Positions 1-64,000 of a DNA stretch of 64,000 nucleotides are shown here, one piece after another. The DNA comes from an uncultured Solibacteraceae bacterium (GTDB taxonomy: Bacteria; Acidobacteriota; Terriglobia; Bryobacterales; Bryobacteraceae). The DNA lies in NCBI GenBank assembly GCA_964353255.1, contig CAYGVJ010000007.1, forward strand, positions 317 to 64,316, read 5' to 3'. Position numbers and translations under genes: made by a program. How positions within the stretch are numbered: the stretch's first letter is position 1; every line of letters starts with the position of its first letter. Below the pieces are notes generated by a model. It made no database searches. It was not told where the DNA came from and was given only the letters and a program-made list of their open reading frames with translations.

Positions 1-8
1 CACTGCTC

Positions 9-1391
9 TTGGCGACCCGCATTCGACTCGCTCGCCTTTCCAGGCGCCGGATCGGGAAGTTCGCGGAGCTTTGTCATGAGCTGAATTGGCGGGAATCATA
101 CCCTGAGCTAGTCGCTCTTCTCGCACGGAACCTCAAGGAGTTCTTTCGCATTTACCACGCCGACTACGGGCTCCCGGCTCTTCGGCGGCGCCTCACGTCG
201 CGAGTGCTGCCAACCTTTGAGGACACTATCCTGAGGCTGGACGCTCTTCGAAAGACGGGAGGACAGCCACCGCTCACTTTTGCGGACCGGATTCCAGACC
301 AAATCGCCAGGCACGTGATCCGATTTCTCCCAGCATATTCGTGCGAGCAACGCATCGCGGCCCAAGTGGTCGAGAGCGTTCTGATGGCGCCGCGCTTCAT
401 CGAGGCGCTTTCAAACACGCGACCGTACCTCGGGATCGACATCATCCGCGGACTGGCCGGCAAGTTCGATCAGCAGGAGTTTCTTTCGGACTATATGGCA
501 GCGCTGATGGCCAACCCGGCGAGCGTGCTCTATCGGGAGATCGAGAAGAGCCAAAACCTTGCGTACGCCTTCCCCGAAACAAACCGCATCCTTCACAACC
601 TGGTGAAGGACGCCAAGGTTGCGCGGGATCTGGAGATTTGGAGACCAGTCGGCGAGTTCGCTCTGCGCGAACTGGACCGTCTGGCCGCCGATCCAGCCGG
701 CGACCGATACAACCACGCTTCCGGCGAGTTCGAGGAGCGGGAGGCGTGGCGCTCTCCGGTATGCGCGGCAATCCGTTTCTTCGACATCATGGTCCGCGCC
801 GGGCTTTCTCAAGGCATCGAGTGGCACATGGGGCTCTGCTATTTCCCGCCGATAGTGGATGGCATGGTCAGGAACTACAAGCCCTCCGGCCGACTCGTTG
901 ATCTCGACCAGACGTTCCCGACGCCTTACAACCACCTGATGTATGAGGCCGTTTCTACCATCCGAGAGTGGGTCGAAGCGGCCGATGAGGTTCCGGAAGG
1001 CCAGGGCAACGTGACCCTCCACTCCGTCCACGCCGACGCTGAGAACGGCAATATTCCGAAAACCGCTATCCTGGCGCTTGGCGAGTGTGCGGGCCACGTT
1101 CTGCTTTCCGACAAGCTTCGGGACAAGTTCAAGGACACGGTGATGGACGGCACGTTCGGGCTCTACTTCAGACTGCGGCAATCAGCGAAGTTGAGCCAGT
1201 ATGCTGAGGTGCTTGGTTCTTCGCTGCGACATGGCGGGTTGGCCTCTTGGACTGCCGATCCGATGTACTTGGCGAACCTCCACGAGTCGTTTGGCCGCTT
1301 GCAGCACGAATACCGCATCAAACATGACCCGGAACATGTTTCGGATCTCGCCCGCGCTATCGGGGTCCGCACGGAAGGGGCCGCACGTTGA
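9..1391 (+). CDS. Hypothetical protein (>=460 aa), first gene of a three-gene unit with darT-darG; may be 5'-truncated by the window edge
   Basis: ORF is open to the window edge. Its TGA stop (1389-1391) overlaps the TTG at 1388 and lies 12 nt before ATG 1403 of darT. Helix-rich sequence with no motif I can assign. Third codon positions are visibly less G/C-rich than in nearby housekeeping genes. Confidence 0.6.
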   Translation: MATRIRLARLSRRRIGKFAELCHELNWRESYPELVALLARNLKEFFRIYHADYGLPALRRRLTSRVLPTFEDTILRLDALRKTGGQPPLTFADRIPDQIARHVIRFLPAYSCEQRIAAQVVESVLMAPRFIEALSNTRPYLGIDIIRGLAGKFDQQEFLSDYMAALMANPASVLYREIEKSQNLAYAFPETNRILHNLVKDAKVARDLEIWRPVGEFALRELDRLAADPAGDRYNHASGEFEEREAWRSPVCAAIRFFDIMVRAGLSQGIEWHMGLCYFPPIVDGMVRNYKPSGRLVDLDQTFPTPYNHLMYEAVSTIREWVEAADEVPEGQGNVTLHSVHADAENGNIPKTAILALGECAGHVLLSDKLRDKFKDTVMDGTFGLYFRLRQSAKLSQYAEVLGSSLRHGGLASWTADPMYLANLHESFGRLQHEYRIKHDPEHVSDLARAIGVRTEGAAR

Positions 1392-2059
1392 GCTCTGCGT
1401 CAATGACGTCAGTGGGGGTGCCTCCGGGCCCAATCACGATCTACCGGCTTGTGCATATTGAAAATCTGCCGACGCTGCTCGCCCGCGGAGCGCTCCATGC
1501 GCCGAACTGGACGCCCAACGATGGCTTCCCCTACCGCACCATCCACAACCTGAGCGTTCAGGTGAGTCGCCACAGCAGACCGATCCCGTGTGGTCCTCGC
1601 GGCACCTGCCACGAGTACGTCCCGTTTTACTTCGGTCCTCTGTCCGTCATGTTGCTGAATCTTAAGACAGGACGGGTGGAGGGGTACAACGAGGGGCAGG
1701 CGCCGCTCATCTACCTGACCACAACAGTGCAGCGCGTCATCGACGCTGGCCGCCAGTTCGTGTTCTCGGACGGGCACGGCCTGGCGACGTTCACCAGTTG
1801 GTACGACGACCTGGCGCAACTCGGACAACTGGATTGGAACCTCGTCGGCGCCCGCTACTGGGCAGACCAACCGGATGACAATGACCGGCAGCGCCGCAAG
1901 CAGGCCGAGTTCCTGGTCTGGAAGTCGCTGGACTGGTCGTTGATCGAGAGAATTGCCGTTTTGAACCACCAGGTGAAAGCGAACGTTGAGGCCGTGTTGG
2001 ACCAGCATCCCGATCGGTTTCACCCCAGAGTGGAAATAAGGTCAGAATGGTACTACTGA
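1388..2059 (+). CDS. darT: DarT ssDNA ADP-ribosyltransferase toxin (DUF4433 family)
   Basis: Motifs IYRLVHIENLPTLL, HEYVPFYFGP, FVFSDGHG and KQAEFLVW (catalytic Glu context). Followed directly by a macrodomain gene. The true start may be ATG 1403. Confidence 0.85.
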   Translation: MSSASMTSVGVPPGPITIYRLVHIENLPTLLARGALHAPNWTPNDGFPYRTIHNLSVQVSRHSRPIPCGPRGTCHEYVPFYFGPLSVMLLNLKTGRVEGYNEGQAPLIYLTTTVQRVIDAGRQFVFSDGHGLATFTSWYDDLAQLGQLDWNLVGARYWADQPDDNDRQRRKQAEFLVWKSLDWSLIERIAVLNHQVKANVEAVLDQHPDRFHPRVEIRSEWYY

Positions 2060-2072
2060 AGAGAGAGCGCCG

Positions 2073-3125
2073 ATGATTGAAATCGCCAAGGGCAACATAT
2101 TGGAAGCCGACGTCGAGGCACTGGTGAACACCGTGAACTGCGTCGGCTTGATGGGCAAAGGCATCGCGCTTCAGTTCAAGCAGGCATTTCCGGCCAATTT
2201 CAAAGCCTACGAGGCCGCGTGCCGTGCTGGCGAGGTTGTGCCGGGACGGATGTTCATTTTCGACAATGGCAGCCTCATCAACCCGCGGTACGTCATCAAT
2301 TTCCCCACCAAGCGCCACTGGCGCGGGAAGTCGCGCATGGCGGATATTCGGTCCGGGCTGAAAGCGCTCGTCGCCGATGTTCGTAGGCTGGCTGTCCACT
2401 CGGTCGCCGTACCGCCCCTCGGATGCGGGCTTGGGGGATTGGACTGGCGCAAGGTGCGGCCTATCATCGAGCAGGCATTCTCTGAGCTGCCGGACGTTCA
2501 CGTGTTACTGTTCGAGCCCGCAGGGCCGCCGGATGCGAAGGCCATGCCCGTGCGGACCGCGCGGCCTCACATGACTGCGGCGCGTGCACTGTTCATCAAG
2601 TTGATGGACGCCTACGCGGCTCTGGAGTACAGCCGCACCCTGCTGGAGGTGCACAAGCTTGCCTACTTCCTGCAAGAGGCGGGAGAACCACTGCGGCTCA
2701 AGTATGAGGCAGGCCACTACGGCCCTTACGCAGCCAATCTCAATAAGGTGCTGGAGATGATGGAAGGTCACTTCGTCCGCGGCTACGGAGACAGCCAGAA
2801 GCCGAATGCGGAGATCGAGTTGCTGCCCGGCGCCGTTGAGGAGGCAACCGCTTTCCTCGCCGGCAAGTCCGAATCCTTGGGGCGTCTCGGACGCGTTGCG
2901 CGATTGATTGAAGGCTTCGAGACGCCTTACGGCCTGGAACTCCTGGCATCCGTCCATTGGGTGAGTCATCGTGGAGGACCCGGGAGTCACGAGCCCGCCG
3001 CCAATGCGGAGGAAGCCGTTGGCCAGATTCATACATGGAGTCCCCGCAAGCAGCAGGTGTTCAGGCCGGCGCACATCCGCACAGCGTGGAATCGGCTTGA
3101 AGACCAAGGATGGATAGGGGGATAG
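2073..3125 (+). CDS. darG: DarG antitoxin: N-terminal macrodomain plus C-terminal DarT-neutralising extension
   Basis: Macrodomain motifs [29 protein letters not shown] and [10 protein letters not shown], then a ~200-aa C-terminal domain. Sits 14 nt after darT. Confidence 0.85.
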
Positions 3126-3384
3126 CGAATCGCGGGCAGCTCGCTCAGGAAGCGACTGGGGAGCCCGCCACATAACAGGGCAGGTTTCGTCGGCCTTCCG
3201 AGAGGCCAACGCGCGGCAGTACGTGCCGGCCGCCAACCAGGCCTGGGAGGCCCGCTTCCCCGGCATCTTCCATATCAAGGACGGCACGATGCGCACGGGG
3301 GAGATTACCGGCCCCGGCCTCGGCGCTGTATGACGTGGCCCGAAACCTTGAACGGAAACTTGGGTTAAGTGAGTTGAGGAGATT

Positions 3385-4038
3385 GTGAGTATGACGCTTC
3401 GCGCAGTAATCCCGTTCGTCGTCTTCGGCGTCGCCCTGGGCCAGGCCCCGCTGGGGCCGCCGAATAGACCAAGCGTTCCCGGGGGCCCTGGGATGCCGAT
3501 GCTGGTGCCGGACATTGGCGCACTGAAGGCTTACTTGAACCTGACCGATGCGCAGGTTCAGCAGATGCGGCAGGCCGGTGAGCAGGCGCGCAAACAGGCC
3601 GCCGAAAAGGTGAGAACCATTCAGCCGCAGGTCCGGGACAAGCGATTGGCCCTGCGAGACTTGCTCGCCAAAGGCTCCAACGACCCTGCCGCCGTGGGCA
3701 AGCTGGTCCTCGAGATTCAAGCGTTGCAGAAGCAGGTGCGGGAGGGGCGAGAGGCGGTGCGAAACAGCCAGCTTAACGTCTTGACCGCGGAGCAGAAAGC
3801 CAAGTTCAAAGCCATCGAAGACGCTGCGGCGCTGCCGGCGGCGACGCGCGCTGCCATCAGGCTCGGGCTGGTGCCGCGCCCACAAGGCGAACCGGGACTC
3901 GGGATGATGAGGCGGGGCAGAGGCCTGCGCAGACAGGGTGGCACAATGGTGGAACCGGGCCCGGGTATGATGGGACCCGGCGCGGGGCCCCGCCGACGGG
4001 GTCAGGGACTCGGGCCCATGGACGGCGTCGCTCCGTGA
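3385..4038 (+). CDS. Periplasmic Spy/CpxP-family (LTXXQ-motif) protein with a Gly/Pro/Met-rich tail
   Basis: Signal-peptide-like N-terminus, two LTXXQ motifs (LTDAQ, LTAEQ), coiled-coil-like core, GAGGAG Shine-Dalgarno upstream. ATG 3391 is an alternative start. Confidence 0.6.
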   Translation: MSMTLRAVIPFVVFGVALGQAPLGPPNRPSVPGGPGMPMLVPDIGALKAYLNLTDAQVQQMRQAGEQARKQAAEKVRTIQPQVRDKRLALRDLLAKGSNDPAAVGKLVLEIQALQKQVREGREAVRNSQLNVLTAEQKAKFKAIEDAAALPAATRAAIRLGLVPRPQGEPGLGMMRRGRGLRRQGGTMVEPGPGMMGPGAGPRRRGQGLGPMDGVAP

Positions 4039-4078
4039 CCGCTCCATGCGCAGCGCGGCCTCCAGCGCTGCCCGGCTA

Positions 4079-4657
4079 CTATCTGGCGACGCCCACCACC
4101 AGCAGTGCCACCGGGGTCTCGCCCAGCGTCAGGTGCATGGTCCACTCGCCATCGCGGCTCATGCGCAGCCGGGGTGAAGGGCCGGCTGCGCCGGAGACGA
4201 GGCGCAACAGGGCCGGCGCGTCGGTGCGCGAGACCTTGCGGCTCAGGGCTTCGAGGGGCTCGGTTTCCGGAGGGCTTAAGCGCTGGTCGTCCTCTGCTTT
4301 GATCATGAGCAGGGAGTCGCCCGGCAGCGCCCGCAACGTGTAGAGCCCCGGTCCGAAGCCCCGGCCGTAACGATCAGCGCCCGGCGAGGCGAACCGGATG
4401 GCGCCGGCCAAAGCGCCTTCGGGGAGACCTCCAGCCTTCAGCGCCTCTTCCGCGGACGCGCCCTCGGAAACCGGGGCCTCACGCAGCCAGACTTCGCAGA
4501 AGGTGAACCGGTTGGGGTCCACGATCTTCACGCCGCGGCTCTGTAGCGCCTCGCGGATCTCCGCCGCCAGTTGCGCCGGCGGCGCGCCCGTGGGCAGCGC
4601 ACGATAGTCTTGCGCCGCCAGAGCAGCGGTTGCCAGCAGGAACAGCCATGCTCGCAT
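4079..4657 (-). CDS. Secreted hypothetical protein
   Basis: 192-aa ORF with N-terminal signal peptide (MRAWLFLLATAALAAQ); host-like codon bias; no recognisable domain. Confidence 0.5.
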   Translation of the reverse strand: MRAWLFLLATAALAAQDYRALPTGAPPAQLAAEIREALQSRGVKIVDPNRFTFCEVWLREAPVSEGASAEEALKAGGLPEGALAGAIRFASPGADRYGRGFGPGLYTLRALPGDSLLMIKAEDDQRLSPPETEPLEALSRKVSRTDAPALLRLVSGAAGPSPRLRMSRDGEWTMHLTLGETPVALLVVGVAR

Positions 4658-4867
4658 TAGAGTTCTCCCTCACAGGTTGGACGCACGCCAGGCAGCGTCC
4701 GACTCAGGACCGGCGCAAGAGTTCGGTCACGCCTGCCGGAAGGATGGGTGAAAGTCGCCCCGGCCGAGTGGCCCTTTTATTTTCAGCCAGTTGCAAGCCT
4801 TCCCGGCCGTTCCGGCAGAGCCTTCCGGCTGGTTTCCTGCCGGGCGGCTGCTAAGATCTGAAGCGGC

Positions 4868-5092
4868 ATGGACAAGCGAGAACTGGCTGAACGTCTGGCC
4901 CGCAAGGCGCGGCTGCCCAAGCCGGTCGCCGCCGATCAGCTTGACCGGGTGGTCCACGGCATCCTGCGGAGCTTGCGCAAGGGGCAACGGGTTACGCTTC
5001 CGGGCTTGGGCACTTTCGTCCCCGGGAAGAAGCCTACGTTTCGATTCGAGCCGGCCAAGTCCGGCAAGAGTGCCCGCAGCGGGCGAAAATGA
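4868..5092 (+). CDS. Small HU/IHF-fold-like DNA-binding protein (short-arm, HU-CCDC81-like)
   Basis: The pattern ELAERLA...VAADQLDRVVHGILRSLRKGQRVTLPGLGTF matches the helix-helix-strand core of HU but lacks the long beta-arm. Basic tail. Its stop overlaps the next start (ATGA at 5089). Confidence 0.6.
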   Translation: MDKRELAERLARKARLPKPVAADQLDRVVHGILRSLRKGQRVTLPGLGTFVPGKKPTFRFEPAKSGKSARSGRK

Positions 5093-5661
5093 GCGGCGCG
5101 GCAGCCACTTCCAGTGAGCAGGTAGCGGGCATTGTCAAGCGCTGCCTGGAGCGCGGCCGGAGCGTCGAGATCGACGGGCTGGGAGTGTTCCGTCCGGCTG
5201 CCGGGGGCCGGTTCAAGTTCGTCGCCGAGGCTCGCTCGAGCGTGTTCCTGGCTTACGTGCAAGAGGACGCCTCCGCCGCTGAGCGGCTGTACCGGGATTT
5301 CCAAGCCCGGGGCTTTGACCCGTGGCTGGACCGCCAGAAGCTGCTACCCGGCCAGAACTGGCCGCGAGCCATCGAGCAGGCCATCGAGTTCTGTGACTAC
5401 TTCGTGGCGTGCTTCTCGAAGTGCGCCGCCGGCAAGCGCGGCTGGTTCCAGTCCGAGTTGCGCTACGCGCTGGATTGCGCCCGGCGCGTGCCGCTGGGGG
5501 AGACTTACCTGATCCCGGTGCGGTTGGAAGAGTGCCGCGTGCCGGCGCGGATCAGCCAGCAGTGGCAGTACGTGGACCTGTTTCCGGATTGGGACCGGGG
5601 GTTCAGGCGGATCCTGGCGGCGATTCGGCGCCGGGTGAGGCGCTCACCCCGAGCGAGCTAG
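5089..5661 (+). CDS. Fusion protein: N-terminal HU-like segment plus C-terminal TIR domain
   Basis: N-terminus VAGIVKRCLERGRSVEIDGLGVFRP..GRFKFV repeats the HU-like core. Residues ~52-150 match bacterial TIR_2: VFLAYVQEDAS, GFDPWLDRQKLLPGQNW, DYFVACFS, WFQSELRYAL (conserved Glu). Confidence 0.75.
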   Translation: MSGAAATSSEQVAGIVKRCLERGRSVEIDGLGVFRPAAGGRFKFVAEARSSVFLAYVQEDASAAERLYRDFQARGFDPWLDRQKLLPGQNWPRAIEQAIEFCDYFVACFSKCAAGKRGWFQSELRYALDCARRVPLGETYLIPVRLEECRVPARISQQWQYVDLFPDWDRGFRRILAAIRRRVRRSPRAS

Positions 5662-6039
5662 CTTGCGCTTGATCTCCGCGGCGCGCGGGTGGTCTGGCGC
5701 CAGCTCCAGGAACTTGCGGTAGGCTTCCCGCGCGGCCTTCGGGTCCTTCAGTTTGTTCTGGGTCTCCCCCAGCCGCAAGTAGGCCTCGGCGTAGCCGGGG
5801 TTCCATTTGGTGGCTTCGCGGAAGCGACCTGCCGCGGCCTTGTACTTGCCCTTGCGGAAATAGAAGTTGCCCACCTTGAGCTCCTGCTCCGCCTGAAGGG
5901 GATTGAACGAGTACTCCTTGACGGTGAGAGCCTCGTCCTCTTCGGGAGGCTCCTGGACGGGAGGCGCCTTCTGCCGCTGGGCGCAGAGCGCGCCACCGAG
6001 CAGCATCAGGAGCAGGAGGCCACCACCGGCGCGTGCCAC
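5644..6039 (-). CDS. Exported TPR-repeat protein
   Basis: Signal peptide followed by TPR-like repeats (GNFYFRKGKYKAAAGRFREA, PGYAEAYLRLGE, AREAYRKFLELAP). Confidence 0.7.
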   Translation of the reverse strand: MARAGGGLLLLMLLGGALCAQRQKAPPVQEPPEEDEALTVKEYSFNPLQAEQELKVGNFYFRKGKYKAAAGRFREATKWNPGYAEAYLRLGETQNKLKDPKAAREAYRKFLELAPDHPRAAEIKRKLARSG

Positions 6040-6061
6040 AATTCTAGTATAAGGTTCGTCG

Positions 6062-7873
6062 ATGGATCTCCGCGAGAAGGCCGCTCAGTTGCCCGCCCAG
6101 CCCGGCGTCTACCTCTACAAGGACGCCGGCGGAGCGGTCCTCTACGTCGGCAAGGCCAAGGACCTGCGCAGCCGCGTGCGGAGCTACTTCTCCGAAGGAG
6201 GCCGGGCCGACGCGAAGACCGGCACGCTGATCGCCGAAGCCCGCGACGTGGAGTACATCCTGGTGGACAACGAGCGGGAGGCGCTGGCTCTGGAGAACAA
6301 CCTGATCAAGCACTGGCAGCCGCGCTTCAACGTTTTGCTGCGGGATGACAAGACCTACCCTTACATCAAGCTGACCAACGAGCGCTACCCGCGCGTCTAT
6401 GTGACGCGGCGGCTCATCAAGGATGGCTCGACTTACTACGGCCCGTATTTCCCCGGGAACCTGGCGCACCGGCTGGTGCACTTGATTCACCGGTATTTCG
6501 GGTTGCCCTCCTGCAAGGTGGATCTGACGCGGCGCCACGCGCAGCCCTGCCTCCAGCACCACATTCACCGCTGCCACGGCCCCTGCGTGGAGGGGCTGAC
6601 CACGGAGGAAGCCTACGCCCGGGCGGCCCGCCTAGTCCGGCTGTTTCTGGAGGGACGCCACGGGGACCTGCTCGCGGAGCTGCGCGCGGAGATGCAACGC
6701 GCCTCCGACGAGACGCGCTTCGAGCAGGCGGCAGTGCTGCGGGACGTGATCTCGACCATCGAGGAGACCGAGGATAAGCAGAGGATGGCCGCGGCCGCCG
6801 GCGAGGACATAGACATCTTCGGCTGCTACGCCGAACCGCCGCTGGTAGCGGCCAACGTCTTTCACCTGCGCAACGGGCGCATTGTGGACCGCCGCGAGTT
6901 CTTCTGGGAGGACCGGACGGAGTTCGAATCGGCGGAGTTTGTCTCGGGTTTTTTGAAGCAGTTCTATCTCGACCAGCAGTACGTCCCGGCGCGGATTCAC
7001 GTACCGGTGGAGTTCGAGGACCGGGAGGCTTTGGAGGAGGCGCTGTCGGAGCGGCGCGGGCGCAAGGTCGAGATCCACACGCCGCAGCGGGGACCGAAGA
7101 AGGCGCTGCTCGATCTGGCTGAGACCAACGCCCGGCACAGCTTCGAGCAGCGTTTCCGGGTGCTGAAACCCTCGGCGAAGGCGATTCAAGAGGCGCTTCA
7201 GGACATGCTGGGCTTGGCAGAGCCGCCCCGGCGCATCGAGTGCTTCGACATTTCCCATATTCACGGGACGGACACCGTAGCCAGCCTGGTGGTTTGGGAA
7301 AACGGGCGGATGAAGAAGTCGGATTACCGCAAGTTTGTCATCCGCACCGTGGAAGGCAGCGACGACTTCGCGGCCATGCGGGAGGTGATCACGCGGCGGT
7401 ATCGGCGGCTGCAAGAAGAGAAGCGGCCCCTGCCGTCGCTGGTGCTGGTGGACGGCGGCGTGGGTCAACTGCACGCGGCCGCCGAAGCGCTGGAGGGGCT
7501 GGGAATCACGGATCAGGCGCTAGCCGCCATCGCCAAGCGCGAGGAGTGGATTTACGTCTACGGGCAGGAAGACGAGCCGGTGGTGCTGGACCGCTTCTCG
7601 CCGGTGCTCCATCTGGTCCAGAGCGTGCGCGATGAGGCGCACCGGTTCGCCGTGACCTTCCACCGCACGCGGCGCGCGGCGGCGCGGCTGCGCTCGGAGC
7701 TGGAGCAAATCCCTGGGGTGGGAGAGAAGACCGTGCAGAAGCTGCTCAAGCACTTCGGCAGCCTCGAGGGCGTGCGCCAGGCCGCGGAGGAAGAGCTGGC
7801 GGCGGTGGTGGGGAAGGCAGCGGCAAGGCGGGTGCGGGGGTGGCGCGCCGCTCCCGAGGGCGACGTACAATAA
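6062..7873 (+). CDS. uvrC: Excinuclease ABC subunit C
   Basis: GIY-YIG N-terminus (PGVYLYKDAGGAVLYVGKAKDLRSRVRSYF), UVR domain, RNase H-like endonuclease region and C-terminal (HhH)2 (IPGVGEKTVQKLLKHFGSLEGV). The last 10 codons are unrelated to the displaced tail copies. Confidence 0.95.
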   Translation: MDLREKAAQLPAQPGVYLYKDAGGAVLYVGKAKDLRSRVRSYFSEGGRADAKTGTLIAEARDVEYILVDNEREALALENNLIKHWQPRFNVLLRDDKTYPYIKLTNERYPRVYVTRRLIKDGSTYYGPYFPGNLAHRLVHLIHRYFGLPSCKVDLTRRHAQPCLQHHIHRCHGPCVEGLTTEEAYARAARLVRLFLEGRHGDLLAELRAEMQRASDETRFEQAAVLRDVISTIEETEDKQRMAAAAGEDIDIFGCYAEPPLVAANVFHLRNGRIVDRREFFWEDRTEFESAEFVSGFLKQFYLDQQYVPARIHVPVEFEDREALEEALSERRGRKVEIHTPQRGPKKALLDLAETNARHSFEQRFRVLKPSAKAIQEALQDMLGLAEPPRRIECFDISHIHGTDTVASLVVWENGRMKKSDYRKFVIRTVEGSDDFAAMREVITRRYRRLQEEKRPLPSLVLVDGGVGQLHAAAEALEGLGITDQALAAIAKREEWIYVYGQEDEPVVLDRFSPVLHLVQSVRDEAHRFAVTFHRTRRAAARLRSELEQIPGVGEKTVQKLLKHFGSLEGVRQAAEEELAAVVGKAAARRVRGWRAAPEGDVQ

Positions 7874-7877
7874 GGCC

Positions 7878-8117
7878 ATGGGGTTGCCACCGCCGTTCGA
7901 CCGCATCACCATCGACCCGGAGCTCATGAACGGGCAGCCGTGCATCCGCGGCATGCGGCTCACGGTGCGACGCGTGCTTCAGGCGATGGCGCTCTATCCT
8001 GACCGTGCCGAGCTTTTCCGGGAATATCCGGAACTGGAAGAAGAGGACCTGCGGCAGGCCCTGGAGTTTTCGGCCGCCAATCTGGATGACCGCATCGACC
8101 TGCTGAACGTGGCGTGA
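7878..8117 (+). CDS. DUF433-family antitoxin-like protein
   Basis: ITIDPELMNGQPCIRGMRLTVRRVLQ...YPELEEEDLRQALEF matches the DUF433 pattern. Starts 4 nt after the uvrC stop. Confidence 0.8.
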   Translation: MGLPPPFDRITIDPELMNGQPCIRGMRLTVRRVLQAMALYPDRAELFREYPELEEEDLRQALEFSAANLDDRIDLLNVA

Positions 8118-8120
8118 GCC

Positions 8121-8501
8121 GTGATGCACAGGCTCCTACTGGATCAGGGACTGGCGCGCGCGACGGCAGCGATTCTCAGGGAGCGCGGGTGGGATGCCGT
8201 TCATGTCGGTGAGCTCGGCTTGGCCCACGCCTCAGACCGCTCCATCCTGGAGCTGGCGCGGCGTGACGGCCGCATGCTCTGCACGCTGGACGCTGACTTC
8301 CACCAACTGCTGGCTCTGAGTGGGGCAACGTCTCCCTCCGTCATTCGCATCCGGATCGAGGGCTTGCGTGGTCCGGCGCTGGCGCGGCTGCTGGAGCGAG
8401 TCTTGGAAGAGGTGGGGCCTTCGCTGATGGCCGGAATGGCGGTGACGATAACCACCCGTTCGGTCCGGGTGAGGCGGCTTCCGTTGACCAGCGCGAGATA
8501 G
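8121..8501 (+). CDS. DUF5615-family (PIN-like/Mut7-C-like) toxin-like protein
   Basis: LLLDQGL...HVGELGL..ASDRSILELARRDGRMLCTLDADFHQLL pattern. Sits 3 nt after the DUF433 gene, a typical pairing. Confidence 0.8.
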   Translation: MMHRLLLDQGLARATAAILRERGWDAVHVGELGLAHASDRSILELARRDGRMLCTLDADFHQLLALSGATSPSVIRIRIEGLRGPALARLLERVLEEVGPSLMAGMAVTITTRSVRVRRLPLTSAR

Positions 8502-8502
8502 C

Positions 8503-8661
8503 GTGACTGATTCCCCTGGGGTGGGAGAGAAGACCGTGCAGAAACTGCTCAAGCACTTCGGCAGCCTCGAGGGCGTGCGCCAGGCTTCGGAGGAAGATCT
8601 GGCGGCGGTGGTGGGGAAGGCAGCGGCAAGGCGGGTGCGGGGGTTCCACGCGGCGGGATAG
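8503..8661 (+). pseudogene. uvrC: Displaced uvrC 3' tail, copy B (HhH segment plus its own stop, ...RVRGFHAAG*)
   Basis: 8514-8644 aligns to uvrC 7711-7841 with 4 mismatches in 131 nt (hand alignment). The frame is preserved to TAG 8659-8661. Confidence 0.8.
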
Positions 8662-8696
8662 CCTTCTGGGCGTCCCGGTGATACGATCAGGCTGCT

Positions 8697-9956
8697 ATGG
8701 CTGCGAGTCAAGTGAAGCTGTGGGTTGGGGCGCTCTGCCTGGCGACGCTGGCACAGGCTGCCGAACTGCCCGACGAGCGCGTGCGCCGCTACATGGATTA
8801 CAAGTTCGGGATGTTCATCCACTGGGGGCCGTATTCGCTGGCGAGCGTCGAGGCCTCCTGGCCCATCATGCGGCCGGAGCGCAAGGAACGCGGGACGATC
8901 AGCGAAGCCGAGTACCGCTTGCTGCCCACACGGTTCAACCCGGTGAAATTCGAGCCCAAGGCCTGGATCCGGCTAGCCAAGGAGGCGGGCCAGCGCTACA
9001 TGGTCTTCACCAGCAAGCATCATGACGGGTTCGTGATGTTCGATTCGGCCTACACCGACTACAAGATCACTAACACGCCTTACAAGAAGGACCTCGTGGC
9101 GGAACTGGCGGCGGCCTGCCGTGCGGAAGGGATGCCGCTGGGCTTCTACTACTCGCCGCCGGACATGAACCACCCGGGGTACCGCGACACCTCGAAGCCC
9201 TCCAGCGCCAACTGGCGCGGAGAGCCCACGCGCGCGGAATGGGTCACCTACCTGGACTACATGGAGGTGCAGGTGCGGGAGCTGCTCACGCGCTACGGCG
9301 AGCTGGCGGTGGTGTGGTTCGACGGCCTGGGCGGCGGCGCCTACGATGGGCTCCGCTTCCAGAAGCTGGTGCGCGAGCTCCAGCCCAAGGCGGTGATGAA
9401 CAACCGCATCGGGATCGCGGGCGACTTCGAGACCCCCGAGCAGTTCGTCCCCAAGACACTACCCACGCGGCCCTGGGAAACCTGCATGACCATCAACCGC
9501 ACCTGGGCCTACAACCGGAACGACACCAACTACAAGTCCACCACGCAGTTGATCCGGATGCTGATAGAGGTGGCCGGCAAGGGCGGCAATTTCTTGCTGA
9601 ACGTGGGGCCGACGCCGGAGGGCGCCATCCAACCGGAGTTCGAGGAGCGGCTGCGCGGGATCGGCGCCTGGCTGAAGGTGAACGGCGAAGCCATCTACGG
9701 AACGACCGCCGGCCCGCTACAGGATCTGCCCTGGGGCCGCACTACGGCCAAGGGCGGGACCATCTACCTGCACGTGTTTGACTGGCCGAAGGGGACTCTG
9801 GAGGTGGCTGGCCTGCGCGCCCGGGTGCGGCAGGTCTCCCTGCTGGCGGGAGGACAACGCCTGCGGTTCACCCAGAGAGGCGACCGGTTGAGCGTTCAGA
9901 CGCCGGAGCAAGCGCCCGACCCGCACGCTACGGTGCTGGCGTTGCGCACCCGCTGA
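8697..9956 (+). CDS. Exported alpha-L-fucosidase, GH29 family
   Basis: Signal peptide; GH29 motifs YKFGMFIHWGPYS, TSKHHDGF, VVWFDG, GGNFLLNVGP. Confidence 0.85.
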   Translation: MAASQVKLWVGALCLATLAQAAELPDERVRRYMDYKFGMFIHWGPYSLASVEASWPIMRPERKERGTISEAEYRLLPTRFNPVKFEPKAWIRLAKEAGQRYMVFTSKHHDGFVMFDSAYTDYKITNTPYKKDLVAELAAACRAEGMPLGFYYSPPDMNHPGYRDTSKPSSANWRGEPTRAEWVTYLDYMEVQVRELLTRYGELAVVWFDGLGGGAYDGLRFQKLVRELQPKAVMNNRIGIAGDFETPEQFVPKTLPTRPWETCMTINRTWAYNRNDTNYKSTTQLIRMLIEVAGKGGNFLLNVGPTPEGAIQPEFEERLRGIGAWLKVNGEAIYGTTAGPLQDLPWGRTTAKGGTIYLHVFDWPKGTLEVAGLRARVRQVSLLAGGQRLRFTQRGDRLSVQTPEQAPDPHATVLALRTR

Positions 9957-9989
9957 TCAGCGAGCGCTCCGGGCCGCGGGAGCGGAAGC

Positions 9990-10009
9990 CGCGGCGGCCT
10001 CAGCCGCCG
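9990..10009 (+). terminator. GC hairpin downstream of the fucosidase gene (possible terminator, no U-tract)
   Basis: GCGGCGGC-CTCA-GCCGCCGC, 8-bp stem with a 4-nt loop, 34 nt after the stop codon. Confidence 0.25.
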
Positions 10010-10172
10010 CCGTCCCGAGCGGCGGTGGTGAGTGGGTGGATGATGCGCAACTTCCATCGTATCAAACAGTTCGCCTGTTGTGAGACGCGCCGACAGGTTG
10101 CTGTTGTTCAGGATTGTCTTCTGTTCACGTATCGTGTACAATGGGGTTGTGTGAACAGGAGGGCGTCCTGAC

Positions 10173-11207
10173 ATGAAAAGGCACAACCTGCCCGTGCTCC
10201 ACGCGGCCATAGCGGGCTTGCGCCGGACGACGGGCCTTACGGCCCGGATCCTCGCCCAGGAGCCGCTCACTCCCGCCGGTCGTGCGGATGCGGTGCTCGA
10301 AATCGAGGCAGGTGGCCACGCGTATCGCTTTGTCGCCGAGGTGAAGGTTGTCGATCGGTTCGAGACTCCCGCCCAGGTGAAGAGGCGGTGGGCCGGCCCA
10401 GACGCCGTCCCGATTCTGGTGGCGCCATGCCTCACGCGCGATGCGGCTCAACGTTGCCGAGAACTGCGCTTAGCCTTCATAGACACGGCGGGCAATACTT
10501 ACCTCGAAGGCCCCGGACTTCTGATCTGGGTCGTCGGTCAACCCCATCCGATCGAACTGAAGCGACAACGGTTTCGGGCGCTCAACCCGGCAGGACTCCA
10601 GGTCACCTTCGCGCTACTGTGCCGTCTGGACCTTATTCAAAGCACTTATCGCGAGATCGCCCGAGCGGCAAACGTGGCGCTGGGAACGGTCGGACCTGCG
10701 ATCAAGGATCTTGAGGCCCGCGGTTTCATTCGGTGGGCGCGCAGCGGAGCACGGCGAGTTGTCGATCCTCGCCGGCTCCTAGAGGAATGGGTGACCTATT
10801 ACCATACGACCCTGCGCCCGAAACTGAATCCACGACGTTTCGACGCAGATACGGACTCCTTAGAGAAGGCGGACCTCAAGGCGTACGACGCGTACTGGGG
10901 AGGAGAGGTTGCGGCGGACAAGCTCACGCACATGCTGAAACCGGCCACGTTCACGATCTATGCCCGCGAACTGATTACCCGCCTAGTTTTGGGCCAACGC
11001 TTGCGTGCACGCGCAGGCGGCCGGATCGAAGTTCTCGACGCGTTCTGGAACTTCGCCGCGGACCCGGGCCATCCCGACGTCGTGCCTCCGGTGCTTGCCT
11101 ACGCGGACCTTCTCGCGACGCAGGACGGCCGTAACATCGAGGCGGCGAAGCTCATCTATGACCAACTTGTCGAACCCGCGTTTCATCGTGCCGGTCAAGC
11201 CGGTTGA
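10173..11207 (+). CDS. AbiEi-family type IV TA antitoxin / transcriptional regulator with an extra N-terminal domain
   Basis: Central wHTH (STYREIARAANVALGTVGPAIKDLEARGFI) and an AbiEi-type C-terminal region (LLEEWVTYY...LRPKL...YWGGEVAADKLT). AGGAGGG Shine-Dalgarno upstream. Followed by an NTase gene. Confidence 0.65.
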   Translation: MKRHNLPVLHAAIAGLRRTTGLTARILAQEPLTPAGRADAVLEIEAGGHAYRFVAEVKVVDRFETPAQVKRRWAGPDAVPILVAPCLTRDAAQRCRELRLAFIDTAGNTYLEGPGLLIWVVGQPHPIELKRQRFRALNPAGLQVTFALLCRLDLIQSTYREIARAANVALGTVGPAIKDLEARGFIRWARSGARRVVDPRRLLEEWVTYYHTTLRPKLNPRRFDADTDSLEKADLKAYDAYWGGEVAADKLTHMLKPATFTIYARELITRLVLGQRLRARAGGRIEVLDAFWNFAADPGHPDVVPPVLAYADLLATQDGRNIEAAKLIYDQLVEPAFHRAGQAG

Positions 11208-12033
11208 TCCACTCACGGGTCGCGTACTTCGTCGGGTAGATCAAGCCGCGGCGGCGTGTGGCTCGCGATGCTTCGTGGCGGGCGCTATGGCGCGAGACTT
11301 GGTCTTGGTGAACGCCTTCGGGCTGCCGCCCGGCCGGGCGACCAGGGACATTGATTTCGGCATTGCGGTCGAGAGCTGGGAACAGTTTCAGACGCTCAGG
11401 GCCAACCTGATTGAGACCGGCCAGTTCGACGCCGCGCCGCGGGATGCCCGCCGACTGTACTGGAAAGACCCGGACGCCGAAGTCGCCACTCCCATTGACC
11501 TCATTCCCTTTGGCGGAGTCACGTCTGAGGACAAGACCATCGCCTGGCCTCCAAACCGGGATTTCGTGATGAACGTGGCCGGATTCGAGGAGGCGTTGGA
11601 GTCCGCAATCGAGCTGCGAATCGAAGACGACCTCGTCGTCTCAGTAGCGTCAATTCCGGGACTCACCGTTCTGAAACTGATCGCTTGGCAGGATCGCCGG
11701 AGTAGGAACAACCAGGACGCGGCAGATCTCATTCGCCTCCTGGAGTACTACGCGGAGGCCGGGAATCTGGATCGCCTCTACGAACAGGAGATGCTTCTGC
11801 TCGAGACTGCTGGTTTCGACCTGGAGCTGGCGGGAGCACAGCTATTGGGGCGCGATGCGGCTCGCATCTGCCAAGCGGCGACACGGCAGCAGGTTTCCGC
11901 TCTTCTCAGTTCGGAACCGCTTGTCGACCAACTGATCGTCCAAATGGACCGAACAGGATTCAGCGAAGACCTGCAAACGGAACGGATCTCCGGCCTCTTG
12001 AGACGGTTCTGTCAGGGTTTCCTCGGCGCTTGA
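11158..12033 (+). CDS. AbiEii/AbiGii-like nucleotidyltransferase toxin
   Basis: NTase signature FVAGAMARDLVL...GRATRDIDFGIAV and a helical C-terminal domain. Overlaps the AbiEi-like gene. The start is uncertain (ATG 11158 or GTG 11188); the longer 11005 frame overlaps AbiEi implausibly. Confidence 0.7.
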   Translation: MTNLSNPRFIVPVKPVDPLTGRVLRRVDQAAAACGSRCFVAGAMARDLVLVNAFGLPPGRATRDIDFGIAVESWEQFQTLRANLIETGQFDAAPRDARRLYWKDPDAEVATPIDLIPFGGVTSEDKTIAWPPNRDFVMNVAGFEEALESAIELRIEDDLVVSVASIPGLTVLKLIAWQDRRSRNNQDAADLIRLLEYYAEAGNLDRLYEQEMLLLETAGFDLELAGAQLLGRDAARICQAATRQQVSALLSSEPLVDQLIVQMDRTGFSEDLQTERISGLLRRFCQGFLGA

Positions 12034-12043
12034 TTGTGCTGCG

Positions 12044-12160
12044 CCGGTGCTGCACCTGGTCCAGAGCGTGCGCGATGAGGCGCGCCGGCTCGCGGCGACC
12101 TTCGACCGCACGCGGCGGGAGGCGGCGCGGCGGGTCAAGGGGTTCTACGAGCCTGCCTGA
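12044..12160 (+). pseudogene. uvrC: Displaced uvrC tail, copy C (older, HhH segment deleted; ...RTRREAARRVKGFYEPA*)
   Basis: 12044-12133 aligns to uvrC 7601-7690 with about 10 mismatches in 90 nt (PVLHLVQSVRDEA...). It then joins directly to a terminal peptide resembling copy B. Confidence 0.75.
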
Positions 12161-12540
12161 GGCTCCGGCGCGCTCTCGCCCGCCTCGCGGATGAGCGCGG
12201 CGCAGCGGGCGGCTTGGTAGCGCAGTTCGAGATCCTCAGCGAGGCTGAGGAGTTCGTCTCGGCTGGCCCGGCCGGGCCGCAGCGCATTGTAGATCTCCAG
12301 GATGCGCTCCGCAGGTACGTTCACCAGCTCGGCGGCGCGGCGTAGGTTCTCGGCAAGCTGCGGCCTGCCGGAGGATGCGGCGATTTGCGCCTGAAGCTCC
12401 AGCGCCTCGGAAGTCACGCGCAGGTCCTCCATGGTAAGGGCGCCCTCGAGGACGGCTTCGAGCGTGATTTCCCGGAAGGGCAGCCCGGTGGGGGTCTTCA
12501 GCCGCTCGGGGACCTTTTCGGCCAGCGGGTACTCAGGCAC
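12145..12540 (-). CDS. pduE: B12-dependent diol/glycerol dehydratase small (gamma) subunit
   Basis: YPLAEK..PERLKTPTG..FREITLEAVLEG....DLRVT..ALELQAQIA...GR.QLAENLRRAAEL..VP..RILEIYNALRPGR is a classic PduE/DhaB-gamma pattern. Its GTG start overlaps the upstream stop (GTGCCTGA). The longer 184-aa frame is rejected. Confidence 0.85.
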   Translation of the reverse strand: MPEYPLAEKVPERLKTPTGLPFREITLEAVLEGALTMEDLRVTSEALELQAQIAASSGRPQLAENLRRAAELVNVPAERILEIYNALRPGRASRDELLSLAEDLELRYQAARCAALIREAGESAPEPQAGS

Positions 12541-14764
12541 GGCGCACCCCCAGTTCTTGGGGCGGTTTCCGCTGGTCCACCTGCTCGGTCTCGCGCAAGT
12601 GCAGAATGGTGGTCTGGACGATGTAGCGCAGCCGGGCCATGTTATCGATCCGGACCGGGACGGGGAGCACCGGCTCGCCCTTGGCGTAGTTGGCCGCATT
12701 GCGTCCGATGACGCGGTAGGACTCCAAGGTCAGGTTGGGCGCTTGCGGGAACAGTTCCAGGTTGCTGAGCGGTTCCAGGTCGCGGCGGTGGATGACCGTG
12801 GTGCCCTTGGACTGGATGCCGATGCTGACGCCCGAACCGCTCAGACGCGCTCCGGCATGGCCGATGAAGCCGCAATCCGAGGTGTGGTAGATCTTGACCA
12901 CCCGCGGCTTCAGGCCCTCCTGCTCGATTCCCTCGAGGAGCGCCTGAAGCACTTCGGCGTGCGGCAGGCCGAGCAGCGTAGCATCGAGCGCGGCGCCGAA
13001 GGCCGGGCCCACGGCGATGACGATCTCGCGCGGGTCATCGCCGGGGCGGGCTTCACCCACCTCTTCCAGCCACGCCGGTTTAGCTTCCGCCCGCGCCCGG
13101 CCAATGGCCCGCGGGTCCTGGGCCTGCGGGATGCCGGCGATCTCGCCGGCCCGCTCGGGGCTGAGGCGATAGCCGCTGCCGGGTCCCTGGTAGTCGTTGG
13201 GATCGTTGACTGCGCTCAGGACTCTGGCCCCCGGCAAGACCACGGCGGAGGTTTGCAGGTAGTCGCCGGAGACCCGCAGCTTCTGTATGGCCAAGATCTT
13301 CCCGGCGATGTCGCGGAAGCCGCGCCGCGCCAGGGCCTTGATCACGTCCACGCCGTTCAGTCCCCGGCTGAGGAAATCCTCGGCGGCTTCCAGATCCGCC
13401 ACCACGTTGCGCTCCGGCATATCGTCGCTCGAGTAGGCGATGACGGCAGCCTCGACCTCGGCATCGCTGATCGGCGGCAGGTCTAGTTCCCCGAAGACGG
13501 CTTGGACGGCCTGAGCCGCGCGCCGCCGCACCTCCAGCACCTCAGGCTCGAGCACCGGCCGCAGCCCGCCGTCGGCCTGCATGTCGCGCTGGAGAACGTT
13601 GTAGTCGTCCAGGTCATCGGCGTCGAAATTGCCCCCGCCGAAGAGGTTGTCCTCGCGCGGCATCGAGCTGTAGCCGGAGAAGATGAAATCGGTGCCCGGC
13701 AAGAACTGGAGCATCAACTTGGAAGCCTTGCGGATGTCGGAATGCGAGGCCATGGCGTCGTTGCCCGAGGCCACTTCCAGGTCGAGGGCGGCGGCAATCA
13801 GGTTCTCTGCCAGCACGCCGCGCACGCCGCCGGGCAGCGACTCGGGCAGCGCGATGCAGCTTATCGAGCCGTTCTGAACCCCCTGGGAGCCGGCGCCCTT
13901 GATGGCCATCAAACAGCGGGTTTCCAGGTAGATCATCGACTTGCCTTCGGCATGCCCCATCAGGGCCTCCGAACCGCTGCCGGAGGTGAAGCGGACCTTG
14001 ATGCCGCGGGAGGCGTAGGCCGAAGCGAGGAACGCTTTCGACCAGGGAGTGTCGTCGCCGTCGCGGAAAGCCTGCTCGGTACCGTAGACCGAGAGCGTTT
14101 CGGCGTAGGTGGTCAGCCCCAGCAGCGCCAGTCGCAGGCCCAGCGACTCCTCGACCGCGCACTGCGTCAGGGCCGTGCCGCGCCCGGTCTGCGAGCCGAC
14201 CAGCACCGCGAGCGCGTTCAGCGGGGCATAGCGCGCCACTCCCACCGTGGTCTCCAGCTCCGCGAAACCGCGCTCGACCGCCTCGGCGGCGTCGGCGGCC
14301 AGCAGCGCCGGGTTCTCGCGGCGGTTGGTGACGTGCGCCTGGTTAGAGGGGGTCTTGCGGGCCCGCATCTTCTGGAGGGCCATCATCATCTCGACCACGT
14401 TCAGGTGGTCAACCACCTGCATGATCTTGGCCGGCGTGAGCCCGGCGAAGAGGCGCACGACCTCGGCGCGCGGCGTGTGGATGTCCACCAGCATCCGGGC
14501 CAGAGCCTTCGAGTCCGTAGCCATGGCAGCCTCGGCGACGGGGACGTCGATGGCGTGGCGCGCGATGAAGCGGTCCAGCATGTCGTAGCGCGCTTCCGGC
14601 GTGCCGTCCAGCTCGATGATGCGTCCGTCGCGCACCTTGATCTGTGGCTTCGGATCGAAGGGGCTATTGAAGACCACCAGGCCGGTCTCGGGCCACTCCT
14701 GGATGAAGGTGTCCCGGTTAACGTCGCGCCGGGCGCGCGCCTGGAAGCGTTTGGAGACCGCCAT
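12533..14764 (-). CDS. pduC: B12-dependent diol/glycerol dehydratase, large (alpha) and medium (beta) subunits fused in one 743-aa polypeptide
   Basis: Colinear with PduC over ~550 aa (NVVEMMMALQKMRARKTPSNQAHVTN, GDDTPWSKAFLASAYASRG, QFLPGTDFIFSGYS). It continues into a PduD-like region (EIVIAVGPAFG, RLSGSGVSIGIQSKGTTVIH, LSNLELFPQAP). Confidence 0.9.
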   Translation of the reverse strand: MAVSKRFQARARRDVNRDTFIQEWPETGLVVFNSPFDPKPQIKVRDGRIIELDGTPEARYDMLDRFIARHAIDVPVAEAAMATDSKALARMLVDIHTPRAEVVRLFAGLTPAKIMQVVDHLNVVEMMMALQKMRARKTPSNQAHVTNRRENPALLAADAAEAVERGFAELETTVGVARYAPLNALAVLVGSQTGRGTALTQCAVEESLGLRLALLGLTTYAETLSVYGTEQAFRDGDDTPWSKAFLASAYASRGIKVRFTSGSGSEALMGHAEGKSMIYLETRCLMAIKGAGSQGVQNGSISCIALPESLPGGVRGVLAENLIAAALDLEVASGNDAMASHSDIRKASKLMLQFLPGTDFIFSGYSSMPREDNLFGGGNFDADDLDDYNVLQRDMQADGGLRPVLEPEVLEVRRRAAQAVQAVFGELDLPPISDAEVEAAVIAYSSDDMPERNVVADLEAAEDFLSRGLNGVDVIKALARRGFRDIAGKILAIQKLRVSGDYLQTSAVVLPGARVLSAVNDPNDYQGPGSGYRLSPERAGEIAGIPQAQDPRAIGRARAEAKPAWLEEVGEARPGDDPREIVIAVGPAFGAALDATLLGLPHAEVLQALLEGIEQEGLKPRVVKIYHTSDCGFIGHAGARLSGSGVSIGIQSKGTTVIHRRDLEPLSNLELFPQAPNLTLESYRVIGRNAANYAKGEPVLPVPVRIDNMARLRYIVQTTILHLRETEQVDQRKPPQELGVRRA

Positions 14765-14770
14765 GGCCGG

Positions 14771-15700
14771 CTACTTCTTCCGGATCTCCTCGAGCCGCTT
14801 CTTCAGGTACTCCTGGTATTCCTTCTTGAGCTCCGGGTCGCGCGGGCTGCCGTAGATGTCGCTGGAGACGTACTTGCCCTCGTCGAATTTCATCCGCGTC
14901 CACTCGTCGTGGATGTGGGTTTCGTCGGCGCGGTCGAGGACTTCCTTCACCAGTTGCGGCGGAACGAAGAACACGCCTTCCTGGTCGCCCACGACGAGGT
15001 CGCCCGGCATGACCGTAGCGTTGCCGATGCGCACCGGGATGTTGATGCCGGTCAGCGTGACGTTGCCGATGGCGCTGGGGTGGACGTGCCGGAAGTAGGC
15101 GGGCATGTCCATCTGCGAGACGCCTTCCAGGTCGCGGATGCTGCCGTCCAGCACGATCCCTGCGCCCCGGGTGGTCTTCATGATGTAGTAGAACAGGTTG
15201 TCGCCGACGATGGTGCCGTTTTCTTTCTTGCCGAACAGGTCCACCACGATGACGTCGCCGGGCCCGAGCATGTCGATTACCGTCTGATTGCTGAGCCGGC
15301 TGAGGCCGCGGGCTTTGGCCTTGGTGAGGGCGACGCTGTCGAGGTCGGGGCGCGCCGGCATGAACTGCGCGGTGAAGGCCCGGCCAACCAGCTTCTTGCC
15401 GGGATGCAGGATGCGGAATCCGTCTTCATACTGGTTGCGGAAACCTTTCATCGCCAGGACGCCGATGATATCCTCGGCGGATAGGCCGCGGGCCCTGGCG
15501 ATCAAGTCGTCGGGGACCTTCGGCCGGCCGTCAGGGAATCGGTCGAAGGGGTTCTGCGCGGTGTACTCGATGAGCTCTTCCTTGCTGAACGCGAACACCT
15601 GGCCCCGGGCAGGGGCCGGCGCCAGCAGCGCCGCCAGGCACGCCCCCAGGACCAGGGCGGCCATCCACCTGGCGGAACGAGTTGCGGTGGTGTGAATCAT
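14771..15700 (-). CDS. RraA-family (RraA / HMG-CHA aldolase-like) protein with an N-terminal signal-like peptide
   Basis: The core DVIVVD...GDNL....K..G..G.V.DG.IRD resembles the RraA fold. N-terminus MAALVLGACLAALLAPAPARGQ. GGAGG Shine-Dalgarno upstream. Sits 6 nt upstream of the dehydratase gene. Confidence 0.7.
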   Translation of the reverse strand: MIHTTATRSARWMAALVLGACLAALLAPAPARGQVFAFSKEELIEYTAQNPFDRFPDGRPKVPDDLIARARGLSAEDIIGVLAMKGFRNQYEDGFRILHPGKKLVGRAFTAQFMPARPDLDSVALTKAKARGLSRLSNQTVIDMLGPGDVIVVDLFGKKENGTIVGDNLFYYIMKTTRGAGIVLDGSIRDLEGVSQMDMPAYFRHVHPSAIGNVTLTGINIPVRIGNATVMPGDLVVGDQEGVFFVPPQLVKEVLDRADETHIHDEWTRMKFDEGKYVSSDIYGSPRDPELKKEYQEYLKKRLEEIRKK

Positions 15701-15775
15701 GGTTACCTCCCAATCACGCTTTTACCGTGATGGTACTTCAGACGGCGACCGAGCCGCTTGGCATAGGCTGGAGGG

Positions 15776-17905
15776 ATGAGAACCGGGAAGGCCCAACACT
15801 TGCTTTTTTCCGTCCTGCCGCTGTTGATAGTCCCGGCGGCTGGCTTGGCCGGCGAGCCGATCGACCGGCGGGCGCTGGTCACGCGGCACAACATCGAGCT
15901 GCGCGAGGCCGACCCGTTGTCGCCTCTGTCGGTGGGCAACGGGCAGTTCTGCTTTACGGCGGACGTGACCGGGCTTCAGAGCTTCGAGCAGGAGTATCTG
16001 AAGGGCGTAGCGCTCGGCACTATGGCCGATTGGGCCTGGCACAGCTTCCCCAATCCAGGGGGATTCAATCTTAACCAGGCGCTGGTGCTTGTGGACGCGG
16101 GCGGAAGGCAGGCCACCTATCCGATCAGGATGAACACCCCGGCCACGGAATGGCTGCGCGCCAATCCGCACCGGTTCAGCCTCGCGCAGATAGGCCTGGC
16201 GATCGCGCGAGAGGACGGAACACCGGCGCGTTTGGAAGACCTGAAGAGCATCCGCCAGCGGCTCGACCTTTGGCAGGGAGTGCTGGCCAGCGAATTCGAG
16301 GTGGAAGGCCGGCCAGTGCGGGTGGAAACGGTCTGTCACCCGCGCCTGGATGCAGTCGCGGCGCGCGTCGAGTCGCCGCTGGTGGCGGCCGGCCGGCTGA
16401 AAGTGTTCGTGGCGTACCCGTATCCGGCGGGCGCTTGGGGTCCGGCTCTGAATGACTGGCGCAAGCCGGACAGTCACACCACCGCGGTGACTGCGCGCTC
16501 GAACAACCGCCTCGAGGTGCGTCGCGAGCTGGACGGCACGCGGTACGCCTGCGTCATTGTTCACGAAGACGGCAGCGCCTTGCGGCAGCAAGGCGCCCAT
16601 CGGTGGGAGATTCTGCCTAGGAGCGGCGCCGAGAGGATACGCCTGGCGGTTACCTTCGCGCCCGAATCACCGGTCGCTCAGGCGGCGGCGAGCTTCGACG
16701 AGGCCCGGAAGGCCGCAGTCGCCTGGTGGCCGGCGTATTGGCGGTCCGGCGCCGTAGTGGATCTTTCGCAAAGCCAGGATCCGCGCTGGCGGGAGGTGGA
16801 ACGGCGGGTGATCTTGTCTCAGTACCTGATGGCCATTCAGGAGCGGGGCAAGTATCCGCCGCAGGAAACCGGCCTCACCTGCAATAGCTGGTTCGGCAAG
16901 TTCCATCTGGAAATGCACTGGTGGCACGGCGTGCACTGGGCGTTGTGGGGCCGCGCGGGGGTTTTGGAAGAGCAGCTTGCGTGGTATCGGGATGTGCTCC
17001 CCGTGATGCGGGAGACGGCCAAGCGCCAGGGGTACGAGGGCGCGCGCTGGGGCAAGATGCTGGGGCCCGATGGCCGCGAATCGCCCTCCGGGATAGGGCC
17101 GCTGCTCGTCTGGCAGCAGCCGCACCCCATCTATCTGGCCGAGCTGATCTATCGGGGACGAAAAAACCGAGCCACGCTGGAACGGTACCGCGACATCGTA
17201 TTCGAGACGGCCAGGTTCATGGCCTCCTACCCGGTCTGGGACGGGGACCGGCAGTGCTACAACCTGGGGCCGCCACTGTTGTCGGCGCGCGAGTTCGGGG
17301 GCGCCGGCTACGTTCGGACCAGGAACCCTGGCTTCGAGCTGTCTTATTGGCGCTGGGGCTTGAAGACGGCGAACCAATGGCGCCAGCGCCTGGGCTTGGC
17401 GCCGGAGTCCCGCTGGGAGCATATCGCCGATCACCTAGCCTCCCTGCCCATCCGCGAGGGCATCTACCTGGAGCAGGAGACGCCCCTGGCCCCGGACGGA
17501 GGGCATCCCTGCATGTTGGCCTCCCTTGGTGTTCTCCCGCAGTCTCCCATGGTCGATGCGAAGACGATGGAACGGACCCTGGAGTACGTGCTGCGACGCT
17601 GGCCCAAGGACGCCATGTGGGGCTGGGACTTCCCCATGATGGCGATGACCGCCGCCCGGTTGGGCCGGGGGGATCTGGCGGTTGAGGCCCTGATCTTGCC
17701 CTGGCCGAAGAACCGCTACGCGGCCAGCGGTCACAACTACCAGCGTGCGAACCTGCCGATCTACCTGCCCGCGAACGGGGGATTGCTCGCGGCCATCGCC
17801 ATGATGGCGGCCGGCTGGGACGGCGGCCCGTCCGGAAACGCCCCAGGGTTTCCCGCGGATGGTTCCTGGGTCGTGCGGTGGGAGGGGCTGCGGGTGGCGC
17901 CGTAG
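15776..17905 (+). CDS. Exported putative glycoside hydrolase (six-hairpin, (alpha/alpha)6-like)
   Basis: 709-aa ORF with a signal peptide and Trp/aromatic-rich repeated helical segments typical of six-hairpin glycosidases. Family not assignable by eye. Confidence 0.45.
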   Translation: MRTGKAQHLLFSVLPLLIVPAAGLAGEPIDRRALVTRHNIELREADPLSPLSVGNGQFCFTADVTGLQSFEQEYLKGVALGTMADWAWHSFPNPGGFNLNQALVLVDAGGRQATYPIRMNTPATEWLRANPHRFSLAQIGLAIAREDGTPARLEDLKSIRQRLDLWQGVLASEFEVEGRPVRVETVCHPRLDAVAARVESPLVAAGRLKVFVAYPYPAGAWGPALNDWRKPDSHTTAVTARSNNRLEVRRELDGTRYACVIVHEDGSALRQQGAHRWEILPRSGAERIRLAVTFAPESPVAQAAASFDEARKAAVAWWPAYWRSGAVVDLSQSQDPRWREVERRVILSQYLMAIQERGKYPPQETGLTCNSWFGKFHLEMHWWHGVHWALWGRAGVLEEQLAWYRDVLPVMRETAKRQGYEGARWGKMLGPDGRESPSGIGPLLVWQQPHPIYLAELIYRGRKNRATLERYRDIVFETARFMASYPVWDGDRQCYNLGPPLLSAREFGGAGYVRTRNPGFELSYWRWGLKTANQWRQRLGLAPESRWEHIADHLASLPIREGIYLEQETPLAPDGGHPCMLASLGVLPQSPMVDAKTMERTLEYVLRRWPKDAMWGWDFPMMAMTAARLGRGDLAVEALILPWPKNRYAASGHNYQRANLPIYLPANGGLLAAIAMMAAGWDGGPSGNAPGFPADGSWVVRWEGLRVAP

Positions 17906-17979
17906 ACTTGACAAGTCGGGAGACTTATCCTACGCCCGGCTCTTGGTATGATGTTCTACCGATTGCGAGGACTGCTTAG

Positions 17980-19986
17980 ATGAGCGAAACCAAGTTCCGT
18001 CCCTACGTTCCCGAGAAAACCGACCTCGCCGAATTCACCGTCCGGGCGGTAGTGCTGGGCCTGGTGATGACGGTGGTGTTGGGGGCCGCTAACGCCTACC
18101 TGGGTCTGCGAGCCGGGATGACCATTGCCGCCACATATCCGGCGGCGGTCATCAGCATGGCGGTGCTGCGGCTGTGGCGCGGCTCGATCCTGGAGGAGAA
18201 CATCGCCCGCACCGTCGGCTCGATCGGCGAGTCGGTGGCCGCCGGCGCCATTTTCACCATCCCGGCGTTCGTCATCTCCGGGGCCTGGAAGACGTTCGAC
18301 CCCGGAGTGGCGTACTGGAAATCCACCGTGCTGATGCTGGTGGGCGGCATTCTGGGCATCCTGTTCGTGACCCTGCTGCGGCGGGTAATGGTGGAAGATC
18401 CCGACCTGGGCTTCCCGGAATCGGTGGCGGCGGGCGAGATCCACAAAGCCGGGCAGCGCGGCAGCGGGGCGGCCAAGATCCTCTTCAGCAACATGGCATT
18501 TGGGTCGGTGATCTATGCCCTGGGCGTCGTCAAGCTGTACGCCGCCGGCAAGACTTTTTTGTTGGCGGTCGGCGAGACGGGCAAGAGCCTGGTGCGGCTG
18601 GTGAGCAAGGGCTACCGGCAGGAGGTGGGGGTCGGCGGCGTCACGGCGGCAGCGATGCCGGCGATCAGCCCAGCGTATCTGGGCGTGGGTTACATCATCG
18701 GGCCGCGGCTGGCGGCGCTGAACTTCTCCGGCGGCGTGCTGGCGTGGGGACTGTTGATTCCGCTGCTGGCCTACTTCCTGGGGCCGCAACTGGCGCCCTC
18801 GAACCCCAACTGGGAGACGGTCAGTGACGCGGTCTGGAAGTCCATCGTGCGCCCCATCGCGGTAGGGGGCATGCTGGTGGGCGCCGGCTTCACGCTGTTC
18901 CGGATGCGCAAGAACCTGGCCCGCGGCCTGGCGCGGGCCGTGTCGGACGTTAGGAAAGCCGGGGCCAAGGCGCAGGTCACTTCCCGGCTGGACCGCGACC
19001 TGAGCGCCAAGACGGTCTTCGCCGGGCTGGGCGTCACTTTCGTCTGCATGGCGCTGCTGTACGCCTACTTCGCCAACATGCTCTCCGGGGGCGTGGTGGC
19101 GGCGCTGGTGATGATCGTGCTGGGCTTTTTCTTTGCCGCGGTCTCGGGCAACTTGGTGGGCCTGATCGGTTCCTCGAACAACCCGATTTCGGGCCTGACG
19201 CTATCGACGCTGATCGTGGCGGCGCTGTTGATGGTCTCGATCGGCGTTTCAGGTGTGGGCGGCGTGGCGGCGGTCCTGGGCGTGGCCGCGGTGGTATGCG
19301 TGTCCTCGGCGGTGGCGGGCGAGATGCTCCAGGACCTGAAGGTGGGACATATTCTGGGCGGGACCCCGCGGAGCATGCAGATCGGCGACGTGCTGGGAGT
19401 GGTGTTTGCCAGTCTGCTGATGTATTTCCCCCTGCTGGTGTTGCACCAGGGGAACATCAACGCCGGAGGCATCGGCTTCGGCGACAAGGAATTATCGGCG
19501 CCGCAGGCCGGCCTGATGGCCTCCCTCGCCCAGGGTATCGTGGGGGGCGGCATGCCCTGGCCGCTCATCGCGGTGGGCGTGCTGATGGGCTTCACGCTCA
19601 TCATGGTGCAGGTGCGCAGCCCCATGCTGTTCGCCGTGGGCATGTACCTGCCGCTGGAGACCACGTCGGCGATCTTCGTCGGCGGCGTGTTCCGCTGGAT
19701 CACCGACAGCCTGAGCAAGCGGCGGGGTTTCAACGAGGCCCAGAAGACGCGGGTGGAGAACGCCGGCATTCTCACCGCTTCGGGCCTGATCGCCGGCGAG
19801 GCCCTGACCGGGCTGGTAGTGGCGACCTTCAAGTTCTTCGAGTGGCCGCTGCCGGTAATCTTCAAGGAGCCGTCCATCCTGGCGGGGCTGGTGGTGCTGG
19901 CGCTGATCGCCGGGATCATGATCCGGGTGCCGCTAGGCAGCGCCGGACGGCCGGAGGAGGCCGCGCCGCCGGCGGCGATGATGTAA
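17980..19986 (+). CDS. OPT-family oligopeptide transporter
   Basis: 668 aa, about 16 hydrophobic segments. N-terminal pattern EFT.RA...G......GAANAYLGL..GMT..A..PAAV.S is typical of bacterial OPT proteins. Confidence 0.85.
   Translation: MSETKFRPYVPEKTDLAEFTVRAVVLGLVMTVVLGAANAYLGLRAGMTIAATYPAAVISMAVLRLWRGSILEENIARTVGSIGESVAAGAIFTIPAFVISGAWKTFDPGVAYWKSTVLMLVGGILGILFVTLLRRVMVEDPDLGFPESVAAGEIHKAGQRGSGAAKILFSNMAFGSVIYALGVVKLYAAGKTFLLAVGETGKSLVRLVSKGYRQEVGVGGVTAAAMPAISPAYLGVGYIIGPRLAALNFSGGVLAWGLLIPLLAYFLGPQLAPSNPNWETVSDAVWKSIVRPIAVGGMLVGAGFTLFRMRKNLARGLARAVSDVRKAGAKAQVTSRLDRDLSAKTVFAGLGVTFVCMALLYAYFANMLSGGVVAALVMIVLGFFFAAVSGNLVGLIGSSNNPISGLTLSTLIVAALLMVSIGVSGVGGVAAVLGVAAVVCVSSAVAGEMLQDLKVGHILGGTPRSMQIGDVLGVVFASLLMYFPLLVLHQGNINAGGIGFGDKELSAPQAGLMASLAQGIVGGGMPWPLIAVGVLMGFTLIMVQVRSPMLFAVGMYLPLETTSAIFVGGVFRWITDSLSKRRGFNEAQKTRVENAGILTASGLIAGEALTGLVVATFKFFEWPLPVIFKEPSILAGLVVLALIAGIMIRVPLGSAGRPEEAAPPAAMM
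19960..19984 (+). repeat. 25-nt direct repeat, copy 1 (last codons of the OPT gene)
   Basis: GCCGCGCCGCCGGCGGCGATGATGT is identical to 20613-20637. Here it is followed by AA, giving TAA. Confidence 0.9.
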
Positions 19987-20067
19987 ACGTCCGTTGTGGT
20001 CCGCAGAATCATCTGTGGGATCCTAAGCAAGTTCGTTCGGGCGGTCAGGTTGTGGTGAGGGCTTCTG

Positions 20068-20349
20068 GTGGGGTATACATTTGAGTGGGACCCGAAGAAG
20101 GCGGAGTCCAACGCCCGAAAGCACGGCGTGACCTTCGACGAGGCATCAACGGTCTTCGGCGATCCACTGGCGCTCCTCATGCCCGACCCGGATCACTCTC
20201 TGGACGAGGAGCGGTATCTATTGCTCGGAACATCGAGTCAGCATAGGCTCCTCGTGGTGGCTTTTGCGGAGCGAGCGCCGCGCACCCGCCTGATCTCGGC
20301 GAGAGGAGCCACTCAGCGCGAGCGGAGGCGCTATGAAGAAGAAGGCTAG
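20068..20349 (+). CDS. brnT: BrnT (DUF497) ribonuclease toxin
   Basis: FEWDPKKAESNARKHGVTFDEASTVFGDP....D.DHS..EERY...G......LLVV.......RLISAR.AT..ERR.Y is the canonical BrnT pattern. Confidence 0.85.
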   Translation: MGYTFEWDPKKAESNARKHGVTFDEASTVFGDPLALLMPDPDHSLDEERYLLLGTSSQHRLLVVAFAERAPRTRLISARGATQRERRRYEEEG

Positions 20350-20581
20350 TGGTCGCCATCGGAATAGCGACCGCGACACGATGCGACCAGAGTACGACTT
20401 CTCTGCGGCGGTTCGAGGCGCGACTGCGGCGAGATACGCTCAGGGCGCCAACGTCGCTGTGATCGATCCGGAGGTGCTGGACGTGTTTCCCGACGGCGCC
20501 GCCGTGAACCAAGCGCTCCGCGCTCTCGCGCCCGTCCTGCGCCAACAACGTCAGGTCCCGACGAAGCAGGGAAGCGCCTAA
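20333..20581 (+). CDS. Cognate antitoxin of BrnT (BrnA position)
   Basis: Overlaps brnT by 17 nt. The EYDFS...NVAVIDPEVLDVFPD..AVNQALRAL pattern is common in BrnT partners. Confidence 0.6.
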   Translation: MKKKASGRHRNSDRDTMRPEYDFSAAVRGATAARYAQGANVAVIDPEVLDVFPDGAAVNQALRALAPVLRQQRQVPTKQGSA

Positions 20582-20612
20582 CAGACAAAAGATCCCTGAA
20601 CACACGGCTGAA

Positions 20613-20637
20613 GCCGCGCCGCCGGCGGCGATGATGT
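20613..20637 (+). repeat. 25-nt direct repeat, copy 2 (displaced OPT gene terminus)
   Basis: Identical to 19960-19984. Followed by GA, giving TGA. Confidence 0.9.
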
Positions 20638-20648
20638 GAGCGGGGGCC

Positions 20649-22526
20649 TTACAGCACCACGCGCTGGTCGCCTTCGCGGCGGGTGAGGCGCTCGCGGTCC
20701 AGGTATTCGAGCAGCGGAATGGCGTACTTGCGCGAGACGCCGGCCAGCTCCTTGAACTCCGCCACGGTCAGCCGGCGGCCTTTGTAGCCGCTCATTTTCC
20801 GGCGCAGCTCCTGGAGGGCGGCGGAGTGGAAGACCAGCTCGTCGCCCACGCGGACGAGTCGGCCTTGGCGGAGCAGCAGTTGGAGCAGCGAGCGGGCGCG
20901 CGCCGGCTCGAGGCCGGATTTCGCCAGCACCTCGGCCACCGCGGGCACGCCCAGGCCGGCCTCGAGGAAGGCCTTCTCGATGGCCGCCAAGGCCTGCTCC
21001 TCGTCGTGCTTCAGCGCCGGCTTGTGCGTCACCAGGCGAACCGCTTCGCCCTCCGCGACGATTCCGGTAGAGCCCTCGAGCAAGGCGTCCAGCAGGAAGG
21101 CGGGCGCCTCCGGCAGCTCGCGGCTGCGGAGTTCCTGCTTGGGCATCCCGGGCAGCAAGGGGTTCTGCGCGTGGAAGGCTTCCAGTACCTGAGTGAGGCG
21201 TTGCAACGTAGCGCCCGCCCACTGCCGGTCTGCCACCCAGAGCTGCGGCTGGCGGAACAGCAGCAGGCGCTCGGATTGAGCGGCGCGTTCCAGCTCGTGC
21301 TCAGAAGAGCCGGTGCGGGCCACCAGCTCCGCCAGGCTCAGGCCGTAGCGCGACTCGCGCACCAGCAGCTCGACGCGCTCCTCCAACGTTCCCTCCGCCA
21401 GAATCTTCAGGCGAGTGGCCGCGCGCTCGCCACGTCGATACCTGTGACCGCTGATGTCCAGCACCGTGCCGCCGCCGATGGTCACTACGGGCGAGAACAT
21501 GCGGATGATGAAGCGGTCGCCGGGCAGCACCAGCAGCGGTTGCTCGAAGCGCAGCCGGGCATAGGTGCGGGCGCCGGGCTGCAACGTCTCGGTGCCGTCC
21601 AGCAGCCGCACCTGGGCCTCTACTTCCGCGGTTCCGGCGTGGAAATGCACCGGCGCCCGCTGCTTCAAAGGCTTCGCCGAGGGCAGCAGCTCCAGCAGGC
21701 AGTCCAGTTCGGCGGTGGCGCGAAGGCGCCCCGGTTCGGAGAGCACCATGCCGCGTGCCAGCTCGGACGCCTCGGCGCCCACCAGGTTCAGGGCGGTGCG
21801 CTGCCCGGCCAGGGCCCGCTCGACGGCGGCGCCGTGCACCTGGATCCCGCGGACCCGCAAGCGCCGCCCACCGGGATGAACTTCCACTTCCTGCTCGTGC
21901 GCCACCGAGCCTGAGATGAGCGTTCCGGTGACCACCGTTCCGAAGCCGCGCATCGAGAAAGCGCGGTCGATGGGCAGGCGCAGGCAGCGCGAGGCGTCCT
22001 TGAGGGGGACCGTCGAGGCCGCTTCCCGCAGACGCGCCACCAGCTCTTCGAGTCCCTGGCCGGTCACCGAGCTGACTGCGAGGATGGGCGCGCCCTCCAG
22101 GAACGAGCCGGCAACGAAGTCCTCCACTTCCAACCGGACCAAGTCCAGGATGTCGCGCTCGACCAAGTCGGCTTTGGTCAGAACCACGATGCCTTGCGGG
22201 ATGCCGAGCAGCCGGCAGATGTCGAAGTGCTCGCGCGTCTGGGGCTTGACGGACTCATCGGCAGCGATCACCAGCAACAGCAGATCGATGCCGCCCACCC
22301 CGGCCAGCATGTTCTTGACGAACCGCTCGTGACCGGGCACGTCCACAAAACCCAGGCGTATGTCGGGGGGCAGGTCCAGGTGGGCGAAACCCAGGTCGAT
22401 GGAGATGCCGCGGCGCTTCTCTTCTTCCAGCCGGTCAGTGTCGATGCCGGTGAGCGCCCGGACCAAGGCGGTCTTGCCGTGGTCGATGTGGCCGGCGGTT
22501 CCGACGATGACGTGACGCATACCCAC
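20649..22526 (-). CDS. selB: Selenocysteine-specific translation elongation factor
   Basis: GTPase motifs [16 protein letters not shown] and TKADL, then EF-Tu-like domains II/III and a long winged-helix C-terminal SECIS-binding extension. 625 aa. Confidence 0.9.
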
Positions 22527-22533
22527 TCGCGGT

Positions 22534-24096
22534 TCAGGCGCTGCGCTTGCCGCGCGGCAGGTAACGCGGCGCGCAGTAGCGGTTGGGCGGTTGTCCGATT
22601 GAGTTGCGCGCCTGCACGTCCCCGAAGGGGTCCTCGAAGCGGGCCATCAGGGCGTACAGGCAGGCGCGCATGTCGTCGGTGGCCTCCCGGTAGCGCGGGT
22701 CGTCCACCGCGTTGTGCAGTTCCTCGGGGTCTTTCTCCAGGTCGTACAGCTCGTCGAAGTCGAACCCGTTGAAGACGTACTTGTAGCGCGGGGTGATGGC
22801 GATGCGCTGGGTGTAGAGGAACTCGCCGCCGTAGTAGGCGCACATGATCTGGTCGTCCCAATCCGCGCGCGCGGGATCGGCGAGCAGCGGCTGCAAAGCG
22901 CGGCCGTCGGCGAACGGCAGGGGCTGCGCGCCGGCTGCCTGGACATAGGTGTGCGCGAGGTCGTGCGTCTGCATCAGGTGCGCGCAGCGCGAACCCGGAC
23001 GCACGACGCCCGGCCAGCGCACGATAAACGGCACGCGGTAGCACTCCTCGTAGGGGATCCAGCCCTTGATCCACATGCGGTGCGCCCCCACCATGTCGCC
23101 GTGGTCGGTGGTGAAGACCACCAGGGTATTGCCGGCCTCAGCGGTCTTGTCCAGCGCGTCCAGAATCCGCCCGATCTGTGCGTCCAACTGCTCGACGTAG
23201 GCGTAGTAGTAGGCGCGGCTCTGCCGGTAGTCCTCCTCAGTCACTTTGCCCCAGCTCTCCGATTCGCGCCGGTGCAGGCCAGGTTTACCGCGGAAGCTGT
23301 CGTAAAAGCTCTTCGGCACCTTGATGGCGCGCGGGTCGTAGCGGTCCAGGTATTGCTTGAGGGGAAAGTAAGGGTCGTGCGGCTCGACGAAGTGGACTTC
23401 GAGGTGCCACGGCTCGGCGCCGCGCGCGAAGCGGTTCATCATGCGGATGGCGCACTCGGCCAGGTGAAATTCCGGCGTGGCCTCCTCGGGCCCCTCGCGG
23501 TAGCCCCACATAGCGAAGGGCTCGCTGCCCGGCCACTGCATCTGGCGCGTGACGGTGCGCTTTAGTTGCGCCTTGGGGCGCGCGACGCGGTCGGGGTTCA
23601 GATCGTACTTCTTGAGCGCCTCCGGCCAGCAGCCCTGCACGGCGGCGCCCTCGTGAAAGCCGAAATCGAAGGGCGTGCGCACCCAGGAGGCATGCCACTT
23701 GCCGACGTAGCCCAGCCGGTAGCCCGCCTCGCGTAGCCGCTGCGAATACAGCACCACGTCCGGATTCATGTCGCGGTGCACGGAGGGCGAGGAGTGGATC
23801 TGGTTGTACACCCCGTTGTGCCAGTGGTAGGCGCCGGAGAGCATCATGGCGCGCGCCGGGCAGCACACTGCCGAGGGCGTGTAGGAACGCTCGAAGAGCA
23901 TGCCGGCTTCGGCCAGGCGGTTCAGGTTGGGCGTGCGGCACTCCGAGCGGCCCGCGATGGTGCCCCACTGCTGCTGGTCGCTCAGAATGTGCAGGATGTT
24001 GGGACGCCGCGCGCCCGCGGCACCCGCCGGCGCGATGGCCGCGCCGGTAACGAATTCACGACGGTTCAGCATCGGCCCCAGCATAACGTAGCGCAA
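22534..24096 (-). CDS. Exported sulfatase (formylglycine-dependent arylsulfatase family)
   Basis: Twin-arginine-like leader (NRREFVTGAA), N-terminal NILHILSDQQ and a C-x-P-x-R motif (SAVCCPARAMMLSG). The start may be an internal Met (24072). Confidence 0.85.
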   Translation of the reverse strand: MRYVMLGPMLNRREFVTGAAIAPAGAAGARRPNILHILSDQQQWGTIAGRSECRTPNLNRLAEAGMLFERSYTPSAVCCPARAMMLSGAYHWHNGVYNQIHSSPSVHRDMNPDVVLYSQRLREAGYRLGYVGKWHASWVRTPFDFGFHEGAAVQGCWPEALKKYDLNPDRVARPKAQLKRTVTRQMQWPGSEPFAMWGYREGPEEATPEFHLAECAIRMMNRFARGAEPWHLEVHFVEPHDPYFPLKQYLDRYDPRAIKVPKSFYDSFRGKPGLHRRESESWGKVTEEDYRQSRAYYYAYVEQLDAQIGRILDALDKTAEAGNTLVVFTTDHGDMVGAHRMWIKGWIPYEECYRVPFIVRWPGVVRPGSRCAHLMQTHDLAHTYVQAAGAQPLPFADGRALQPLLADPARADWDDQIMCAYYGGEFLYTQRIAITPRYKYVFNGFDFDELYDLEKDPEELHNAVDDPRYREATDDMRACLYALMARFEDPFGDVQARNSIGQPPNRYCAPRYLPRGKRSA

Positions 24097-24119
24097 CAGC
24101 GCGGTGTTACCCTGAGGGC

Positions 24120-25028
24120 TTGCGCCGTCATCCTCTCTTCAAAGCGTATGTCGCGCTGGTGGCGATCTGCTTCTTCTGGGGCACGACCTACCTGGGAATC
24201 CGGATGGCCCTGGAGTCCTTCCCTCCGCTGCTGCTGGTGAGCCTGCGTTTCCTGGTTTCCGGAGGTGTGCTGCTGGTGGCCGCCCGGCTGGTGGGAGCGC
24301 ACTTGCCTGGAGGCCGGGACCTGCTGATCTCGGCGTTCACCGGGTTTCTGAATCTCGGGATAGGGAACGCCTGCCTGACCTTCTCGGAATTGTGGATTCC
24401 GAGCGGCTGGGCGGCGTTGATTATCAGCATGTCGCCGCTCTGGATGGTGACCATCGAATCCTTGATGCCGGGGGGAGAACGGATGCACCGCCCGGGGCTC
24501 CTGGGGCTGCTGGTGGGCCTGGCCGGGGTCGGGCTGCTGCTATCCTCCGACATCACTGGCGCCCGATTCGGCGGCGCCCTGGTCAAAGGGTTCCTGGTTC
24601 TGCAACTAGGCACCGCGGCATGGTCGTTCGGGTCAATCTACCAGAGACGGCAAGCGACGCCCGTTCATCCGGTGGTCACCGGCGCCGTCCAGCAGCTTGC
24701 CGCGGGTCTGGCGTTCCTGCTACCTGCCTTACTGGTGCCGGAGCAGCCGGTGCGCTGGAGCTTTCGCGGGGCGGCGGCGCTGGTGTACCTGATGGTGTTC
24801 GGCTCGATCATCGGCTACAGCGCGTACGTCTATGCGCTGAGTCACCTGCGGGTGGCGGTGGTTTCGATCTACCCTTACGTCAATCCCGTGGTGGCCGTGG
24901 CGCTGGGCTGGCTGTTCTACCGTGAGCCGTTCGGGATGCGGGAGGGCGCGGCTATGGCGGTCATTTTCGCAGGTGTGCTGCTGGTGAAGCGGTCCACGCC
25001 TGGGGCGCGTCCGGCGCCCTCAGACTAG
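24120..25028 (+). CDS. EamA/DMT-family transporter
   Basis: About 10 hydrophobic helices in two EamA-like halves. TTG start. Confidence 0.75.
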   Translation: MRRHPLFKAYVALVAICFFWGTTYLGIRMALESFPPLLLVSLRFLVSGGVLLVAARLVGAHLPGGRDLLISAFTGFLNLGIGNACLTFSELWIPSGWAALIISMSPLWMVTIESLMPGGERMHRPGLLGLLVGLAGVGLLLSSDITGARFGGALVKGFLVLQLGTAAWSFGSIYQRRQATPVHPVVTGAVQQLAAGLAFLLPALLVPEQPVRWSFRGAAALVYLMVFGSIIGYSAYVYALSHLRVAVVSIYPYVNPVVAVALGWLFYREPFGMREGAAMAVIFAGVLLVKRSTPGARPAPSD

Positions 25029-25645
25029 TTCTTCCGCAGCAGCTTGGCGCCCAAGGCCCCGCCGGCCACCGGCAGCAGCGCGAACAGCAGGAACAGGAAG
25101 ACCAGGGAAAACACCAGGTTGATGGCCATCCCCACCGGGCTTTGCATCAACTCGACCACCTGGTCCAGGTTGTCCCGCAGCAAGGGAACCTGGCTCAGCC
25201 GTTGGCGATCGGTGAACAGCCCGCTGCGCGCGGCGGCCAGGAAGTTGATAGTGAAAAGTACGGTGAAGATGGCGAAGGAAAACACGCCCGTTAACCAGCC
25301 GACGCGCGCGCCGCTCGCCACCGACAGCGCCTGACCGCTGCGCCGCAAGTAGACGTAAACCGCCAGAAAGCCGGCGCCCACCAGCCACAGCGGGGCGGCC
25401 AGGAACAGGTAGGGGAACAGGGTCAGCAGATTGGCCAGCAAGGCGGCCAGAAACGCGGCTCGTAGCGCCAGCCGGTTGCGGAAGTCAATGGCGGGCGGCG
25501 GCTTGGGCGCCCGGCGCTCAGCTTCGGGGAGGGCGCGCGGCGGCGCAGGCTCGGCGAAGTCCTCCTCGCGCTGGGGCTTGCCACACCGGTGGCAGAAGCG
25601 GGCGTCAGGCGGCAGCTCCGCGCCGCAGGTGCAGAACTCGGCCAC
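25025..25645 (-). CDS. Zinc-ribbon membrane protein
   Basis: CTCGAELPPDARFCHRCG zinc ribbon followed by four hydrophobic segments. I chose the GTG start at 25645; the 306-aa extension overlaps the divergent gene. Confidence 0.55.
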   Translation of the reverse strand: MAEFCTCGAELPPDARFCHRCGKPQREEDFAEPAPPRALPEAERRAPKPPPAIDFRNRLALRAAFLAALLANLLTLFPYLFLAAPLWLVGAGFLAVYVYLRRSGQALSVASGARVGWLTGVFSFAIFTVLFTINFLAAARSGLFTDRQRLSQVPLLRDNLDQVVELMQSPVGMAINLVFSLVFLFLLFALLPVAGGALGAKLLRKN

Positions 25646-25705
25646 GCCTCCAGTGTGCCACGACCGGCCTGTGGCGCGCGAATCTGTGTTACAGTCGTCT
25701 CGTTC

Positions 25706-26674
25706 ATGCGTCCTTTGACTCTGCTGGTGCTGGCCGACCCGGCGCAGCGGTGCCTGGCCATGCTGGAGCGTCTTCCCGAGGATGCCGGGATCGTCGTGGG
25801 CGACTGTGCGGAGGCCTTCCAGGCCGCGGCGCCCGAAGCGGAGGCGATTCTGTTCTGGTTCTCCCGGCGCGAGCTTCTGGAGGCCGTCTGGCCGACGACG
25901 CCGGGACTCCGCTGGGTGCATTGCAGTTCGGCGGGAGTCGAGCACATGCTGTTTCCCGAGTTAATCGAGAGCGACGTAGTGCTGACCAACTCTCGGGGCG
26001 CCTTCTCCCCCGCGCTGGCCGAGTTTGTGATCGCCGCGGTGCTGTTCTTCGCCAAGGATCTCCGCCGGATGGTGCGCAGCCAGGCGGCGGGCATCTGGGA
26101 CTGCTTTGATATCGAGGAAGCGGCCGGGCGGGCGCTAGGCATCGTGGGCTACGGAGACATCGGGCGCGCAGTGGCGGCGCGTGCCCGAGCCCTGGGGATG
26201 CGGGTGCTGGCGGTGCGGCGCAGGCCCGAGCCGGCGGGCGACGACCCGCTGGTCGAAGCGGCCTACCGGGTCGAGGCGCTTTCCAAAGTGCTGTCGGTTT
26301 CGGATTACATCGTCGTCTGCGCCCCGTTTACCCCGGCCACGCTGGGGCTGATCGGGGAAGCCGAGTTGCGGCTGATGAAGAGCAGCGCTGTGCTGATCAA
26401 TGTCGGACGCGGCCCGGTGGTTGACGAGCGCGCCCTGGTGCGCGCGCTGGAGGAGGGCTGGATCCGCGGCGCCGCCCTGGACGTCTTTGACCAGGAGCCG
26501 CTGCCGGCTGGTCACCCGTTTTACCGTTTCGAGAACGTCCTGCTGTCGGCGCACTGCGCCGATCGCACGCCCGACTGGCAGGACCGGGCCATGGAGTTGT
26601 TCATCGAGAATTTCCACCGCTTTCACCGCGGCGCGCCTCTGCGCAACGTGGTGGACAAGCAGTTGGGATACTGA
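25706..26674 (+). CDS. D-isomer-specific 2-hydroxyacid dehydrogenase family protein
   Basis: NAD-binding GIVGYGDIGRAVA, then LINVGRG..VDE.AL and AALDVF..EPLP motifs. ATG at 25706. Confidence 0.85.
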   Translation: MRPLTLLVLADPAQRCLAMLERLPEDAGIVVGDCAEAFQAAAPEAEAILFWFSRRELLEAVWPTTPGLRWVHCSSAGVEHMLFPELIESDVVLTNSRGAFSPALAEFVIAAVLFFAKDLRRMVRSQAAGIWDCFDIEEAAGRALGIVGYGDIGRAVAARARALGMRVLAVRRRPEPAGDDPLVEAAYRVEALSKVLSVSDYIVVCAPFTPATLGLIGEAELRLMKSSAVLINVGRGPVVDERALVRALEEGWIRGAALDVFDQEPLPAGHPFYRFENVLLSAHCADRTPDWQDRAMELFIENFHRFHRGAPLRNVVDKQLGY

Positions 26675-26690
26675 GAGGAGTCCAGTGACA

Positions 26691-29600
26691 ATGACCAGAT
26701 CATTCATAATCTCAGTTTTCGTGGCTACGGTGAGTGTTTGTTTCGCCCAGACTGACCAGCTCCTGCTGGCCCAAAGGCCCACCCTCAGCCAGACGCAGGT
26801 GGTCTTCAGCTATGCCGGAGACCTGTGGATCGTCAGCCGCGAGGGTGGCGAGGCCAGGCAGTTGACGACCGGGACGGGGGTGGAAACCGAACCCCGGTTT
26901 TCGCCCGACGGCACGCTGATCGCCTTTACCGGGGAATACGACGGCAACGTGGACGTGTACGTGGTTCCCGCCACCGGAGGCGTCCCGCGCCGCCTGACCT
27001 GGCATCCGGGGCCGGACACGGTCCAAGGCTGGACCACGGACGGCAAGCAGGTCTTGTTCCGCTCATCGCGTGCCAGCTACTCCCGCTTCGGCCGGCTGTT
27101 CACGATCCCGCTGGACGGCGGCTTCCCGGCCGAAGTCCCGCTGCCCATGGCCGAAGAGAGCTCCTATTCGCCGGATGGCAAGCGGCTGGCGTATGTGCCG
27201 CTAGGGCGCGCCTTCGAGGCCTGGAAGCGCTACCGCGGCGGCAGGACCACGCCCATATGGATCGCCGACCTGGCCGACTCTCGCGTCGAGAAAGTGCCCC
27301 GTGAAAACTCGAACGATTTCTGTCCCATGTGGATTGGAGACCAGATCTACTTCCTCTCGGACCGCAACGGGCCCGTGACATTGTTCGCCTACGACACGCG
27401 TGCCAAGAAGGTCCGCGAAGTCCTTCGGAACACCGGGCTGGATCTCAAGTCGGCCTCGGCCGGGCCGGGGGCTATTGTCTATGAGCAGTTCGGCTCACTG
27501 AACCTGCTGGATCTCAAGTCCGGCAAGCCAGGCAAGCTGGAGATCCGGCTCGCCGGGGACCTGCCGGCCACGCGGCCCACCCTGGAGCGGGTGGCCAACC
27601 GCATCAGCGCGGCGGGGATATCCCCGACGGGCGTGCGGGCGGTCTTCGAAGCCCGCGGCGAAATACTCACCGTGCCCGCCGAGAAGGGTGACATCCGCAA
27701 CCTCACCAACACACCGGGCGTGGCGGAGCGCGATCCGGCCTGGTCGCCGGACGGCAAGCGCCTCGCCTACTTCTCCGACGAATCCGGCGAATACGCGCTG
27801 CACCTGCGCGCGCAGGACGGCAAGGGCGACGCCGAGAAGATCGATCTGGGCAGCCCGCCCTCCTTCTACTACCATCCGCTGTGGGCGCCGGACAGCAAGA
27901 AGATCGCCTACGCCGACGCGCGGCTGACCATCTGGTACGTGGACCTGGAGAAGAAGACCCCGGTGCGGGTGGATACGGACACTTACGACAGCCCGGACCG
28001 GGCGCTCGGCCCAGTATGGTCGCCGGACAGCCGTTGGCTCGCCTACACCAAGATGCTCAAGAATCATTTGCGCGCGGTCTTTGTGTATTCGCTCGAGCAG
28101 GCCAAGGCCTTCCAGATCACCGACGGCATGAGCGACGCGCGCTACGCCGGCTTCGATGTCAACGGCAACCACCTCTACTTCACGGCCAGCACGGATGTCG
28201 GGCTGACGGCCGGCTGGCTGGACATGTCCTCCATGAACCGCCCGGTGACGCGGAGCGTCTACCTGGTGGTTCTGCGCAAGGACCTGCCCTCGCCGCTGGC
28301 GCCGGAGAGCGACGAAGAAAAAGCCGAGGAGCCCAAAAAGCCCGAGGAGGCCAAGAAAGCCGAAGAAGCCAAGAAGGCCGCCGAGAAGAAAGAGCCGGTC
28401 ACGGTGCGCATTGACGTGGACAACATCAGTCAAAGGATCGTGGCCCTGCCCATCCCGGCGCGCAACTACGTGGGCCTGGGAGCAGGCAAGACCGGCATTC
28501 TCTTCCTGGTCGAGGGCAGCCCGGTACCCGGCCCACAAATGGGCCCGCCCAGCGTGACTGTGCACAAGTTCGATCTGAAGACGCGCAAGACCGAAAGGTT
28601 CCTCGAAGGCATCACTGGGGGCGAGCTCTCCTTCAACGGCGAAAAGACGCTGGTCCGCCGGGGTGACCAGTGGCTGATCGTGGGCACCGCGCAGCCGCCC
28701 AAGCCCGGGGAGGGGGTTCTCAAGATGGAGACCATGGAGGTGCGGGTGGACCCGCGCGCCGAGTGGCGCCAGATGTACCGCGAGGTGTGGCGCATCGAGC
28801 GCGACTTCTTTTACGACCCCAACCACCACGGGCTGGACTTGAAGGCCGCGGAGAAGAAGTACGAGCCGTACCTGGAGCGGCTGGGCAGCCGTGCAGACTT
28901 GAACTACCTGTTTGCCGAGATGCTGGGCGAGCTTTCGGTAGGCCACCTGTACGTGGGCGGCGGCGCCATGCCGGAGGTCCGGCGGGTGCGTGGCGGCCTG
29001 CTGGGCGCCGATTACCGGATCGAGAACGGGCGCTACCGCTTTGCCCGAGTGTACAGCGGTGAGAACTGGAACCCCGAGCTGCGGGCGCCGCTGACGCAGC
29101 CGGGGGTCAACGTCGTCGCCGGCGAGTACCTGCTGGCGGTCAACGGTCGCGAGGTGCGCGCCTCAGACAGCCTGTACAGCTTCTTTGAGGGAACGGCGGG
29201 CAAGTCCGTTCTGCTGCGGGTGGGGCCCGATCCGGGCGGAACCGGGTCGCGCGAGGTGACGGTGGTGCCGGTCGAAAGCGAGTCCAGCCTTCGCGGCTTG
29301 GCCTGGATCGAGGACAACCGGCGGAAAGTGGATCAGTTGAGCGGAGGCCGCCTGGCCTATGTGTACCTGCCCAACACCTCCACGGCCGGCTACAGCAACT
29401 TCAATCGCTACTACTTCGCGCAGGTGGGCAAGCAAGGGGCGGTCATCGACGAGCGCTTCAACGGCGGCGGCTCGGTGGCCGACTACATCATCGACTACCT
29501 GAAGCGGCCCGTGCTGAGCTGGTGGGCCACACGGGCGGGCGAGGACTTCACTACCCCCGCGGGCGCCATCTTCGGCCCCAAGGTGATGATCATCAACGAA

Positions 29601-29969
29601 ATGGCCGGCTCGGGCGGCGATTTCATGCCCTGGGCGTTTCGCAAGGCGCGTGTCGGGCCGCTCATCGGCAAGCGTACCTGGGGCGGGCTGGTGGGCATTT
29701 TCGGCTTTCCGGCGCTGATGGACGGGGGCCGCGTGACCGCGCCCAATCTGGCCTTCTACAATACCGAAGGGCAGTGGGAGATCGAGAACGTCGGCGTGGC
29801 GCCCGACATGGAGGTTGAGTTCGACCCGCAGGCCTGGCGTGCCGGAGGCGACCCGCAACTGGAGAAGGCGGTCGCCGCGTGCCTGGACCTGCTCAAGAAG
29901 AATCCGCAGCCGGCGCACAAGAAGCCGGCGTACCCGAACTACCACCAGCCGAAGCCGGCGGGGCGGTGA
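26691..29969 (+). CDS. Tricorn-protease-like exported peptidase (TolB-type beta-propellers plus PDZ plus S41 domain)
   Basis: Signal peptide, repeated P.FSPDG..IAF / WSPDGK.LAY propeller motifs and a C-terminal S41-like core (GGGS.ADY, AGSGGD, RTWGG). About 1092 aa from ATG 26691. Confidence 0.8.
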   Translation: MTRSFIISVFVATVSVCFAQTDQLLLAQRPTLSQTQVVFSYAGDLWIVSREGGEARQLTTGTGVETEPRFSPDGTLIAFTGEYDGNVDVYVVPATGGVPRRLTWHPGPDTVQGWTTDGKQVLFRSSRASYSRFGRLFTIPLDGGFPAEVPLPMAEESSYSPDGKRLAYVPLGRAFEAWKRYRGGRTTPIWIADLADSRVEKVPRENSNDFCPMWIGDQIYFLSDRNGPVTLFAYDTRAKKVREVLRNTGLDLKSASAGPGAIVYEQFGSLNLLDLKSGKPGKLEIRLAGDLPATRPTLERVANRISAAGISPTGVRAVFEARGEILTVPAEKGDIRNLTNTPGVAERDPAWSPDGKRLAYFSDESGEYALHLRAQDGKGDAEKIDLGSPPSFYYHPLWAPDSKKIAYADARLTIWYVDLEKKTPVRVDTDTYDSPDRALGPVWSPDSRWLAYTKMLKNHLRAVFVYSLEQAKAFQITDGMSDARYAGFDVNGNHLYFTASTDVGLTAGWLDMSSMNRPVTRSVYLVVLRKDLPSPLAPESDEEKAEEPKKPEEAKKAEEAKKAAEKKEPVTVRIDVDNISQRIVALPIPARNYVGLGAGKTGILFLVEGSPVPGPQMGPPSVTVHKFDLKTRKTERFLEGITGGELSFNGEKTLVRRGDQWLIVGTAQPPKPGEGVLKMETMEVRVDPRAEWRQMYREVWRIERDFFYDPNHHGLDLKAAEKKYEPYLERLGSRADLNYLFAEMLGELSVGHLYVGGGAMPEVRRVRGGLLGADYRIENGRYRFARVYSGENWNPELRAPLTQPGVNVVAGEYLLAVNGREVRASDSLYSFFEGTAGKSVLLRVGPDPGGTGSREVTVVPVESESSLRGLAWIEDNRRKVDQLSGGRLAYVYLPNTSTAGYSNFNRYYFAQVGKQGAVIDERFNGGGSVADYIIDYLKRPVLSWWATRAGEDFTTPAGAIFGPKVMIINEMAGSGGDFMPWAFRKARVGPLIGKRTWGGLVGIFGFPALMDGGRVTAPNLAFYNTEGQWEIENVGVAPDMEVEFDPQAWRAGGDPQLEKAVAACLDLLKKNPQPAHKKPAYPNYHQPKPAGR

Positions 29970-29979
29970 AGCGCGCGCC

Positions 29980-31389
29980 TCAGCGCGCGGTGAGCTTCAG
30001 GTACAGCGCGGCCGGGCCGGGGAATGGCGTGGTGAAGGTGCGGACCGCGCCGCCGGTGACCGGCTGGGCCGCAATGCCGGTTCCGGCGTTCACGTTGAAC
30101 CATTCCACCGAGAAGGTCCCGGCGGCGTCGGTCAGGTTCACGGTGAATTCGCCCTTGTTCCCCGGCTGAAAGACAAGGTACTCTTTGCCGCGGTTGGCCA
30201 GACAGTAGCCGGTGGCCGAGAGGTTGTTGACGGGCGCCATCGAGGCCAGGTCCACCCGCTCGGCGAAGCGGCGTGTTTGCGCCATGCCCTGCCGGGCGGA
30301 ATCCTGCCAGGTGGGCGAGGGGAGAAGCTCCTCCATGAAGGCGACATTCAGGCCGCGGCAGAAGCTCTTCCAGACCCAGATGTTGTCGCCCCCGGTGTGG
30401 CCCCAGAGATGGTCCGTGTCATTGAGGACCACTTTGCTGATGTGGTTCGAGGAAGGGTTCTCCCGGTAGTTCTCTTCCGGGCTGCCGGGGTTGGGTGAGA
30501 TCCAATCGGCCGGGCTGTTGTACAGCGCCGCGTTCGTGCCTCCCCTGTACTGGAAGGTCATCCCCACGGGGTGTTGCTTGGGTTTGCCTGACTCGTACTT
30601 CTTGACGTAGTTGATGACGTAGTACTGCCAGTCGGTCGAATAGGCGCCGGCCTCATTGCACACTTCGTAGAGCACGTTATCGAGATCGTTGACCGTGTCG
30701 ATCACTTTGCGGAGGTAGGCCTCTTGAAGACCCAACACGCGCTGGCCCATGGGGCTGTCCGCCAGGCTGTTGTACTCCAGGCCGCTACCGTCGCCGCCGA
30801 GATCCGCATCGACGCCGTTGACGTTGTTCTGGGCGTTGAAAGGATGGTAGACCCAGGCGTCGGTGAACTGGAGTTCCCAGCCCTCAAACAGCATGATGGA
30901 GACATAGATGCCGCGCTTACCGGCGGCGCGGACGCGCGTTCTGAGGCGGTCGAAGTACTGGGTGTTGAAGCGGGTCAGGTCGAACTTGGGCTTCTCGTCT
31001 TTGGCCAAACCGGGGCCGGTACGCTCCCAGGGGTGAGGCTGGCTGTGCTTGATGACGCCTTCGGGCTGGCGGTCGGTCCACTGGGGGGCTTCCCATCTCC
31101 ACAGGCGGATGAAGTTGTGGTTCCAGCTCTGAAGCGAGTTCAGGTAGGCGGTGTAGTCGAAGACCGGGGGCGGGTCCTGGCTGGCGGGCAGCCGGTGCCC
31201 GGTGTCCTGGAGGTTGTGCCAGATGTGCGAGCCGGCCAGGTAAATGGCCTTCCCGGAGCCGTCGGTGAAGTAGCGGGGATTGGACTTGAGCGAGCGCAGG
31301 GGGCCGGCAGCGGGACCTCGCTGAGCGACTGCGGGCAAGGCGAGCAGGGCCAGCAGCAGGGCGGCAGGCGCCAGGCGATTGGTTGTCAT
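29980..31389 (-). CDS. Exported glycoside hydrolase (TIM-barrel, GH5/DUF4038-like) with a C-terminal beta-sandwich
   Basis: Signal peptide from ATG 31389. NHNFIRLW, YEVCNE (acid/base-type NE) and a C-terminal beta-rich domain. Confidence 0.6.
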   Translation of the reverse strand: MTTNRLAPAALLLALLALPAVAQRGPAAGPLRSLKSNPRYFTDGSGKAIYLAGSHIWHNLQDTGHRLPASQDPPPVFDYTAYLNSLQSWNHNFIRLWRWEAPQWTDRQPEGVIKHSQPHPWERTGPGLAKDEKPKFDLTRFNTQYFDRLRTRVRAAGKRGIYVSIMLFEGWELQFTDAWVYHPFNAQNNVNGVDADLGGDGSGLEYNSLADSPMGQRVLGLQEAYLRKVIDTVNDLDNVLYEVCNEAGAYSTDWQYYVINYVKKYESGKPKQHPVGMTFQYRGGTNAALYNSPADWISPNPGSPEENYRENPSSNHISKVVLNDTDHLWGHTGGDNIWVWKSFCRGLNVAFMEELLPSPTWQDSARQGMAQTRRFAERVDLASMAPVNNLSATGYCLANRGKEYLVFQPGNKGEFTVNLTDAAGTFSVEWFNVNAGTGIAAQPVTGGAVRTFTTPFPGPAALYLKLTAR

Positions 31390-31497
31390 GTTAGGAGGAG
31401 TATCACAGTTGAGTGGCGCGCTCAACGCTCCACCATGGCCGGCTTGCTCGTCCAGGTCGCGTTCGGCTTCGGGTCGGAGAAAGACCCTCCGCTTCAC
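31390..31497 (-). pseudogene. ParE/RelE-type toxin relic (first ~20 codons only), in frame with the downstream hydrolase ORF
   Basis: VKRRVFLRPEAERDLDEQA resembles a ParE N-terminus. The GTG overlaps the TAG of the ParD-like relic (TAGTG). Confidence 0.4.
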
Positions 31498-31670
31498 TAG
31501 ATGGTCCCTTTCCGCCGGCCGCCCAGAAGGTGACGCCGCCTGCGCTCCCAGAAGTGCCGGTCGGCTTCAATCGGCGGGCCGGAAGCCAGACCCTCGAGCA
31601 GCGCCTTCTCGAGCCGCTCTTCCGCCTTGCTTTTCTGATCCGGGCGCTTGAGCGCCCTCGCGCGTTTCAA
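31497..31670 (-). pseudogene. ParD-type antitoxin relic (C-terminal half only, RHH part missing)
   Basis: AEERLEKALLEGLASGPPIEADRHFWERRRRHL matches the ParD C-terminal pattern (L..L.EG..SG.P...D......R..L). It begins 2 nt after the plsC stop, so the N-terminal DNA-binding half is absent. Confidence 0.4.
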
Positions 31671-31671
31671 C

Positions 31672-32403
31672 CTATGTTCCTCCGTATGCCTCTTCGGCCA
31701 GCTCCGCGACCTGCTGCTGAAGTTGCCGGGTCAGCGCTTCGTGGTCGTGAACCTTGAGGCCGGCAGTCGGGATCGGGTCGCCCACGCGCAGGGTGACCGG
31801 CCCGCCGCGCACCACCAGCGAGTCCATGGGCAGGATCTGGCGGGTGCCGATCAGCGCCACCGGGACCACCGGCACGCCCGCCTTGATGGCAACGTAGGCC
31901 GCGCCTTCCTTGAATTCCCGCATGGCGCCCGGTGAGCGCCCGCCCTCGGGGAATATCAGCGGCGAGATGCCTCGCTCGCGGATCACGCGCGCGGCCTGCG
32001 CCAGGGTCTTCAGGGAAGCCCGCGTGTCGCCGCGGTCCACCGGGATGTGGCCGGCCCTTTTCATGGCATAGCCGATGATGGGGAACCAGAACAGGCTCTT
32101 CTTGGACAGGAAGCGCAACTGAACGGGAAGGCAGGTGAACAGGACGGGAATATCCATGTAGCTCAGGTGATTGGAGGCGAAGACGTAGCTCGCGCCGGGC
32201 GAGATCTTCTCCAGGCCCTCGACGCGCACTTTCGCTCCGGCGATTGCCAGCAGCATCCGCGCCCACCGGCGCGTCACGGCGTGCTGGGCGCGTCCCGTCG
32301 AGTCAAACAGCGAGGTCACGAGCGACAGCGTGCTCATGACGGCCGTGGCCAACACGAGCAGCGGGTCGGTGATCAGCAGGGCGCGGAGGCGAGCCAGCAA
32401 CAT
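31672..32403 (-). CDS. plsC: 1-acyl-sn-glycerol-3-phosphate acyltransferase
   Basis: NHLSYMDIP (HX4D) and FPEGGRS acyltransferase motifs. Confidence 0.85.
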   Translation of the reverse strand: MLLARLRALLITDPLLVLATAVMSTLSLVTSLFDSTGRAQHAVTRRWARMLLAIAGAKVRVEGLEKISPGASYVFASNHLSYMDIPVLFTCLPVQLRFLSKKSLFWFPIIGYAMKRAGHIPVDRGDTRASLKTLAQAARVIRERGISPLIFPEGGRSPGAMREFKEGAAYVAIKAGVPVVPVALIGTRQILPMDSLVVRGGPVTLRVGDPIPTAGLKVHDHEALTRQLQQQVAELAEEAYGGT

Positions 32404-32416
32404 GGGACCGACCTGC

Positions 32417-33709
32417 CTATTTTACGAGGAGCGCGCGCGCTTCGCCTACCAGGAACAGCGAGCCGGTGATGAAGACGGCGTCTTCGGGGGCGGCCTCGCG
32501 GGCCACCTCCAGCGCCTGCGGCAGGCGTGGGGCGGTGCGCACGCGCGGGTGATCGACCAGCTCGCGCAGCAGCTCCGGCCGCACGGCCCGGGCCTGGTCC
32601 GGCGCGGTGAGGATAACCTGATAAGCCAGGGGGAACAGAACGGCGGACATCTCGACCACCGCCTTGTCACGCATAGCGCCGTAGATCAGCCAGACGCGAC
32701 GGCGCGCGTAGAACCGTTCGAGGTAAGCGGCTAGGGCGCGGGCTCCGGCGGGATTATGCGCGCCGTCAAGAACGATTTCAGGCGTCGTCGAGATCCGTTC
32801 CAGCCGTCCCGGCCAGCGGGCTTGGTGGATGCCGTCGTGGATGGCGTTGTCGGGCACACCCAGGCAGTCCAGGGCGGTGATGGCGACCCGCGCGTTAGTC
32901 ACCTGGTGCTCGCCGGCCAAGGGGCACTCGATAGGAATCCGCCGGGGGCCGCCGGCCACAAACCGGCTGCCCTCCGGGTACAGAGTCACCTCTTCCGCCG
33001 GCCAGCGCGAGGTCCAGACCGGCTCGATGCCCGCGGCGGCCGCGCAGGCGGCGAGTGTGCTGGCGACTTCCGGGCGTTGCTCGGCGAACACCGCTGGAAC
33101 GCCCGGCTTCAGAATGCCCGCCTTCTCCGTGGTGATGGCTTCCAGGGCCTTGCCCAGGTAGCTCTCGTGATCGAAGTCGATGGGCGTGATCACGGCCAGT
33201 TGCGGGGTGACGACGTTGGTGGCGTCGAGCCGCCCTCCCAAGCCCACTTCGAGCACCGCCGCCTTTACGGCCAGTTCCCGGAACAGGACGAAGGCCATGG
33301 CGGTCACGGTCTCGAAGTAGGTGGGATGGTGCTCCAGCCGGCCATCCCGCAGCAGCCCCTCTGCCGCCTGATGCACGCGATCGAAGGCCGAGACGAAGAG
33401 CTCCGTGGCCACCGGCCGGCCCCCGACGCGGATGCGCTCCGTGGGTTCGACCAAGTGCGGCGAGGTGTAGAGGCCCGTGCGCAGGCCGGCGGCCCGCAAC
33501 CCGGACTCGATCATGGCGCAGGTGGAGCCTTTGCCGTTGGTTCCGGCGACGTGAATGAAGCGCCCCGTCTGGTGCGGGTTCTCGAGGGCCTCCAGCAGCG
33601 CCGTCATGCGCTCCAGGCCCAGCCGGGAGGACCGGGCCTCGTTGGCCAGGCTGTACAGGAAGCGGACCGAGTCCGGATAGGTCACTGGCGACTTCCCCTG
33701 GTAAACCAT
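32417..33709 (-). CDS. folC: Bifunctional folylpolyglutamate synthase / dihydrofolate synthase
   Basis: Mur-ligase P-loop HVAGTNGKGST and overall FolC layout (430 aa). Confidence 0.9.
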   Translation of the reverse strand: MVYQGKSPVTYPDSVRFLYSLANEARSSRLGLERMTALLEALENPHQTGRFIHVAGTNGKGSTCAMIESGLRAAGLRTGLYTSPHLVEPTERIRVGGRPVATELFVSAFDRVHQAAEGLLRDGRLEHHPTYFETVTAMAFVLFRELAVKAAVLEVGLGGRLDATNVVTPQLAVITPIDFDHESYLGKALEAITTEKAGILKPGVPAVFAEQRPEVASTLAACAAAAGIEPVWTSRWPAEEVTLYPEGSRFVAGGPRRIPIECPLAGEHQVTNARVAITALDCLGVPDNAIHDGIHQARWPGRLERISTTPEIVLDGAHNPAGARALAAYLERFYARRRVWLIYGAMRDKAVVEMSAVLFPLAYQVILTAPDQARAVRPELLRELVDHPRVRTAPRLPQALEVAREAAPEDAVFITGSLFLVGEARALLVK

Positions 33710-35031
33710 ATTCTAGCGGCGGCAACCAGCAGGGCGCAGCCGCCGATCAGTTTGGCTTCGAACAGCCAGGGGGATTCGGCCTCGCCGGGTGGAACCAGGG
33801 AGAATACGATCGCGGCTGTGGTGACCAGTGCTCCGGCCGCTGCGCTCCAGCGTTGGCCGTGTTTCCAGGCGCTCAGAAACAGGTAAAGGAAAGGTATGAA
33901 GTAAGTGACTACGGTCATGTCTACCAGAAGTTGGTAGCCGGAGCGCAGGTTCTCGCCCAACTGCACGATGAGCAGAAACAAGGTGCACGCGGCGCCCTGG
34001 GTGAGGATCGCCACGTGGGGCGTGCGCCAGCGGGGATGGAGCCTGGCGAACGAGGCGGGCAGATAGCGGTCCAGGCCGATGACGAAGGGCAGGCGCGCCG
34101 CCCCGGCCAGCCATGCCCCTAGCTGGCCGGTGACGCCCGCCGTGATCAGCAACGCCAGGAGCGGGGCCACCCAGGGCAGCGCCAGGCGTTCGCCCGCCGC
34201 CGCACCGGCCTGCGCCAGGCCGCTCATGATGTTTACGCGCTCCGTCGGCAGCAGGACGAGCAGGGCGAGTGTCCCGAGAATGTAGAACGCGGCGATGGCC
34301 GTACCGCTGATCCAGGCGGCGCGCGGCACCGTGCGCGGGGGATCCCGGATCTCGCCGCCCATGATCGCCCCCAGCTCGAGTCCTCCGAACGCAAAAGCGA
34401 TCTGCGACCAGAAGTTGAGCTTCCCCCAGCTCCACTCGGGGAGCAGATCGAGCCGCGTTGCCGATCCGCTGCGCGTCCAGACGACCGCGCCCAGGATGAC
34501 CAGCCCGGCCCCGGCCGCGTAAGTGGCCAGGCCGCCCAGGTTCTCCGTCCACTTGCCGATGCGCACTCCCAGCAGGTTGGTCAGCAGTGCTATCCACAGC
34601 ACCAGCAGCGACGCGGTGACCACGAAGAGCCGGTTGTCGGCCAGGCGCACGTATTGTCCGCCCAGCGTGTAGACCGCAATGGCGATGCCCGCCAGCAGCA
34701 GGTTGGGGATGTAGAACAGGTTGCTCAGCCAGTAGCACCAGCCGCACAGAAAACCGTGCCAGTCGCCGAAGCTGCGCTTGGTCCAGATGTAGATGCCGCC
34801 TTCGTCGGGGAAGCGCGCCGCCAGCCGCGACACGGCCAGCGCGGAAGGCACGAAGAACAGCGCCGCCGCCAGCACCCACAGGGTGAGAGAACCCGGCCCC
34901 GCGTGCGCGGCCGCCGCCAGCCAGCGGATGCCCACCACGGCGGCGATGTTGAACAGAACCAAGTCACGCAGGCCTAGCTCGCGCTGTAGAGCGGGCTGAT
35001 CGGCGGGCCTGCCAGATGGGCGCGTTGGCAC
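33682..35031 (-). CDS. APC-family amino acid permease
   Basis: 449 aa, 12 hydrophobic segments, N-terminal L.R.LGL.DLV.FNIAAVVG pattern. Confidence 0.8.
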   Translation of the reverse strand: MPTRPSGRPADQPALQRELGLRDLVLFNIAAVVGIRWLAAAAHAGPGSLTLWVLAAALFFVPSALAVSRLAARFPDEGGIYIWTKRSFGDWHGFLCGWCYWLSNLFYIPNLLLAGIAIAVYTLGGQYVRLADNRLFVVTASLLVLWIALLTNLLGVRIGKWTENLGGLATYAAGAGLVILGAVVWTRSGSATRLDLLPEWSWGKLNFWSQIAFAFGGLELGAIMGGEIRDPPRTVPRAAWISGTAIAAFYILGTLALLVLLPTERVNIMSGLAQAGAAAGERLALPWVAPLLALLITAGVTGQLGAWLAGAARLPFVIGLDRYLPASFARLHPRWRTPHVAILTQGAACTLFLLIVQLGENLRSGYQLLVDMTVVTYFIPFLYLFLSAWKHGQRWSAAAGALVTTAAIVFSLVPPGEAESPWLFEAKLIGGCALLVAAARIWFTRGSRQ

Positions 35032-35117
35032 TTCACTCCCTGGTGGTCAGGGGTGATTATATACTGAGGCCGCGAGTGCCCGTGACGGATACAGCCTGAA
35101 GCTGTATACTGATCTGT

Positions 35118-35351
35118 ATGAGACAGTTGAATGTCAATGTGACGCCGGAGTTCGAGCAGGACCTGCGGCAGTTCATGCGACAAAGGAGTCTGGCGCGCAA
35201 GACCGATGCCATCCGCCTGGCCTTGCATGAGGCCGCAGCCGGCGAGGGTGCCGGCCGGGAGCACGACTACCGGTCCTGGCTGGGGCTCGGTCTGCGGGCT
35301 CCATTGCGCCGCAAGCTCCGGTTTCACAGCGAGGACGAGCTGTGGTCGTAG
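35118..35351 (+). CDS. vapB: VapB-type antitoxin
   Basis: 77-aa ORF overlapping the PIN gene by 10 nt. The N-terminal V.P.FE.DL..FM...S....DAIRLAL pattern is RHH/VapB-like. Confidence 0.6.
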   Translation: MRQLNVNVTPEFEQDLRQFMRQRSLARKTDAIRLALHEAAAGEGAGREHDYRSWLGLGLRAPLRRKLRFHSEDELWS

Positions 35352-35722
35352 ACACCTCCGTTTTGCTGGCGGTCTTCTTCAACGAGAAGCACGGCCCCTG
35401 GGCGGCGGACCAGCTCCGGGAGAACAGCCACCGCCTGCGCATGAGCACCGTGAACTACGCGGAAGCGCTGATCCTGATTCAGGACCGGCAGCCGCACCTG
35501 TTCGGCGAAATCCGGCAGGCCATTGAAGCATCCACGATCCGGCTGGTCCCCCCGACCGCGGAGCAGGCGGAGATCGCCGCCGCGGCCCGGCTCCGCTATC
35601 CGCTGAACCTGGGGGATTGCTTCGCTTACGCGCTGGCCAAGCACGAGCAATGCCCGCTGCTGACTCTGGACCGCGACTTCCGGAGGACTGACCTGACGGT
35701 GGTCCTTCCAGGGGCGGCGTGA
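35342..35722 (+). CDS. vapC: VapC PIN-domain ribonuclease toxin
   Basis: MVVDTSVLLAVF (first acidic residue), NYAEALI, LNLGDCFAYALA and LLTLDRDF are the PIN acidic quartet contexts. Confidence 0.85.
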   Translation: MVVDTSVLLAVFFNEKHGPWAADQLRENSHRLRMSTVNYAEALILIQDRQPHLFGEIRQAIEASTIRLVPPTAEQAEIAAAARLRYPLNLGDCFAYALAKHEQCPLLTLDRDFRRTDLTVVLPGAA

Positions 35723-35769
35723 CAGTGTTTATGCCGCCGCCTGCCGTATGATGAGACTAGGGAGGCCGG

Positions 35770-36018
35770 ATGATCACGATTCCTGTGCGAGGCAGGGTGA
35801 AACCGGACGGCACACTCGTGGTGAGCGTCGCCACGGGCATGCCGGAGTCCGAGGTTGAGGTATTGGTGGTCGTCAACCGGCTCTCTTCAGGCACGCCTGC
35901 TGACCAGTTCAAGACCTGGCCGGAGGGTTTCTTTGAACGCACCTACGGCGCCTGTGCCTCTGGCCCGCTGTGCCGGGCTCCCCAAGGGGAGTTTGAGGTC
36001 CGTGGGATTTTGCAGTGA
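35770..36018 (+). CDS. Orphan antitoxin-like protein (AbrB/SpoVT-like N-terminus)
   Basis: MITIPVRGRVKPDGTLVVSV beta-rich N-terminus. Its stop overlaps the GTG of a truncated PIN ORF (GTGA). Confidence 0.5.
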   Translation: MITIPVRGRVKPDGTLVVSVATGMPESEVEVLVVVNRLSSGTPADQFKTWPEGFFERTYGACASGPLCRAPQGEFEVRGILQ

Positions 36019-36107
36019 TCTATCTGCTCGACACGAACACTTGTATCCGCTACCTCAACGGCGAGTTCGGCAGGGTCACCGGCCTTCAATGTGAGGACTG
36101 GGAGTAG
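36015..36107 (+). pseudogene. vapC: Truncated vapC (PIN) remnant, 30 codons
   Basis: VIYLLDTNTCIRYLNG is a typical PIN N-terminus. The ORF stops after 30 aa. Confidence 0.6.
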
Positions 36108-36173
36108 GCGCCAGCCAGACGGCCCTTCCCCGATGCCACCGGCTAAACTGAAAGACAACCCGCGTCCGACTTT

Positions 36174-36758
36174 TTGGCGCTGGCGAGCGTCATTGGACAT
36201 GGAGCCGAAGTGATCTTTCGGGAGGTCGAGGACCACGACCTGATCGGGCGGGCCCGGCGGGGCGATGTCGAAGCTTACAACCTGCTGGTCTCGCGCTGGG
36301 AGAGGCGCGTCTTCAATTACCTGCTGCGGCTGGTGGGCGACCGCGAGGACGCATTCGACCTGAGCCAGGAGACGTTCTTGAAGGCCTATCAGAACCTGGG
36401 CAAGCTGGAGGAGGACGGGCGGTTTGCCTCCTGGTTGTTTCGCATCGCGCACAACGAGGCTTTCTCGCTGCTGCGCCGGCGCAAGCCGGAGGGCGAGCTA
36501 CCGCCGCAGGTTGCGGACGGGCGCGCCCGCTACGGGATGTTTCCCGCGGAGCTTAGCCTGGCGGTCGAAAGCGCGCTGGCCCGCCTCTCGGACGAGCAAC
36601 GCGAAGCCGTTCTGCTCAAGGTTTACCAGGGTTTCAAGTTCGAGGAGATGGCGGAGGTTTTGGCCTGCCCGGTCTCCACCATCAAGTCGCGGCTATACAC
36701 CGCTCTGGACGTTCTCAAAGAGACGCTGGCTCCAATTCAGACTCGGGGTGTCGAATGA
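36174..36758 (+). CDS. ECF-type RNA polymerase sigma-70 factor
   Basis: Region 2 (AYNLLVSRWERRVFNYLLRLVGDREDAFDLSQETFLKAY) and region 4 (REAVLLKVYQGFKFEEMAEVLACPVSTIKSRLYTAL). TTG start; GTG near 36210 is an alternative. Confidence 0.85.
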   Translation: MALASVIGHGAEVIFREVEDHDLIGRARRGDVEAYNLLVSRWERRVFNYLLRLVGDREDAFDLSQETFLKAYQNLGKLEEDGRFASWLFRIAHNEAFSLLRRRKPEGELPPQVADGRARYGMFPAELSLAVESALARLSDEQREAVLLKVYQGFKFEEMAEVLACPVSTIKSRLYTALDVLKETLAPIQTRGVE

Positions 36759-37318
36759 GCTGCTCGCCGTTTGAACTCAAAGACTACTTCCTCGATGAGC
36801 TGGGCCCGGCCGAGCGCCGGCAGGTCGAGGACCACTTGCAGGACTGCCCGGTTTGCCGGGAAGAGCTGGAACGCCTGCACTTGACGCGATCGGCGCTCGA
36901 CGCGCTGAGAGACGAAGAGCCGCCGCGGCGGATCGCTTTCGTCTCCGACAAGGTCTTCCAGCCGGGCTGGTGGCAGCGGCTCTGGCAATCCGCGCCGCGG
37001 CTGGGCTTCGCCGCGGCCGCCCTGCTCTCGGCGGCGATTTTTGCGCACGCCCTCTTGCGGCCCGCTCCCACGGCGGCGCCCGTGGCCGCGGATACCGCAG
37101 CCATCGAAGCGCGCATCGGCGCGGCGGTGGCCGAGGCGGTGGCCGCCAGCGAGGCGCGCCAGGTCCGCCAGACCGCGCAGCTTGTCGCCGACGTCGAGAA
37201 GCGCCTGGACTTCGACCGCCGCGCCGACCGGGTGGCCTTCGAGGAAGTCTTCAGCGTGCTTCAGAAAAGATACAACGTCATGTTCATGGCCAGCGCCGAG
37301 CTGGGGGTGCGAAAATGA
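36755..37318 (+). CDS. Anti-sigma factor (zf-HC2, single-pass membrane)
   Basis: H-x3-C-x2-C motif (EDHLQDCPVCREEL) and one TM segment. 4-nt overlap with the sigma gene. Confidence 0.7.
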   Translation: MSCSPFELKDYFLDELGPAERRQVEDHLQDCPVCREELERLHLTRSALDALRDEEPPRRIAFVSDKVFQPGWWQRLWQSAPRLGFAAAALLSAAIFAHALLRPAPTAAPVAADTAAIEARIGAAVAEAVAASEARQVRQTAQLVADVEKRLDFDRRADRVAFEEVFSVLQKRYNVMFMASAELGVRK

Positions 37319-37857
37319 AACGCTCGCTGCTGCTGGCGCTGTTGCTGGCCACCGCTCTGGGCACGGCCGAGAGGCCGCGCGTCACGCGCGTGGCGCTGGA
37401 GGCGATGGAGAAAACCTTCGACCAGCGGGTCCTGCGCTTCGACTTGAACGACCCGTTCGATCTGCTGGGCTCCACGCGTGGGGTCTACCTGGAGGGCTAT
37501 GGCGCGGTCTTCACCGCCGAGGTCAACCTGGTGGCCAGCGCCGTGATCACTCCCTTCCGCCCGGCGCCGGACCGGGAGCAGATCGAGCGGCTGCGTCAGA
37601 AGAAGCAGGAGCGGGTGGCGCTGCTCAAGAAACACATGCGCGAGATGCTGTTGAACCTGGCGGCGTCACTGGAGGCGGTCCCACCCAGCGAGCAGATCGC
37701 GCTGGGCGTCTCGGTGTTCTACTTCTCCTGGGAGGATCGCGGCGGCCTGCCGAGCCAGATCCTCATGCAGGCGCGGCGCCAGACGCTGCTGGATCTGGCG
37801 GGCAAGCGCGCCAGCGACCAGACGCTCCGGGATCTCATTCGCGTCGAGGAGTTCTGA
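37315..37857 (+). CDS. Exported hypothetical protein co-transcribed with the sigma/anti-sigma pair
   Basis: ATGA overlap with the anti-sigma stop. Signal peptide MKRSLLLALLLATALGTA. 180 aa. The longer 36853 frame is rejected. Confidence 0.5.
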   Translation: MKRSLLLALLLATALGTAERPRVTRVALEAMEKTFDQRVLRFDLNDPFDLLGSTRGVYLEGYGAVFTAEVNLVASAVITPFRPAPDREQIERLRQKKQERVALLKKHMREMLLNLAASLEAVPPSEQIALGVSVFYFSWEDRGGLPSQILMQARRQTLLDLAGKRASDQTLRDLIRVEEF

Positions 37858-37860
37858 AAG

Positions 37861-39498
37861 ATGCGCCTTGGCGAGATGCTGATCGCCCGCGGGCTGCTGG
37901 AGCCCGAGGATCTGGAGAAGGCGCTCGAAATCCAAAAAGAGCGCGGGGAGAAGATCGGTAAGATTCTGGTGGACCTGGGATTCGTGGCGGTGCGCGACGT
38001 GCTGGCCGCGCTCTCCGAGCAACTCGGCATCCCGCTGGTGGCGATCGACGCTCCCCCGCCGGTGACGCCCGAGACCGAGGGCCTCGCGCCCCGCTTCATG
38101 CGGCAGTGCCGGTTCATCCCGGTGGCCCTTCAGGATTCCACGCTCACCATCGCCATGGCGGACCCGCTGGACTTTGAGACCATCTCGGCGGTGCGGGGCT
38201 TCACCGGCCTGAGCGTCGAGGCGGTGCTGGCCGCGGAGCGGGAGATCCTGGACGCCATCGACAAGTATTGCGGCGAAGCCGAGAAGGAAGCCGCCGAGTC
38301 GGGGGCCCGCACCAGCCAGGCGGACGAAGACCTCGAACACCTGCGCGACATGGCCAGCGAAGCTCCGGTCATCCGCCTGGTCAACGCCATGATCGCCCAG
38401 GCAGTCGAGCAGCGCTCCAGCGACATCCACATCGAGCCGTTCGAGAAGGAATTCCGCGTCCGCTACCGCATCGACGGCGTGCTCTACAGCCAGGAGCCGC
38501 CGCCGCGCGAGTTTAAGGCGGCCATCATCTCCCGCGTCAAGCTGATGGCCAAGCTGAATATCGCCGAGCGCCGCTTGCCACAAGACGGGCGCATCAAGAT
38601 CAAGGTGTTGGGCCGCGAGGTGGACCTGCGCGTCTCGACGCTTCCTACGCTGTACGGGGAAAGTGTCGTGATGCGCCTGCTGGACCGCTCGGTGGGCGGT
38701 TTCTACGATCTCCGGAGGCTGGGCTTCGACGAGTTCATGCTGAGCCGCGTGGAGCACTACACCTCGCTGCCCCACGGGATCCTGCTGGTCACCGGGCCGA
38801 CGGGCAGCGGCAAATCCACCACGCTGTACGCGGCGCTCAAGCGCATCAACCAGCCGGACAAGAAGATCATCACGATCGAGGACCCGGTCGAGTACCAGAT
38901 GGATGGCATCAACCAGATCCACGTCAACCCGCAGATCGGCCTGACCTTCGCCAGCGGCCTGCGGCACATCGTGCGCCAGGACCCGGACGTGATCATGGTG
39001 GGCGAGATCCGCGACCGGGAGACCGCCGACATCGCCATTCGCGCCGCCCTCACCGGCCACTTCGTGTACTCGACGCTGCACACCAACGACGCCCCCAGCG
39101 CCATCACCCGCCTGACCGACATGGGAGTCGAGAACTACCTGATCAGCTCGACCCTGGTGGCGGTGCTGGCCCAGCGCCTGGTGCGGGTGATCTGCCCGCG
39201 ATGCAAGATTCCCGCGGGGACGCGCCTGGCGCCGGACGGCTCGACGGTGGCCTGCTACCGGGGCGCCGGGTGCGAAGATTGTTTCGGCACCGGTTACAGC
39301 GGGCGGGTGGGGATCTTCGAGCTGATGGAGCTCGACGATGAGCTGCGCAAGCTCATCCTTAGGAACGCCGACGCCGTCGAACTCACCGCTGCCGTCCGCC
39401 GCCACGGCATGCGGAACCTCCGCGAGGACGGTTGGATGAAGGCCGCGGCGGGGCTGACCACGGCGGAGGAAGTGCTGCGAGTGACCCAGGAACTCTGA
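37861..39498 (+). CDS. gspE: Type II secretion / type IV pilus-type assembly ATPase with an N-terminal MshEN-like domain
   Basis: Walker A GPTGSGKST, Asp/His boxes and a tetracysteine cluster (CPRC...CEDC). N-terminus RLGEMLIARGLLEPEDLEKALEIQ. Confidence 0.9.
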   Translation: MRLGEMLIARGLLEPEDLEKALEIQKERGEKIGKILVDLGFVAVRDVLAALSEQLGIPLVAIDAPPPVTPETEGLAPRFMRQCRFIPVALQDSTLTIAMADPLDFETISAVRGFTGLSVEAVLAAEREILDAIDKYCGEAEKEAAESGARTSQADEDLEHLRDMASEAPVIRLVNAMIAQAVEQRSSDIHIEPFEKEFRVRYRIDGVLYSQEPPPREFKAAIISRVKLMAKLNIAERRLPQDGRIKIKVLGREVDLRVSTLPTLYGESVVMRLLDRSVGGFYDLRRLGFDEFMLSRVEHYTSLPHGILLVTGPTGSGKSTTLYAALKRINQPDKKIITIEDPVEYQMDGINQIHVNPQIGLTFASGLRHIVRQDPDVIMVGEIRDRETADIAIRAALTGHFVYSTLHTNDAPSAITRLTDMGVENYLISSTLVAVLAQRLVRVICPRCKIPAGTRLAPDGSTVACYRGAGCEDCFGTGYSGRVGIFELMELDDELRKLILRNADAVELTAAVRRHGMRNLREDGWMKAAAGLTTAEEVLRVTQEL

Positions 39499-40706
39499 TG
39501 GCCAGTTACCACTTCAGAGCGGTGGCCCCGGACGGCAAGCTCAGGACGGGCTCGCTGGCCGGCTCGAGCGACCGGCAGGTGGCGCAGGAGCTGCGCCGCC
39601 AGGGGCTCACACCGGTCTACGTCGGCCTTCAGCCGCGCCGCAGACTGGAGTTGAGACTCCCGGTGTGGAAGCGCGGCCGGCGCCGGGACGTTATGTTCTT
39701 CACCCAGGAGCTGGCCACGCTGCTCAAAGCCGGGGTGCCGCTGGACCGGGCTCTGGGAATCACCAGCGAGCTGACCGAGCGCGCGGTCTTCAAAACAGTC
39801 GTGCAGGACGTGCTCCGGGTGCTCAAGACCGGCAAGTCCCTGGCCGACAGCCTGGCCGCGCACCCGGAGTACTTCTCCAGCCTGTATATCAACATTGTGC
39901 GGGCGGGCGAGGCCAGCGGCGCCCTGGCGCCGGTGTTCGACCGGCTGGCCGAGTTCGAGCGCACCGGCGACGAGGTGCGCAACTACATCATCTCCTCGAT
40001 GATCTACCCGGCCCTGCTGGCCATGGTGGGGATGGCCTCCATCCTGGTCCTGCTGAACTTCGTGGTGCCGCGCTTCGCCCAGGTCTTCGAGGAGTCGCGG
40101 ATGCGCATGCCGCTGGTGACCCGGGCGCTGCTGGAGATGAGCCGGCTGCTGAGGACGTACGGCTGGCTGGCTCTGGCCGCGATCGCGGCGGCAGTGGCGG
40201 GCTGGCGGGCGTACATCCGCACTTCCGGCGGCAGAATGTGGTGGGACTCTTTCCGGCTGCGCCTGCCGCTGCTGGGGCTGGCGCTGCGCAAGGCGGAGAC
40301 CTCCCGGTTTGCGCGGGCGATGGAGACCCTGGTGGCGAACAGCGTTCCCCTCGTGCAGTCGATTGGCATTGCGGCGGCCATCCTGACCAACCGCCGGATG
40401 GCCGGGGTGCTCGAGGCTGTGGCGCAGGGGGTCAAGCGGGGCGAGGGCATCGCCGGGCCGCTGGCCCGCACGGGGGAGTTTCCCCCGCTGGCCGCGCACC
40501 TGCTGAGCGTGGGGGAGGAAACCGGGCGGCTGGACCAGATGTTCGGCCGCATGGCGGAGATTTACGAGAACGAGACCCGCGCCGCGATCAAGCGGTTCAC
40601 CGCGTTGTTCGAGCCGCTGGTGATCCTGGCGATGGGCGTGATTGTGGGCGCTTTGATACTGAGCATGCTGCTGGCAATCACCAGCATCAACGAGGTGGCG
40701 GTGTGA
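39498..40706 (+). CDS. gspF: Type II secretion inner-membrane platform protein
   Basis: Two GspF/PilC repeats (F.QELATLLKAGVPL..AL; F.RAMETLVANSVPLVQSI). The ATG overlaps the gspE stop by 1 nt. Confidence 0.9.
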   Translation: MASYHFRAVAPDGKLRTGSLAGSSDRQVAQELRRQGLTPVYVGLQPRRRLELRLPVWKRGRRRDVMFFTQELATLLKAGVPLDRALGITSELTERAVFKTVVQDVLRVLKTGKSLADSLAAHPEYFSSLYINIVRAGEASGALAPVFDRLAEFERTGDEVRNYIISSMIYPALLAMVGMASILVLLNFVVPRFAQVFEESRMRMPLVTRALLEMSRLLRTYGWLALAAIAAAVAGWRAYIRTSGGRMWWDSFRLRLPLLGLALRKAETSRFARAMETLVANSVPLVQSIGIAAAILTNRRMAGVLEAVAQGVKRGEGIAGPLARTGEFPPLAAHLLSVGEETGRLDQMFGRMAEIYENETRAAIKRFTALFEPLVILAMGVIVGALILSMLLAITSINEVAV

Positions 40707-40708
40707 AC

Positions 40709-41113
40709 ATGAAGCGCGAAAGAAAGAGAAGGCGGCAGGCCGGCGTCACGCTGATCGAGATGCTGGTGGTGGTCACCATCATCTCGATGTTCGCGGGCCT
40801 GGCGGCCTACAAGCTCTGGCCGCACGTGGATACGGCGCGCATCACCCGTGCCCGCACGGACATCGGCACACTGATGGGCACGCTGGAGATGTATCGGATG
40901 CGCAATGGCGTATTCCCCACCACGGAACAGGGGTTGCAGGTTCTGCGCCCGTATCTCCAGCGTGACGTGCCCCCAGACCCCTGGGGTCGGCCGTACGTCT
41001 ACAAGTACCCCGGCTCGCAGGGCGAGGACCCCGAGATCATCTGCTACGGCGCCGACGGGAAGCCGGGCGGCGAGGGCGTCAACGCCGACATCGTGAGCTG
41101 GAAGAACCAGTGA
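40709..41113 (+). CDS. gspG: Major pseudopilin
   Basis: Prepilin leader ...AGVTLIEMLVVVTII and the GspG C-terminal signature DPWGRPYVYKYPG....I.CYGADGKPGGEG.NADI.SW. Confidence 0.9.
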   Translation: MKRERKRRRQAGVTLIEMLVVVTIISMFAGLAAYKLWPHVDTARITRARTDIGTLMGTLEMYRMRNGVFPTTEQGLQVLRPYLQRDVPPDPWGRPYVYKYPGSQGEDPEIICYGADGKPGGEGVNADIVSWKNQ

Positions 41114-41126
41114 GAGGGCGGGGCGG

Positions 41127-41588
41127 GTGCAACGCGGCATAACCCTGGTCGAGATGGTGGTGGTGATGACGCTGCTGGGCTTGCTGGTCGGCATCGCCGT
41201 GCCGTCGATTGCGGGGGGCCTGGATGCCCTGCGGCTCAGCACGGCCAGCGACTCGCTGGTGAGCTTCTTCAACGCCGCGCTCAACCGGACCGAGCGCCGG
41301 CAGCAGGCCGTCGAGATCACGATCTCGAAAGCGGACAACACGCTGCGGATGCGCTCGGTGGAGCCGGGTTTCTCAAAGACGCTGGAGCTGCCCGCGGGCG
41401 TCACCATTCGCGCTGTGTTGCCGGAGTGGCCCCAGGAGGAGCAAGGCCCGCGATACATCCTGCTGTATCCCGGCGGGGCGCTGCCCAGCTTCGGAGTCGA
41501 GATCGCCAGCCCCCGCGGCGGGCGCAGGGTGGTGCGCGTGGACCCGATCACGGGCGTGCCCCAGATCGAGCGCCTCGAGGGCCGATGA
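41127..41588 (+). CDS. Minor pseudopilin (GspH-like)
   Basis: Prepilin-type N-terminus RGITLVEMVVVMTLLGLL. Position after gspG. Confidence 0.6.
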   Translation: MQRGITLVEMVVVMTLLGLLVGIAVPSIAGGLDALRLSTASDSLVSFFNAALNRTERRQQAVEITISKADNTLRMRSVEPGFSKTLELPAGVTIRAVLPEWPQEEQGPRYILLYPGGALPSFGVEIASPRGGRRVVRVDPITGVPQIERLEGR

Positions 41589-42004
41589 ACCGCCGCGGCT
41601 TCACCCTACTGGAAATGCTGGTGGCCACGGTGATCATGGGCGTGGCGGTGGTCGCTTTGCTGGCCAATCTTTCCACCTCGATGCGCCACGCCGCCGATCT
41701 CACCGAATATGATCGCGCCACGCTGCTGGCCCGCCGCACCATGGACCAACTCCTGCTGGAACCGCGCCTGCCCCGACTGGCGCCCTTCGAGGGCCGGTTT
41801 GACGCGGAGGCCGCCGGTGGTCTGGAAGGTGGCTGGCGGGCAGAGCTCACGGTGTTCGAGGCGCCTCCGAATGCCGGCCCTGGTTCGGCCGCCCTGGAGC
41901 GCCTGGAGCTGGAGGTCTGGTGGATGCGCGGCCGCGAGCGGCGCAGCGTGCGGCTGGAGGGATTCCGGCGGACCACCTTGGGGCAGCCGGGGGTGACCCA
42001 GTGA
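41585..42004 (+). CDS. Minor pseudopilin (GspI-like)
   Basis: RRGFTLLEMLVATVIMGV prepilin N-terminus. ATGA overlap with the upstream gene. Confidence 0.6.
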   Translation: MNRRGFTLLEMLVATVIMGVAVVALLANLSTSMRHAADLTEYDRATLLARRTMDQLLLEPRLPRLAPFEGRFDAEAAGGLEGGWRAELTVFEAPPNAGPGSAALERLELEVWWMRGRERRSVRLEGFRRTTLGQPGVTQ

Positions 42005-42729
42005 ACAACCGCGGCGTGACATTGCTCGAACTGCTCGTGGCGGTCTCCCTGCTGAGCCTTCTGGCGACCGGGCTCGTGCTGGCCATGCGCCTGGGCTTCA
42101 ATGCCATGAACACGACCAATGCTCAGTTGCTCGACAACCGCCGTATGTTGAGCGTGCAGCGGATTCTCGAGCAGCAGATCGCGGGCTTGATGCCGGTGGT
42201 GGCCGATTGCCTGGTCAACCCCGGGCTGCCGCCGGCGGCGATGCCTTTCTTCCAGGGCGCGCCGACCTCCATGCGCTTCGTCTCCAGCTACTCGCTGGGT
42301 GAAGCCTGGCGCGGCTACCCGCGCATCCTGGAGTTCCAGGTGATCCCGGGCGAGGAGGGCCGCGGAGTCCGGCTGGTGGTCAACGAGCATCTGTACACCG
42401 GGCCGCGGAGCGCCGGGTCGTTCTGTCTAGGCGCGATCCCTGATCCGTCTCTGGGTGGGTGGGTGCCCGGCTTCCGGCCCATTCAGGTGGGGCCGTACTC
42501 ATTCGTTCTGGCCGACAAGCTGGCTTACTGCCGGTTCATCTACCGGGAGACGTTGCCGCCGCCGGCGCTGGCGCGCTGGACGCCGGTGTGGCCGAAGATG
42601 GGCTGGCCTTCGGCGGTGCGCATCGAGATGGCGCCGCTGGAGGCTGCCCGAGCACGGCTGCCGCTGGTGAGCATCACCGCTCCGATCCGCGTCAACAAGG
42701 TGCCTTTCAATGAGTATGCGGACTACTGA
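42001..42729 (+). CDS. Minor pseudopilin (GspJ-like)
   Basis: RGVTLLELLVAVSLLSLL prepilin N-terminus, ~242 aa. GTGA overlap with the upstream gene. Confidence 0.55.
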   Translation: MNNRGVTLLELLVAVSLLSLLATGLVLAMRLGFNAMNTTNAQLLDNRRMLSVQRILEQQIAGLMPVVADCLVNPGLPPAAMPFFQGAPTSMRFVSSYSLGEAWRGYPRILEFQVIPGEEGRGVRLVVNEHLYTGPRSAGSFCLGAIPDPSLGGWVPGFRPIQVGPYSFVLADKLAYCRFIYRETLPPPALARWTPVWPKMGWPSAVRIEMAPLEAARARLPLVSITAPIRVNKVPFNEYADY

Positions 42730-43786
42730 GCACTTGTGGGGCGGCCTCTCAGGCCGCAGCCGGCTCTCAGCCGGCTCACGCGGCGGGGCCGGGGGGCCCC
42801 GCGCGGGCCAGTGGGCCCGCCCCACCTCCGGCAGCGCCTTGCTGATCGTGTTGTGGCTCACCGCGGCGCTCGCGGCCATTGCCTTCTCGCTGGCCGGGAG
42901 CGTCCGCGGGGAGGTCGAGCGCGCCTCGACGATGCTGGACGGCACGCGGGCTTACTACCTGGCCACCGGGGCCATCGAGCGCGCCTTGCTCTACATGCAG
43001 TGGGGCGGTTTCTACCGGCTCCCCGACGGCTCCTCGCCCTACTACACGCCCGGCGTTCCCGTGATGCTGTTGAGCTTTCCCTCGGGCGAGGTCCGGGTCG
43101 AGGTCATCCCCGAGGCCGCCAGAATGAACATCAACTTTGCGCCGCCCGAGGAACTCTATCGGCTGCTGCTGAATGTGGGGGTCGGGCCGGAGCGGGCCCG
43201 CGAGATCGTTCTGGGCATCCTGGACTGGCGCAGCCCCGCGCCCGCTCCTACGGTCTTCGACCGGTACTATTTGTCTCTCCAGCCGTCTTTTCGGGCCCGC
43301 CATGCGTCCTTTGAAGAGATCGAGGAATTGTTGCCGGTCAAGGGTATGACGCCGGAATTGTTCTACGGAGGCTACGAGCGGGACCCCGAGGGGCGCCTGA
43401 GTTGGCGAGCGGGGCTGAAGGATTGCCTCTCCGTCTACGGCTCGCCCGGGCAATACGATGTGAACACGGTCGAGCCGGCCGTGCTGGCGGCCGTGGGCTT
43501 CCCTCCCGAACTGGTGACCGGGATCGTGGAGGCTCGCCGCCAGGCGCCGGTGAGGAACCTGGCGCAGTTGCAGGCGCTGCTCCAGGGCGCCGGGCCGGCC
43601 GTCCAGCGGCTGCGGGTCGGCGGGACGTCAATGTTCACACTGCGCGCCACGGCGCGGTTGCGCACGGCCGCCGGCGGGCTGTCCGATCAGCGCCGCTCGG
43701 TGGCCACCTTGGTCAAGCTGAGCCCGTCCGGCTCCGATGATCCCTATCACGTGCTCCGCTGGTACGACAACGTGTGGGTGCAATGA
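42710..43786 (+). CDS. gspK: Minor pseudopilin GspK-like (tip complex)
   Basis: SALLIVLWLTAALAAIA, RMNINFAP..ELYRLL, ILDWRSP and EEIEELLPVKGMTPELF match the T2SSK layout. Confidence 0.7.
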   Translation: MSMRTTEHLWGGLSGRSRLSAGSRGGAGGPRAGQWARPTSGSALLIVLWLTAALAAIAFSLAGSVRGEVERASTMLDGTRAYYLATGAIERALLYMQWGGFYRLPDGSSPYYTPGVPVMLLSFPSGEVRVEVIPEAARMNINFAPPEELYRLLLNVGVGPERAREIVLGILDWRSPAPAPTVFDRYYLSLQPSFRARHASFEEIEELLPVKGMTPELFYGGYERDPEGRLSWRAGLKDCLSVYGSPGQYDVNTVEPAVLAAVGFPPELVTGIVEARRQAPVRNLAQLQALLQGAGPAVQRLRVGGTSMFTLRATARLRTAAGGLSDQRRSVATLVKLSPSGSDDPYHVLRWYDNVWVQ

Positions 43787-45081
43787 AGGACTCCGGCTTC
43801 CGCAGGTGGTTAGCCTTCGGCACGGGCGTCGGGCTGGAACTGGGCGCCAACGACCTCCGGGTTGCCATCGTCCGGGTGCGTCCCAAGGGGACAGACCTGA
43901 TTGGGACGACCGCCATCGTGCGGTACCGTGAGCGCCACGCCGCCGAGTGGGGCGCCGAGTACGCCGATTTTCTGAAGCGCCATGGCGCGGCTCGCCTGGC
44001 CGCCGCGGTGTTGCTGCCGCGCCGCGAGGCCATTCTGCGGCAGCTTTCGCTGGCGGGCGTGCCCAACCGGGAGCTGGGCGCCGCGGTCGGCTTCCAGATC
44101 GATTCGCTGCATCCGTACCCGGAGGGGGAGGCCGTCTGGACCTGGTCTCGGCTGGCCCAGGGCGGGGCGGTGCTGGTGGGCATCACCCGGCGGTCCGCCG
44201 TCGAGCGCTACAGCGCTATGTTTGCGGAAGCAGGCGTCAGAGTCGCATCATTCACTCTTTCCGGGGCCGCCTTTTACGCCGCCCTGCGGTTGCTCCGGAC
44301 GCCGCCGGAGGAGGGTTTTCTCGCGCTCGGGGAAGCCGAGGGCGGCCTGGAGGTCTACGGGGAGAGCCCGGCGCGGCCGGTGTTTTCGGCCACTCTCGAG
44401 CTGCCCTGGGAGCGGGCGGCGAGCCTGGCGGCTGCGGAGCTGAGGCTGCCTCCCGCCGCCGAGCCGGCTCACCTTGCGGCGGTGCTCCCGGCGCCCGCGG
44501 AGGCGAGCCTGGGCCAGCACTTGCTGGCATACGCAGCGGCGCTGGCCGGAGCTTGCCCCTGGCGCGCGGCTCCCTTGAACCTGTTGCCGGCCGAGCAGCG
44601 CAGCTCGAGTTCCCGGGCGGTCTTGATTCCTACGGCGGCGTTGGCGTCTCTGTTGCTAGTGGTCGTGGCGGCGTGGGCCGCCATCTCGCCGCTGGAGAAC
44701 CGCAGGTACCTGGCGGCGCTGGAAAGCGAGATCGCGCGGCTGGAACCCGAGGCACGGCGAGCGGCCACTCTGGACCGCGCGATCGACGCCGCTCGCGGGC
44801 GGGCTGCTCTGCTGGACGGTGTTTGGCGCCGCTCGCAGGCGGGCCTGGATGCCCTGGCTGAACTGACCAGGCTGCTGGCGCCTCCGGTGTGGCTGAATAA
44901 CCTCGAACTCACGGCGAACTCGGTGGTGCTGAACGGCGAGGCCGAGCAGGCCGGGCAACTGTTGAAGCTGATCGACGGCTCCCCCTTGTTCCAGAACTCC
45001 GAATTCACCATCCCGCTGGCCCGGACGGGCAAGAACGAGGTGTTTCGGGTCCGCGCCGGGCGGGAGGGAGTGTCGCAATGA
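43783..45081 (+). CDS. GspL-like assembly protein (PilM-like cytoplasmic domain, TM, PilN-like periplasmic domain)
   Basis: ATGA overlap with gspK. N-terminal actin-like region, one TM (IPTAALASLLLVVVAAWAAI) and a coiled-coil plus ferredoxin-like C-terminus. Confidence 0.6.
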   Translation: MKDSGFRRWLAFGTGVGLELGANDLRVAIVRVRPKGTDLIGTTAIVRYRERHAAEWGAEYADFLKRHGAARLAAAVLLPRREAILRQLSLAGVPNRELGAAVGFQIDSLHPYPEGEAVWTWSRLAQGGAVLVGITRRSAVERYSAMFAEAGVRVASFTLSGAAFYAALRLLRTPPEEGFLALGEAEGGLEVYGESPARPVFSATLELPWERAASLAAAELRLPPAAEPAHLAAVLPAPAEASLGQHLLAYAAALAGACPWRAAPLNLLPAEQRSSSSRAVLIPTAALASLLLVVVAAWAAISPLENRRYLAALESEIARLEPEARRAATLDRAIDAARGRAALLDGVWRRSQAGLDALAELTRLLAPPVWLNNLELTANSVVLNGEAEQAGQLLKLIDGSPLFQNSEFTIPLARTGKNEVFRVRAGREGVSQ

Positions 45082-45671
45082 AGTTCCAGGGGCGGGAGAA
45101 GCGCGCGCTGGCTGTGCTGGGCGCCGCCGCGGCTCTTTTGGTCTTGCTGGCCCTGGTGCTGCCCGGCCGGGGCGAGCGCGCCAGTGTGGCGGTGCGCGAA
45201 CCCATCCCCGAGGCCGAAAAGCGGCTGGCGCGGCTGCGGCGGCTGGCGGCGGGGGTCCCGGGCAAACAGGAATTGCTCAAGCAGGTTTCGGCTGAGCTGG
45301 CCCAGCGGGAGAAGGGCATAATCCAGGCCGACACCGGCGCCCAGGCCCTGGCGCAGCTCATGGAGCTGCTCCGGCGCGTTGCCAGGGCTCAGGGGCCGCC
45401 GCTGGAGATCAAGACCGCCGAGCTGGGCCAGATCGCCCGTCTGGGTGACGATTACGGGGAAGCCCAACTCAGCGTCACTTTCGAGTGTCGCATCGAGGAG
45501 CTGCTGAACCTGCTGGCAGACTTGACCAAACAGCCGGAGATCGTTGCCACCAGGGAGATTCGCGTAGCTACGAGCAACTCGAAGGAAAAGACTCTCAATG
45601 TCCGGCTGACGGTATCCGGTGTGGTGGCGCGCCGGCTGGTGCCGGAGAAGAAAGGGCTGGCCTCGTTTTGA
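45078..45671 (+). CDS. GspM/PilO-like assembly protein
   Basis: ATGA overlap; N-terminal TM, coiled coil, C-terminal alpha/beta domain; position after the gspL-like gene. Confidence 0.5.
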   Translation: MKFQGREKRALAVLGAAAALLVLLALVLPGRGERASVAVREPIPEAEKRLARLRRLAAGVPGKQELLKQVSAELAQREKGIIQADTGAQALAQLMELLRRVARAQGPPLEIKTAELGQIARLGDDYGEAQLSVTFECRIEELLNLLADLTKQPEIVATREIRVATSNSKEKTLNVRLTVSGVVARRLVPEKKGLASF

Positions 45672-46393
45672 AGAAGAAGCTGACGCTGCTGAATCTGGCG
45701 CTGGTAGCGCTGATCGTTCTGGCAGGCTGGCGGGCGCGGCAGTCCTGGCTGGGAGCTCAGGAGCGCGAGCAGGCTCTGTTGCGGGCTTCGCAGAAGGCCC
45801 CGCTGCTGCCCCCGCCGCTGGCGTCGCTGCCGGCCGTGGAGCCGGTTTCGGCCGCGGGCTACCTGGGCGTGGCGGAGAAGATGCTCTTCGCGCCCGACCG
45901 CAATCCGACCGTGATCCTGGAACCGGTCAAGCCCAAGCCTATGCCGCCCCTGCCGGTGGCCTATGGCGTGGTGAATCTCGGCGATGGTCCCATGGCCATC
46001 TTGAGTGAGAAGTCCGGCAGCCCCAACCGGGCGTTTCGGGCCGGCGATACGATCGGTGAGTTCAAACTGGTGGCGGTCAACGCAGAGGAGCTGGTTTTCG
46101 AATGGGAAGGCCAGAAGGTCGCCAAAAAGATGGAGGAGCTCCGCGAACGAGCTGCGAGTGAGACTTCCAGTGGCGCCGAGGCTGCCGCGCGCGCGCCGAG
46201 CCCGCCTCCGCCGCCCGTGCAGGCGCAGGCACCGGTGTCGGAAAGACCGCTCGGGCCGGGCGAGTCCGCCGGTGGAGTGCGGGTCTGCCAGCCCGGCGAT
46301 AGCTCGCCCCCAGGCACGGTGGTTGACGGATTCCGCAAGGTGGTTTCCGTGACGCCGTTTGGCCGTGTCTGCCGCTGGGAGCCGGCGCAATAG
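45668..46393 (+). CDS. GspC/PilP-like periplasmic protein (bitopic)
   Basis: TTG start overlapping the upstream stop. TM LTLLNLALVALIVLAG. Beta-rich core GDTIGEFKLVAVNAEELVFEWEG resembles the PilP/GspC HR domain. Pro-rich linker. Confidence 0.4.
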   Translation: MKKKLTLLNLALVALIVLAGWRARQSWLGAQEREQALLRASQKAPLLPPPLASLPAVEPVSAAGYLGVAEKMLFAPDRNPTVILEPVKPKPMPPLPVAYGVVNLGDGPMAILSEKSGSPNRAFRAGDTIGEFKLVAVNAEELVFEWEGQKVAKKMEELRERAASETSSGAEAAARAPSPPPPPVQAQAPVSERPLGPGESAGGVRVCQPGDSSPPGTVVDGFRKVVSVTPFGRVCRWEPAQ

Positions 46394-46426
46394 CGGCGAC
46401 GACGGCAAGGAAGGAGTGTTGGACCC

Positions 46427-46852
46427 ATGAAACTGGCTGTACTGGCGCTGGCGCTGATGGCGCCGCTGGCATTCGCGGGCGCCGAGCAAAAGAAGAAATC
46501 GCCTGCTGCGCCGCCTCCGGCCAAGGAGACCGTGATCCCCAAAGAGGCCAAGCAGATCGAGCCTTACACCTACCGTTACACCGACGCGCAGGGCAAGATC
46601 TGGATCTATCGCAAAACGCCCTTCGGCGTCGTGCGCCTCCCGGAGCCGCCGCCGGAGGCCAAGCCGGTCGAGGAGATTCCCGAGGGCATGAAGGCGGCCG
46701 AAGACGGAGATAGCATCCGCTTCGAGCGGCCCACGCCCTTCGGCAAGCATCGCTGGACCCGCAAGAAGTCCGAGCTGACGGAACTGGAGCGCAGGGTCTG
46801 GGAGCGGGAGCGCCAGAAAAGCGCCCCCGCCAAATCCAATCCGCAGGAGTAA
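46427..46852 (+). CDS. Small exported Lys/Glu/Pro-rich protein immediately upstream of the secretin (pilotin-like position)
   Basis: Signal peptide MKLAVLALALMAPLAFAGA. Two TPFG motifs. 141 aa. Confidence 0.5.
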   Translation: MKLAVLALALMAPLAFAGAEQKKKSPAAPPPAKETVIPKEAKQIEPYTYRYTDAQGKIWIYRKTPFGVVRLPEPPPEAKPVEEIPEGMKAAEDGDSIRFERPTPFGKHRWTRKKSELTELERRVWERERQKSAPAKSNPQE

Positions 46853-46857
46853 GTGGA

Positions 46858-49134
46858 ATGAGAAAATCGCTGATTTGCCGTAGCGTGGTTGGCATTGCGC
46901 TGGTGGGGGGGCTGGCGGCCCAGCCGCCATCGCAGCCGCCCAGAGTGGTCCCGCCGCCCGGATTCGGGCCGTCACCCTCCTCGCTGTCTTCAGAGGCGCA
47001 GGCGGCGAAGCCGGCCGAGCCCGCGCCGGCCAAACCCGAGGCGGCCAAGCCTCCCGTTTCCCCAGCCACAATAACGCAGACCGCCTCCGGCGATTTCATC
47101 CTCAACCTTCAGAACGCCTCGCTGGTTGACGTCATCGACATCCTGGCGCGGCGGTTGAGGATCAACTACATCCTCGATGCGGGGGTCAAGGGCAGCGTCA
47201 CGATCAACACCTACGGCGAGATCAAGCAGATCGAGGTGCGCCCGCTGCTGGAAACCATTCTGCGGATCAACAACGCGGCCATGGTGCAGGTGGGCGAACT
47301 GTATCGCATCGTCCCGGTCAACCAGGTCTCCCGGCTGCCGATGAGCCCGCAGATCGACCCCAAGAGCTTTCCGGAAGACGAGCGGATGATCCTGAACCTC
47401 ATCTTCCTGAAGTACGCCACGGTGGCGGAGTTGTCCAAGCTGGTTGAGCCGTTCCTGGGCGAAGGGGCCAAGACCGTCGCCTACGATCCAGCCAACCTGT
47501 TCATCATCCTGGACAACGCCCGGAACATGAGACGCACCATGGAGCTGATCGCGTTGTTCGACAGCGACGCGCTGGCCGGGCAGCGGGTGCGGCTGCTCGA
47601 GGTCAAGAACAGCCGGCCCTCGGACATCGCCAAGGAGCTGGAATCGGTACTGAAGGCCGTCACCCTGGCGGACAAGGCCAGCGCGGTCAAGTTCCTCCCC
47701 ATCGACCGGATCAACACTCTGGTCGCCATCGCTCCGAACCCTGGGGTCTTCGAGCAGGTCGAGACCTGGCTGAAAAAGCTGGATGTGACGGTTTCCAGCA
47801 GCGCCGGGACGGTCAACAACTACGTTTATCGCGTCAAATACGGCCGGGCGGAGACCATGGCCGGGGCCATCATGCAGCTCTACTTCGGCAGCATGGGGAT
47901 GGGTTACCTGGGCTACGGCATGGGCGGCTCCGGCATGGGCGGCTCCGGCATGGGCGGTTACGGCATGGGGGGCTACGGCATGGGGGGCTACGGCATGGGG
48001 GGCTACGGCATGGGCGGTTACGGCGTCGCATCTCCGGGCTACGGGGGAATGATGCCTGGTCAGGGCCTGAGCATGCCGACTTCCTCGGTCACTGGCTACA
48101 GCCCTTCAGGCTTGGTTTCGGGCCAGGCAAGCGCGGGCGGCGGCGCCACCGCCGCCGGGACCGGCGCGCTGCGCGCGGGCACCGACCTTACGGGTTCCTA
48201 CCTGGGCTACGGCGGCGGCTACATGATGCCCGCCAGCCCGCGCATCGTCCCTAATCCTTTCGACAGCACGCTGCTGATTCAGGCCACCCGGCAGGAGTAC
48301 GATCAGATACTAAAGCTGCTCAAGGAACTCGACGTTTCCCCGCGCCAGGTCCTCATCCAGGCCAAGATCTACGAGGTTAATCTCACCGGCGCCTTCGCCA
48401 GCGGCGTGGGAGCCTTCCTGCAAAAGATAAGCGGGGCCGAGCGTCAGCTCGCCGGCTCTTTCAACTCCTCCGGCAACATCGGCGTTTCCCTCAGCACGGG
48501 AATGCTGGTGGGGCAGAGCCGGCAGTTGCTGGCATTTCTGACCGCGCAAGAGGACAACCGCCGCGCCAAGGTGATCTCAGCGCCGAGCGTTATCGCCACC
48601 GACAGCATCGCTGCTTCCATCACTGTGGGCAGCGAGGTGCCGACCCTGGCGTCTCAGGCGGTGGCCGGCGGCCTTCAGGTCGGCGGCAACAGCCTGTTCG
48701 CCAACACCGTTCAGAGCCGGCAGACCGGGGTGACCTTGGACATAACCGCGCGCGTGAACCCCAGCGGCATCGTCACGCTGATGATCAATCAGGAGGTCAG
48801 TGCCCCGCAGGCGCCGGCGGCGAGCGCCGCCATTCAGTCGCCCTCCTTCTCCCGCCGCCAGGTGCACACCCAGGTGACGGTCCAGGACGGCGACACCATT
48901 GCCATTGGCGGCATCATCAACGAGTCGGACACTTACAGCACCAACGGCATTCCCATCCTGCACCGGCTGCCGGGCATCGGGGCTTTGTTCGGGAACAAGT
49001 CGATCAGCAAGGAGCGGACCGAGCTGGTGATCTTCATGACCGCACGGGTCATCTACGACACCAACGAGATCACCGAGGCCAGCGACGAGATCCGGAGCGG
49101 CTTCCGGCGTTTGCAGAAGCTGTTCCGAGAATAG
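46858..49134 (+). CDS. gspD: Secretin (GspD/PilQ family) with an internal Gly/Tyr/Met repeat insertion
   Basis: N0/N1-type domains (LQNASLVDVIDILARRLRINYILD), secretin core (VLIQAKIYEVNL, ISAPSVIATDS, VQDGDTIAIGGI, IPILHRLPGIGALFG). Confidence 0.9.
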   Translation: MRKSLICRSVVGIALVGGLAAQPPSQPPRVVPPPGFGPSPSSLSSEAQAAKPAEPAPAKPEAAKPPVSPATITQTASGDFILNLQNASLVDVIDILARRLRINYILDAGVKGSVTINTYGEIKQIEVRPLLETILRINNAAMVQVGELYRIVPVNQVSRLPMSPQIDPKSFPEDERMILNLIFLKYATVAELSKLVEPFLGEGAKTVAYDPANLFIILDNARNMRRTMELIALFDSDALAGQRVRLLEVKNSRPSDIAKELESVLKAVTLADKASAVKFLPIDRINTLVAIAPNPGVFEQVETWLKKLDVTVSSSAGTVNNYVYRVKYGRAETMAGAIMQLYFGSMGMGYLGYGMGGSGMGGSGMGGYGMGGYGMGGYGMGGYGMGGYGVASPGYGGMMPGQGLSMPTSSVTGYSPSGLVSGQASAGGGATAAGTGALRAGTDLTGSYLGYGGGYMMPASPRIVPNPFDSTLLIQATRQEYDQILKLLKELDVSPRQVLIQAKIYEVNLTGAFASGVGAFLQKISGAERQLAGSFNSSGNIGVSLSTGMLVGQSRQLLAFLTAQEDNRRAKVISAPSVIATDSIAASITVGSEVPTLASQAVAGGLQVGGNSLFANTVQSRQTGVTLDITARVNPSGIVTLMINQEVSAPQAPAASAAIQSPSFSRRQVHTQVTVQDGDTIAIGGIINESDTYSTNGIPILHRLPGIGALFGNKSISKERTELVIFMTARVIYDTNEITEASDEIRSGFRRLQKLFRE
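47911..48024 (+). repeat. Tandem 15-nt coding repeat (about 7.5 units, consensus GGCTACGGCATGGGG, encoding GYGMG/GSGMG)
   Basis: Direct reading of 47911-48024. In frame within the secretin gene. Confidence 0.9.
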
Positions 49135-49290
49135 GACCGCTGGCCACCGCAAAGGTCCGCGCCCCAACTGCCGATATGCTTGGTGCGTGGCTTCGCAGGG
49201 ACCACTGCGCCAGGCTGGCGGCCCGCCTTTGAGACCCAACCCGCCACGAGCCGGCAGCGCCCCGGATGCCCGCGGACGGGAACCTAGCCC

Positions 49291-50508
49291 ATGGTCAAGG
49301 TGCTGCTGGTCGAGGACAACTCTGGGGATGCGGAACTGGTGCAGGAGATGCTCGCCGAGGCCGAAGGCGCTCCCTTCACCATCCTGTGGTCCGCCTCGCT
49401 TTGGGCCGGTCTGGACCGCCTGGCCGAGGAACAGGTGGACGTAGTCCTGTTGGATCTGTTTCTGCCGGATTGCCACGGGCTGGAAACCTTCACCGCCTTG
49501 CGCGCCCACGCGCCGGGCGTGCCCGTGGTGGTGCTCACCGGCCTGGACAGCGAGGCAGTGGCGATGGCCGCGGTGCGCGAGGGCGCCCAGGACTATTTGG
49601 TCAAGGGCAAGCTGGAGAGTGAGTCTCTGGTGCGGGCGCTGCGCTACGCCTTGGTCCGGCACTCCAAGCAGGCGGAGCCGGCCTCGCCGGAGGAGCGCCG
49701 GCAGGCGGGCATGGTGGGCCTGCTGGGCGCCAAGGGCGGCGTGGGCGTCACTACCCTGGCCTGCCATCTGGCCCTGGAGCTGCGCCGCCAGGCTGACGAG
49801 GGCGTCCTGGTGGTGGATCTGGACCTGAACGCCGGCTTGCTGGGTTTCCTGCTGAAGGCCAGCGCGTCGTTCTCGATCCTGGACGCGGTCAAGAACATCC
49901 TGCGGCTGGATGTGGAGGGGTGGAAGAGCATGGTATCGTCCGGCACCGGAGGCCTGAAGTTGCTCCCCGCTCCGAGCGCGGCGCCCCTGGAGGAACTGCC
50001 CCCGGCGGGCAGGATCTGCCACGTGCTGCGCTTCGCCCGGCTGCATTACCGCTGGATCGTGGCTGACCTGGGGCGGCTCACGGCTTTCTCCGTCAAGCTT
50101 CTCAAGGAGTTCGACGAGTTGCTCCTGGTTACCACCGATGATGTGACCGCGTTGCGCGAGGCCCTGCGTGCCGGCCGGCAGATCCTGGACAGCGGCTTCC
50201 CGGCGGAGCACCTGCGGCTGGTCCTCGACGGGGCGCCCCGATCGCTGGATATTCCGGTCAACGACGTCGAGCAGGTGGTGGGCCTGCCGGTCTACGCCGT
50301 GCTTCCGGAAGACGGCCGGCAGTTGCGCAAGGCCGGCCTACGCGGCGAGCTGCTGGCCGAGGACAGCGCCTTGCGTCAAAGCATCGCCCGCCTGGCCGCC
50401 CGCCTGGCGGGCGCCGCCGACCAGCCGGGGGAGGCCAAGTCGCGCCGGACGGGCTGGGACCTGAGGAGAATCGTGCGCTGGGGAGCGAATCGCGGCGCGC
50501 CGGCTTGA
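49291..50508 (+). CDS. Response-regulator receiver fused to a CpaE/TadZ-like (ParA/MinD superfamily) ATPase domain
   Basis: REC: VLLVEDNSGD, DVVLLDLFLPD, VVVLTG, DYLVKG. Deviant P-loop region GLLGAKGGVGVTTLA. Confidence 0.75.
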   Translation: MVKVLLVEDNSGDAELVQEMLAEAEGAPFTILWSASLWAGLDRLAEEQVDVVLLDLFLPDCHGLETFTALRAHAPGVPVVVLTGLDSEAVAMAAVREGAQDYLVKGKLESESLVRALRYALVRHSKQAEPASPEERRQAGMVGLLGAKGGVGVTTLACHLALELRRQADEGVLVVDLDLNAGLLGFLLKASASFSILDAVKNILRLDVEGWKSMVSSGTGGLKLLPAPSAAPLEELPPAGRICHVLRFARLHYRWIVADLGRLTAFSVKLLKEFDELLLVTTDDVTALREALRAGRQILDSGFPAEHLRLVLDGAPRSLDIPVNDVEQVVGLPVYAVLPEDGRQLRKAGLRGELLAEDSALRQSIARLAARLAGAADQPGEAKSRRTGWDLRRIVRWGANRGAPA

Positions 50509-50536
50509 GGACCGGCGGTGTGGATTCATTGCGGGG

Positions 50537-52075
50537 GTGACCCTGTCAGAAGGTGCCGGCATGCACCTGCCCGAGAATGAGAAGACCGGAGTCCTGGTGG
50601 TCGGCGGGGACGCCGACCAGGCTGGATTCCTGACCGAGCTGCTGGCCCGCGTCCAGGGCGCGCCTTTTCGGGTCCACTGCGTGGAGCGGCCCCCGATCGC
50701 GCGGGAGCGGTCCGCGCAGGGCGGCATCGATGCTGTGCTGCTGATTCTGCCGGCGTCCAGCGCGCTGGCGCGGGACGCCGTGCACGAGTTGCGCGCGCAA
50801 GCCCCGCGGGCGCCGGTCCTTCTGCTGGCCGAACGCGAAGACGAGGCCCTGGCCGTCAGGTTGCTCCGCGAGGGGGCCGAGGACTTCCTGGTGCGGCCGC
50901 AGGTGTCCGGGCCGGCGCTGGCGCGCGTCATCCGCCGGGCCATCGAACGACATCGGCTGCGGGAAGTGGCCGTGGCCGCCAGCCGGGAGTTCGAAAGGCA
51001 GCGCAAAGAGCGCCGGCGCGCCGAGGAGGTCCTCAACAACTTCTTCGTACTGGCGGTCGAGCCGCTCTGCATCATCGGGTTCGATGGCCGCTTCCGGTGC
51101 CTCAACCCAGCCTGGGAAGCCTTGGTCGGCGCCAGCTTGCAGCAACTGATGGAGACTCCTTTTCTCGAGCTGGTTCATCCGGAGGACCGTGGCGCGACAG
51201 CCGAGGAGTTCCGGCAACTGCTGGCCGGCGCCCAGACGCGGGCCTTCGAGAACCGCTGCCTGGCCCAGGACGGCTCCGCCCGGTGGTTGCTGTGGAAAGC
51301 GGCTTCCTCCCCCGAGGAAAAGCTGGTCTACGCCGCGGTGCACGACATCACCGTACGCAAGCAGGCCGAAGAAGCCCTGGCGCGTTCCAACGCGGAGCTG
51401 GAACGGTTCGCTTACGTGGCCTCGCACGACCTTCAGGAGCCGCTGCGCATGGTGGCCAGCTACACCGGGCTGCTGGCCCGGCGCTATCGGGGCCGGCTCG
51501 ACGAGCGCGCCGACCGTTGGATCGCCTACGCGGTGGACGGCGCCAGGCGGATGCAGGAACTCATCCACGATCTGCTGGCCTACTCCCGGGCGCAGGCGGA
51601 GGCCGGCGTTCTCAAGCCCGCCAGCCTGGAGGCCGCCTTCGACACCGCGGTCGGCAACGTGCGCGCGGCGGTGGAAGAAACCAGCGCCACCATCACCCAC
51701 GATCTGCTGCCCACGCTGGCGGCCCGGCCCGGCCAGTTGGTCCAACTGTTTCAGAACCTGCTCAGCAACGCCCTCAAGTTCCGCGGCCAGGACCCGCCCC
51801 GCATCCAGGTTTCGGCCCAACCTCAAGGCGACCACTGGCTGTTCGCGGTCCGCGACAACGGCGTGGGCTTCGATCCGCAGGACAGCGAAAGAATCTTCCA
51901 GTTGTTCGAACGCCGGCACGACAAGCGCCTCTACCCCGGCACCGGCCTGGGACTGGCCATCTGCCAGCGGATCGTGGAAGCGCACGGGGGCCGCATCTGG
52001 GCCGAGTCCGGCCGGGGCGCGGGCGCCACTTTCTATTTCACCCTGCCCGCGATGGAAGAGGAAGCTGCCGCATGA
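50537..52075 (+). CDS. Cytoplasmic sensor histidine kinase: pseudo-receiver, PAS, HisKA, HATPase_c
   Basis: H-box FAYVASHDLQEPLR, N-box LLSNALKF, G1 RDNGVGF, G2 GTGLGLAICQ. PAS core between residues ~165-285. The N-terminal REC-like fold lacks the acceptor Asp (DAVLLIL). Confidence 0.85.
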   Translation: MTLSEGAGMHLPENEKTGVLVVGGDADQAGFLTELLARVQGAPFRVHCVERPPIARERSAQGGIDAVLLILPASSALARDAVHELRAQAPRAPVLLLAEREDEALAVRLLREGAEDFLVRPQVSGPALARVIRRAIERHRLREVAVAASREFERQRKERRRAEEVLNNFFVLAVEPLCIIGFDGRFRCLNPAWEALVGASLQQLMETPFLELVHPEDRGATAEEFRQLLAGAQTRAFENRCLAQDGSARWLLWKAASSPEEKLVYAAVHDITVRKQAEEALARSNAELERFAYVASHDLQEPLRMVASYTGLLARRYRGRLDERADRWIAYAVDGARRMQELIHDLLAYSRAQAEAGVLKPASLEAAFDTAVGNVRAAVEETSATITHDLLPTLAARPGQLVQLFQNLLSNALKFRGQDPPRIQVSAQPQGDHWLFAVRDNGVGFDPQDSERIFQLFERRHDKRLYPGTGLGLAICQRIVEAHGGRIWAESGRGAGATFYFTLPAMEEEAAA

Positions 52076-52533
52076 AGGGCACGCAACTAGGCCGGCCCGT
52101 CGAGATTCTCCTGGTGGAGGACAACCCCGGGGACGTCGAACTCACCATAGAGGCGTTCCAGGAGGCCCGGCTGCTGAATCACGTCAGCGTGGCCCGCGAC
52201 GGGCAGCAGGCCATCGATTTCCTGCGCCGGGCGGGACCCTATGCCCGGGCGCCCCGCCCGGACCTGATTCTGCTGGACTTGAACCTGCCCCAGCGCCATG
52301 GTTACGAGGTGCTCAAGGAAGTCAAGCGGGATCCGGGACTGGCCCGCATTCCGGTGTTGATCCTGACTTCCTCGCAAGCCGAGCGCGACGTCGCGGAGAG
52401 CTATTCGCTCCACGCCAACTGTTTTGTCTCCAAGCCCCTGGAGGTGGAGGAGTTTCTTTCGGTAGTAAAGTCGATCACCGAGTTTTGGCTCGCTGTGGTG
52501 AGGCTGCCGCTGGGCGATGAAACCAGAGCATGA
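52072..52533 (+). CDS. Stand-alone response regulator (receiver only)
   Basis: ILLVEDNPGD, DLILLDLNLP, VLILTSS and SKP motifs. ATGA overlap with the kinase stop. Confidence 0.85.
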   Translation: MKGTQLGRPVEILLVEDNPGDVELTIEAFQEARLLNHVSVARDGQQAIDFLRRAGPYARAPRPDLILLDLNLPQRHGYEVLKEVKRDPGLARIPVLILTSSQAERDVAESYSLHANCFVSKPLEVEEFLSVVKSITEFWLAVVRLPLGDETRA

Positions 52534-53710
52534 GAAGACCGTAGTCCTGCTGGTGGCGGATCGTCTCGGAGAGGCGGAGTTCTTTCGCCAGACGCTGGCC
52601 GCGGCCGAGGGCTCTGGCTTCCAGGTTGAGTGCGCTGAGCGGCTCTCGGAGGCCCTGGCCCGCGCGAGGCAGGGAGACATCGACGTGGTCCTGCTGGAGT
52701 TGTCCCTGCCGGACAGCTCCGGCTTGGAGACCTTCCTCAAGATGCAGGCCGCGGCGCCGCAACTGCCCGTGGTGATCCTGGCCGACGCCGCCGGCGAGAA
52801 GCTGGCCTTCAGCGCGCTGCGCCAGGGCGCGCAAGATTATCTGCTCACAGGACGCGGCCCGGCAAGCCTGATTGTGCGGTCGCTCAGGAATGCTATCGAG
52901 CGGCACCGCTCGGTGGTCCAGGCGCCGCCCGGGCGGTCCAGGGGCGCCAGGCAGGCTGGGCGCGTGGTGGCCTTCCTCGGCGTCAAGGGGGGCGTGGGCG
53001 CCACCACCGTGGCTTTGAACGTGGCCACCGTACTGGCCGGCCGGCACTCGGTGGTAGCGGTGGAGCTGCGGGGCGGATTCGGCGCCTTCGCGCCGCACCT
53101 AGGCCAGCGCGAGCCGGTCGAGAACCTGGGCAGCCTTTGGGCGCTGGATCCGGACCAGTTGGACGAGCGGGACCTGGCCCGGCGCCTGGTCAGCCTTCCC
53201 TCGGGGTTGCGTGTGATGTTCGGTCCCCAGCGGGCCTCCGAGTGCCGGGAAGTCACGTCCGGGCACGCCGCGGCGCTCATTCACAGGCTGGCCGACTTGG
53301 CCGAGTGCCAGGTTTTGGATCTGCCGGCCTTTCCCTGCGCCGCCAACCGCGCCGCGGCGCGTTGCTCTCAACTGCTGGCGCTGGTGGTGGAGCGGGAGCC
53401 GGGCGCGGTGTTGGCCGCCGGGCAGATGCTGGAGCTGCTGCGGTCCTGGAACGCTACCCAGGGGCTGATCGGCGTCGTGATCGTCAACCGCACTTCGCTG
53501 GCAGCGCCCATGCCGCTCCACGAGATCACCGCGCAGCTCGGCTCCGCCCTACTGGGGGTGATCCCGCCCGCGCCGGACCTGTGCGCCAAAGCTTTGCACG
53601 CGGGAACGCTGGCGGTGCTCCTGGAGCCGGACAGCATGCTGGCCGGCAGCTTCCGTGCGCTGGCGGAAAAACTGGAGCCCGCAGCCATGCTAGCGCCGCC
53701 CCGCCCCTGA
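52517..53710 (+). CDS. Second receiver-like / CpaE/TadZ-like ATPase fusion (acceptor position is Glu)
   Basis: REC-like VVLLVADRLGE, DVVLLELSLPD, DYLLTG. P-loop region AFLGVKGGVGATTVA. Paralogous in layout to 49291-50508. Confidence 0.75.
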   Translation: MKPEHEKTVVLLVADRLGEAEFFRQTLAAAEGSGFQVECAERLSEALARARQGDIDVVLLELSLPDSSGLETFLKMQAAAPQLPVVILADAAGEKLAFSALRQGAQDYLLTGRGPASLIVRSLRNAIERHRSVVQAPPGRSRGARQAGRVVAFLGVKGGVGATTVALNVATVLAGRHSVVAVELRGGFGAFAPHLGQREPVENLGSLWALDPDQLDERDLARRLVSLPSGLRVMFGPQRASECREVTSGHAAALIHRLADLAECQVLDLPAFPCAANRAAARCSQLLALVVEREPGAVLAAGQMLELLRSWNATQGLIGVVIVNRTSLAAPMPLHEITAQLGSALLGVIPPAPDLCAKALHAGTLAVLLEPDSMLAGSFRALAEKLEPAAMLAPPRP

Positions 53711-53794
53711 CCAGTTCACTGCCAGGAGTATCCCGGTGGCCCTAATGCGGGGCCGCCTCGGCGCCGATAGACGGTGCAGAGGCAGTGTCGCAGG

Positions 53795-54487
53795 ATGTCT
53801 TACGTCCGCATCAACTCGACGGTCGAATACGACCCGGCCACCAACACGGTTCGCCAGGACGGGCAGACCCGCCCGGCGGGCCTGGCCGCCCTGGCTTTCT
53901 CAACCGTTCTGGAGGTTCAGCAACAGCTCCGTGCCCAGTCGCCCGAGGCGCCCGCGGGCGACACACCGGTCGCACCTGCGGCCGTGGTGCCACAGTTGAC
54001 GGCCAGCGGAGCCCCGCTGATTACTCTGCGCGCCACGCCCGCGTCCAATCCTTGGAACTACAGCGGCCCAGCGGCTCGCAATCCCTACTACATGATCCCG
54101 GGCGTGCCGCTGGAGGACGGTCTGATTAAGGGCTACGAGAACTGGTTCGAGTCGGCCCAAGTCCTGGCGGCCGGAAGCTCCGAGGCTGGCGTGGCCTACG
54201 CCATGCGGGTAGTCACCGCGGAAGGCGCCCAGGAGGCTCTGCGCCTGGTGCAGGAATATGTGTCGGAGGCCACACTGGAAGCCACCGTTTTCGGGGCCCA
54301 AGGAGGGCCGTGGTGCGCCGACAAACCCACCTACTACGTCGCCCTGCCTAGTGGCGCCCAGCTCAACGCGGCAGCCATTCTGGACAGCTACTACAGCCGG
54401 GGCCAGGGCGTCACCGCGCTATCGGACCTGATGCTGCGCGACGAGCTGCGCTGGCAGGCGGGGAATCCCGGTGTGGGCGCAGGCTGA
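53795..54487 (+). CDS. Hypothetical protein
   Basis: ~230-aa ORF with host-like codon bias following the regulatory genes. No recognisable domain or signal peptide. Start uncertain (GTG 53774 or ATG 53795). Confidence 0.4.
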   Translation: MSYVRINSTVEYDPATNTVRQDGQTRPAGLAALAFSTVLEVQQQLRAQSPEAPAGDTPVAPAAVVPQLTASGAPLITLRATPASNPWNYSGPAARNPYYMIPGVPLEDGLIKGYENWFESAQVLAAGSSEAGVAYAMRVVTAEGAQEALRLVQEYVSEATLEATVFGAQGGPWCADKPTYYVALPSGAQLNAAAILDSYYSRGQGVTALSDLMLRDELRWQAGNPGVGAG

Positions 54488-54504
54488 GACCGGTGGCGCC
54501 GCTG

Positions 54505-55275
54505 TCAGGGACCGGTTTCCAGGGCCTGAGTTTCTGAGGCGGGTTCTGCACTCAGATCCTCGGCTTCGGCGGGAGGGTTGTAGTAGAGGATGCAGCCGCA
54601 GCTATGGCAGAACATGACTCGGTCGCCCCGCTTGACATCCTGGAAGAACTGGAGGCGCAAGGCCAGGTGGCAGGCTGAGCAGCGGCCATCGGCCGCCTCA
54701 GCCACAGCTACGCCTCTGCCCTTCTGCCGGATCCTCTCGTAGGCGGCGTAGACCTCCGGGGACAGGCCGGCCACGGCCTGCTGGCGCTGGGCCTCGAGCT
54801 CCTCCAAGCTTTGCTGGTCCGCGGCCGTGCGCTGGCGAGCGCGTTGCTTTTCCGCCTCCACCTGCTCCTTCTCGCGGGTCAGGTCCGCTTCTGCCGCCCG
54901 CAGGTTGCGCTCCAGGGCTTCGGCCTCGCTCATCCGATCCAGGATCCGGTCCTCATGCTTGCGGATGGCGGTCTCGCAGAATTCGATTTCCCGCTTGAAG
55001 GCTGCGTACTGCTCGTTGGTTCGCGCCTCCATCTGCTGATCCTTGAGCTTGGAGATCTTCTGCTCCAGCGACTGCACCTCGAGTTCAAGTTGCTTGCGCT
55101 CCCGCTGGTTGGCCGCCAGCGCGGCCCGGTCGGCCTCGACTTTACGGACATGCGTCTCCAGCGTTTTCTCAATCCGGGCGATGTGCTTGGGAAGGGAGGC
55201 GATCTCGCGTCGCAGTTCATTGATCCGGCTATCCATCTCCTGCAACTGGATAACCAGTTTCAAGTCTGTGACCAT
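54505..55275 (-). CDS. Coiled-coil plus C4 zinc-ribbon protein (COG1579/DUF164-like)
   Basis: Long heptad-rich region, then CSACH...CHSCGCILY zinc ribbon. Confidence 0.75.
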   Translation of the reverse strand: MVTDLKLVIQLQEMDSRINELRREIASLPKHIARIEKTLETHVRKVEADRAALAANQRERKQLELEVQSLEQKISKLKDQQMEARTNEQYAAFKREIEFCETAIRKHEDRILDRMSEAEALERNLRAAEADLTREKEQVEAEKQRARQRTAADQQSLEELEAQRQQAVAGLSPEVYAAYERIRQKGRGVAVAEAADGRCSACHLALRLQFFQDVKRGDRVMFCHSCGCILYYNPPAEAEDLSAEPASETQALETGP

Positions 55276-56978
55276 TTTCTCCTAATTTTAGCACGCCGCC
55301 ACGGCACGACCCTGGCGAGCGGCGCTCGCAGCGCCCGCACTGCCGCTTCCAATTCTTCCACCTTCACCGCGCGGCACATGCCGAGAAAAACCGCTGCGCC
55401 GAGCGGAATCGAGATCGCCAGCTCGACCAACCGCGCCCCGCGGGTGACTCCCAGCCAGGTCTCGATGGAGTTGCTGGTCAGCGCCACCGCGCCGCCCATC
55501 ACCAGCGACGCCAGCGTGATCTTCAGCAGGCTCAGCAGCAGCTTCCTGCCTGGAATGCTGCGGACCCGGCCGCGCAGCACCGTGAACAAGGCGATGGAGG
55601 CGAACAGCGCCACGCCGGAAGTGGCCACGGCCAGTCCCGCGTGTCCCAGGCGGGTGAGGCGGAGCATCGTCAGAGCCACCAGGAAGTTGATCAGGATGGA
55701 GGCCAGGCTCACCAGGGCCGGCACGCGGGCGTCACCCAGCGCATAGAAGGCCGGCGCCAGCACCTTGGCTGCGGCGTAGCCAGCCAGACCCACCGCGTAC
55801 CAGGCCAGCGCCAGCGCGGTCTGCCGCGTGTCGTAGGCCTGGAACTTGCCACCCTCGTAGATGACGCCGATCATCGAGTTGCCCAAGATCGCCAGGCCCA
55901 CCGAGGAGGGCAGCGTGAGCAGGAAGACCGTGCCCAGCGAGCGCGCCAACGTCCGGCCGAATTCCTCCAGGTTGCCCGAGGCGGCGCTGCGAGAAATCGC
56001 GGGCAGGGTGGCCGAGGCGATGGCCACTCCGAACAGGCCCAGCGGGAGCTGCATGAACCGGAAGGCATATTGCAGCCAGCTCACCGGGCCGTTGACGCCG
56101 CGTAGAGGATCTACGATGCTGGAGGCGAAAACCGTTGTGACCATGACGTTGATCTGCACCGCGGCGTTGCCCAGGATGGCCGGCCCCATCAACTGGATAA
56201 TGTGGCGCAGGCCGGGATGCGACCAGTTGAACCGCACGCGGAAGGAGAAGCCCGAGCGCCTCAGGCTGGGCACCTGCCAGAGCAGTTGCAGCAGACCGCC
56301 CAGCACCACGCCGTAGGCCATCCCCGCGATGGGGGCCAGACCCAGGCGCGGGCCCAGCAGGAAACCCAGCAGCAAGCCGAATCCGACCGAGCCCAGGTTG
56401 AAGAAAGTCGAGGACATGGCCGGGATTCCGAATTGATGGCAGGCGTTCAGCACCCCCATGGCCTGCGCGGCCAGGGCCACCAGCAGCAGGAAGGGGAACA
56501 TGGTGCGGGTAAGCTGGATGGCCAGCTCGAGCTTGGCGGGCTCCGCGGCGGCCCAGCCGGGGGCCAGCAGGCCCACCAGCGCCCGGCTCAACAGCATGCC
56601 CAGCAGGCAGACCCCTCCCACCATAACCAGCACCGCGGTGCCCACCAGATTGGACAGCTCGGCGGCTTCCCGCTTCCCCTTGGTGGCCAGGTATTCCGTG
56701 AAAGTGGGGACGAAGGCGGCCGACAAAGCACCCTCGGCGAACAAGTCGCGCGTGAGATTGGGGATGCGAAAGCCCAGCGAGAAGGCGTCGTACACCATGC
56801 TGGCGCCGAACAAGCGGGCCATGATCGTCTCGCGCACCAGCCCGCTCAGCCGGCTCAGCATGACTCCCGCCGAGACCACGCCGGCCGAGCGGACGATGCT
56901 CTCGTGCTGGGAGGAGCCCGGATCAGTGTCTTCGGCTATGGGCAGCGCGCCGAGCGCAGCCTGATCGGGATCGTTCAT
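55260..56978 (-). CDS. murJ: Lipid II flippase
   Basis: N-terminus SRLSGLVRETIMARLFGAS...DAF..GFRIPNL.R.LFAEGALS.AFVP is the canonical MurJ/MviN pattern. 14 hydrophobic segments. Confidence 0.9.
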   Translation of the reverse strand: MNDPDQAALGALPIAEDTDPGSSQHESIVRSAGVVSAGVMLSRLSGLVRETIMARLFGASMVYDAFSLGFRIPNLTRDLFAEGALSAAFVPTFTEYLATKGKREAAELSNLVGTAVLVMVGGVCLLGMLLSRALVGLLAPGWAAAEPAKLELAIQLTRTMFPFLLLVALAAQAMGVLNACHQFGIPAMSSTFFNLGSVGFGLLLGFLLGPRLGLAPIAGMAYGVVLGGLLQLLWQVPSLRRSGFSFRVRFNWSHPGLRHIIQLMGPAILGNAAVQINVMVTTVFASSIVDPLRGVNGPVSWLQYAFRFMQLPLGLFGVAIASATLPAISRSAASGNLEEFGRTLARSLGTVFLLTLPSSVGLAILGNSMIGVIYEGGKFQAYDTRQTALALAWYAVGLAGYAAAKVLAPAFYALGDARVPALVSLASILINFLVALTMLRLTRLGHAGLAVATSGVALFASIALFTVLRGRVRSIPGRKLLLSLLKITLASLVMGGAVALTSNSIETWLGVTRGARLVELAISIPLGAAVFLGMCRAVKVEELEAAVRALRAPLARVVPWRRAKIRRKWSQT

Positions 56979-57041
56979 GGCCCCGGGGATGCCGACTCCT
57001 GCGGCTTCGGAACAACTATTATAGCGGCCTGCCGCCGCGGC

Positions 57042-57596
57042 TCACGGATTCCGCTCCGGCTTCATCACCGCCACGCAGCCCAGGTTGCGGTACAACTGCT
57101 TGTAGTCCAGCCCGAAGCCGACTACGAAGCGGTCCGGGATCTCGAAGCAGCGAAACTCCACCGGCACCTGGATGATCCGCCGCGGAGTCCGGTCCAGCAG
57201 CGTGCACAGAGCCAGGGAATTGGGGCCGCGTGCCGCCAGGGTTTGCAGCAGGTAGCGTGCCGTGAACCCCGTGTCCACGATGTCCTCGACCAGCAGGACG
57301 TCCTCCCCTTCGATGCTGTCGTCCAGGTCCTTGGCGATGCGCACCACCCCCGGCGCCGTGGTCTTGCTGGAGAAGCTGGAGATCGACAGGAAGTCGATTT
57401 TCACCGGGATGGTGATGGCCCGGGTTAGGGCGGTCAGGAAGAAAACCGAGCCTTTCAGCACGCCGATCAGCTTCAGGTCGCGGCCCCGATACTTCTGGGA
57501 AATTTCGGCGGCCACCTCGCGGATGCGCTGCTCGACTTGCTCTTCGGTGTAGAGGACGCGCTCGAACTCGGGCGGAAGCGTTTTGTTGTCGTTCAT
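57042..57596 (-). CDS. hpt: Hypoxanthine phosphoribosyltransferase
   Basis: PRPP motif VLLVEDIVDTG and FVVGFGLDY, 184 aa. Confidence 0.9.
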   Translation of the reverse strand: MNDNKTLPPEFERVLYTEEQVEQRIREVAAEISQKYRGRDLKLIGVLKGSVFFLTALTRAITIPVKIDFLSISSFSSKTTAPGVVRIAKDLDDSIEGEDVLLVEDIVDTGFTARYLLQTLAARGPNSLALCTLLDRTPRRIIQVPVEFRCFEIPDRFVVGFGLDYKQLYRNLGCVAVMKPERNP

Positions 57597-58570
57597 GCCT
57601 TGCTAGTTCTTTCGGCCAGGCCGTACTTGAAGATCAGGTTCTCGAAATCCTTCTGGTAGAAAACCTGGATATTGAGGTGCGGGTAGATGGCGCGCAGCAG
57701 CTTGACCTTGCGGTTCTTCTTGGTGACCAGGGACTGCTTCATGGTGGTCAGCTCGACGTAGAGGTCGAACTCGGGCAGGAAGAAGTCCGGCGTGAAGGCC
57801 TCGAGCACCTTGCCGTCCTTGTCCCACTGGATGGGAAAGCTGCGCGGCTCGTACTGCCAGGCCACCCGGTAGAAGTCCAGCAGGTTGGCGAAGATCTCCT
57901 CGCTGGGATGCCCGAACCGGGTGCCCTTGAGGTTGACCTTGCCGGGCGGGACGATGCCGTGTTTGGACAGCTTGAGGCGCGCGCGGAACTGGAGGCGGGC
58001 TTCGGCGGCGGGCGACAGCAGGCCCTGCCCGGCGAGGCCGCGCGCGCCCGAGGCGGCCTCGATCAACTGGGCCACCTGCTCGGGTTCGAGCGTCTCCGAG
58101 TTGAAGACCACGTCGAACAGGCACGCCGGCGCGCCGGCCCGGCCGAAGCGGCGCTTCCGGCGGGCTTTCTGCTCGGCTTCCAGGTGGCGCAGTAGTTGCC
58201 GGGCCGAGGGGCGGTCCAGCCGGTGTTCGAGCATCAGCGTTCCGAGCCGTCGCGATTCCGGGGCCACCACCTGGACGCGCAGCACGCCGGGGAAACTCTT
58301 GAGCAGGAGTTCGGCCCCTTCGGCGGTCACCACCAGGTGGTGCGCGGTGACCAGACGCGCCACGATCGACAGCACCGCCTCCGGAAAGGCCTTGTCGGGA
58401 ACCGCGGTTTCTGCGCCGAACTCCTCTGCGATCAACTCCCGCAGGCGGGCGTCGCTGAGCACTTCGAAGTGCAGGAGCTGCGCGGCCAGGCGCGCCGCTT
58501 CTTCGTGCCGGCAGCCCGGCTGTCCGGAAACGGTGATCAGAGCCATCCTGGGCTCCGCCCGCGCCTCCAA
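57593..58570 (-). CDS. Two-domain protein: cytidylate-kinase-like N-domain with a degenerate P-loop plus a C-terminal PD-(D/E)XK-like domain
   Basis: ALITVSGQPGCRHEE occupies the P-loop position of Cytidylate_kin2-type proteins. The C-terminus TPDFFLPEFDLYVELTTMKQ has D..E.T..K spacing. ATGA overlap with hpt. Met-9 (58546) is the likely start. Confidence 0.55.
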   Translation of the reverse strand: MEARAEPRMALITVSGQPGCRHEEAARLAAQLLHFEVLSDARLRELIAEEFGAETAVPDKAFPEAVLSIVARLVTAHHLVVTAEGAELLLKSFPGVLRVQVVAPESRRLGTLMLEHRLDRPSARQLLRHLEAEQKARRKRRFGRAGAPACLFDVVFNSETLEPEQVAQLIEAASGARGLAGQGLLSPAAEARLQFRARLKLSKHGIVPPGKVNLKGTRFGHPSEEIFANLLDFYRVAWQYEPRSFPIQWDKDGKVLEAFTPDFFLPEFDLYVELTTMKQSLVTKKNRKVKLLRAIYPHLNIQVFYQKDFENLIFKYGLAERTSKA

Positions 58571-58665
58571 TGCTCAGGCATTGCTCACTGCCATGATAGC
58601 GTACCGAGCCGGGCTTGATTGTGGAGCGCTGTGGTCCGTGGTAGGATGAAGAGCGGTCCACTCGC

Positions 58666-58742
<77 letters not shown>

Positions 58743-59021
58743 TTTGCTCTTGAGGGCCCCGCCTGCCGGTTGCCAGGCGGCCTGGCACGCCCCGCACCGG
58801 ATGCCGAACGGAGCCGCGAGCGCGAGAAGCGGTGAAAGAATCGTTCGGCAAGTCAGGAGACTTACCCCACTTGAGCGAGCGGTGGGGAGCGCGCGCCAGC
58901 GGAGCCGTTGCGGTATACTGGCAGGTTTGCGGGTTCGCCGTCCGGCGTTCCCGGAGAACACTTGAGAACCGCGACTGGCGCGCCTGAGGGCGCGACCAAC
59001 AGGAAGGAAGAAGGAACCATC

Positions 59022-59582
59022 ATGCGATCTGTCAGGAAGTCCTGCTTTTTGCTTTTGTGTCTTGGACTGAGTCTCACGCTCTTGGTGGCCCAAGAGAAGA
59101 AGCTGCGCGACCCCGACGTGGTGTTCGTGCCCACTCCCCAGGAAGTGGTGGATGAGATGCTGAAGGTGGCTAACGTCCATAAGGGGGACGTGGTCTACGA
59201 TCTCGGGTGCGGGGACGGCCGCCTGGTGATCACCGCCGCGAAGCTGGGAGCCCGCGCTATCGGCATAGACATCAACCCCGAGAGGATCAAGGAGTCCCTG
59301 GCCAACGCCCGCGAAGCCGAGGTGATGGACCGCGTGACTTTCCGCAACGAGGACCTGTTCGAGGCGGACATCAAAGACGCCACGGTGGTGACCCTCTACC
59401 TGTTGCCGTCGCTGAACTTGAAGCTCCGCCCCAAGCTGTGGAAGGAGCTGAAGCCCGGCACCCGCATCGTCTCCCACGCCTTCGACATGGACGACTGGAA
59501 GCCCGAGAAACAGATCGATGTTGACGGCCGCACCGTCTACTTCTGGACGATACCCGCGAACGCGGGCGTCCCGGCTCGGTAG
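59022..59582 (+). CDS. Class I SAM-dependent methyltransferase with an N-terminal signal-like peptide
   Basis: Motif I VVYDLGCGDGRL, then GIDINP and a post-II region. N-terminus MRSVRKSCFLLLCLGLSLTLLVAQ. Confidence 0.8.
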   Translation: MRSVRKSCFLLLCLGLSLTLLVAQEKKLRDPDVVFVPTPQEVVDEMLKVANVHKGDVVYDLGCGDGRLVITAAKLGARAIGIDINPERIKESLANAREAEVMDRVTFRNEDLFEADIKDATVVTLYLLPSLNLKLRPKLWKELKPGTRIVSHAFDMDDWKPEKQIDVDGRTVYFWTIPANAGVPAR

Positions 59583-59715
59583 GGCAGGGTCCGAGCGCAG
59601 CGCGGCGGCCCAGCCGGGCCTGTCCCTCAGCAGGGCTGGCGGTGCGGGCGCCGTGCTGTTGACGTTGGCATCGCTCTCCGGTTCGCGTGAACCGGTCTGG
59701 ACGGCCGGCGCGCCC

Positions 59716-60029
59716 AAAGGCCCGTTCGAACCCGCCTGGGAGTCCATCCGGCGGCACTACCGAGTCCCGCGGTGGTTCCGGGACGGCAAGTTCGGCATCT
59801 TCCAGCACTGGGGCCTCTACGCCGTCCCGGGCAAACCTACGGCCCTCCCAGGCAGGGTTTCCCCGACCAGAAGTTTCGCGATGACTGGGTCGCCCGTAAC
59901 ATGGAGCTGATCGATAAGTACCGCCCCGACATGCTCTGGTTCGACGCCGGTCTCAAGGTGAAGTTGCCCGCCGAAAAGCCCTGCGAGCACGCCTTCGCGC
60001 TCAAGATTTTCGGACTCAGGCTCAAGTAA
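59716..60029 (+). pseudogene. GH29 alpha-L-fucosidase remnant (internal deletion/frameshift and 3' truncation)
   Basis: Frame A: EPAWESIRRHYRVPRWFRDGKFGIFQHWGLYAVPG (GH29 N-terminus). Frame B, ~30 nt later: DDWVARNMELIDKYRPDMLWFDAG (a GH29 motif normally ~200 aa downstream). A stop follows soon after. Confidence 0.65.
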
Positions 60030-60117
60030 GTAAAAAGGACGTGAAATGTCACGGGCCCTGGTGGTATTCCTGCTATACGCGACGAAGGAAGTGATTACGC
60101 CACGGCTCTCTTACGGT

Positions 60118-60146
60118 CGCGGCTCAGAACCGCATTCCGAGCCGCG
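60118..60146. other. Stem-loop (8-bp GC stem, 13-nt loop) in the convergent intergenic region
   Basis: CGCGGCTC-AGAACCGCATTCC-GAGCCGCG. About 90 nt from the stops on either side. Possible bidirectional terminator or REP-like element. Confidence 0.3.
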
Positions 60147-60237
60147 CGCGTGAGCAAGCGGTCTGGAGCGGGCGTTTTTCAGCAGGCTCTTTAGCTTATC
60201 GCTCTCGAACCGGCACCGGGACTTTTTCCACTGGTTA

Positions 60238-61239
60238 CTACGGCTTGTAAGTCTTCGAGTAATTGTTCCGGGTATTCGTCACCGTGAAGCTGCCGTCGCG
60301 CTGCGCGACGAGGTGGATAGCCTTCGCCTCGCACTTCTCTTGCGGGTTGGCGATAAACTCCTCGGGCGCATTTCTCTCTTTACCGGCGAGGGAGTAGTGG
60401 AGCTGCCAGAGATCCTCGAAGCCGGGAGAAGTCTTGATGATCTCCAGCACCGCGGGCTCGCCGCCTTTGCGGGCCCCGTTGTTCATGATGACGACTTTCG
60501 GGCGCAGGGCATGAATGAGGAGCTGGGAGTTGGAGACCTTGAAACCGTGATGGCTCGCCATGAACAGGTCAACCGTGCCGACGGGGTTGTTCGGGCACAT
60601 GAGCTTGTATTCGACGTGCTGGAGCAGGTCCGCCAGGTCCAGCATGCGGAACTTGCCGAACTCGAACAGCAGGCCCACGGAGCCGGCGTTGTCATAGACG
60701 TCGGTCGGTTCCGGCTTGGCGCCGGCGCACAACGGATTGGGCTGGCCGGCGCCGCGGAGCGGTTTGGAGAGCGCCTCGCCGCCGGAAGTAACTACGGTGA
60801 TGCGGAGCCCTTTCATCGGAATCACGTCGCCGGGCTTGACCGAGAGGCGTTTCCGGCTGCCAATCGCGCTCAGATAGGCTTTGAGGAACCTTTCATCCCG
60901 GTTCTCCGGCATCGGGGGACCGTGGTCCACGAAGACGCGCCCCGGAATCCGCGCGTCCACCTGCGCGACGTTGCCGGCGTGGTCGGCGTCGTAGTGGGTG
61001 GCCACAATGTAGTCGAACTGCTTGATTCCGACGGCTTGGGCCGCGGCCACGATCCGGTCGGTGTCCCGGTTGTCCGGCCTTGGATATCCGGCGTCGATGA
61101 GCATCGTCTCCCCGGCGGGCGTGACGATAATCACCGCCTTGCCGCCTTCGGTATCGACAACGTAGATGTTCAGGACGTCGGCGGCCGGCAAGACGCGAAC
61201 GAGCGTCAAGGCCAAAATCGAGAACAGCAAGGCTCTCAT
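60238..61239 (-). CDS. Exported MBL-fold metallo-hydrolase
   Basis: Signal peptide from ATG 61239 (AGGAAGGAAG Shine-Dalgarno upstream). ATHYDADHAG metal-binding motif and a later SHHG. Confidence 0.75.
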   Translation of the reverse strand: MRALLFSILALTLVRVLPAADVLNIYVVDTEGGKAVIIVTPAGETMLIDAGYPRPDNRDTDRIVAAAQAVGIKQFDYIVATHYDADHAGNVAQVDARIPGRVFVDHGPPMPENRDERFLKAYLSAIGSRKRLSVKPGDVIPMKGLRITVVTSGGEALSKPLRGAGQPNPLCAGAKPEPTDVYDNAGSVGLLFEFGKFRMLDLADLLQHVEYKLMCPNNPVGTVDLFMASHHGFKVSNSQLLIHALRPKVVIMNNGARKGGEPAVLEIIKTSPGFEDLWQLHYSLAGKERNAPEEFIANPQEKCEAKAIHLVAQRDGSFTVTNTRNNYSKTYKP

Positions 61240-61324
61240 GCTTCCTTCCTTTCTACGGCAGTTCCGCCGGGGCCGCTCCTTTTGCGGTCCTCGGTAGCTG
61301 GTAGTATACACCGAGGAGGACCGC

Positions 61325-62407
61325 ATGATCTCATCCCGACTGCCGCTCGTCGTTCTGGCGACCATCGTCTGCTGCCAGGCCGTGGCTCTGGAGAGGCCGG
61401 GAGTCACCTTCAAAATCTTTCAATTCCCGGCCAACACGATCCCTCGCATTGACGGCAATGCCGATGACTGGGCCATGGTGCCAGAGGAATACGTCGTCGG
61501 CACCGATCAGCTCGTGGATGACACCGGCAGGAACGCCCAGCCCGACCCGAAGACCCTGGATGTGCGCGTGCGCGTGGGCTGGGTGAAGGGGCTCAACCGG
61601 CTCTACTTCCTCTACGAAGCGTACGACAACTACTGGGATTTCTCCCGCCCGGACCTGCATAACGACACCTTCGAAGTGGTGGTGGACGGGGACGCCTCGG
61701 GCGGGCCGTTGATTGCCCAGATGCATCCGAACAAGGAGTTGAGCCAGTGGGACGCTTACTTCTCGATGCACGGCGTGCACGCGCAGAACTATCACATCTT
61801 CACGCCGGCGGAAGGGAAGGACTGGACGCTGGCCTGGGGCTGCCAGCCCTGGATCAAGGAGCTTCCCTATGCCAACGCCGCGTACTCCTACAACTTCAAG
61901 CCGGGCGAGCCCGGCAAGCTGGTGCTGGAATTCTGGATCACGCCCTTCGACTACGCCGGGTGTGAAGGCCCACGGCACTCCATCGAGTCGCAATTGTGGG
62001 AGCACAAGCTCATCGGCCTCTGCTGGGCGGTTCTGGATTACGACGACGTTAACGCCCAGGGCCAGGACGGGTTCTGGAATCTGTCCCGCAAGCACACCAT
62101 GTACGGGAACGCCTCCGAGCTGGTCGCCTTCCGGCTGATGCCGCTCGAACCCCGGTTCCGCAAGAAGCTCGAAGCGCAGTGGTCTTTCAAGGTGGTGGAC
62201 ATGGGCCGGCGGCTGGTCGCCTTCCAGGACCTTTCCGAAGGCAAGATCACTTCCTGGAAATGGGAGTTCGGCGACGGCGCGACTTCGACCGAACAGCACC
62301 CGATCCACGCCTATCAGAGTCCCGGAAGGTACGTCGTCACGCTCTGGGTGGAAGGGCCGGAAGGAAAGTCGCGGCGGTCCAAGGTCTGGGACGTGGCAGT
62401 GAGGTAA
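61325..62407 (+). CDS. Exported carbohydrate-binding (CBM9-like) plus PKD-domain protein
   Basis: Signal peptide. C-terminal PKD signature WEFGDGATS....P.H.Y..PG.Y.V.L.V. Confidence 0.7.
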   Translation: MISSRLPLVVLATIVCCQAVALERPGVTFKIFQFPANTIPRIDGNADDWAMVPEEYVVGTDQLVDDTGRNAQPDPKTLDVRVRVGWVKGLNRLYFLYEAYDNYWDFSRPDLHNDTFEVVVDGDASGGPLIAQMHPNKELSQWDAYFSMHGVHAQNYHIFTPAEGKDWTLAWGCQPWIKELPYANAAYSYNFKPGEPGKLVLEFWITPFDYAGCEGPRHSIESQLWEHKLIGLCWAVLDYDDVNAQGQDGFWNLSRKHTMYGNASELVAFRLMPLEPRFRKKLEAQWSFKVVDMGRRLVAFQDLSEGKITSWKWEFGDGATSTEQHPIHAYQSPGRYVVTLWVEGPEGKSRRSKVWDVAVR

Positions 62408-62455
62408 CGCAGCTCGGCTGAGCCGCGCGACGTAAGATACAGGAGAGGGAGGATC

Positions 62456-63304
62456 ATGCGGAACACGCTGCTTTTCGCAACCGTCTTTCTGAGCGCGGCG
62501 GCGCTGCGCGCCCAGACCGATTGGGAGAACCCGGTCAAAAAGAGCCTGCGGGAGGGCAAGCCGGTAATCGGGATCACCGTCACCATCCCGAGCCCCGATG
62601 TGGCCTTGCAAGCGGCCCGGCTGGGGTTCGACTTTCTGTGGATCGAGATGGAGCACAGCCAGATCACGCTGGAGACGGCGCGGAACATGATTCTGGCGAC
62701 CAATGGGACGGCGACCGTGCCTTTCATCCGGGTTCCGGTCAACGAGCTGTGGACTGCCAAGCGGGCGCTGGATGCCGGTGCACTGGGTGTAATCTTCCCC
62801 TTCGTCTCCACGCCCGAACTGGCGCGGCAGGCGGTGGCGGCCTGTAAGTACCCTCCGCTCGGCCTGCGCGGCTCGGGCCCGGGGCTGGCGAGCCTCCGGT
62901 GGCCCGCGCCGGGCGGCTACATCGATTTCGCCGACAAGAACGCGATGGTCGTCATCATCATTGAGCAGAAGCAGGCTGTGGAGCGGATCGACGAGATCGT
63001 CTCCGTGCCCGGCATCGACGTGGTGTTCATCGGGCCGAGCGACCTGTCGTACTCTTACGGTTTCCGGGGCCGGCAAACACCCGAGGTGAAGGAGGCCATC
63101 GCCAAGGTGCTCGCCGCCGGCAAGCGCCACAACGTCGCCGTGGGGCGCCTGGCCGGGGCTGCGGACATCGCCGGCTACATCAAGGAGGGATTTCAGTTCT
63201 TCCAGGCCGCGAGCGACCTGGCCATGATGGCCGCGGGCGCGCGCCCGTTCCTGGAAGCGGCGGGGAAAACGGCTGGCGAGCCCAAGGCCCGGCCGGTGTA
63301 CTGA
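62456..63304 (+). CDS. HpcH/HpaI-family aldolase with an N-terminal signal-like peptide
   Basis: GFDFLWIEMEHS, VPFIRVP, GALGVIFPFV and DVVFIGPSDLS motifs. N-terminus LLFATVFLSAAALRAQ. Confidence 0.85.
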   Translation: MRNTLLFATVFLSAAALRAQTDWENPVKKSLREGKPVIGITVTIPSPDVALQAARLGFDFLWIEMEHSQITLETARNMILATNGTATVPFIRVPVNELWTAKRALDAGALGVIFPFVSTPELARQAVAACKYPPLGLRGSGPGLASLRWPAPGGYIDFADKNAMVVIIIEQKQAVERIDEIVSVPGIDVVFIGPSDLSYSYGFRGRQTPEVKEAIAKVLAAGKRHNVAVGRLAGAADIAGYIKEGFQFFQAASDLAMMAAGARPFLEAAGKTAGEPKARPVY

Positions 63305-63330
63305 CGACTGCTACTACACGGAGAGCTGAA

Positions 63331-64000
63331 ATGAAGAGAACGATTCGCGTGGCAATGGCGCTGCTGGGGACCGCCCTGCTGGCGCCGGCACAGACCAAGA
63401 AGGTAGTGATCACCAGCCCCGGAACGGCCTATTCGCAGTTCGGGCCCGCGGAAGTGGCCGAGTTGCGCGCGGCCGCGCCCGCCGTCAACCTTGTCCCTTA
63501 CGCCCAAGAGCGCATGATGGCGGAGGTGATTGACGCCGACGGCGTCATCGGCACGATCACGCCCGAGATCATCCGCGTGGCGAAGAAGCTGAAGTGGGTG
63601 CAGGTCGGCTCGGCGGGCGTCGAGCGGTATCTGACGCCGGAGCTGAAGAACAGCAGCATCATCCTGACCAACTGCAAGATCGTGCAAGGGCCGGAGATCG
63701 CCGATCACGCCTTCGCCTTGCTGCTGGCGCTGACGCGTGAGCTGAACCGCAGCATTCCGCGCCGCACCGAGGAGAGCTGGGCCACGCGTGACTACCGGCC
63801 CATCGAGTTGTATGGCAAGACCGCGGTGGTGGTCGGCGTGGGCGGCATCGGAAGCCAGATCGCGGTGCGGGCACAGGCGTTCGGCATGCGCGTGATCGGC
63901 GTGGATCCGCGCGATATGCCCTATGTGCCTTTCCTCCAGAAGTCGGTTCCGCCTGACCGGCTGGACGCGGTCCTGCCCGAGGCCGACGTGGTCTTCGTCT
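63331..64000 (+). CDS. D-2-hydroxyacid dehydrogenase family protein with a signal-like N-terminus (3'-truncated by the window end)
   Basis: ATG 63331. VAMALLGTALLAPAQ, then a catalytic-domain pattern and Rossmann motif VVGVGGIGSQIA. The ORF runs to the window edge. Confidence 0.75.
   Translation, partial: MKRTIRVAMALLGTALLAPAQTKKVVITSPGTAYSQFGPAEVAELRAAAPAVNLVPYAQERMMAEVIDADGVIGTITPEIIRVAKKLKWVQVGSAGVERYLTPELKNSSIILTNCKIVQGPEIADHAFALLLALTRELNRSIPRRTEESWATRDYRPIELYGKTAVVVGVGGIGSQIAVRAQAFGMRVIGVDPRDMPYVPFLQKSVPPDRLDAVLPEADVVFV

What the first reader, a model, noticed from the sequence alone, without database searches (positions are those of the whole stretch)
19960..20637. BrnTA cassette flanked by an exact 25-nt duplication of the OPT transporter gene's last codons
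GCCGCGCCGCCGGCGGCGATGATGT (encoding ...AAPPAAMM) ends the OPT gene at 19960-19984, followed by AA (TAA stop). It recurs exactly at 20613-20637, followed by GA (TGA stop), only 10 nt from the convergent selB stop. The 628 nt between the copies hold only brnT and its antitoxin. The ancestral state was evidently OPT and selB converging tightly, with the cassette dropped precisely at the stop codon and the gene end regenerated. This is the same signature as at uvrC, which suggests one shared insertion mechanism for small TA cassettes in this genome. A weak inverted 6-mer (GGGATC at 20017 / GATCCC at 20591) lies near both cassette ends, but it is too short to count as evidence.
Basis: partly seen in the sequence, partly recalled or inferred. 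Interest (0 to 1): 0.6.

Follow-up and report, generated by a model that had tools for sequence, protein, structure and literature searches.

The report
Toxin-antitoxin insert with duplicated gene end
A two-gene toxin-antitoxin cassette was inserted between two converging housekeeping genes, copying the last 25 bases of one of them; at least 50 other such cassettes in this soil bacterium carry the same scar, which gives a concrete clue to how these modules enter genomes without any enzyme of their own.

Summary
The exact 25-mer lies at 19960-19984 and 20613-20637 and nowhere else in the 5.4 Mb genome. Four independent assemblies show the same structure. The 628 nt between the copies hold only brnT and a conserved 82-aa partner. 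A same-genus genome has OPT and selB converging directly, with one copy of the OPT end followed by TGA, as after the downstream copy here. That is an empty site.

This locus is not alone. About 104 unique short-range repeat pairs (18-555 nt) bracket whole genes, and at least 52 enclose TA parts. Repeats bracket 24% of PIN genes and 70% of HicA genes, against 3% of large genes. They usually cover a host gene's last codons up to its stop. Cassettes share no end motif. A close BrnTA relative elsewhere is bracketed by about 280 nt of duplicated mutY end.

[quoted passage not shown] The mechanism is not shown. I favour joining by host replication or repair, with the addictive cargo blocking loss through the repeats. 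One other locus shows a homology-guided joint.

Verdict: real, first reading supported, new member of a known kind.

The parts
17980..19986 (+). OPT-family oligopeptide transporter gene (668 aa). This is the target gene, and its last 25 nt form repeat copy 1.
   Evidence: PF03169, E=6.5e-89. Orthologues are 87% identical in same-genus genomes.
19960..19984 (+). Direct repeat copy 1. It encodes the functional OPT codons AAPPAAMM plus the T of the stop codon.
   Evidence: Exact match. Unique in the genome.
19964..19977 (.). Perfect 14-nt palindrome CGCCGCCGGCGGCG inside the repeat. It recurs at 20617-20630 in copy 2.
19985..20612 (+). Inserted segment of 628 nt. Its first two bases, AA, complete the new OPT stop codon TAA.
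   Evidence: Absent from the G001 empty site. GC is 0.61-0.64 against 0.67-0.71 in the flanks. GC3 is 0.71-0.72 against 0.88-0.90 in the neighbouring genes.
19985..20037 (+). Left filler of 53 nt, not shared with the closest related cassettes.
   Evidence: Nucleotide similarity to cassettes 84-88% identical begins at 20038-20056.
20038..20582 (+). Conserved cassette core: about 30 nt of leader, brnT and its partner gene.
   Evidence: blastn against L076 (88%), L072/L075 (84%) and L069/L070 (85%) all ends at 20582. G195 matches at 78% over cassette positions 64-598.
20068..20349 (+). brnT, a 93-aa BrnT-family ribonuclease toxin with a GTG start.
   Evidence: PF04365, E=1.8e-26. PDB 7vd7 'toxin', E=1.8e-12.
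20333..20581 (+). 82-aa partner gene, the putative antitoxin. It overlaps brnT by 17 nt and belongs to no Pfam or NCBIfam family.
   Evidence: It follows a BrnT homologue in 17 of 19 loci from other genomes. About 2,000 unnamed relatives exist. No family hit even at E<=10.
20583..20612 (+). Right filler of 30 nt between the partner gene's stop and repeat copy 2. It is not shared with related cassettes and is too short to hold an attC-type site.
20613..20639 (+). Direct repeat copy 2 plus GA. This is the displaced relic of the original OPT end with its original TGA stop.
   Evidence: Exact match. It resembles the G001 OPT end ATGATGTGAGCC.
20640..20648 (.). Original 9-nt OPT-selB spacer.
20649..22526 (-). 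selB (selenocysteine-specific elongation factor), convergent with OPT.
   Evidence: GTP_EFTU plus SelB winged-helix and beta-barrel domains.
7711..8654 (+). Sister case in the same window. The uvrC 3' end (141 nt, 94% identical; 7711-7851 and 8514-8654) brackets DUF433 (7878-8117) and DUF5615 (8121-8501).
   Evidence: A Logan contig confirms the junction.

Best explanation
The 25-nt repeat is the scar of a real insertion. A foreign DNA piece of about 630 nt, carrying only a brnT-partner operon, was joined into the 9-nt gap between the convergent OPT and selB genes. The two joints were offset: one fell at the OPT stop codon and the other 25 nt upstream. The last 25 nt of OPT therefore now stand on both sides of the insert. 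The upstream copy serves the gene, with a new TAA stop completed by the insert. The downstream copy, with the old TGA, is a relic. This is an 'insertion with long, variable target duplication', and it happened at least dozens of times in this genome. Inferred, not shown: the cassette has no ends of its own and encodes no recombinase, so the host's replication or repair machinery made the joints. The likeliest routes are a template switch onto the foreign DNA and back a short distance behind the point of departure, or one homology-guided joint plus one illegitimate joint. A repeat-flanked insert is easily lost by recombination between the repeats. A toxin-antitoxin cargo kills or arrests cells that lose it, and I propose this is why TA modules (like restriction-modification modules) are what remains between such repeats.
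For: Shown directly:
- The repeat is exact and unique and is confirmed in four independent assemblies.
- G001 has an empty site with a single copy of the OPT end and a TGA stop.
- The insert holds only two ORFs, has no Rfam hit and has no meaningful terminal inverted repeats. Its GC and GC3 are lower than the flanks.

Shown genome-wide:
- Short-range exact repeats of 18-29 nt number about 260, against about 15 in distance-shifted controls.
- 153 isolated unique pairs exist, 104 of which enclose whole genes. At least 52 hold Pfam-labelled TA parts from more than 15 families.
- 24% of 83 PIN genes and 70% of 20 HicA genes are bracketed, against 3% of genes longer than 250 aa.
- The repeat overlaps a host 3' end in about 60 cases and a 5' end only in about 8. 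The relic usually keeps an in-frame stop at the same position.
- A second clean empty site (C189) is present in both same-genus genomes.

Against a dedicated recombinase:
- Repeat length varies from 18 to 555 nt, there is no shared end motif, and cassettes lie in both orientations.
- Related BrnTA cassettes share only the operon core (20038-20582). One sits at mutY with about 280 nt of duplicated mutY end.

For host recombination: at C189 the cassette carries a 57-nt, 74%-identical foreign copy of the target gene's own tail, joined in frame right after a 102-nt exact repeat (z=16).

Literature: the same signature is described for restriction-modification systems with no mobility gene (PMC2853133). 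The way TA systems integrate is called unelucidated (PMC7167474).
Against: - No step of the mechanism is observed.
- The homology-guided joint is shown at only one locus. In 14 other testable cases the new gene tail is unrelated to the relic tail.
- Mismatches inside the repeats are spread evenly, so they carry no crossover signal.
- At 25 nt this repeat is at the short end of the published range (24-423 bp).
- The clustering of repeat edges at stop codons may partly reflect short intergenic spacers and selection, not mechanism. My null model there was crude.
- The addiction-retention idea is untested, and the BrnT pair here has not been shown to be toxic or addictive.
- Finished genomes of the same family show far fewer bracketed HicA loci (2 of 17), and I cannot explain the high frequency in this genome.
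Confidence: 0.55

Rival explanations
1. Campbell-type spread. A circular DNA holding the cassette plus a stretch of the OPT end (for example a circle excised from another strain by recombination between its own repeats) integrated by a single RecA-type crossover within the shared 25 nt or more. That would duplicate the shared stretch. On this reading the repeat is the homology segment, not a target duplication made at a break.
For:
- The shortest repeats (18-25 nt) are near the minimal length for RecA-dependent exchange (established knowledge).
- The C189 cassette carries a foreign copy of the target gene's tail.
Against: - It needs a donor that already had BrnTA behind an OPT gene. None of 19 BrnT loci in 18 related genomes, nor any of 8 metagenomic relatives, lies next to OPT or selB.
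- It cannot explain first arrival at a new target; the same cassette family is found at OPT here and at mutY elsewhere.
- At C189 a simple crossover between diverged partners would leave the two repeat copies different, yet they are 102/102 identical next to a 74%-identical tail.
Confidence: 0.25
2. Site-specific integration by a tyrosine or serine recombinase acting in trans, with the 25-mer as the attachment-site core. The cassette would be a miniature, non-autonomous integrative element.
For: Direct repeats that regenerate a gene's 3' end are the classic mark of integrase-mediated insertion. One cassette in this genome is bracketed by a 48-nt tRNA 3' end (C13:10909/11535).
Against: - Every cassette has a different repeat, from 18 to 555 nt.
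- There is no shared core or end motif, and no integrase in or beside the insert.
- Related cassettes share only coding sequence.
- One recombinase could not recognise dozens of unrelated sites.
Confidence: 0.06
3. Classical transposition of a non-autonomous element, with the 25 nt as a target-site duplication from staggered cuts by a transposase encoded elsewhere.
For: A flanking direct duplication of target sequence is what transposition leaves. A few transposons make unusually long duplications (IS1630, 19-26 bp, cited in PMC2853133).
Against: - There are no terminal inverted repeats beyond chance.
- Duplication length varies 30-fold among cassettes.
- Cassette ends are not conserved.
Confidence: 0.03
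4. Chance repeat or assembly artefact of a metagenome-assembled genome.
For: The assembly does contain artefact-like exact 55-nt repeats at 155-nt spacing and at contig ends.
Against: - No match appeared in 100 shuffles, and composition predicts about 6e-5 such repeats per genome.
- 25 nt does not coincide with the 55-nt length of those artefact-like repeats.
- Four independent Logan assemblies from other runs reproduce the structure.
- G001 provides a biologically sensible empty site.
Confidence: 0.01

Closest known systems
Insertion with long target duplication of restriction-modification systems (Nobusato et al. 2000, Gene 259:99; Furuta, Abe & Kobayashi 2010, NAR 38:2428, PMC2853133)
   Same: A small addictive gene module with no mobility gene is flanked by direct repeats that are single-copy at the empty site. 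Repeat length is long and variable (24-423 bp in their Table 3). Repeats often span a start or stop codon of the target gene, and they are unique in the genome.
   Different: The cargo is a type II toxin-antitoxin pair, not an RM system. The authors' suggested link to DNA breakage by the restriction enzyme cannot apply to an RNase toxin. The frequency is far higher here: dozens per genome, against 23 listed genome comparisons across all the genomes they screened. Their reviews ascribe this mode to RM systems, not to TA systems (PMC3874152).
Integrase-mediated integration of genomic islands and non-autonomous integrative elements at gene or tRNA 3' ends
   Same: Direct repeats carry the 3' end of the target gene, so the gene stays intact and a displaced copy is left on the far side.
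   Different: There is no integrase, no common core, highly variable repeat length and no conserved element ends.
Integron gene cassettes carrying TA pairs (chromosomal superintegrons)
   Same: Very compact cassettes of one or two genes, often TA, with little non-coding DNA, sometimes stacked in series at one site.
   Different: There is no attC-like site (only 30 nt lie after the last gene), no IntI or attI, and the repeats between cassettes are pieces of the host target gene.
Homology-facilitated illegitimate recombination and microhomology-mediated template switching (known from natural transformation and from replication-restart studies; recalled from my own knowledge)
   Same: They are recombinase-free, need no element ends, can capture arbitrary foreign DNA, and use one homologous anchor plus one illegitimate joint (as at C189). 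Template switching can leave a duplication flanking the templated insert.
   Different: These are laboratory-defined processes that have not been tied to TA cassettes. Duplication rather than deletion at the illegitimate joint is not the usual reported outcome. Nothing here shows which enzymes acted.
BrnT/BrnA type II toxin-antitoxin system (Brucella abortus; Pfam PF04365)
   Same: The toxin gene matches the BrnT family strongly, comes first in the operon and overlaps a small downstream partner gene.
   Different: The partner matches no described BrnA or CopG antitoxin model. It belongs to a large unannotated family.

Membership tests
Insertion with long target duplication (LTD) | The insert is flanked by direct repeats that correspond to one copy in a genome with an empty site. 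| tested here: met
   G001 has OPT, a single copy of the end, TGA, a spacer and then selB. The reconstructed joint aligns contiguously apart from G001's longer spacer (68 nt against the 12-nt gap in the query).
Insertion with long target duplication (LTD) | The repeat is longer than usual transposon duplications and variable between events. Furuta et al. used >30 bp in one screen and >20 bp in the other. | tested here: met
   25 nt here passes their >20 bp screen (their shortest listed cases are 24-29 bp) but fails the >30 bp screen. Across this genome the range is 18-555 nt with a median of 59.
Insertion with long target duplication (LTD) | No transposase, integrase or other mobility gene lies in or next to the insert. 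| tested here: met
   Only brnT and its partner lie in the 628 nt. The neighbours are OPT and selB.
Insertion with long target duplication (LTD) | The repeat sequence is not a multi-copy element. | tested here: met
   There are two copies in the whole genome and none in the public contig collections.
Insertion with long target duplication (LTD) | The cargo is a restriction-modification system, as in every described case I could read. | tested here: not met
   The cargo is BrnT plus a partner. I therefore file this as a new cargo class of the same kind of event.
BrnTA type II TA system | The toxin belongs to the BrnT family. | tested here: met
   PF04365, 92.7 bits against a 34.5-bit cut-off. 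PDB 7vd7 toxin, E=1.8e-12.
BrnTA type II TA system | The antitoxin is a BrnA/CopG-type ribbon-helix-helix protein. | tested here: not met
   The 82-aa partner has no Pfam or NCBIfam hit even at E<=10. It is nonetheless a conserved partner, present in 17 of 19 loci.
BrnTA type II TA system | The toxin is growth-inhibitory and is neutralised by the partner. | not testable with these tools
   Needs expression in a laboratory strain.
Integrase-dependent integrative element | A cognate recombinase and a conserved attachment core. | tested here: not met
   There is no recombinase gene, and no common core among 61 cassette junctions.
Transposon or MITE | Terminal inverted repeats and a target duplication of fixed length. 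| tested here: not met
   Only chance-level inverted 6-mers are present. Duplication length varies from 18 to 555 nt.
Integron cassette | An attC recombination site downstream of the cargo gene. | tested here: not met
   Only 30 nt lie between the partner's stop and repeat copy 2, and no imperfect palindrome of attC size is found.

The most novel reading that the evidence does not exclude
In this acidobacterial lineage, type II toxin-antitoxin operons enter chromosomes by a general, recombinase-free duplicative capture at the 3' ends of housekeeping genes. Host replication or repair joins end-less foreign DNA with offset joints, sometimes guided by a hitch-hiking piece of the donor's copy of the same gene. 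The resulting repeat-flanked insert survives only because its cargo is addictive. Repeated rounds stack cassettes on one gene tail, giving integron-like arrays without an integrase. The same logic would explain why this scar was first seen around restriction-modification systems.
Probability: 0.35. Interest if true: 0.75.

Novelty: new member of a known kind. Interest (0 to 1): 0.58.

Why it matters
[quoted passage not shown] This genome holds dozens of TA cassettes that still carry their insertion scar, some with 100% identical repeats and with empty sites in sister genomes. That makes the question concrete:
- The scars give target sites, joint positions and cassette limits.
- They show that no element-encoded enzyme or end sequence is involved.
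- They link TA mobility to a mode so far documented only for restriction-modification systems.

The shared property of the two cargo types is post-segregational killing. This suggests a simple, testable rule: repeat-flanked inserts persist only if losing them is lethal. If the rule holds, it explains both the placement of TA modules at gene 3' ends and their accumulation in slow-growing soil bacteria. For genome annotation, the displaced gene-end relics (for example 20613-20639 here) should not be called as genes, and the C-terminal residues of target genes may be foreign.

Tried and rejected
1. Shared motif or inverted repeats at cassette ends.
2. Strict co-orientation of cassette and target gene, which would point to retro-insertion or read-through. 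The count is about 29 co-directional to 18 opposite, so there is no rule.
3. My idea that cassettes generally carry a diverged donor copy of the target gene's tail. An apparent rise of differences toward the stop codon was an artefact of adding unaligned tails. Within symmetrically defined repeats the mismatches are uniform. Only 1 of 15 testable tails (C189) is homologous. I kept this as a single-locus result.
4. A donor context for BrnTA behind an OPT gene. It was not found in 19 loci from 18 related genomes or in 8 metagenomic contigs.
5. A second copy of the OPT end in G002. There is none; G002 has a PIN/Phd pair and other genes after OPT, with no repeat.
6. An empty allele or circle junction in public contigs. 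The 25-mer is absent from metagenome contigs and genome contigs. Exact look-ups of OPT and SelB found nothing.
8. Naming the 82-aa partner. Pfam and NCBIfam gave nothing even at E<=10.
9. Promoter, terminator and Rfam scans of the insert found nothing.
10. DNA structure at the joints. Folds at repeat edges are only slightly more stable than at control stop codons (-9.7 against -8.5 kcal/mol, p=0.01). This is too weak to build on.
11. The stop-codon clustering statistic. 22 of 54 repeat edges lie within 5 nt of the stop against about 4 under a uniform null. The null ignores short intergenic spacers and selection, so I do not treat this as evidence about mechanism.
Full report
**1. The observation**

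The 25-mer GCCGCGCCGCCGGCGGCGATGATGT stands at 19960-19984 and 20613-20637. With up to three mismatches allowed, nothing else matches in the window, and no match appeared in 100 dinucleotide-preserving shuffles. In the whole assembly (5.4 Mb, 261 contigs, 65.7% G+C) the two copies are the only ones; the next best match has four mismatches.

Copy 1 forms the last eight codons of a 668-aa OPT transporter gene (PF03169) plus the T of its stop codon, and the next two bases, AA, complete TAA. Copy 2 is followed by GA, giving TGA. Nine nt further on is the stop of a convergent selB gene.

The 628 nt in between hold a BrnT-family toxin gene (PF04365, E=1.8e-26; PDB 7vd7, E=1.8e-12) and an overlapping 82-aa ORF. 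Nothing else is there: no Rfam family, no consensus promoter or terminator, and no inverted repeats beyond chance.

Contigs assembled independently from four other public runs carry the same arrangement at 98-100% identity, and three of them span both 25-mers. The structure is therefore real and not a product of this assembly.

**2. It is an insertion**

Of the two other genomes of the genus, G001 has OPT ending ...ATGATGTGA, then a 66-nt hairpin spacer, then the selB stop, with no cassette. A query made by joining the window's flanks with one repeat copy aligns across that site.

The downstream copy in the window (ATGATGTGAGCG) resembles this ancestral end (ATGATGTGAGCC). It is therefore the displaced original, and the upstream copy serves the gene with a stop codon completed by the insert.

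The insert has lower G+C (0.61-0.64 against 0.67-0.71) and lower GC3 (0.71-0.72 against 0.88-0.90) than its neighbours.

The OPT 3' flank varies in this group. G002 has a PIN/Phd pair and other genes there, without a repeat. G018 has a 418-aa hydrolase-like gene between OPT and selB.

**3. The cargo**

The 82-aa ORF matches no Pfam or NCBIfam model even at E<=10. It nonetheless follows a BrnT homologue in 17 of 19 loci from 18 other genomes of the family, and it has about 2,000 unnamed metagenomic relatives. It is a conserved BrnT partner and most likely the antitoxin, but this is inferred.

**4. The same scar is everywhere in this genome**

- Exact direct repeats of 18-29 nt lying 300-1500 nt apart number about 260, against about 15 at control distances.
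- After mismatch-tolerant extension, and after removing CRISPR arrays, paralogues and multi-copy elements, 153 isolated unique pairs remain. Of these, 104 enclose whole genes and 28 lie inside one gene.
- Pfam labels the enclosed ORFs as HicA/HicB, MNT/HEPN, PIN, DUF433/DUF5615, BrnT, MazF, Gp49/HigB-like, MqsA-like, AF2212-like, CopG, RHH, ParD and UPF0175. At least 52 intervals hold such a part, which is a lower bound.
- Starting instead from Pfam models: 24% of the 83 PIN genes and 70% of the 20 HicA genes are bracketed by repeats of 20 or more matches. The figure is 12% for other small genes, many of which are themselves TA parts, and 3% for genes over 250 aa.
A 141-nt stretch at 94% identity brackets DUF433 and DUF5615, and the downstream copy keeps the old uvrC tail and stop.

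**5. Anatomy of the scars**

- Repeat length runs from 18 to 555 nt, with a median of 59.
- The repeat overlaps the 3' end of a host gene in about 60 cases and only a 5' end in about 8.
- In most cases the relic copy keeps an in-frame stop at the same place as the functional gene.
- The repeat edge next to the cassette lies within 5 nt of the stop codon in 22 of 54 cases and within 15 nt in 35. I do not lean on this, because short intergenic spacers and selection could produce much of it.
- Cassettes lie in both orientations, and I saw no shared end motif.

**6. The cassette has no ends of its own**

The nearest relatives of this cassette come from other metagenomes, at 84-91% nucleotide identity. 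They match the window only from 20038-20056 (about 30 nt before brnT) to 20582 (the partner's stop). The 53 nt and 30 nt next to the repeats are private to this locus.

One such relative (L069/L070) sits at the 3' end of a mutY gene. There it is bracketed by about 280 nt of duplicated mutY end, in two blocks of 93 nt and 187 nt at about 94% identity. The same cassette family thus shows the same scar at another target with another repeat length.

Four or five of 19 BrnT loci in other genera are also bracketed by local repeats of 42-156 nt. In finished genomes of the family, 2 of 17 HicA loci are bracketed. The phenomenon is therefore not a metagenome artefact, but it is much more frequent in this genome, and I cannot explain why.

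**7. What the data say about mechanism**

A dedicated recombinase or transposase is very unlikely. Targets, repeat lengths and cassette ends all differ, and no mobility gene is present.

One locus gives positive evidence for host recombination. At C189 an MNT/HEPN cassette has empty sites in both same-genus genomes. Its 102-nt exact repeat is followed, in the functional gene, by a 57-nt tail that is 74% identical to the relic tail and in frame with it. The relic tail is closer to the G002 orthologue (86% against 77% for the functional tail).

Such uneven divergence cannot come from decay in place. The cassette arrived with a foreign copy of the same gene's end, and one joint was made at the homologous position. 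A Logan contig confirms that junction.

I tested whether this is general, and it is not. Mismatches inside the repeats are uniform, and 14 other tails are unrelated to their relics.

For the OPT locus the evidence therefore supports only this much: two offset joints, made without element-specific sequences. I favour a template switch or a homologous-plus-illegitimate joint by host enzymes. Integration of a circle carrying the OPT end is the main rival. The 25-mer contains a perfect 14-nt palindrome, and repeat edges fold slightly more stably than control sites. Both are weak hints at best.

**8. Comparison with what is known**

I read the accessible papers.

Furuta, Abe and Kobayashi (PMC2853133) describe restriction-modification systems inserted with long, variable duplications of 24-423 bp. 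The repeats often span a start or stop codon, no mobility gene is present, and the mechanism is unknown; they suggested a link to DNA breakage by the restriction enzyme. Their review (PMC3874152) ascribes this mode to RM systems, not to TA systems. Among the 32 papers in the library that use the phrase, none names TA cargo in its title or abstract. A 2020 review states that the way TA systems integrate is unelucidated (PMC7167474).

The locus meets every structural criterion of that class except the nature of the cargo. An RNase toxin cannot supply the DNA break that was proposed for RM systems. What RM and TA modules share is post-segregational killing. I therefore propose, as inference, that repeat-flanked inserts are common but short-lived, and that addictive cargo is what survives between the repeats.

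**9. Verdict**

The event belongs to a known kind (long target duplication) with a cargo class I found no report of, at a frequency that makes the mechanism testable. The mechanism itself remains inferred.

My confidence by claim:
- Real insertion with a target-derived duplication: about 0.9.
- Same class as the RM cases: about 0.8.
- Joining by host replication or repair with addiction-based retention: about 0.4.

Noticed in passing
G000 contig C189:6514-7682 (outside the window): An MNT/HEPN cassette has a 102-nt exact repeat of a dapA-like gene end. The functional gene's last 19 codons are a foreign, 74%-identical version of the relic tail. Both same-genus genomes have empty sites.
   Followed up: yes
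G000 contig C13:10909-11582 (outside the window): A 48-nt exact repeat that looks like a tRNA 3' end (...GGTTCGAATCC...CCA) brackets a 626-nt interval holding a single nucleotidyltransferase-type gene, with no integrase.
   Followed up: no
G000 contigs C6:34399/34554, C22:33975/34130, C31:40631/40786, C79:13515/13670, C11:43455/43770/43925 (outside the window): Exact 55-nt repeats lie at 155-nt spacing, and 55-59-nt repeats involve contig ends. These are probably assembler artefacts, and some may insert spurious sequence into genes.
   Followed up: no
window 20333-20581: The 82-aa BrnT partner belongs to a family of about 2,000 metagenomic proteins with no Pfam or NCBIfam model. The N-terminal motif RPEYDFS recurs in other small partner proteins of this genome.
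   Followed up: partly
L069:2533-3250 and L070:599-1134: In the mutY-linked relative of this cassette, brnT is broken into short ORFs while the partner gene is intact. The antitoxin has outlived its toxin.
   Followed up: no
L031:3183-3883 (G002, downstream of its OPT gene): G002 carries a PIN/Phd-type pair where this genome has BrnTA, without a flanking repeat. G018 (L032:2192-3448) has a 418-aa hydrolase-like gene between OPT and selB. The OPT 3' flank is a variable spot.
   Followed up: partly
G000 contig C170:6191-6320 and many contigs of G001 and G002: A multi-copy element of about 110 nt (containing ...TTGTCAAGG...GGGACAGGACACT...) recurs in dozens of places in all three genomes of the genus. 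A copy also lies just downstream of OPT in G002. It looks like a REP/MITE-like repeat.
   Followed up: no
whole genome G000: TA load is very high: 83 PIN-domain and 20 HicA loci in 5.4 Mb.
   Followed up: partly
window 24256-24278 and 24964-24986: A 23-nt repeat at 91% identity lies inside a single 302-aa ORF (24120-25028). It is an intragenic repeat, not an insertion scar.
   Followed up: no
G000 contig C125:13700-15350 (outside the window): An array of repeats of about 40 nt (...TTTCCGCGATCGAGCGATCGCGGCCCCATTGAAGC). It is probably the CRISPR array that accounts for the hundreds of 30-39-nt repeat pairs in the first scan.
   Followed up: no
L033:4961-5032 (G001 OPT-selB spacer): The empty site in G001 holds a near-perfect hairpin with a stem of about 20 bp between the two stop codons. 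This genome has only 9 nt at that position.
   Followed up: no

What the first reader, a model, noticed from the sequence alone, without database searches (positions are those of the whole stretch)
36174..53710. ECF-sigma-headed T2SS-like machine ending in twin REC-CpaE/TadZ-like ATPases around a kinase and response regulator: a hybrid T2SS/Tad regulatory layout
There are about 19 co-directional genes with many overlapping stops and starts: 36755, 37315, 39498, 41585, 42001, 42710, 43783, 45078, 45668, 52072, 52517. The order is ECF sigma, anti-sigma, exported 180-aa protein, then 3 nt later GspE, F, G, H/I/J-like, K, L/M/C-like proteins, a small exported protein and the secretin. After these come REC-ParA-like, PAS histidine kinase, single-domain RR and a second REC-ParA-like protein. 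CpaE/TadZ-type receiver-ParA proteins are a hallmark of Tad pilus loci, where they localise the machine. They are not part of classical T2SS. No prepilin peptidase (GspO/PilD) is encoded in the cluster. The combination suggests a secretion or pilus apparatus whose placement or assembly is under phosphorelay and extracytoplasmic-stress control.
Basis: partly seen in the sequence, partly recalled or inferred. Interest (0 to 1): 0.65.

Follow-up and report, generated by a model that had tools for sequence, protein, structure and literature searches.

The report
ECF-sigma-controlled T2SS with an inserted regulator cassette
A soil acidobacterium carries a protein-secretion machine that appears to be switched on by its own dedicated sigma factor, an arrangement shared by about 80 related species, while the pilus-type regulator genes at its end are a one-species insertion and not part of the machine's conserved design.

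Summary
The organism is a member of the Bryobacteraceae (Acidobacteriota). The core is a true type II secretion system (T2SS): GspE, GspG and GspD pass NCBIfam equivalog cut-offs.

The finding splits into two parts.

1. The head is conserved. ECF sigma, zf-HC2 anti-sigma and an exported 180-aa protein are collinear with gspE-gspD in essentially every one of 80 Bryobacterales species loci. An ECF-type promoter motif, G[AT]CTTTT-N13-CGTC, lies upstream of sigma in 62 of 65 loci. A second copy with the same spacing lies inside gspK in about 70 loci. That copy is held by strongly disfavoured codons (Ser TCT 70/71, against a 5% background). A third copy appears upstream of gspF where reverse-strand genes split the operon.

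2. The tail is not conserved. REC-ParA, kinase, response regulator and REC-ParA are absent from all 80 loci. In the nearest relative gspD is followed directly by the gene that follows the cassette here. The same four-gene cassette occurs elsewhere with no secretion genes nearby.

So the "hybrid T2SS/Tad layout" is a species-specific juxtaposition. The ECF-headed T2SS is genuine. Its closest precedent is Pseudomonas aeruginosa sigma-VreI and the Hxc T2SS.

The parts
36168..36191 (+). P1: ECF-type promoter motif GACTTTTTGGCGCTGGCGAGCGTC. The -35-like part is GACTTTT and the -10-like part is GCGTC. A GGAG ribosome-binding site and the sigma start follow.
   Evidence: The same motif lies at the same distance upstream of the sigma orthologue in 62 of 65 loci. 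It is the top hit in the window with a PWM built from those sites (46 bits).
36210..36758 (+). ECF sigma factor (182 aa from GTG 36210; the longest ORF starts at 36174)
   Evidence: Pfam Sigma70_r2, r4_2 and Sigma70_ECF. Start inferred from orthologue alignment and upstream stop codons and from 182-aa gene calls in L171-L173.
36755..37318 (+). Single-pass anti-sigma factor with an N-terminal zf-HC2 domain. Its start overlaps the sigma stop.
   Evidence: Pfam PF13490. Collinear in 64 or more loci.
37315..37857 (+). Exported 180-aa protein of unknown fold, the third conserved gene of the sigma module. Its stop lies 3 nt before gspE.
   Evidence: No Pfam or NCBIfam match. About 510 homologues, all 'hypothetical'. 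Collinear in about 63 loci. AF2 pLDDT 88 and pTM 0.79, with no PDB neighbour.
37861..39498 (+). GspE secretion ATPase with an N-terminal MshEN c-di-GMP-binding motif
   Evidence: TIGR02533 635 bits (cut-off 630). NF053729 MshE-related c-di-GMP motif 62 bits (cut-off 38). Pfam T2SSE and MshEN.
39498..40706 (+). GspF inner-membrane platform protein
   Evidence: Pfam T2SSF x2. TIGR02120 372 bits, below the cut-off of 424.
40709..41113 (+). GspG major pseudopilin
   Evidence: TIGR01710 111 bits (cut-off 89). Pfam T2SSG and N_methyl.
41127..42729 (+). Three minor pseudopilins in the H/I/J positions (41127-41588, 41585-42004, 42001-42729)
   Evidence: Pfam N_methyl in each. Collinear in the relatives.
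42710..43786 (+). GspK minor pseudopilin (gene callers start it at about 42731)
   Evidence: Pfam T2SSK_1st and T2SSK, both above cut-off.
43285..43308 (+). P2: second copy of the ECF promoter motif, inside gspK. The sequence is GTCTTTTCGGGCCCGCCATGCGTC and it encodes PSFRARHAS. It lies about 475 nt upstream of gspL.
   Evidence: A PWM built from P1 sites alone recovers it in about 60 loci, with only about 4 other hits in the 1.4 Mb of loci scanned on both strands. Codon test: TCT 70/71 Ser (background 5%), ACT 6/6 Thr, TTT 67/77 Phe (background 28%), GCG 74/74 Ala. Four of the six A/T-ending codon outliers among 985 conserved columns lie here.
43783..45081 (+). GspL-position protein: an actin-like PilM-type N-terminus, a transmembrane segment and a PilN-like C-terminus
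   Evidence: Pfam PilN 31 bits and a weak TIGR01175 pilM match. Orthologues are 46-68% identical in 80 species.
45078..45671 (+). GspM (subtype b)
   Evidence: Pfam T2SSM_b 29 bits (cut-off 21.7).
45668..46393 (+). GspC-like bitopic protein (241 aa)
   Evidence: Only a weak NF041515 GspC_delta match (18.9 bits, far below the cut-off). Position and N-terminal transmembrane segment. Collinear in the relatives.
46427..46852 (+). Small exported 141-aa protein directly upstream of the secretin
   Evidence: No family match. The signal peptide is visible in the sequence. Conserved in most loci.
46858..49134 (+). GspD secretin with a Gly/Tyr/Met-rich low-complexity insert
   Evidence: TIGR02517 373 bits (cut-off 351). 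Pfam N0, Secretin_N and Secretin. Found in 69 loci.
49291..50508 (+). Inserted cassette, gene 1: canonical receiver plus a CpaE/TadZ-like ParA/MinD domain (Walker A-like box KGGVGVTT)
   Evidence: Pfam Response_reg and CBP_BcsQ/CbiA. Asp55, Thr and Lys of the receiver are conserved. Homologues are named CpaE by JGI. Best PDB match is 3EA0, a ParA-family ATPase.
50537..52075 (+). Inserted cassette, gene 2: degenerate receiver-PAS-HisKA-HATPase histidine kinase
   Evidence: Pfam. Ile occupies the phospho-Asp position. The kinase core is 48-61% identical to the cassette kinases in L001, L085, L088, L091 and L165.
52072..52533 (+). Inserted cassette, gene 3: single-domain response regulator
   Evidence: Pfam Response_reg 71 bits. 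56-64% identical to the cassette regulators elsewhere.
52517..53710 (+). Inserted cassette, gene 4: atypical receiver plus a CpaE/TadZ-like ParA domain (KGGVGATT). The receiver has Glu at the phospho-site and lacks the conserved Thr and Lys.
   Evidence: Pfam. 38% identical to gene 1 over the N-terminal 239 aa. Receiver alignment.
53795..54487 (+). Conserved 230-aa gene of unknown function. It follows gspD directly in relatives and marks the far edge of the insertion.
   Evidence: Homologues lie immediately after gspD in L011, L057, L171 and L172. No Pfam match.

Best explanation
The region 36.2-49.1 kb is a Bryobacterales-type T2SS. It appears to be transcribed as the dedicated regulon of its own ECF sigma factor.

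Proposed mechanism:
- A single-pass zf-HC2 anti-sigma holds the sigma factor inactive. The conserved periplasmic 180-aa protein probably takes part in this. The role of that protein is inferred, not shown.
- On release, sigma-RNA polymerase fires from P1 upstream of its own gene. That gives autoregulation and transcription of sigma, anti-sigma, the 180-aa gene and gspE through gspK.
- It also fires from P2, embedded in the gspK coding sequence. That boosts gspL, gspM, the gspC-like gene, the 141-aa gene and gspD.
- GspE carries a c-di-GMP-binding MshEN N-terminus, which adds a post-translational input.

The four genes at 49.3-53.7 kb (REC-CpaE-like, kinase, response regulator, REC-CpaE-like) are a separately evolving signalling cassette. 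It was inserted between gspD and the next gene in this species only. It is not part of the conserved T2SS design.

Shown in silico: gene content, synteny, motif conservation, the codon-level constraint and the insertion. Inferred: promoter activity, the sigma-promoter pairing, the role of the 180-aa protein and the independence of the cassette's function.
For: T2SS identity: equivalog-level matches for GspE, GspG and GspD, plus T2SSF, T2SSK and T2SSM_b.

Sigma linkage: sigma, anti-sigma and the 180-aa gene are collinear with gspE-gspD in all loci with enough flank (65 sigma hits and 69 secretin hits among 80 species loci). Gene junctions are tight or overlapping.

Promoters:
- P1 is present in 62 of 65 loci. 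P2 has identical spacing in about 70 loci.
- A PWM trained only on P1 finds P2 specifically. It gives 2 hits in the 64-kb window and about 4 stray hits in the 1.4 Mb of loci, both strands scanned.
- The synonymous positions of P2 are fixed against codon bias.
- When Ser changes to Thr the codon is ACT, which preserves G[AT]CTTTT.
- In L019 and L072, where reverse-strand genes split gspE from gspF, a third motif copy sits upstream of gspF.

Cassette as an insertion:
- Absent from all 80 loci.
- L171/L172 show gspD followed directly by the 232-aa gene and then CT398, with identical flanks. L011 and L057 show the same gspD junction.
- The same four-gene order occurs in L085 among unrelated genes. 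Tandem REC-ParA pairs stand alone in L001, L164 and L166.
- No ECF motif precedes the cassette.
Against: - There are no transcript data. P1 and P2 are sequence inferences, and their pairing with this particular sigma factor rests only on co-conservation.
- P2 lies about 475 nt upstream of gspL, which is a long leader.
- No terminator is detectable between gspD and REC-ParA1. Read-through could therefore co-express the cassette with the T2SS in this species, and a functional link acquired after insertion cannot be excluded.
- Contigs from the closest sampled population (180-aa protein 91% identical, L173) end before gspD. The age of the insertion is therefore not resolved.
Confidence: 0.72

Rival explanations
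1. The twin REC-CpaE/TadZ-like proteins, the kinase and the regulator are a working part of this T2SS. They place or gate the machine by phosphorelay, so the locus is an integrated T2SS/Tad-style hybrid.
For: The cassette is co-directional and lies 157 nt after gspD, with no detectable terminator. The junction is stable in four assemblies. The ParA domains carry the TadZ-type K/RGGxGxS/T box. TadZ/CpaE localises Tad machines.
Against: The adjacency is absent in 80 of 80 related species loci and in the nearest relative. Cassette orthologues are free-standing among unrelated genes. No ECF promoter motif lies upstream. The closest REC-ParA1 homologue is only 50% identical, whereas the T2SS proteins have homologues at 65-88%.
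Confidence: 0.18
2. The conserved gspK-internal motif is not a promoter. Its nucleotide conservation reflects another constraint, such as an RNA structure, a translational pause at rare codons or a binding site for another factor.
For: It lies inside a coding sequence and encodes a conserved peptide, PSFRARHAS. It contains rare codons (TCT, TTT) that could slow translation.
Against: It matches, with identical spacing, a PWM trained only on the intergenic sites upstream of sigma, including the GCGTC[T/A]TT extension. Ser-to-Thr substitutions keep the DNA motif (ACT). A third intergenic copy appears upstream of gspF exactly where the operon is interrupted.
Confidence: 0.12
3. The machine is a pilus or other type IV filament system and not a secreting T2SS.
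For: The GspL position is occupied by a PilM/PilN-like protein. GspE also scores 588 bits against the PilB model. GspF falls below the GspF equivalog cut-off. GspC is only weakly recognisable.
Against: GspE, GspG and GspD each exceed T2SS equivalog cut-offs, while the PilB, PilQ and PilC models fall below theirs. GspK and GspM_b are present. The major subunit is a short GspG-type pseudopilin. There is no PilT-like retraction ATPase in the cluster.
Confidence: 0.08

Closest known systems
Pseudomonas aeruginosa vreA-vreI-vreR (PUMA3) next to the hxc T2SS genes
   Same: An ECF sigma/anti-sigma pair is encoded beside a T2SS gene cluster and switches it on. hxc genes rise 3-5 log2 units in a vreR mutant (PMC7035377). 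A third, periplasmic partner gene accompanies the pair.
   Different: Here the anti-sigma is a zf-HC2 type. From my own knowledge, not tested here, VreR is FecR-like and VreA is a TonB-dependent-receptor-like signalling protein. Here all genes form one co-directional, overlapping array with a second promoter inside gspK. The arrangement is conserved across an entire acidobacterial order. I did not compare the sequences directly.
Classical Gsp-type T2SS (Pul/Eps/Xcp)
   Same: The gene order is E-F-G-H-I-J-K-L-M, with GspD carrying an N0 domain. There are equivalog-level matches for E, G and D.
   Different: The secretin gene is last, not first. GspL is replaced by a PilM/PilN-like protein. GspC is barely recognisable. 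There is no gspO. Two extra exported proteins are present. GspD has a Gly/Tyr/Met-rich insert.
TadZ/CpaE of Tad (type IVc) pili
   Same: A ParA/MinD domain with a Walker A-like K/RGGxGxS/T box that lacks the canonical P-loop lysine, preceded by a receiver-like domain. More distant homologues (33-44% identity) lie in RcpC/RcpA-containing Tad loci, directly after RcpA in L098 and L099.
   Different: There are no Tad genes in the 64-kb window. REC-ParA1 and most relatives have a canonical, apparently phosphorylatable receiver, not the atypical one. The proteins occur as tandem pairs with their own kinase and regulator.
MshE/GspE-type ATPases with the MshEN c-di-GMP receptor domain
   Same: The GspE N-terminus matches the MshE-related c-di-GMP motif model above its cut-off. 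Such domains are known in T2SS ATPases (Roelofs 2015 and Wang 2016, as cited in PMC12943098).
   Different: Binding was not tested. Here it is combined with ECF control.
Other ECF-controlled secretion machines (ECF32 HrpL with T3SS; SigP with T9SS)
   Same: A dedicated ECF sigma factor has a conserved genomic link to a secretion apparatus (PMC7826278).
   Different: A different machine and a different ECF group. The main text of that classification lists no T2SS-linked ECF group. Its supplements were not available.

Membership tests
Type II secretion system (Gsp) | GspE-type assembly ATPase | tested here: met
   TIGR02533 635 bits against a cut-off of 630.25. The PilB model scores 588 against a cut-off of 676.
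Type II secretion system (Gsp) | GspD secretin with an N0 domain | tested here: met
   TIGR02517 373 against 351. Pfam type_II_gspD_N0, Secretin_N and Secretin.
Type II secretion system (Gsp) | GspG major pseudopilin plus minor pseudopilins H, I, J and K | tested here: met
   TIGR01710 111 against 89. Three N_methyl proteins. T2SSK_1st and T2SSK are above their cut-offs.
Type II secretion system (Gsp) | GspF platform protein | tested here: met
   Pfam T2SSF x2 (179 bits). The TIGR02120 equivalog score is 372, below its cut-off of 424.
Type II secretion system (Gsp) | GspL, GspM and GspC assembly-platform proteins | tested here: inconclusive
   GspM_b is met (29 against 21.7). The L position holds a PilM/PilN-like protein (PilN 31 bits). 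The GspC_delta match is only 18.9 bits against a cut-off of 150.
Type II secretion system (Gsp) | Prepilin peptidase GspO/PilD | tested here: not met
   None in the cluster or in the 64-kb window. It may be encoded elsewhere in the genome, which could not be searched.
ECF sigma / anti-sigma module | A sigma factor with only regions 2 and 4, an adjacent co-transcribed anti-sigma, and an autoregulatory promoter with an AC-containing -35 and a CGTC-type -10 | tested here: met
   Pfam r2, r4_2 and Sigma70_ECF. zf-HC2 anti-sigma with a 4-nt overlap. GAC-N17-CGTC motif upstream in 62 of 65 loci. Promoter activity itself was not tested.
TadZ/CpaE (Tad pilus localisation ATPase) | Walker A-like K/RGGxGxS/T box in a ParA/MinD fold | tested here: met
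   KGGVGVTT and KGGVGATT. K148, G149, G150 and G152 are invariant or nearly so in 23 homologues. The consensus is taken from bioRxiv 10.64898/2026.07.08.737194.
TadZ/CpaE (Tad pilus localisation ATPase) | N-terminal atypical (non-phosphorylatable) receiver domain | tested here: inconclusive
   REC-ParA2 is atypical: Glu at the Asp site, and no conserved Thr or Lys. REC-ParA1 has all the canonical receiver residues.
TadZ/CpaE (Tad pilus localisation ATPase) | Encoded within a tad/cpa locus (next to RcpC, RcpA and CpaF/TadA) | tested here: not met
   No Tad genes in the window. The nearest homologues are free-standing. Only homologues at 33-44% identity are in Tad loci.
PUMA3 / VreAIR-Hxc type ECF-T2SS unit | FecR-type anti-sigma and a receptor-like VreA partner | tested here: not met
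   The anti-sigma here is zf-HC2 with no FecR domain. The third protein has no family match and no PDB neighbour. The description of the Vre proteins comes from my own knowledge and from PMC7035377.

The most novel reading that the evidence does not exclude
After its insertion, the twin REC-CpaE/TadZ-like cassette was co-opted in this species. It would be co-transcribed by read-through from the gspK-internal ECF promoter, and it would position or gate the T2SS. That would be the first ParA/MinD-type, phosphorelay-controlled placement system for a type II secretion machine, layered on ECF and c-di-GMP control.
Probability: 0.12. Interest if true: 0.7.

Novelty: new variant of a known kind. Interest (0 to 1): 0.45.

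Why it matters
Acidobacteria of the order Bryobacterales are abundant soil and peat degraders, and almost nothing is known about how they control protein secretion.

What the analysis provides:
- A concrete, testable regulatory model for their T2SS: a dedicated ECF sigma/anti-sigma/periplasmic-protein switch, two mapped candidate promoters and a c-di-GMP-sensing ATPase.
- A clean example of a promoter maintained inside a coding sequence against codon bias.
- A conserved exported protein with a confident model but no known structural relative, as a candidate signal-input component.
- A correction to an attractive but unsupported reading. The CpaE-like regulators are an independently mobile cassette whose own target, if any, remains unknown.

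Tried and rejected
- The consensus sigma-70 promoter and intrinsic-terminator scan of 35-54.8 kb gave no more hits than shuffled sequence, and none at the junctions.
- Folding the 157-nt gspD/REC-ParA1 gap gave z = +1.1, so there is no special structure.
- Rfam and tRNA scans found nothing in the locus. The only hit is tRNA-Asp at 58666.
- A search for target-site duplications or repeats at the two cassette junctions found only chance-level 7-8-mers.
- Foldseek of the 180-aa protein model against the PDB gave no match better than E = 0.12.
- PDB sequence search with REC-ParA1 found generic ParA (3EA0), MinD and receiver domains. No TadZ structure was in the top 60.
- Literature searches for an ECF-T2SS link in Acidobacteria found nothing. 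The ECF reclassification paper does not mention T2SS in its main text, and its supplements are not held.
- The metagenome scan for REC-ParA relatives returned mostly receiver-only hits. Only about 15 loci were useful.
- The tblastn secretin hits were fragmented by the low-complexity insert. Secretin ends had to be checked by ORF listing.
- The closest population contig, L173, ends inside gspM, so it cannot date the insertion.

Full report
**Observation**

The window is 65-70% GC. Between 36.2 and 53.7 kb it holds 19 co-directional ORFs, and many stop and start codons overlap. Pfam and NCBIfam give the following:
- ECF sigma factor and a zf-HC2 anti-sigma.
- An exported 180-aa protein with no family match.
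- GspE: TIGR02533, 635 bits, cut-off 630.
- GspF.
- GspG: TIGR01710, 111 against 89.
- Three N_methyl pseudopilins.
- GspK.
- A PilM/PilN-like protein in the GspL position.
- GspM_b.
- A weakly GspC-like protein.
- An exported 141-aa protein.
- GspD: TIGR02517, 373 against 351.
- REC-ParA, a degenerate-REC-PAS histidine kinase, a single-domain response regulator and a second REC-ParA.

- The sigma factor probably starts at GTG 36210.
- The ORF at 45668 ends at 46393.
- The response regulator ends at 52533.

No prepilin peptidase is present in the cluster. None was found among about 40 annotated ORFs of the window or by a six-frame motif scan. Names attached to homologues place the organism in the Bryobacteraceae, Acidobacteriota.

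**Is the layout conserved?**

I took the GspL-position protein as an anchor because it lies in the middle of the cluster. I aligned 26 homologues and fetched the 80 best loci from species-representative genomes with 10-kb flanks. All were Bryobacterales-type MAGs or genomes.

tblastn with the 19 window proteins gave two clear results:
- Sigma, anti-sigma, the 180-aa gene, gspE through the gspC-like gene and gspD are collinear in essentially every locus with enough flank (the 141-aa gene in most). There were 65 sigma hits and 69 secretin hits.
- None of the four tail genes gave a hit downstream of the secretin in any locus.

A profile HMM of REC-ParA homologues, searched against all ORFs of the 80 loci, confirmed the second result. 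It found only a receiver domain in L067 and a ParA fragment at the edge of L026, both about 10 kb upstream.

**The tail is an insertion**

The 230-aa gene that follows REC-ParA2 in the window (53795-54487) has homologues immediately after gspD in L009, L011, L012 and L057.

The closest relative with a long contig is L171/L172. Its GspL protein is 68% identical and its 180-aa protein 79% identical to the window's. Its gene order is sigma, anti-sigma, the 180-aa gene, gspE through gspD, a 232-aa gene, then CT398-like on the reverse strand. That matches the window's flanks exactly, without the four genes.

The window's gspD/REC-ParA1 junction is seen in four independent assemblies, so it is real. 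No flanking repeats were detectable.

**What the cassette is elsewhere**

REC-ParA1 has thousands of homologues. JGI names them CpaE-family, and the nearest is only 50% identical. Their contexts are:
- L001: two tandem REC-ParA genes beside a divergently transcribed kinase and regulator.
- L164 and L166: tandem pairs among unrelated genes.
- L165: kinase, regulator, REC-ParA.
- L085: the same order as in the window (REC-ParA, kinase, regulator, REC-ParA). It is flanked by an IS200 transposase, an acyltransferase, a Schlafen-like gene and an epimerase.
- None of these contexts has T2SS genes.
- Homologues at 33-44% identity lie in canonical Tad loci containing RcpC and RcpA, directly after RcpA in L098 and L099, with an A24 peptidase nearby.

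Both window proteins carry KGGVGxTT. This fits the TadZ Walker A-like consensus K/RGGxGxS/T and lacks the canonical P-loop lysine.

The receiver domains differ:
- REC-ParA1 and the single-domain regulator have complete receiver active sites.
- REC-ParA2 has Glu at the phospho-site and lacks the conserved Thr and Lys.
- The kinase N-terminus has Ile at the phospho-site.

**The head is a real, conserved control unit**

Orthologue alignment places the sigma start at the LIFREVED motif. Immediately upstream, 62 of 65 loci carry G[AT]CTTTT-N13-CGTC, followed by GGAG and the start codon. Written as GAC-N17-CGTC, this has the form of an ECF promoter. That comparison rests on my own knowledge of ECF -35 "AAC" and -10 "CGTC" elements. 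In the window it is at 36168-36191.

The same pattern with identical spacing recurs at 43285 inside gspK, and at the equivalent place in about 70 loci. Four observations argue that this second site is a DNA signal and not a by-product of protein conservation.

1. Codon use at the site runs against the local bias:
   - The Ser codon is TCT in 70 of 71 cases. The background in the same genes is 5.1% of Ser codons.
   - Where Thr replaces Ser, the codon is ACT in 6 of 6 cases. The background is 7.6%. The DNA motif is preserved.
   - Phe is TTT in 67 of 77 cases. The background is 28%.
   - Ala is GCG in 74 of 74 cases. The background is 44%.
2. Among 985 conserved amino-acid columns in seven genes, only six have an A/T-ending dominant codon at 80% or more. 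Four of the six lie in GspK residues 187-206.
3. A PWM trained only on the intergenic P1 sites recovers the gspK site in about 60 loci. It gives only about 4 other hits in the 1.4 Mb of loci scanned on both strands. In the 64-kb window it gives exactly these two sites.
4. In L019 and L072, reverse-strand genes separate gspE from gspF: a PIN-like and a methyltransferase-like gene in L072, and a larger insert in L019 whose content was not examined. A third copy of the motif lies 65-130 nt upstream of gspF in both loci.

No copy precedes the REC-ParA cassette.

**Other components**

- The 180-aa protein has about 510 homologues, all unnamed and all from the same lineage.
- It gives a confident AlphaFold model with mixed alpha/beta structure (pLDDT 88, pTM 0.79). 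The model has no PDB neighbour better than E = 0.12.
- The GspE N-terminus matches the MshE-related c-di-GMP-binding model above its cut-off. This is a known feature of some T2SS ATPases.

**Comparison with known systems**

The nearest precedent for an ECF sigma factor beside a T2SS, and controlling it, is Pseudomonas aeruginosa sigma-VreI/VreR with the Hxc system (PMC7035377). The present unit differs in three ways:
- The anti-sigma type is zf-HC2.
- It is a single overlapping gene array with an internal promoter.
- It is conserved across the order.

I found no description of it in searches on Acidobacteria or in the main text of the ECF reclassification paper. I file it as a new variant of a known kind.

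**Verdict**

- The ECF head is a conserved and probably functional control unit.
- The "hybrid T2SS/Tad regulatory layout" is a species-specific juxtaposition of an independently evolving CpaE-like two-component cassette.
- A secondary functional link in this one species cannot be excluded. There is no terminator signal after gspD. I put that possibility at about 0.12-0.18.
- All promoter claims are in-silico inferences that await transcription-start mapping.

Noticed in passing
window 46858-49134 (aa ~340-470 of GspD); L004 12653-15040: The secretin carries a long Gly/Tyr/Met-rich low-complexity insert (GMGGSGMGGYGMGGYG...) between the N-domains and the secretin core. The L004 orthologue has an even longer GGYGGMGG run. 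It fragmented the tblastn hits.
   Followed up: partly
window 37315-37857: The exported 180-aa protein is conserved with the sigma/anti-sigma pair. Its AlphaFold model is confident (pLDDT 88), but it has no Pfam or NCBIfam family and no PDB structural neighbour.
   Followed up: yes
L072 4219-5636 and 5698; L019 5629: Reverse-strand genes (PIN-like and methyltransferase-like in L072; the L019 insert was not examined) split gspE from gspF. A third copy of the ECF promoter motif lies just upstream of gspF.
   Followed up: yes
window 53795-54487: A 230-aa protein with no family match and no signal peptide. It directly follows gspD in relatives (L011, L057, L171, L172). It could be a conserved accessory or cargo-related gene of the cluster.
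   Followed up: partly
window 52517-53710 and 50537-50950: REC-ParA2 has Glu at the phospho-acceptor position and lacks the receiver Thr and Lys, whereas its counterparts in L001, L164 and L166 keep Asp. The kinase N-terminus is also a degenerate receiver, with Ile at that position.
   Followed up: partly
window 35206-35722: A PIN-domain toxin gene, preceded by a small ORF that is probably its antitoxin, lies immediately upstream of the sigma promoter. The same pair is present in the close relative L173.
   Followed up: no
window 2073-12033: A patch of defence-like genes: Macro domain, TIR_2, AbiEii nucleotidyltransferase and an LTXXQ/metal-resistance protein.
   Followed up: no
L165 4545-4787: In another lineage a kinase-regulator-REC-ParA cassette is followed by an 80-aa murJ fragment 73% identical to the window's murJ (55260-56978). 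The window cassette also lies near murJ. The meaning is unclear.
   Followed up: no
window 36729 region (sigma residue 186): The only conserved-column codon outlier outside gspK, other than GspE D280, is Ala186 GCT of the sigma factor (84% of loci). It lies just before the overlapping anti-sigma start and may be part of its ribosome-binding region.
   Followed up: no
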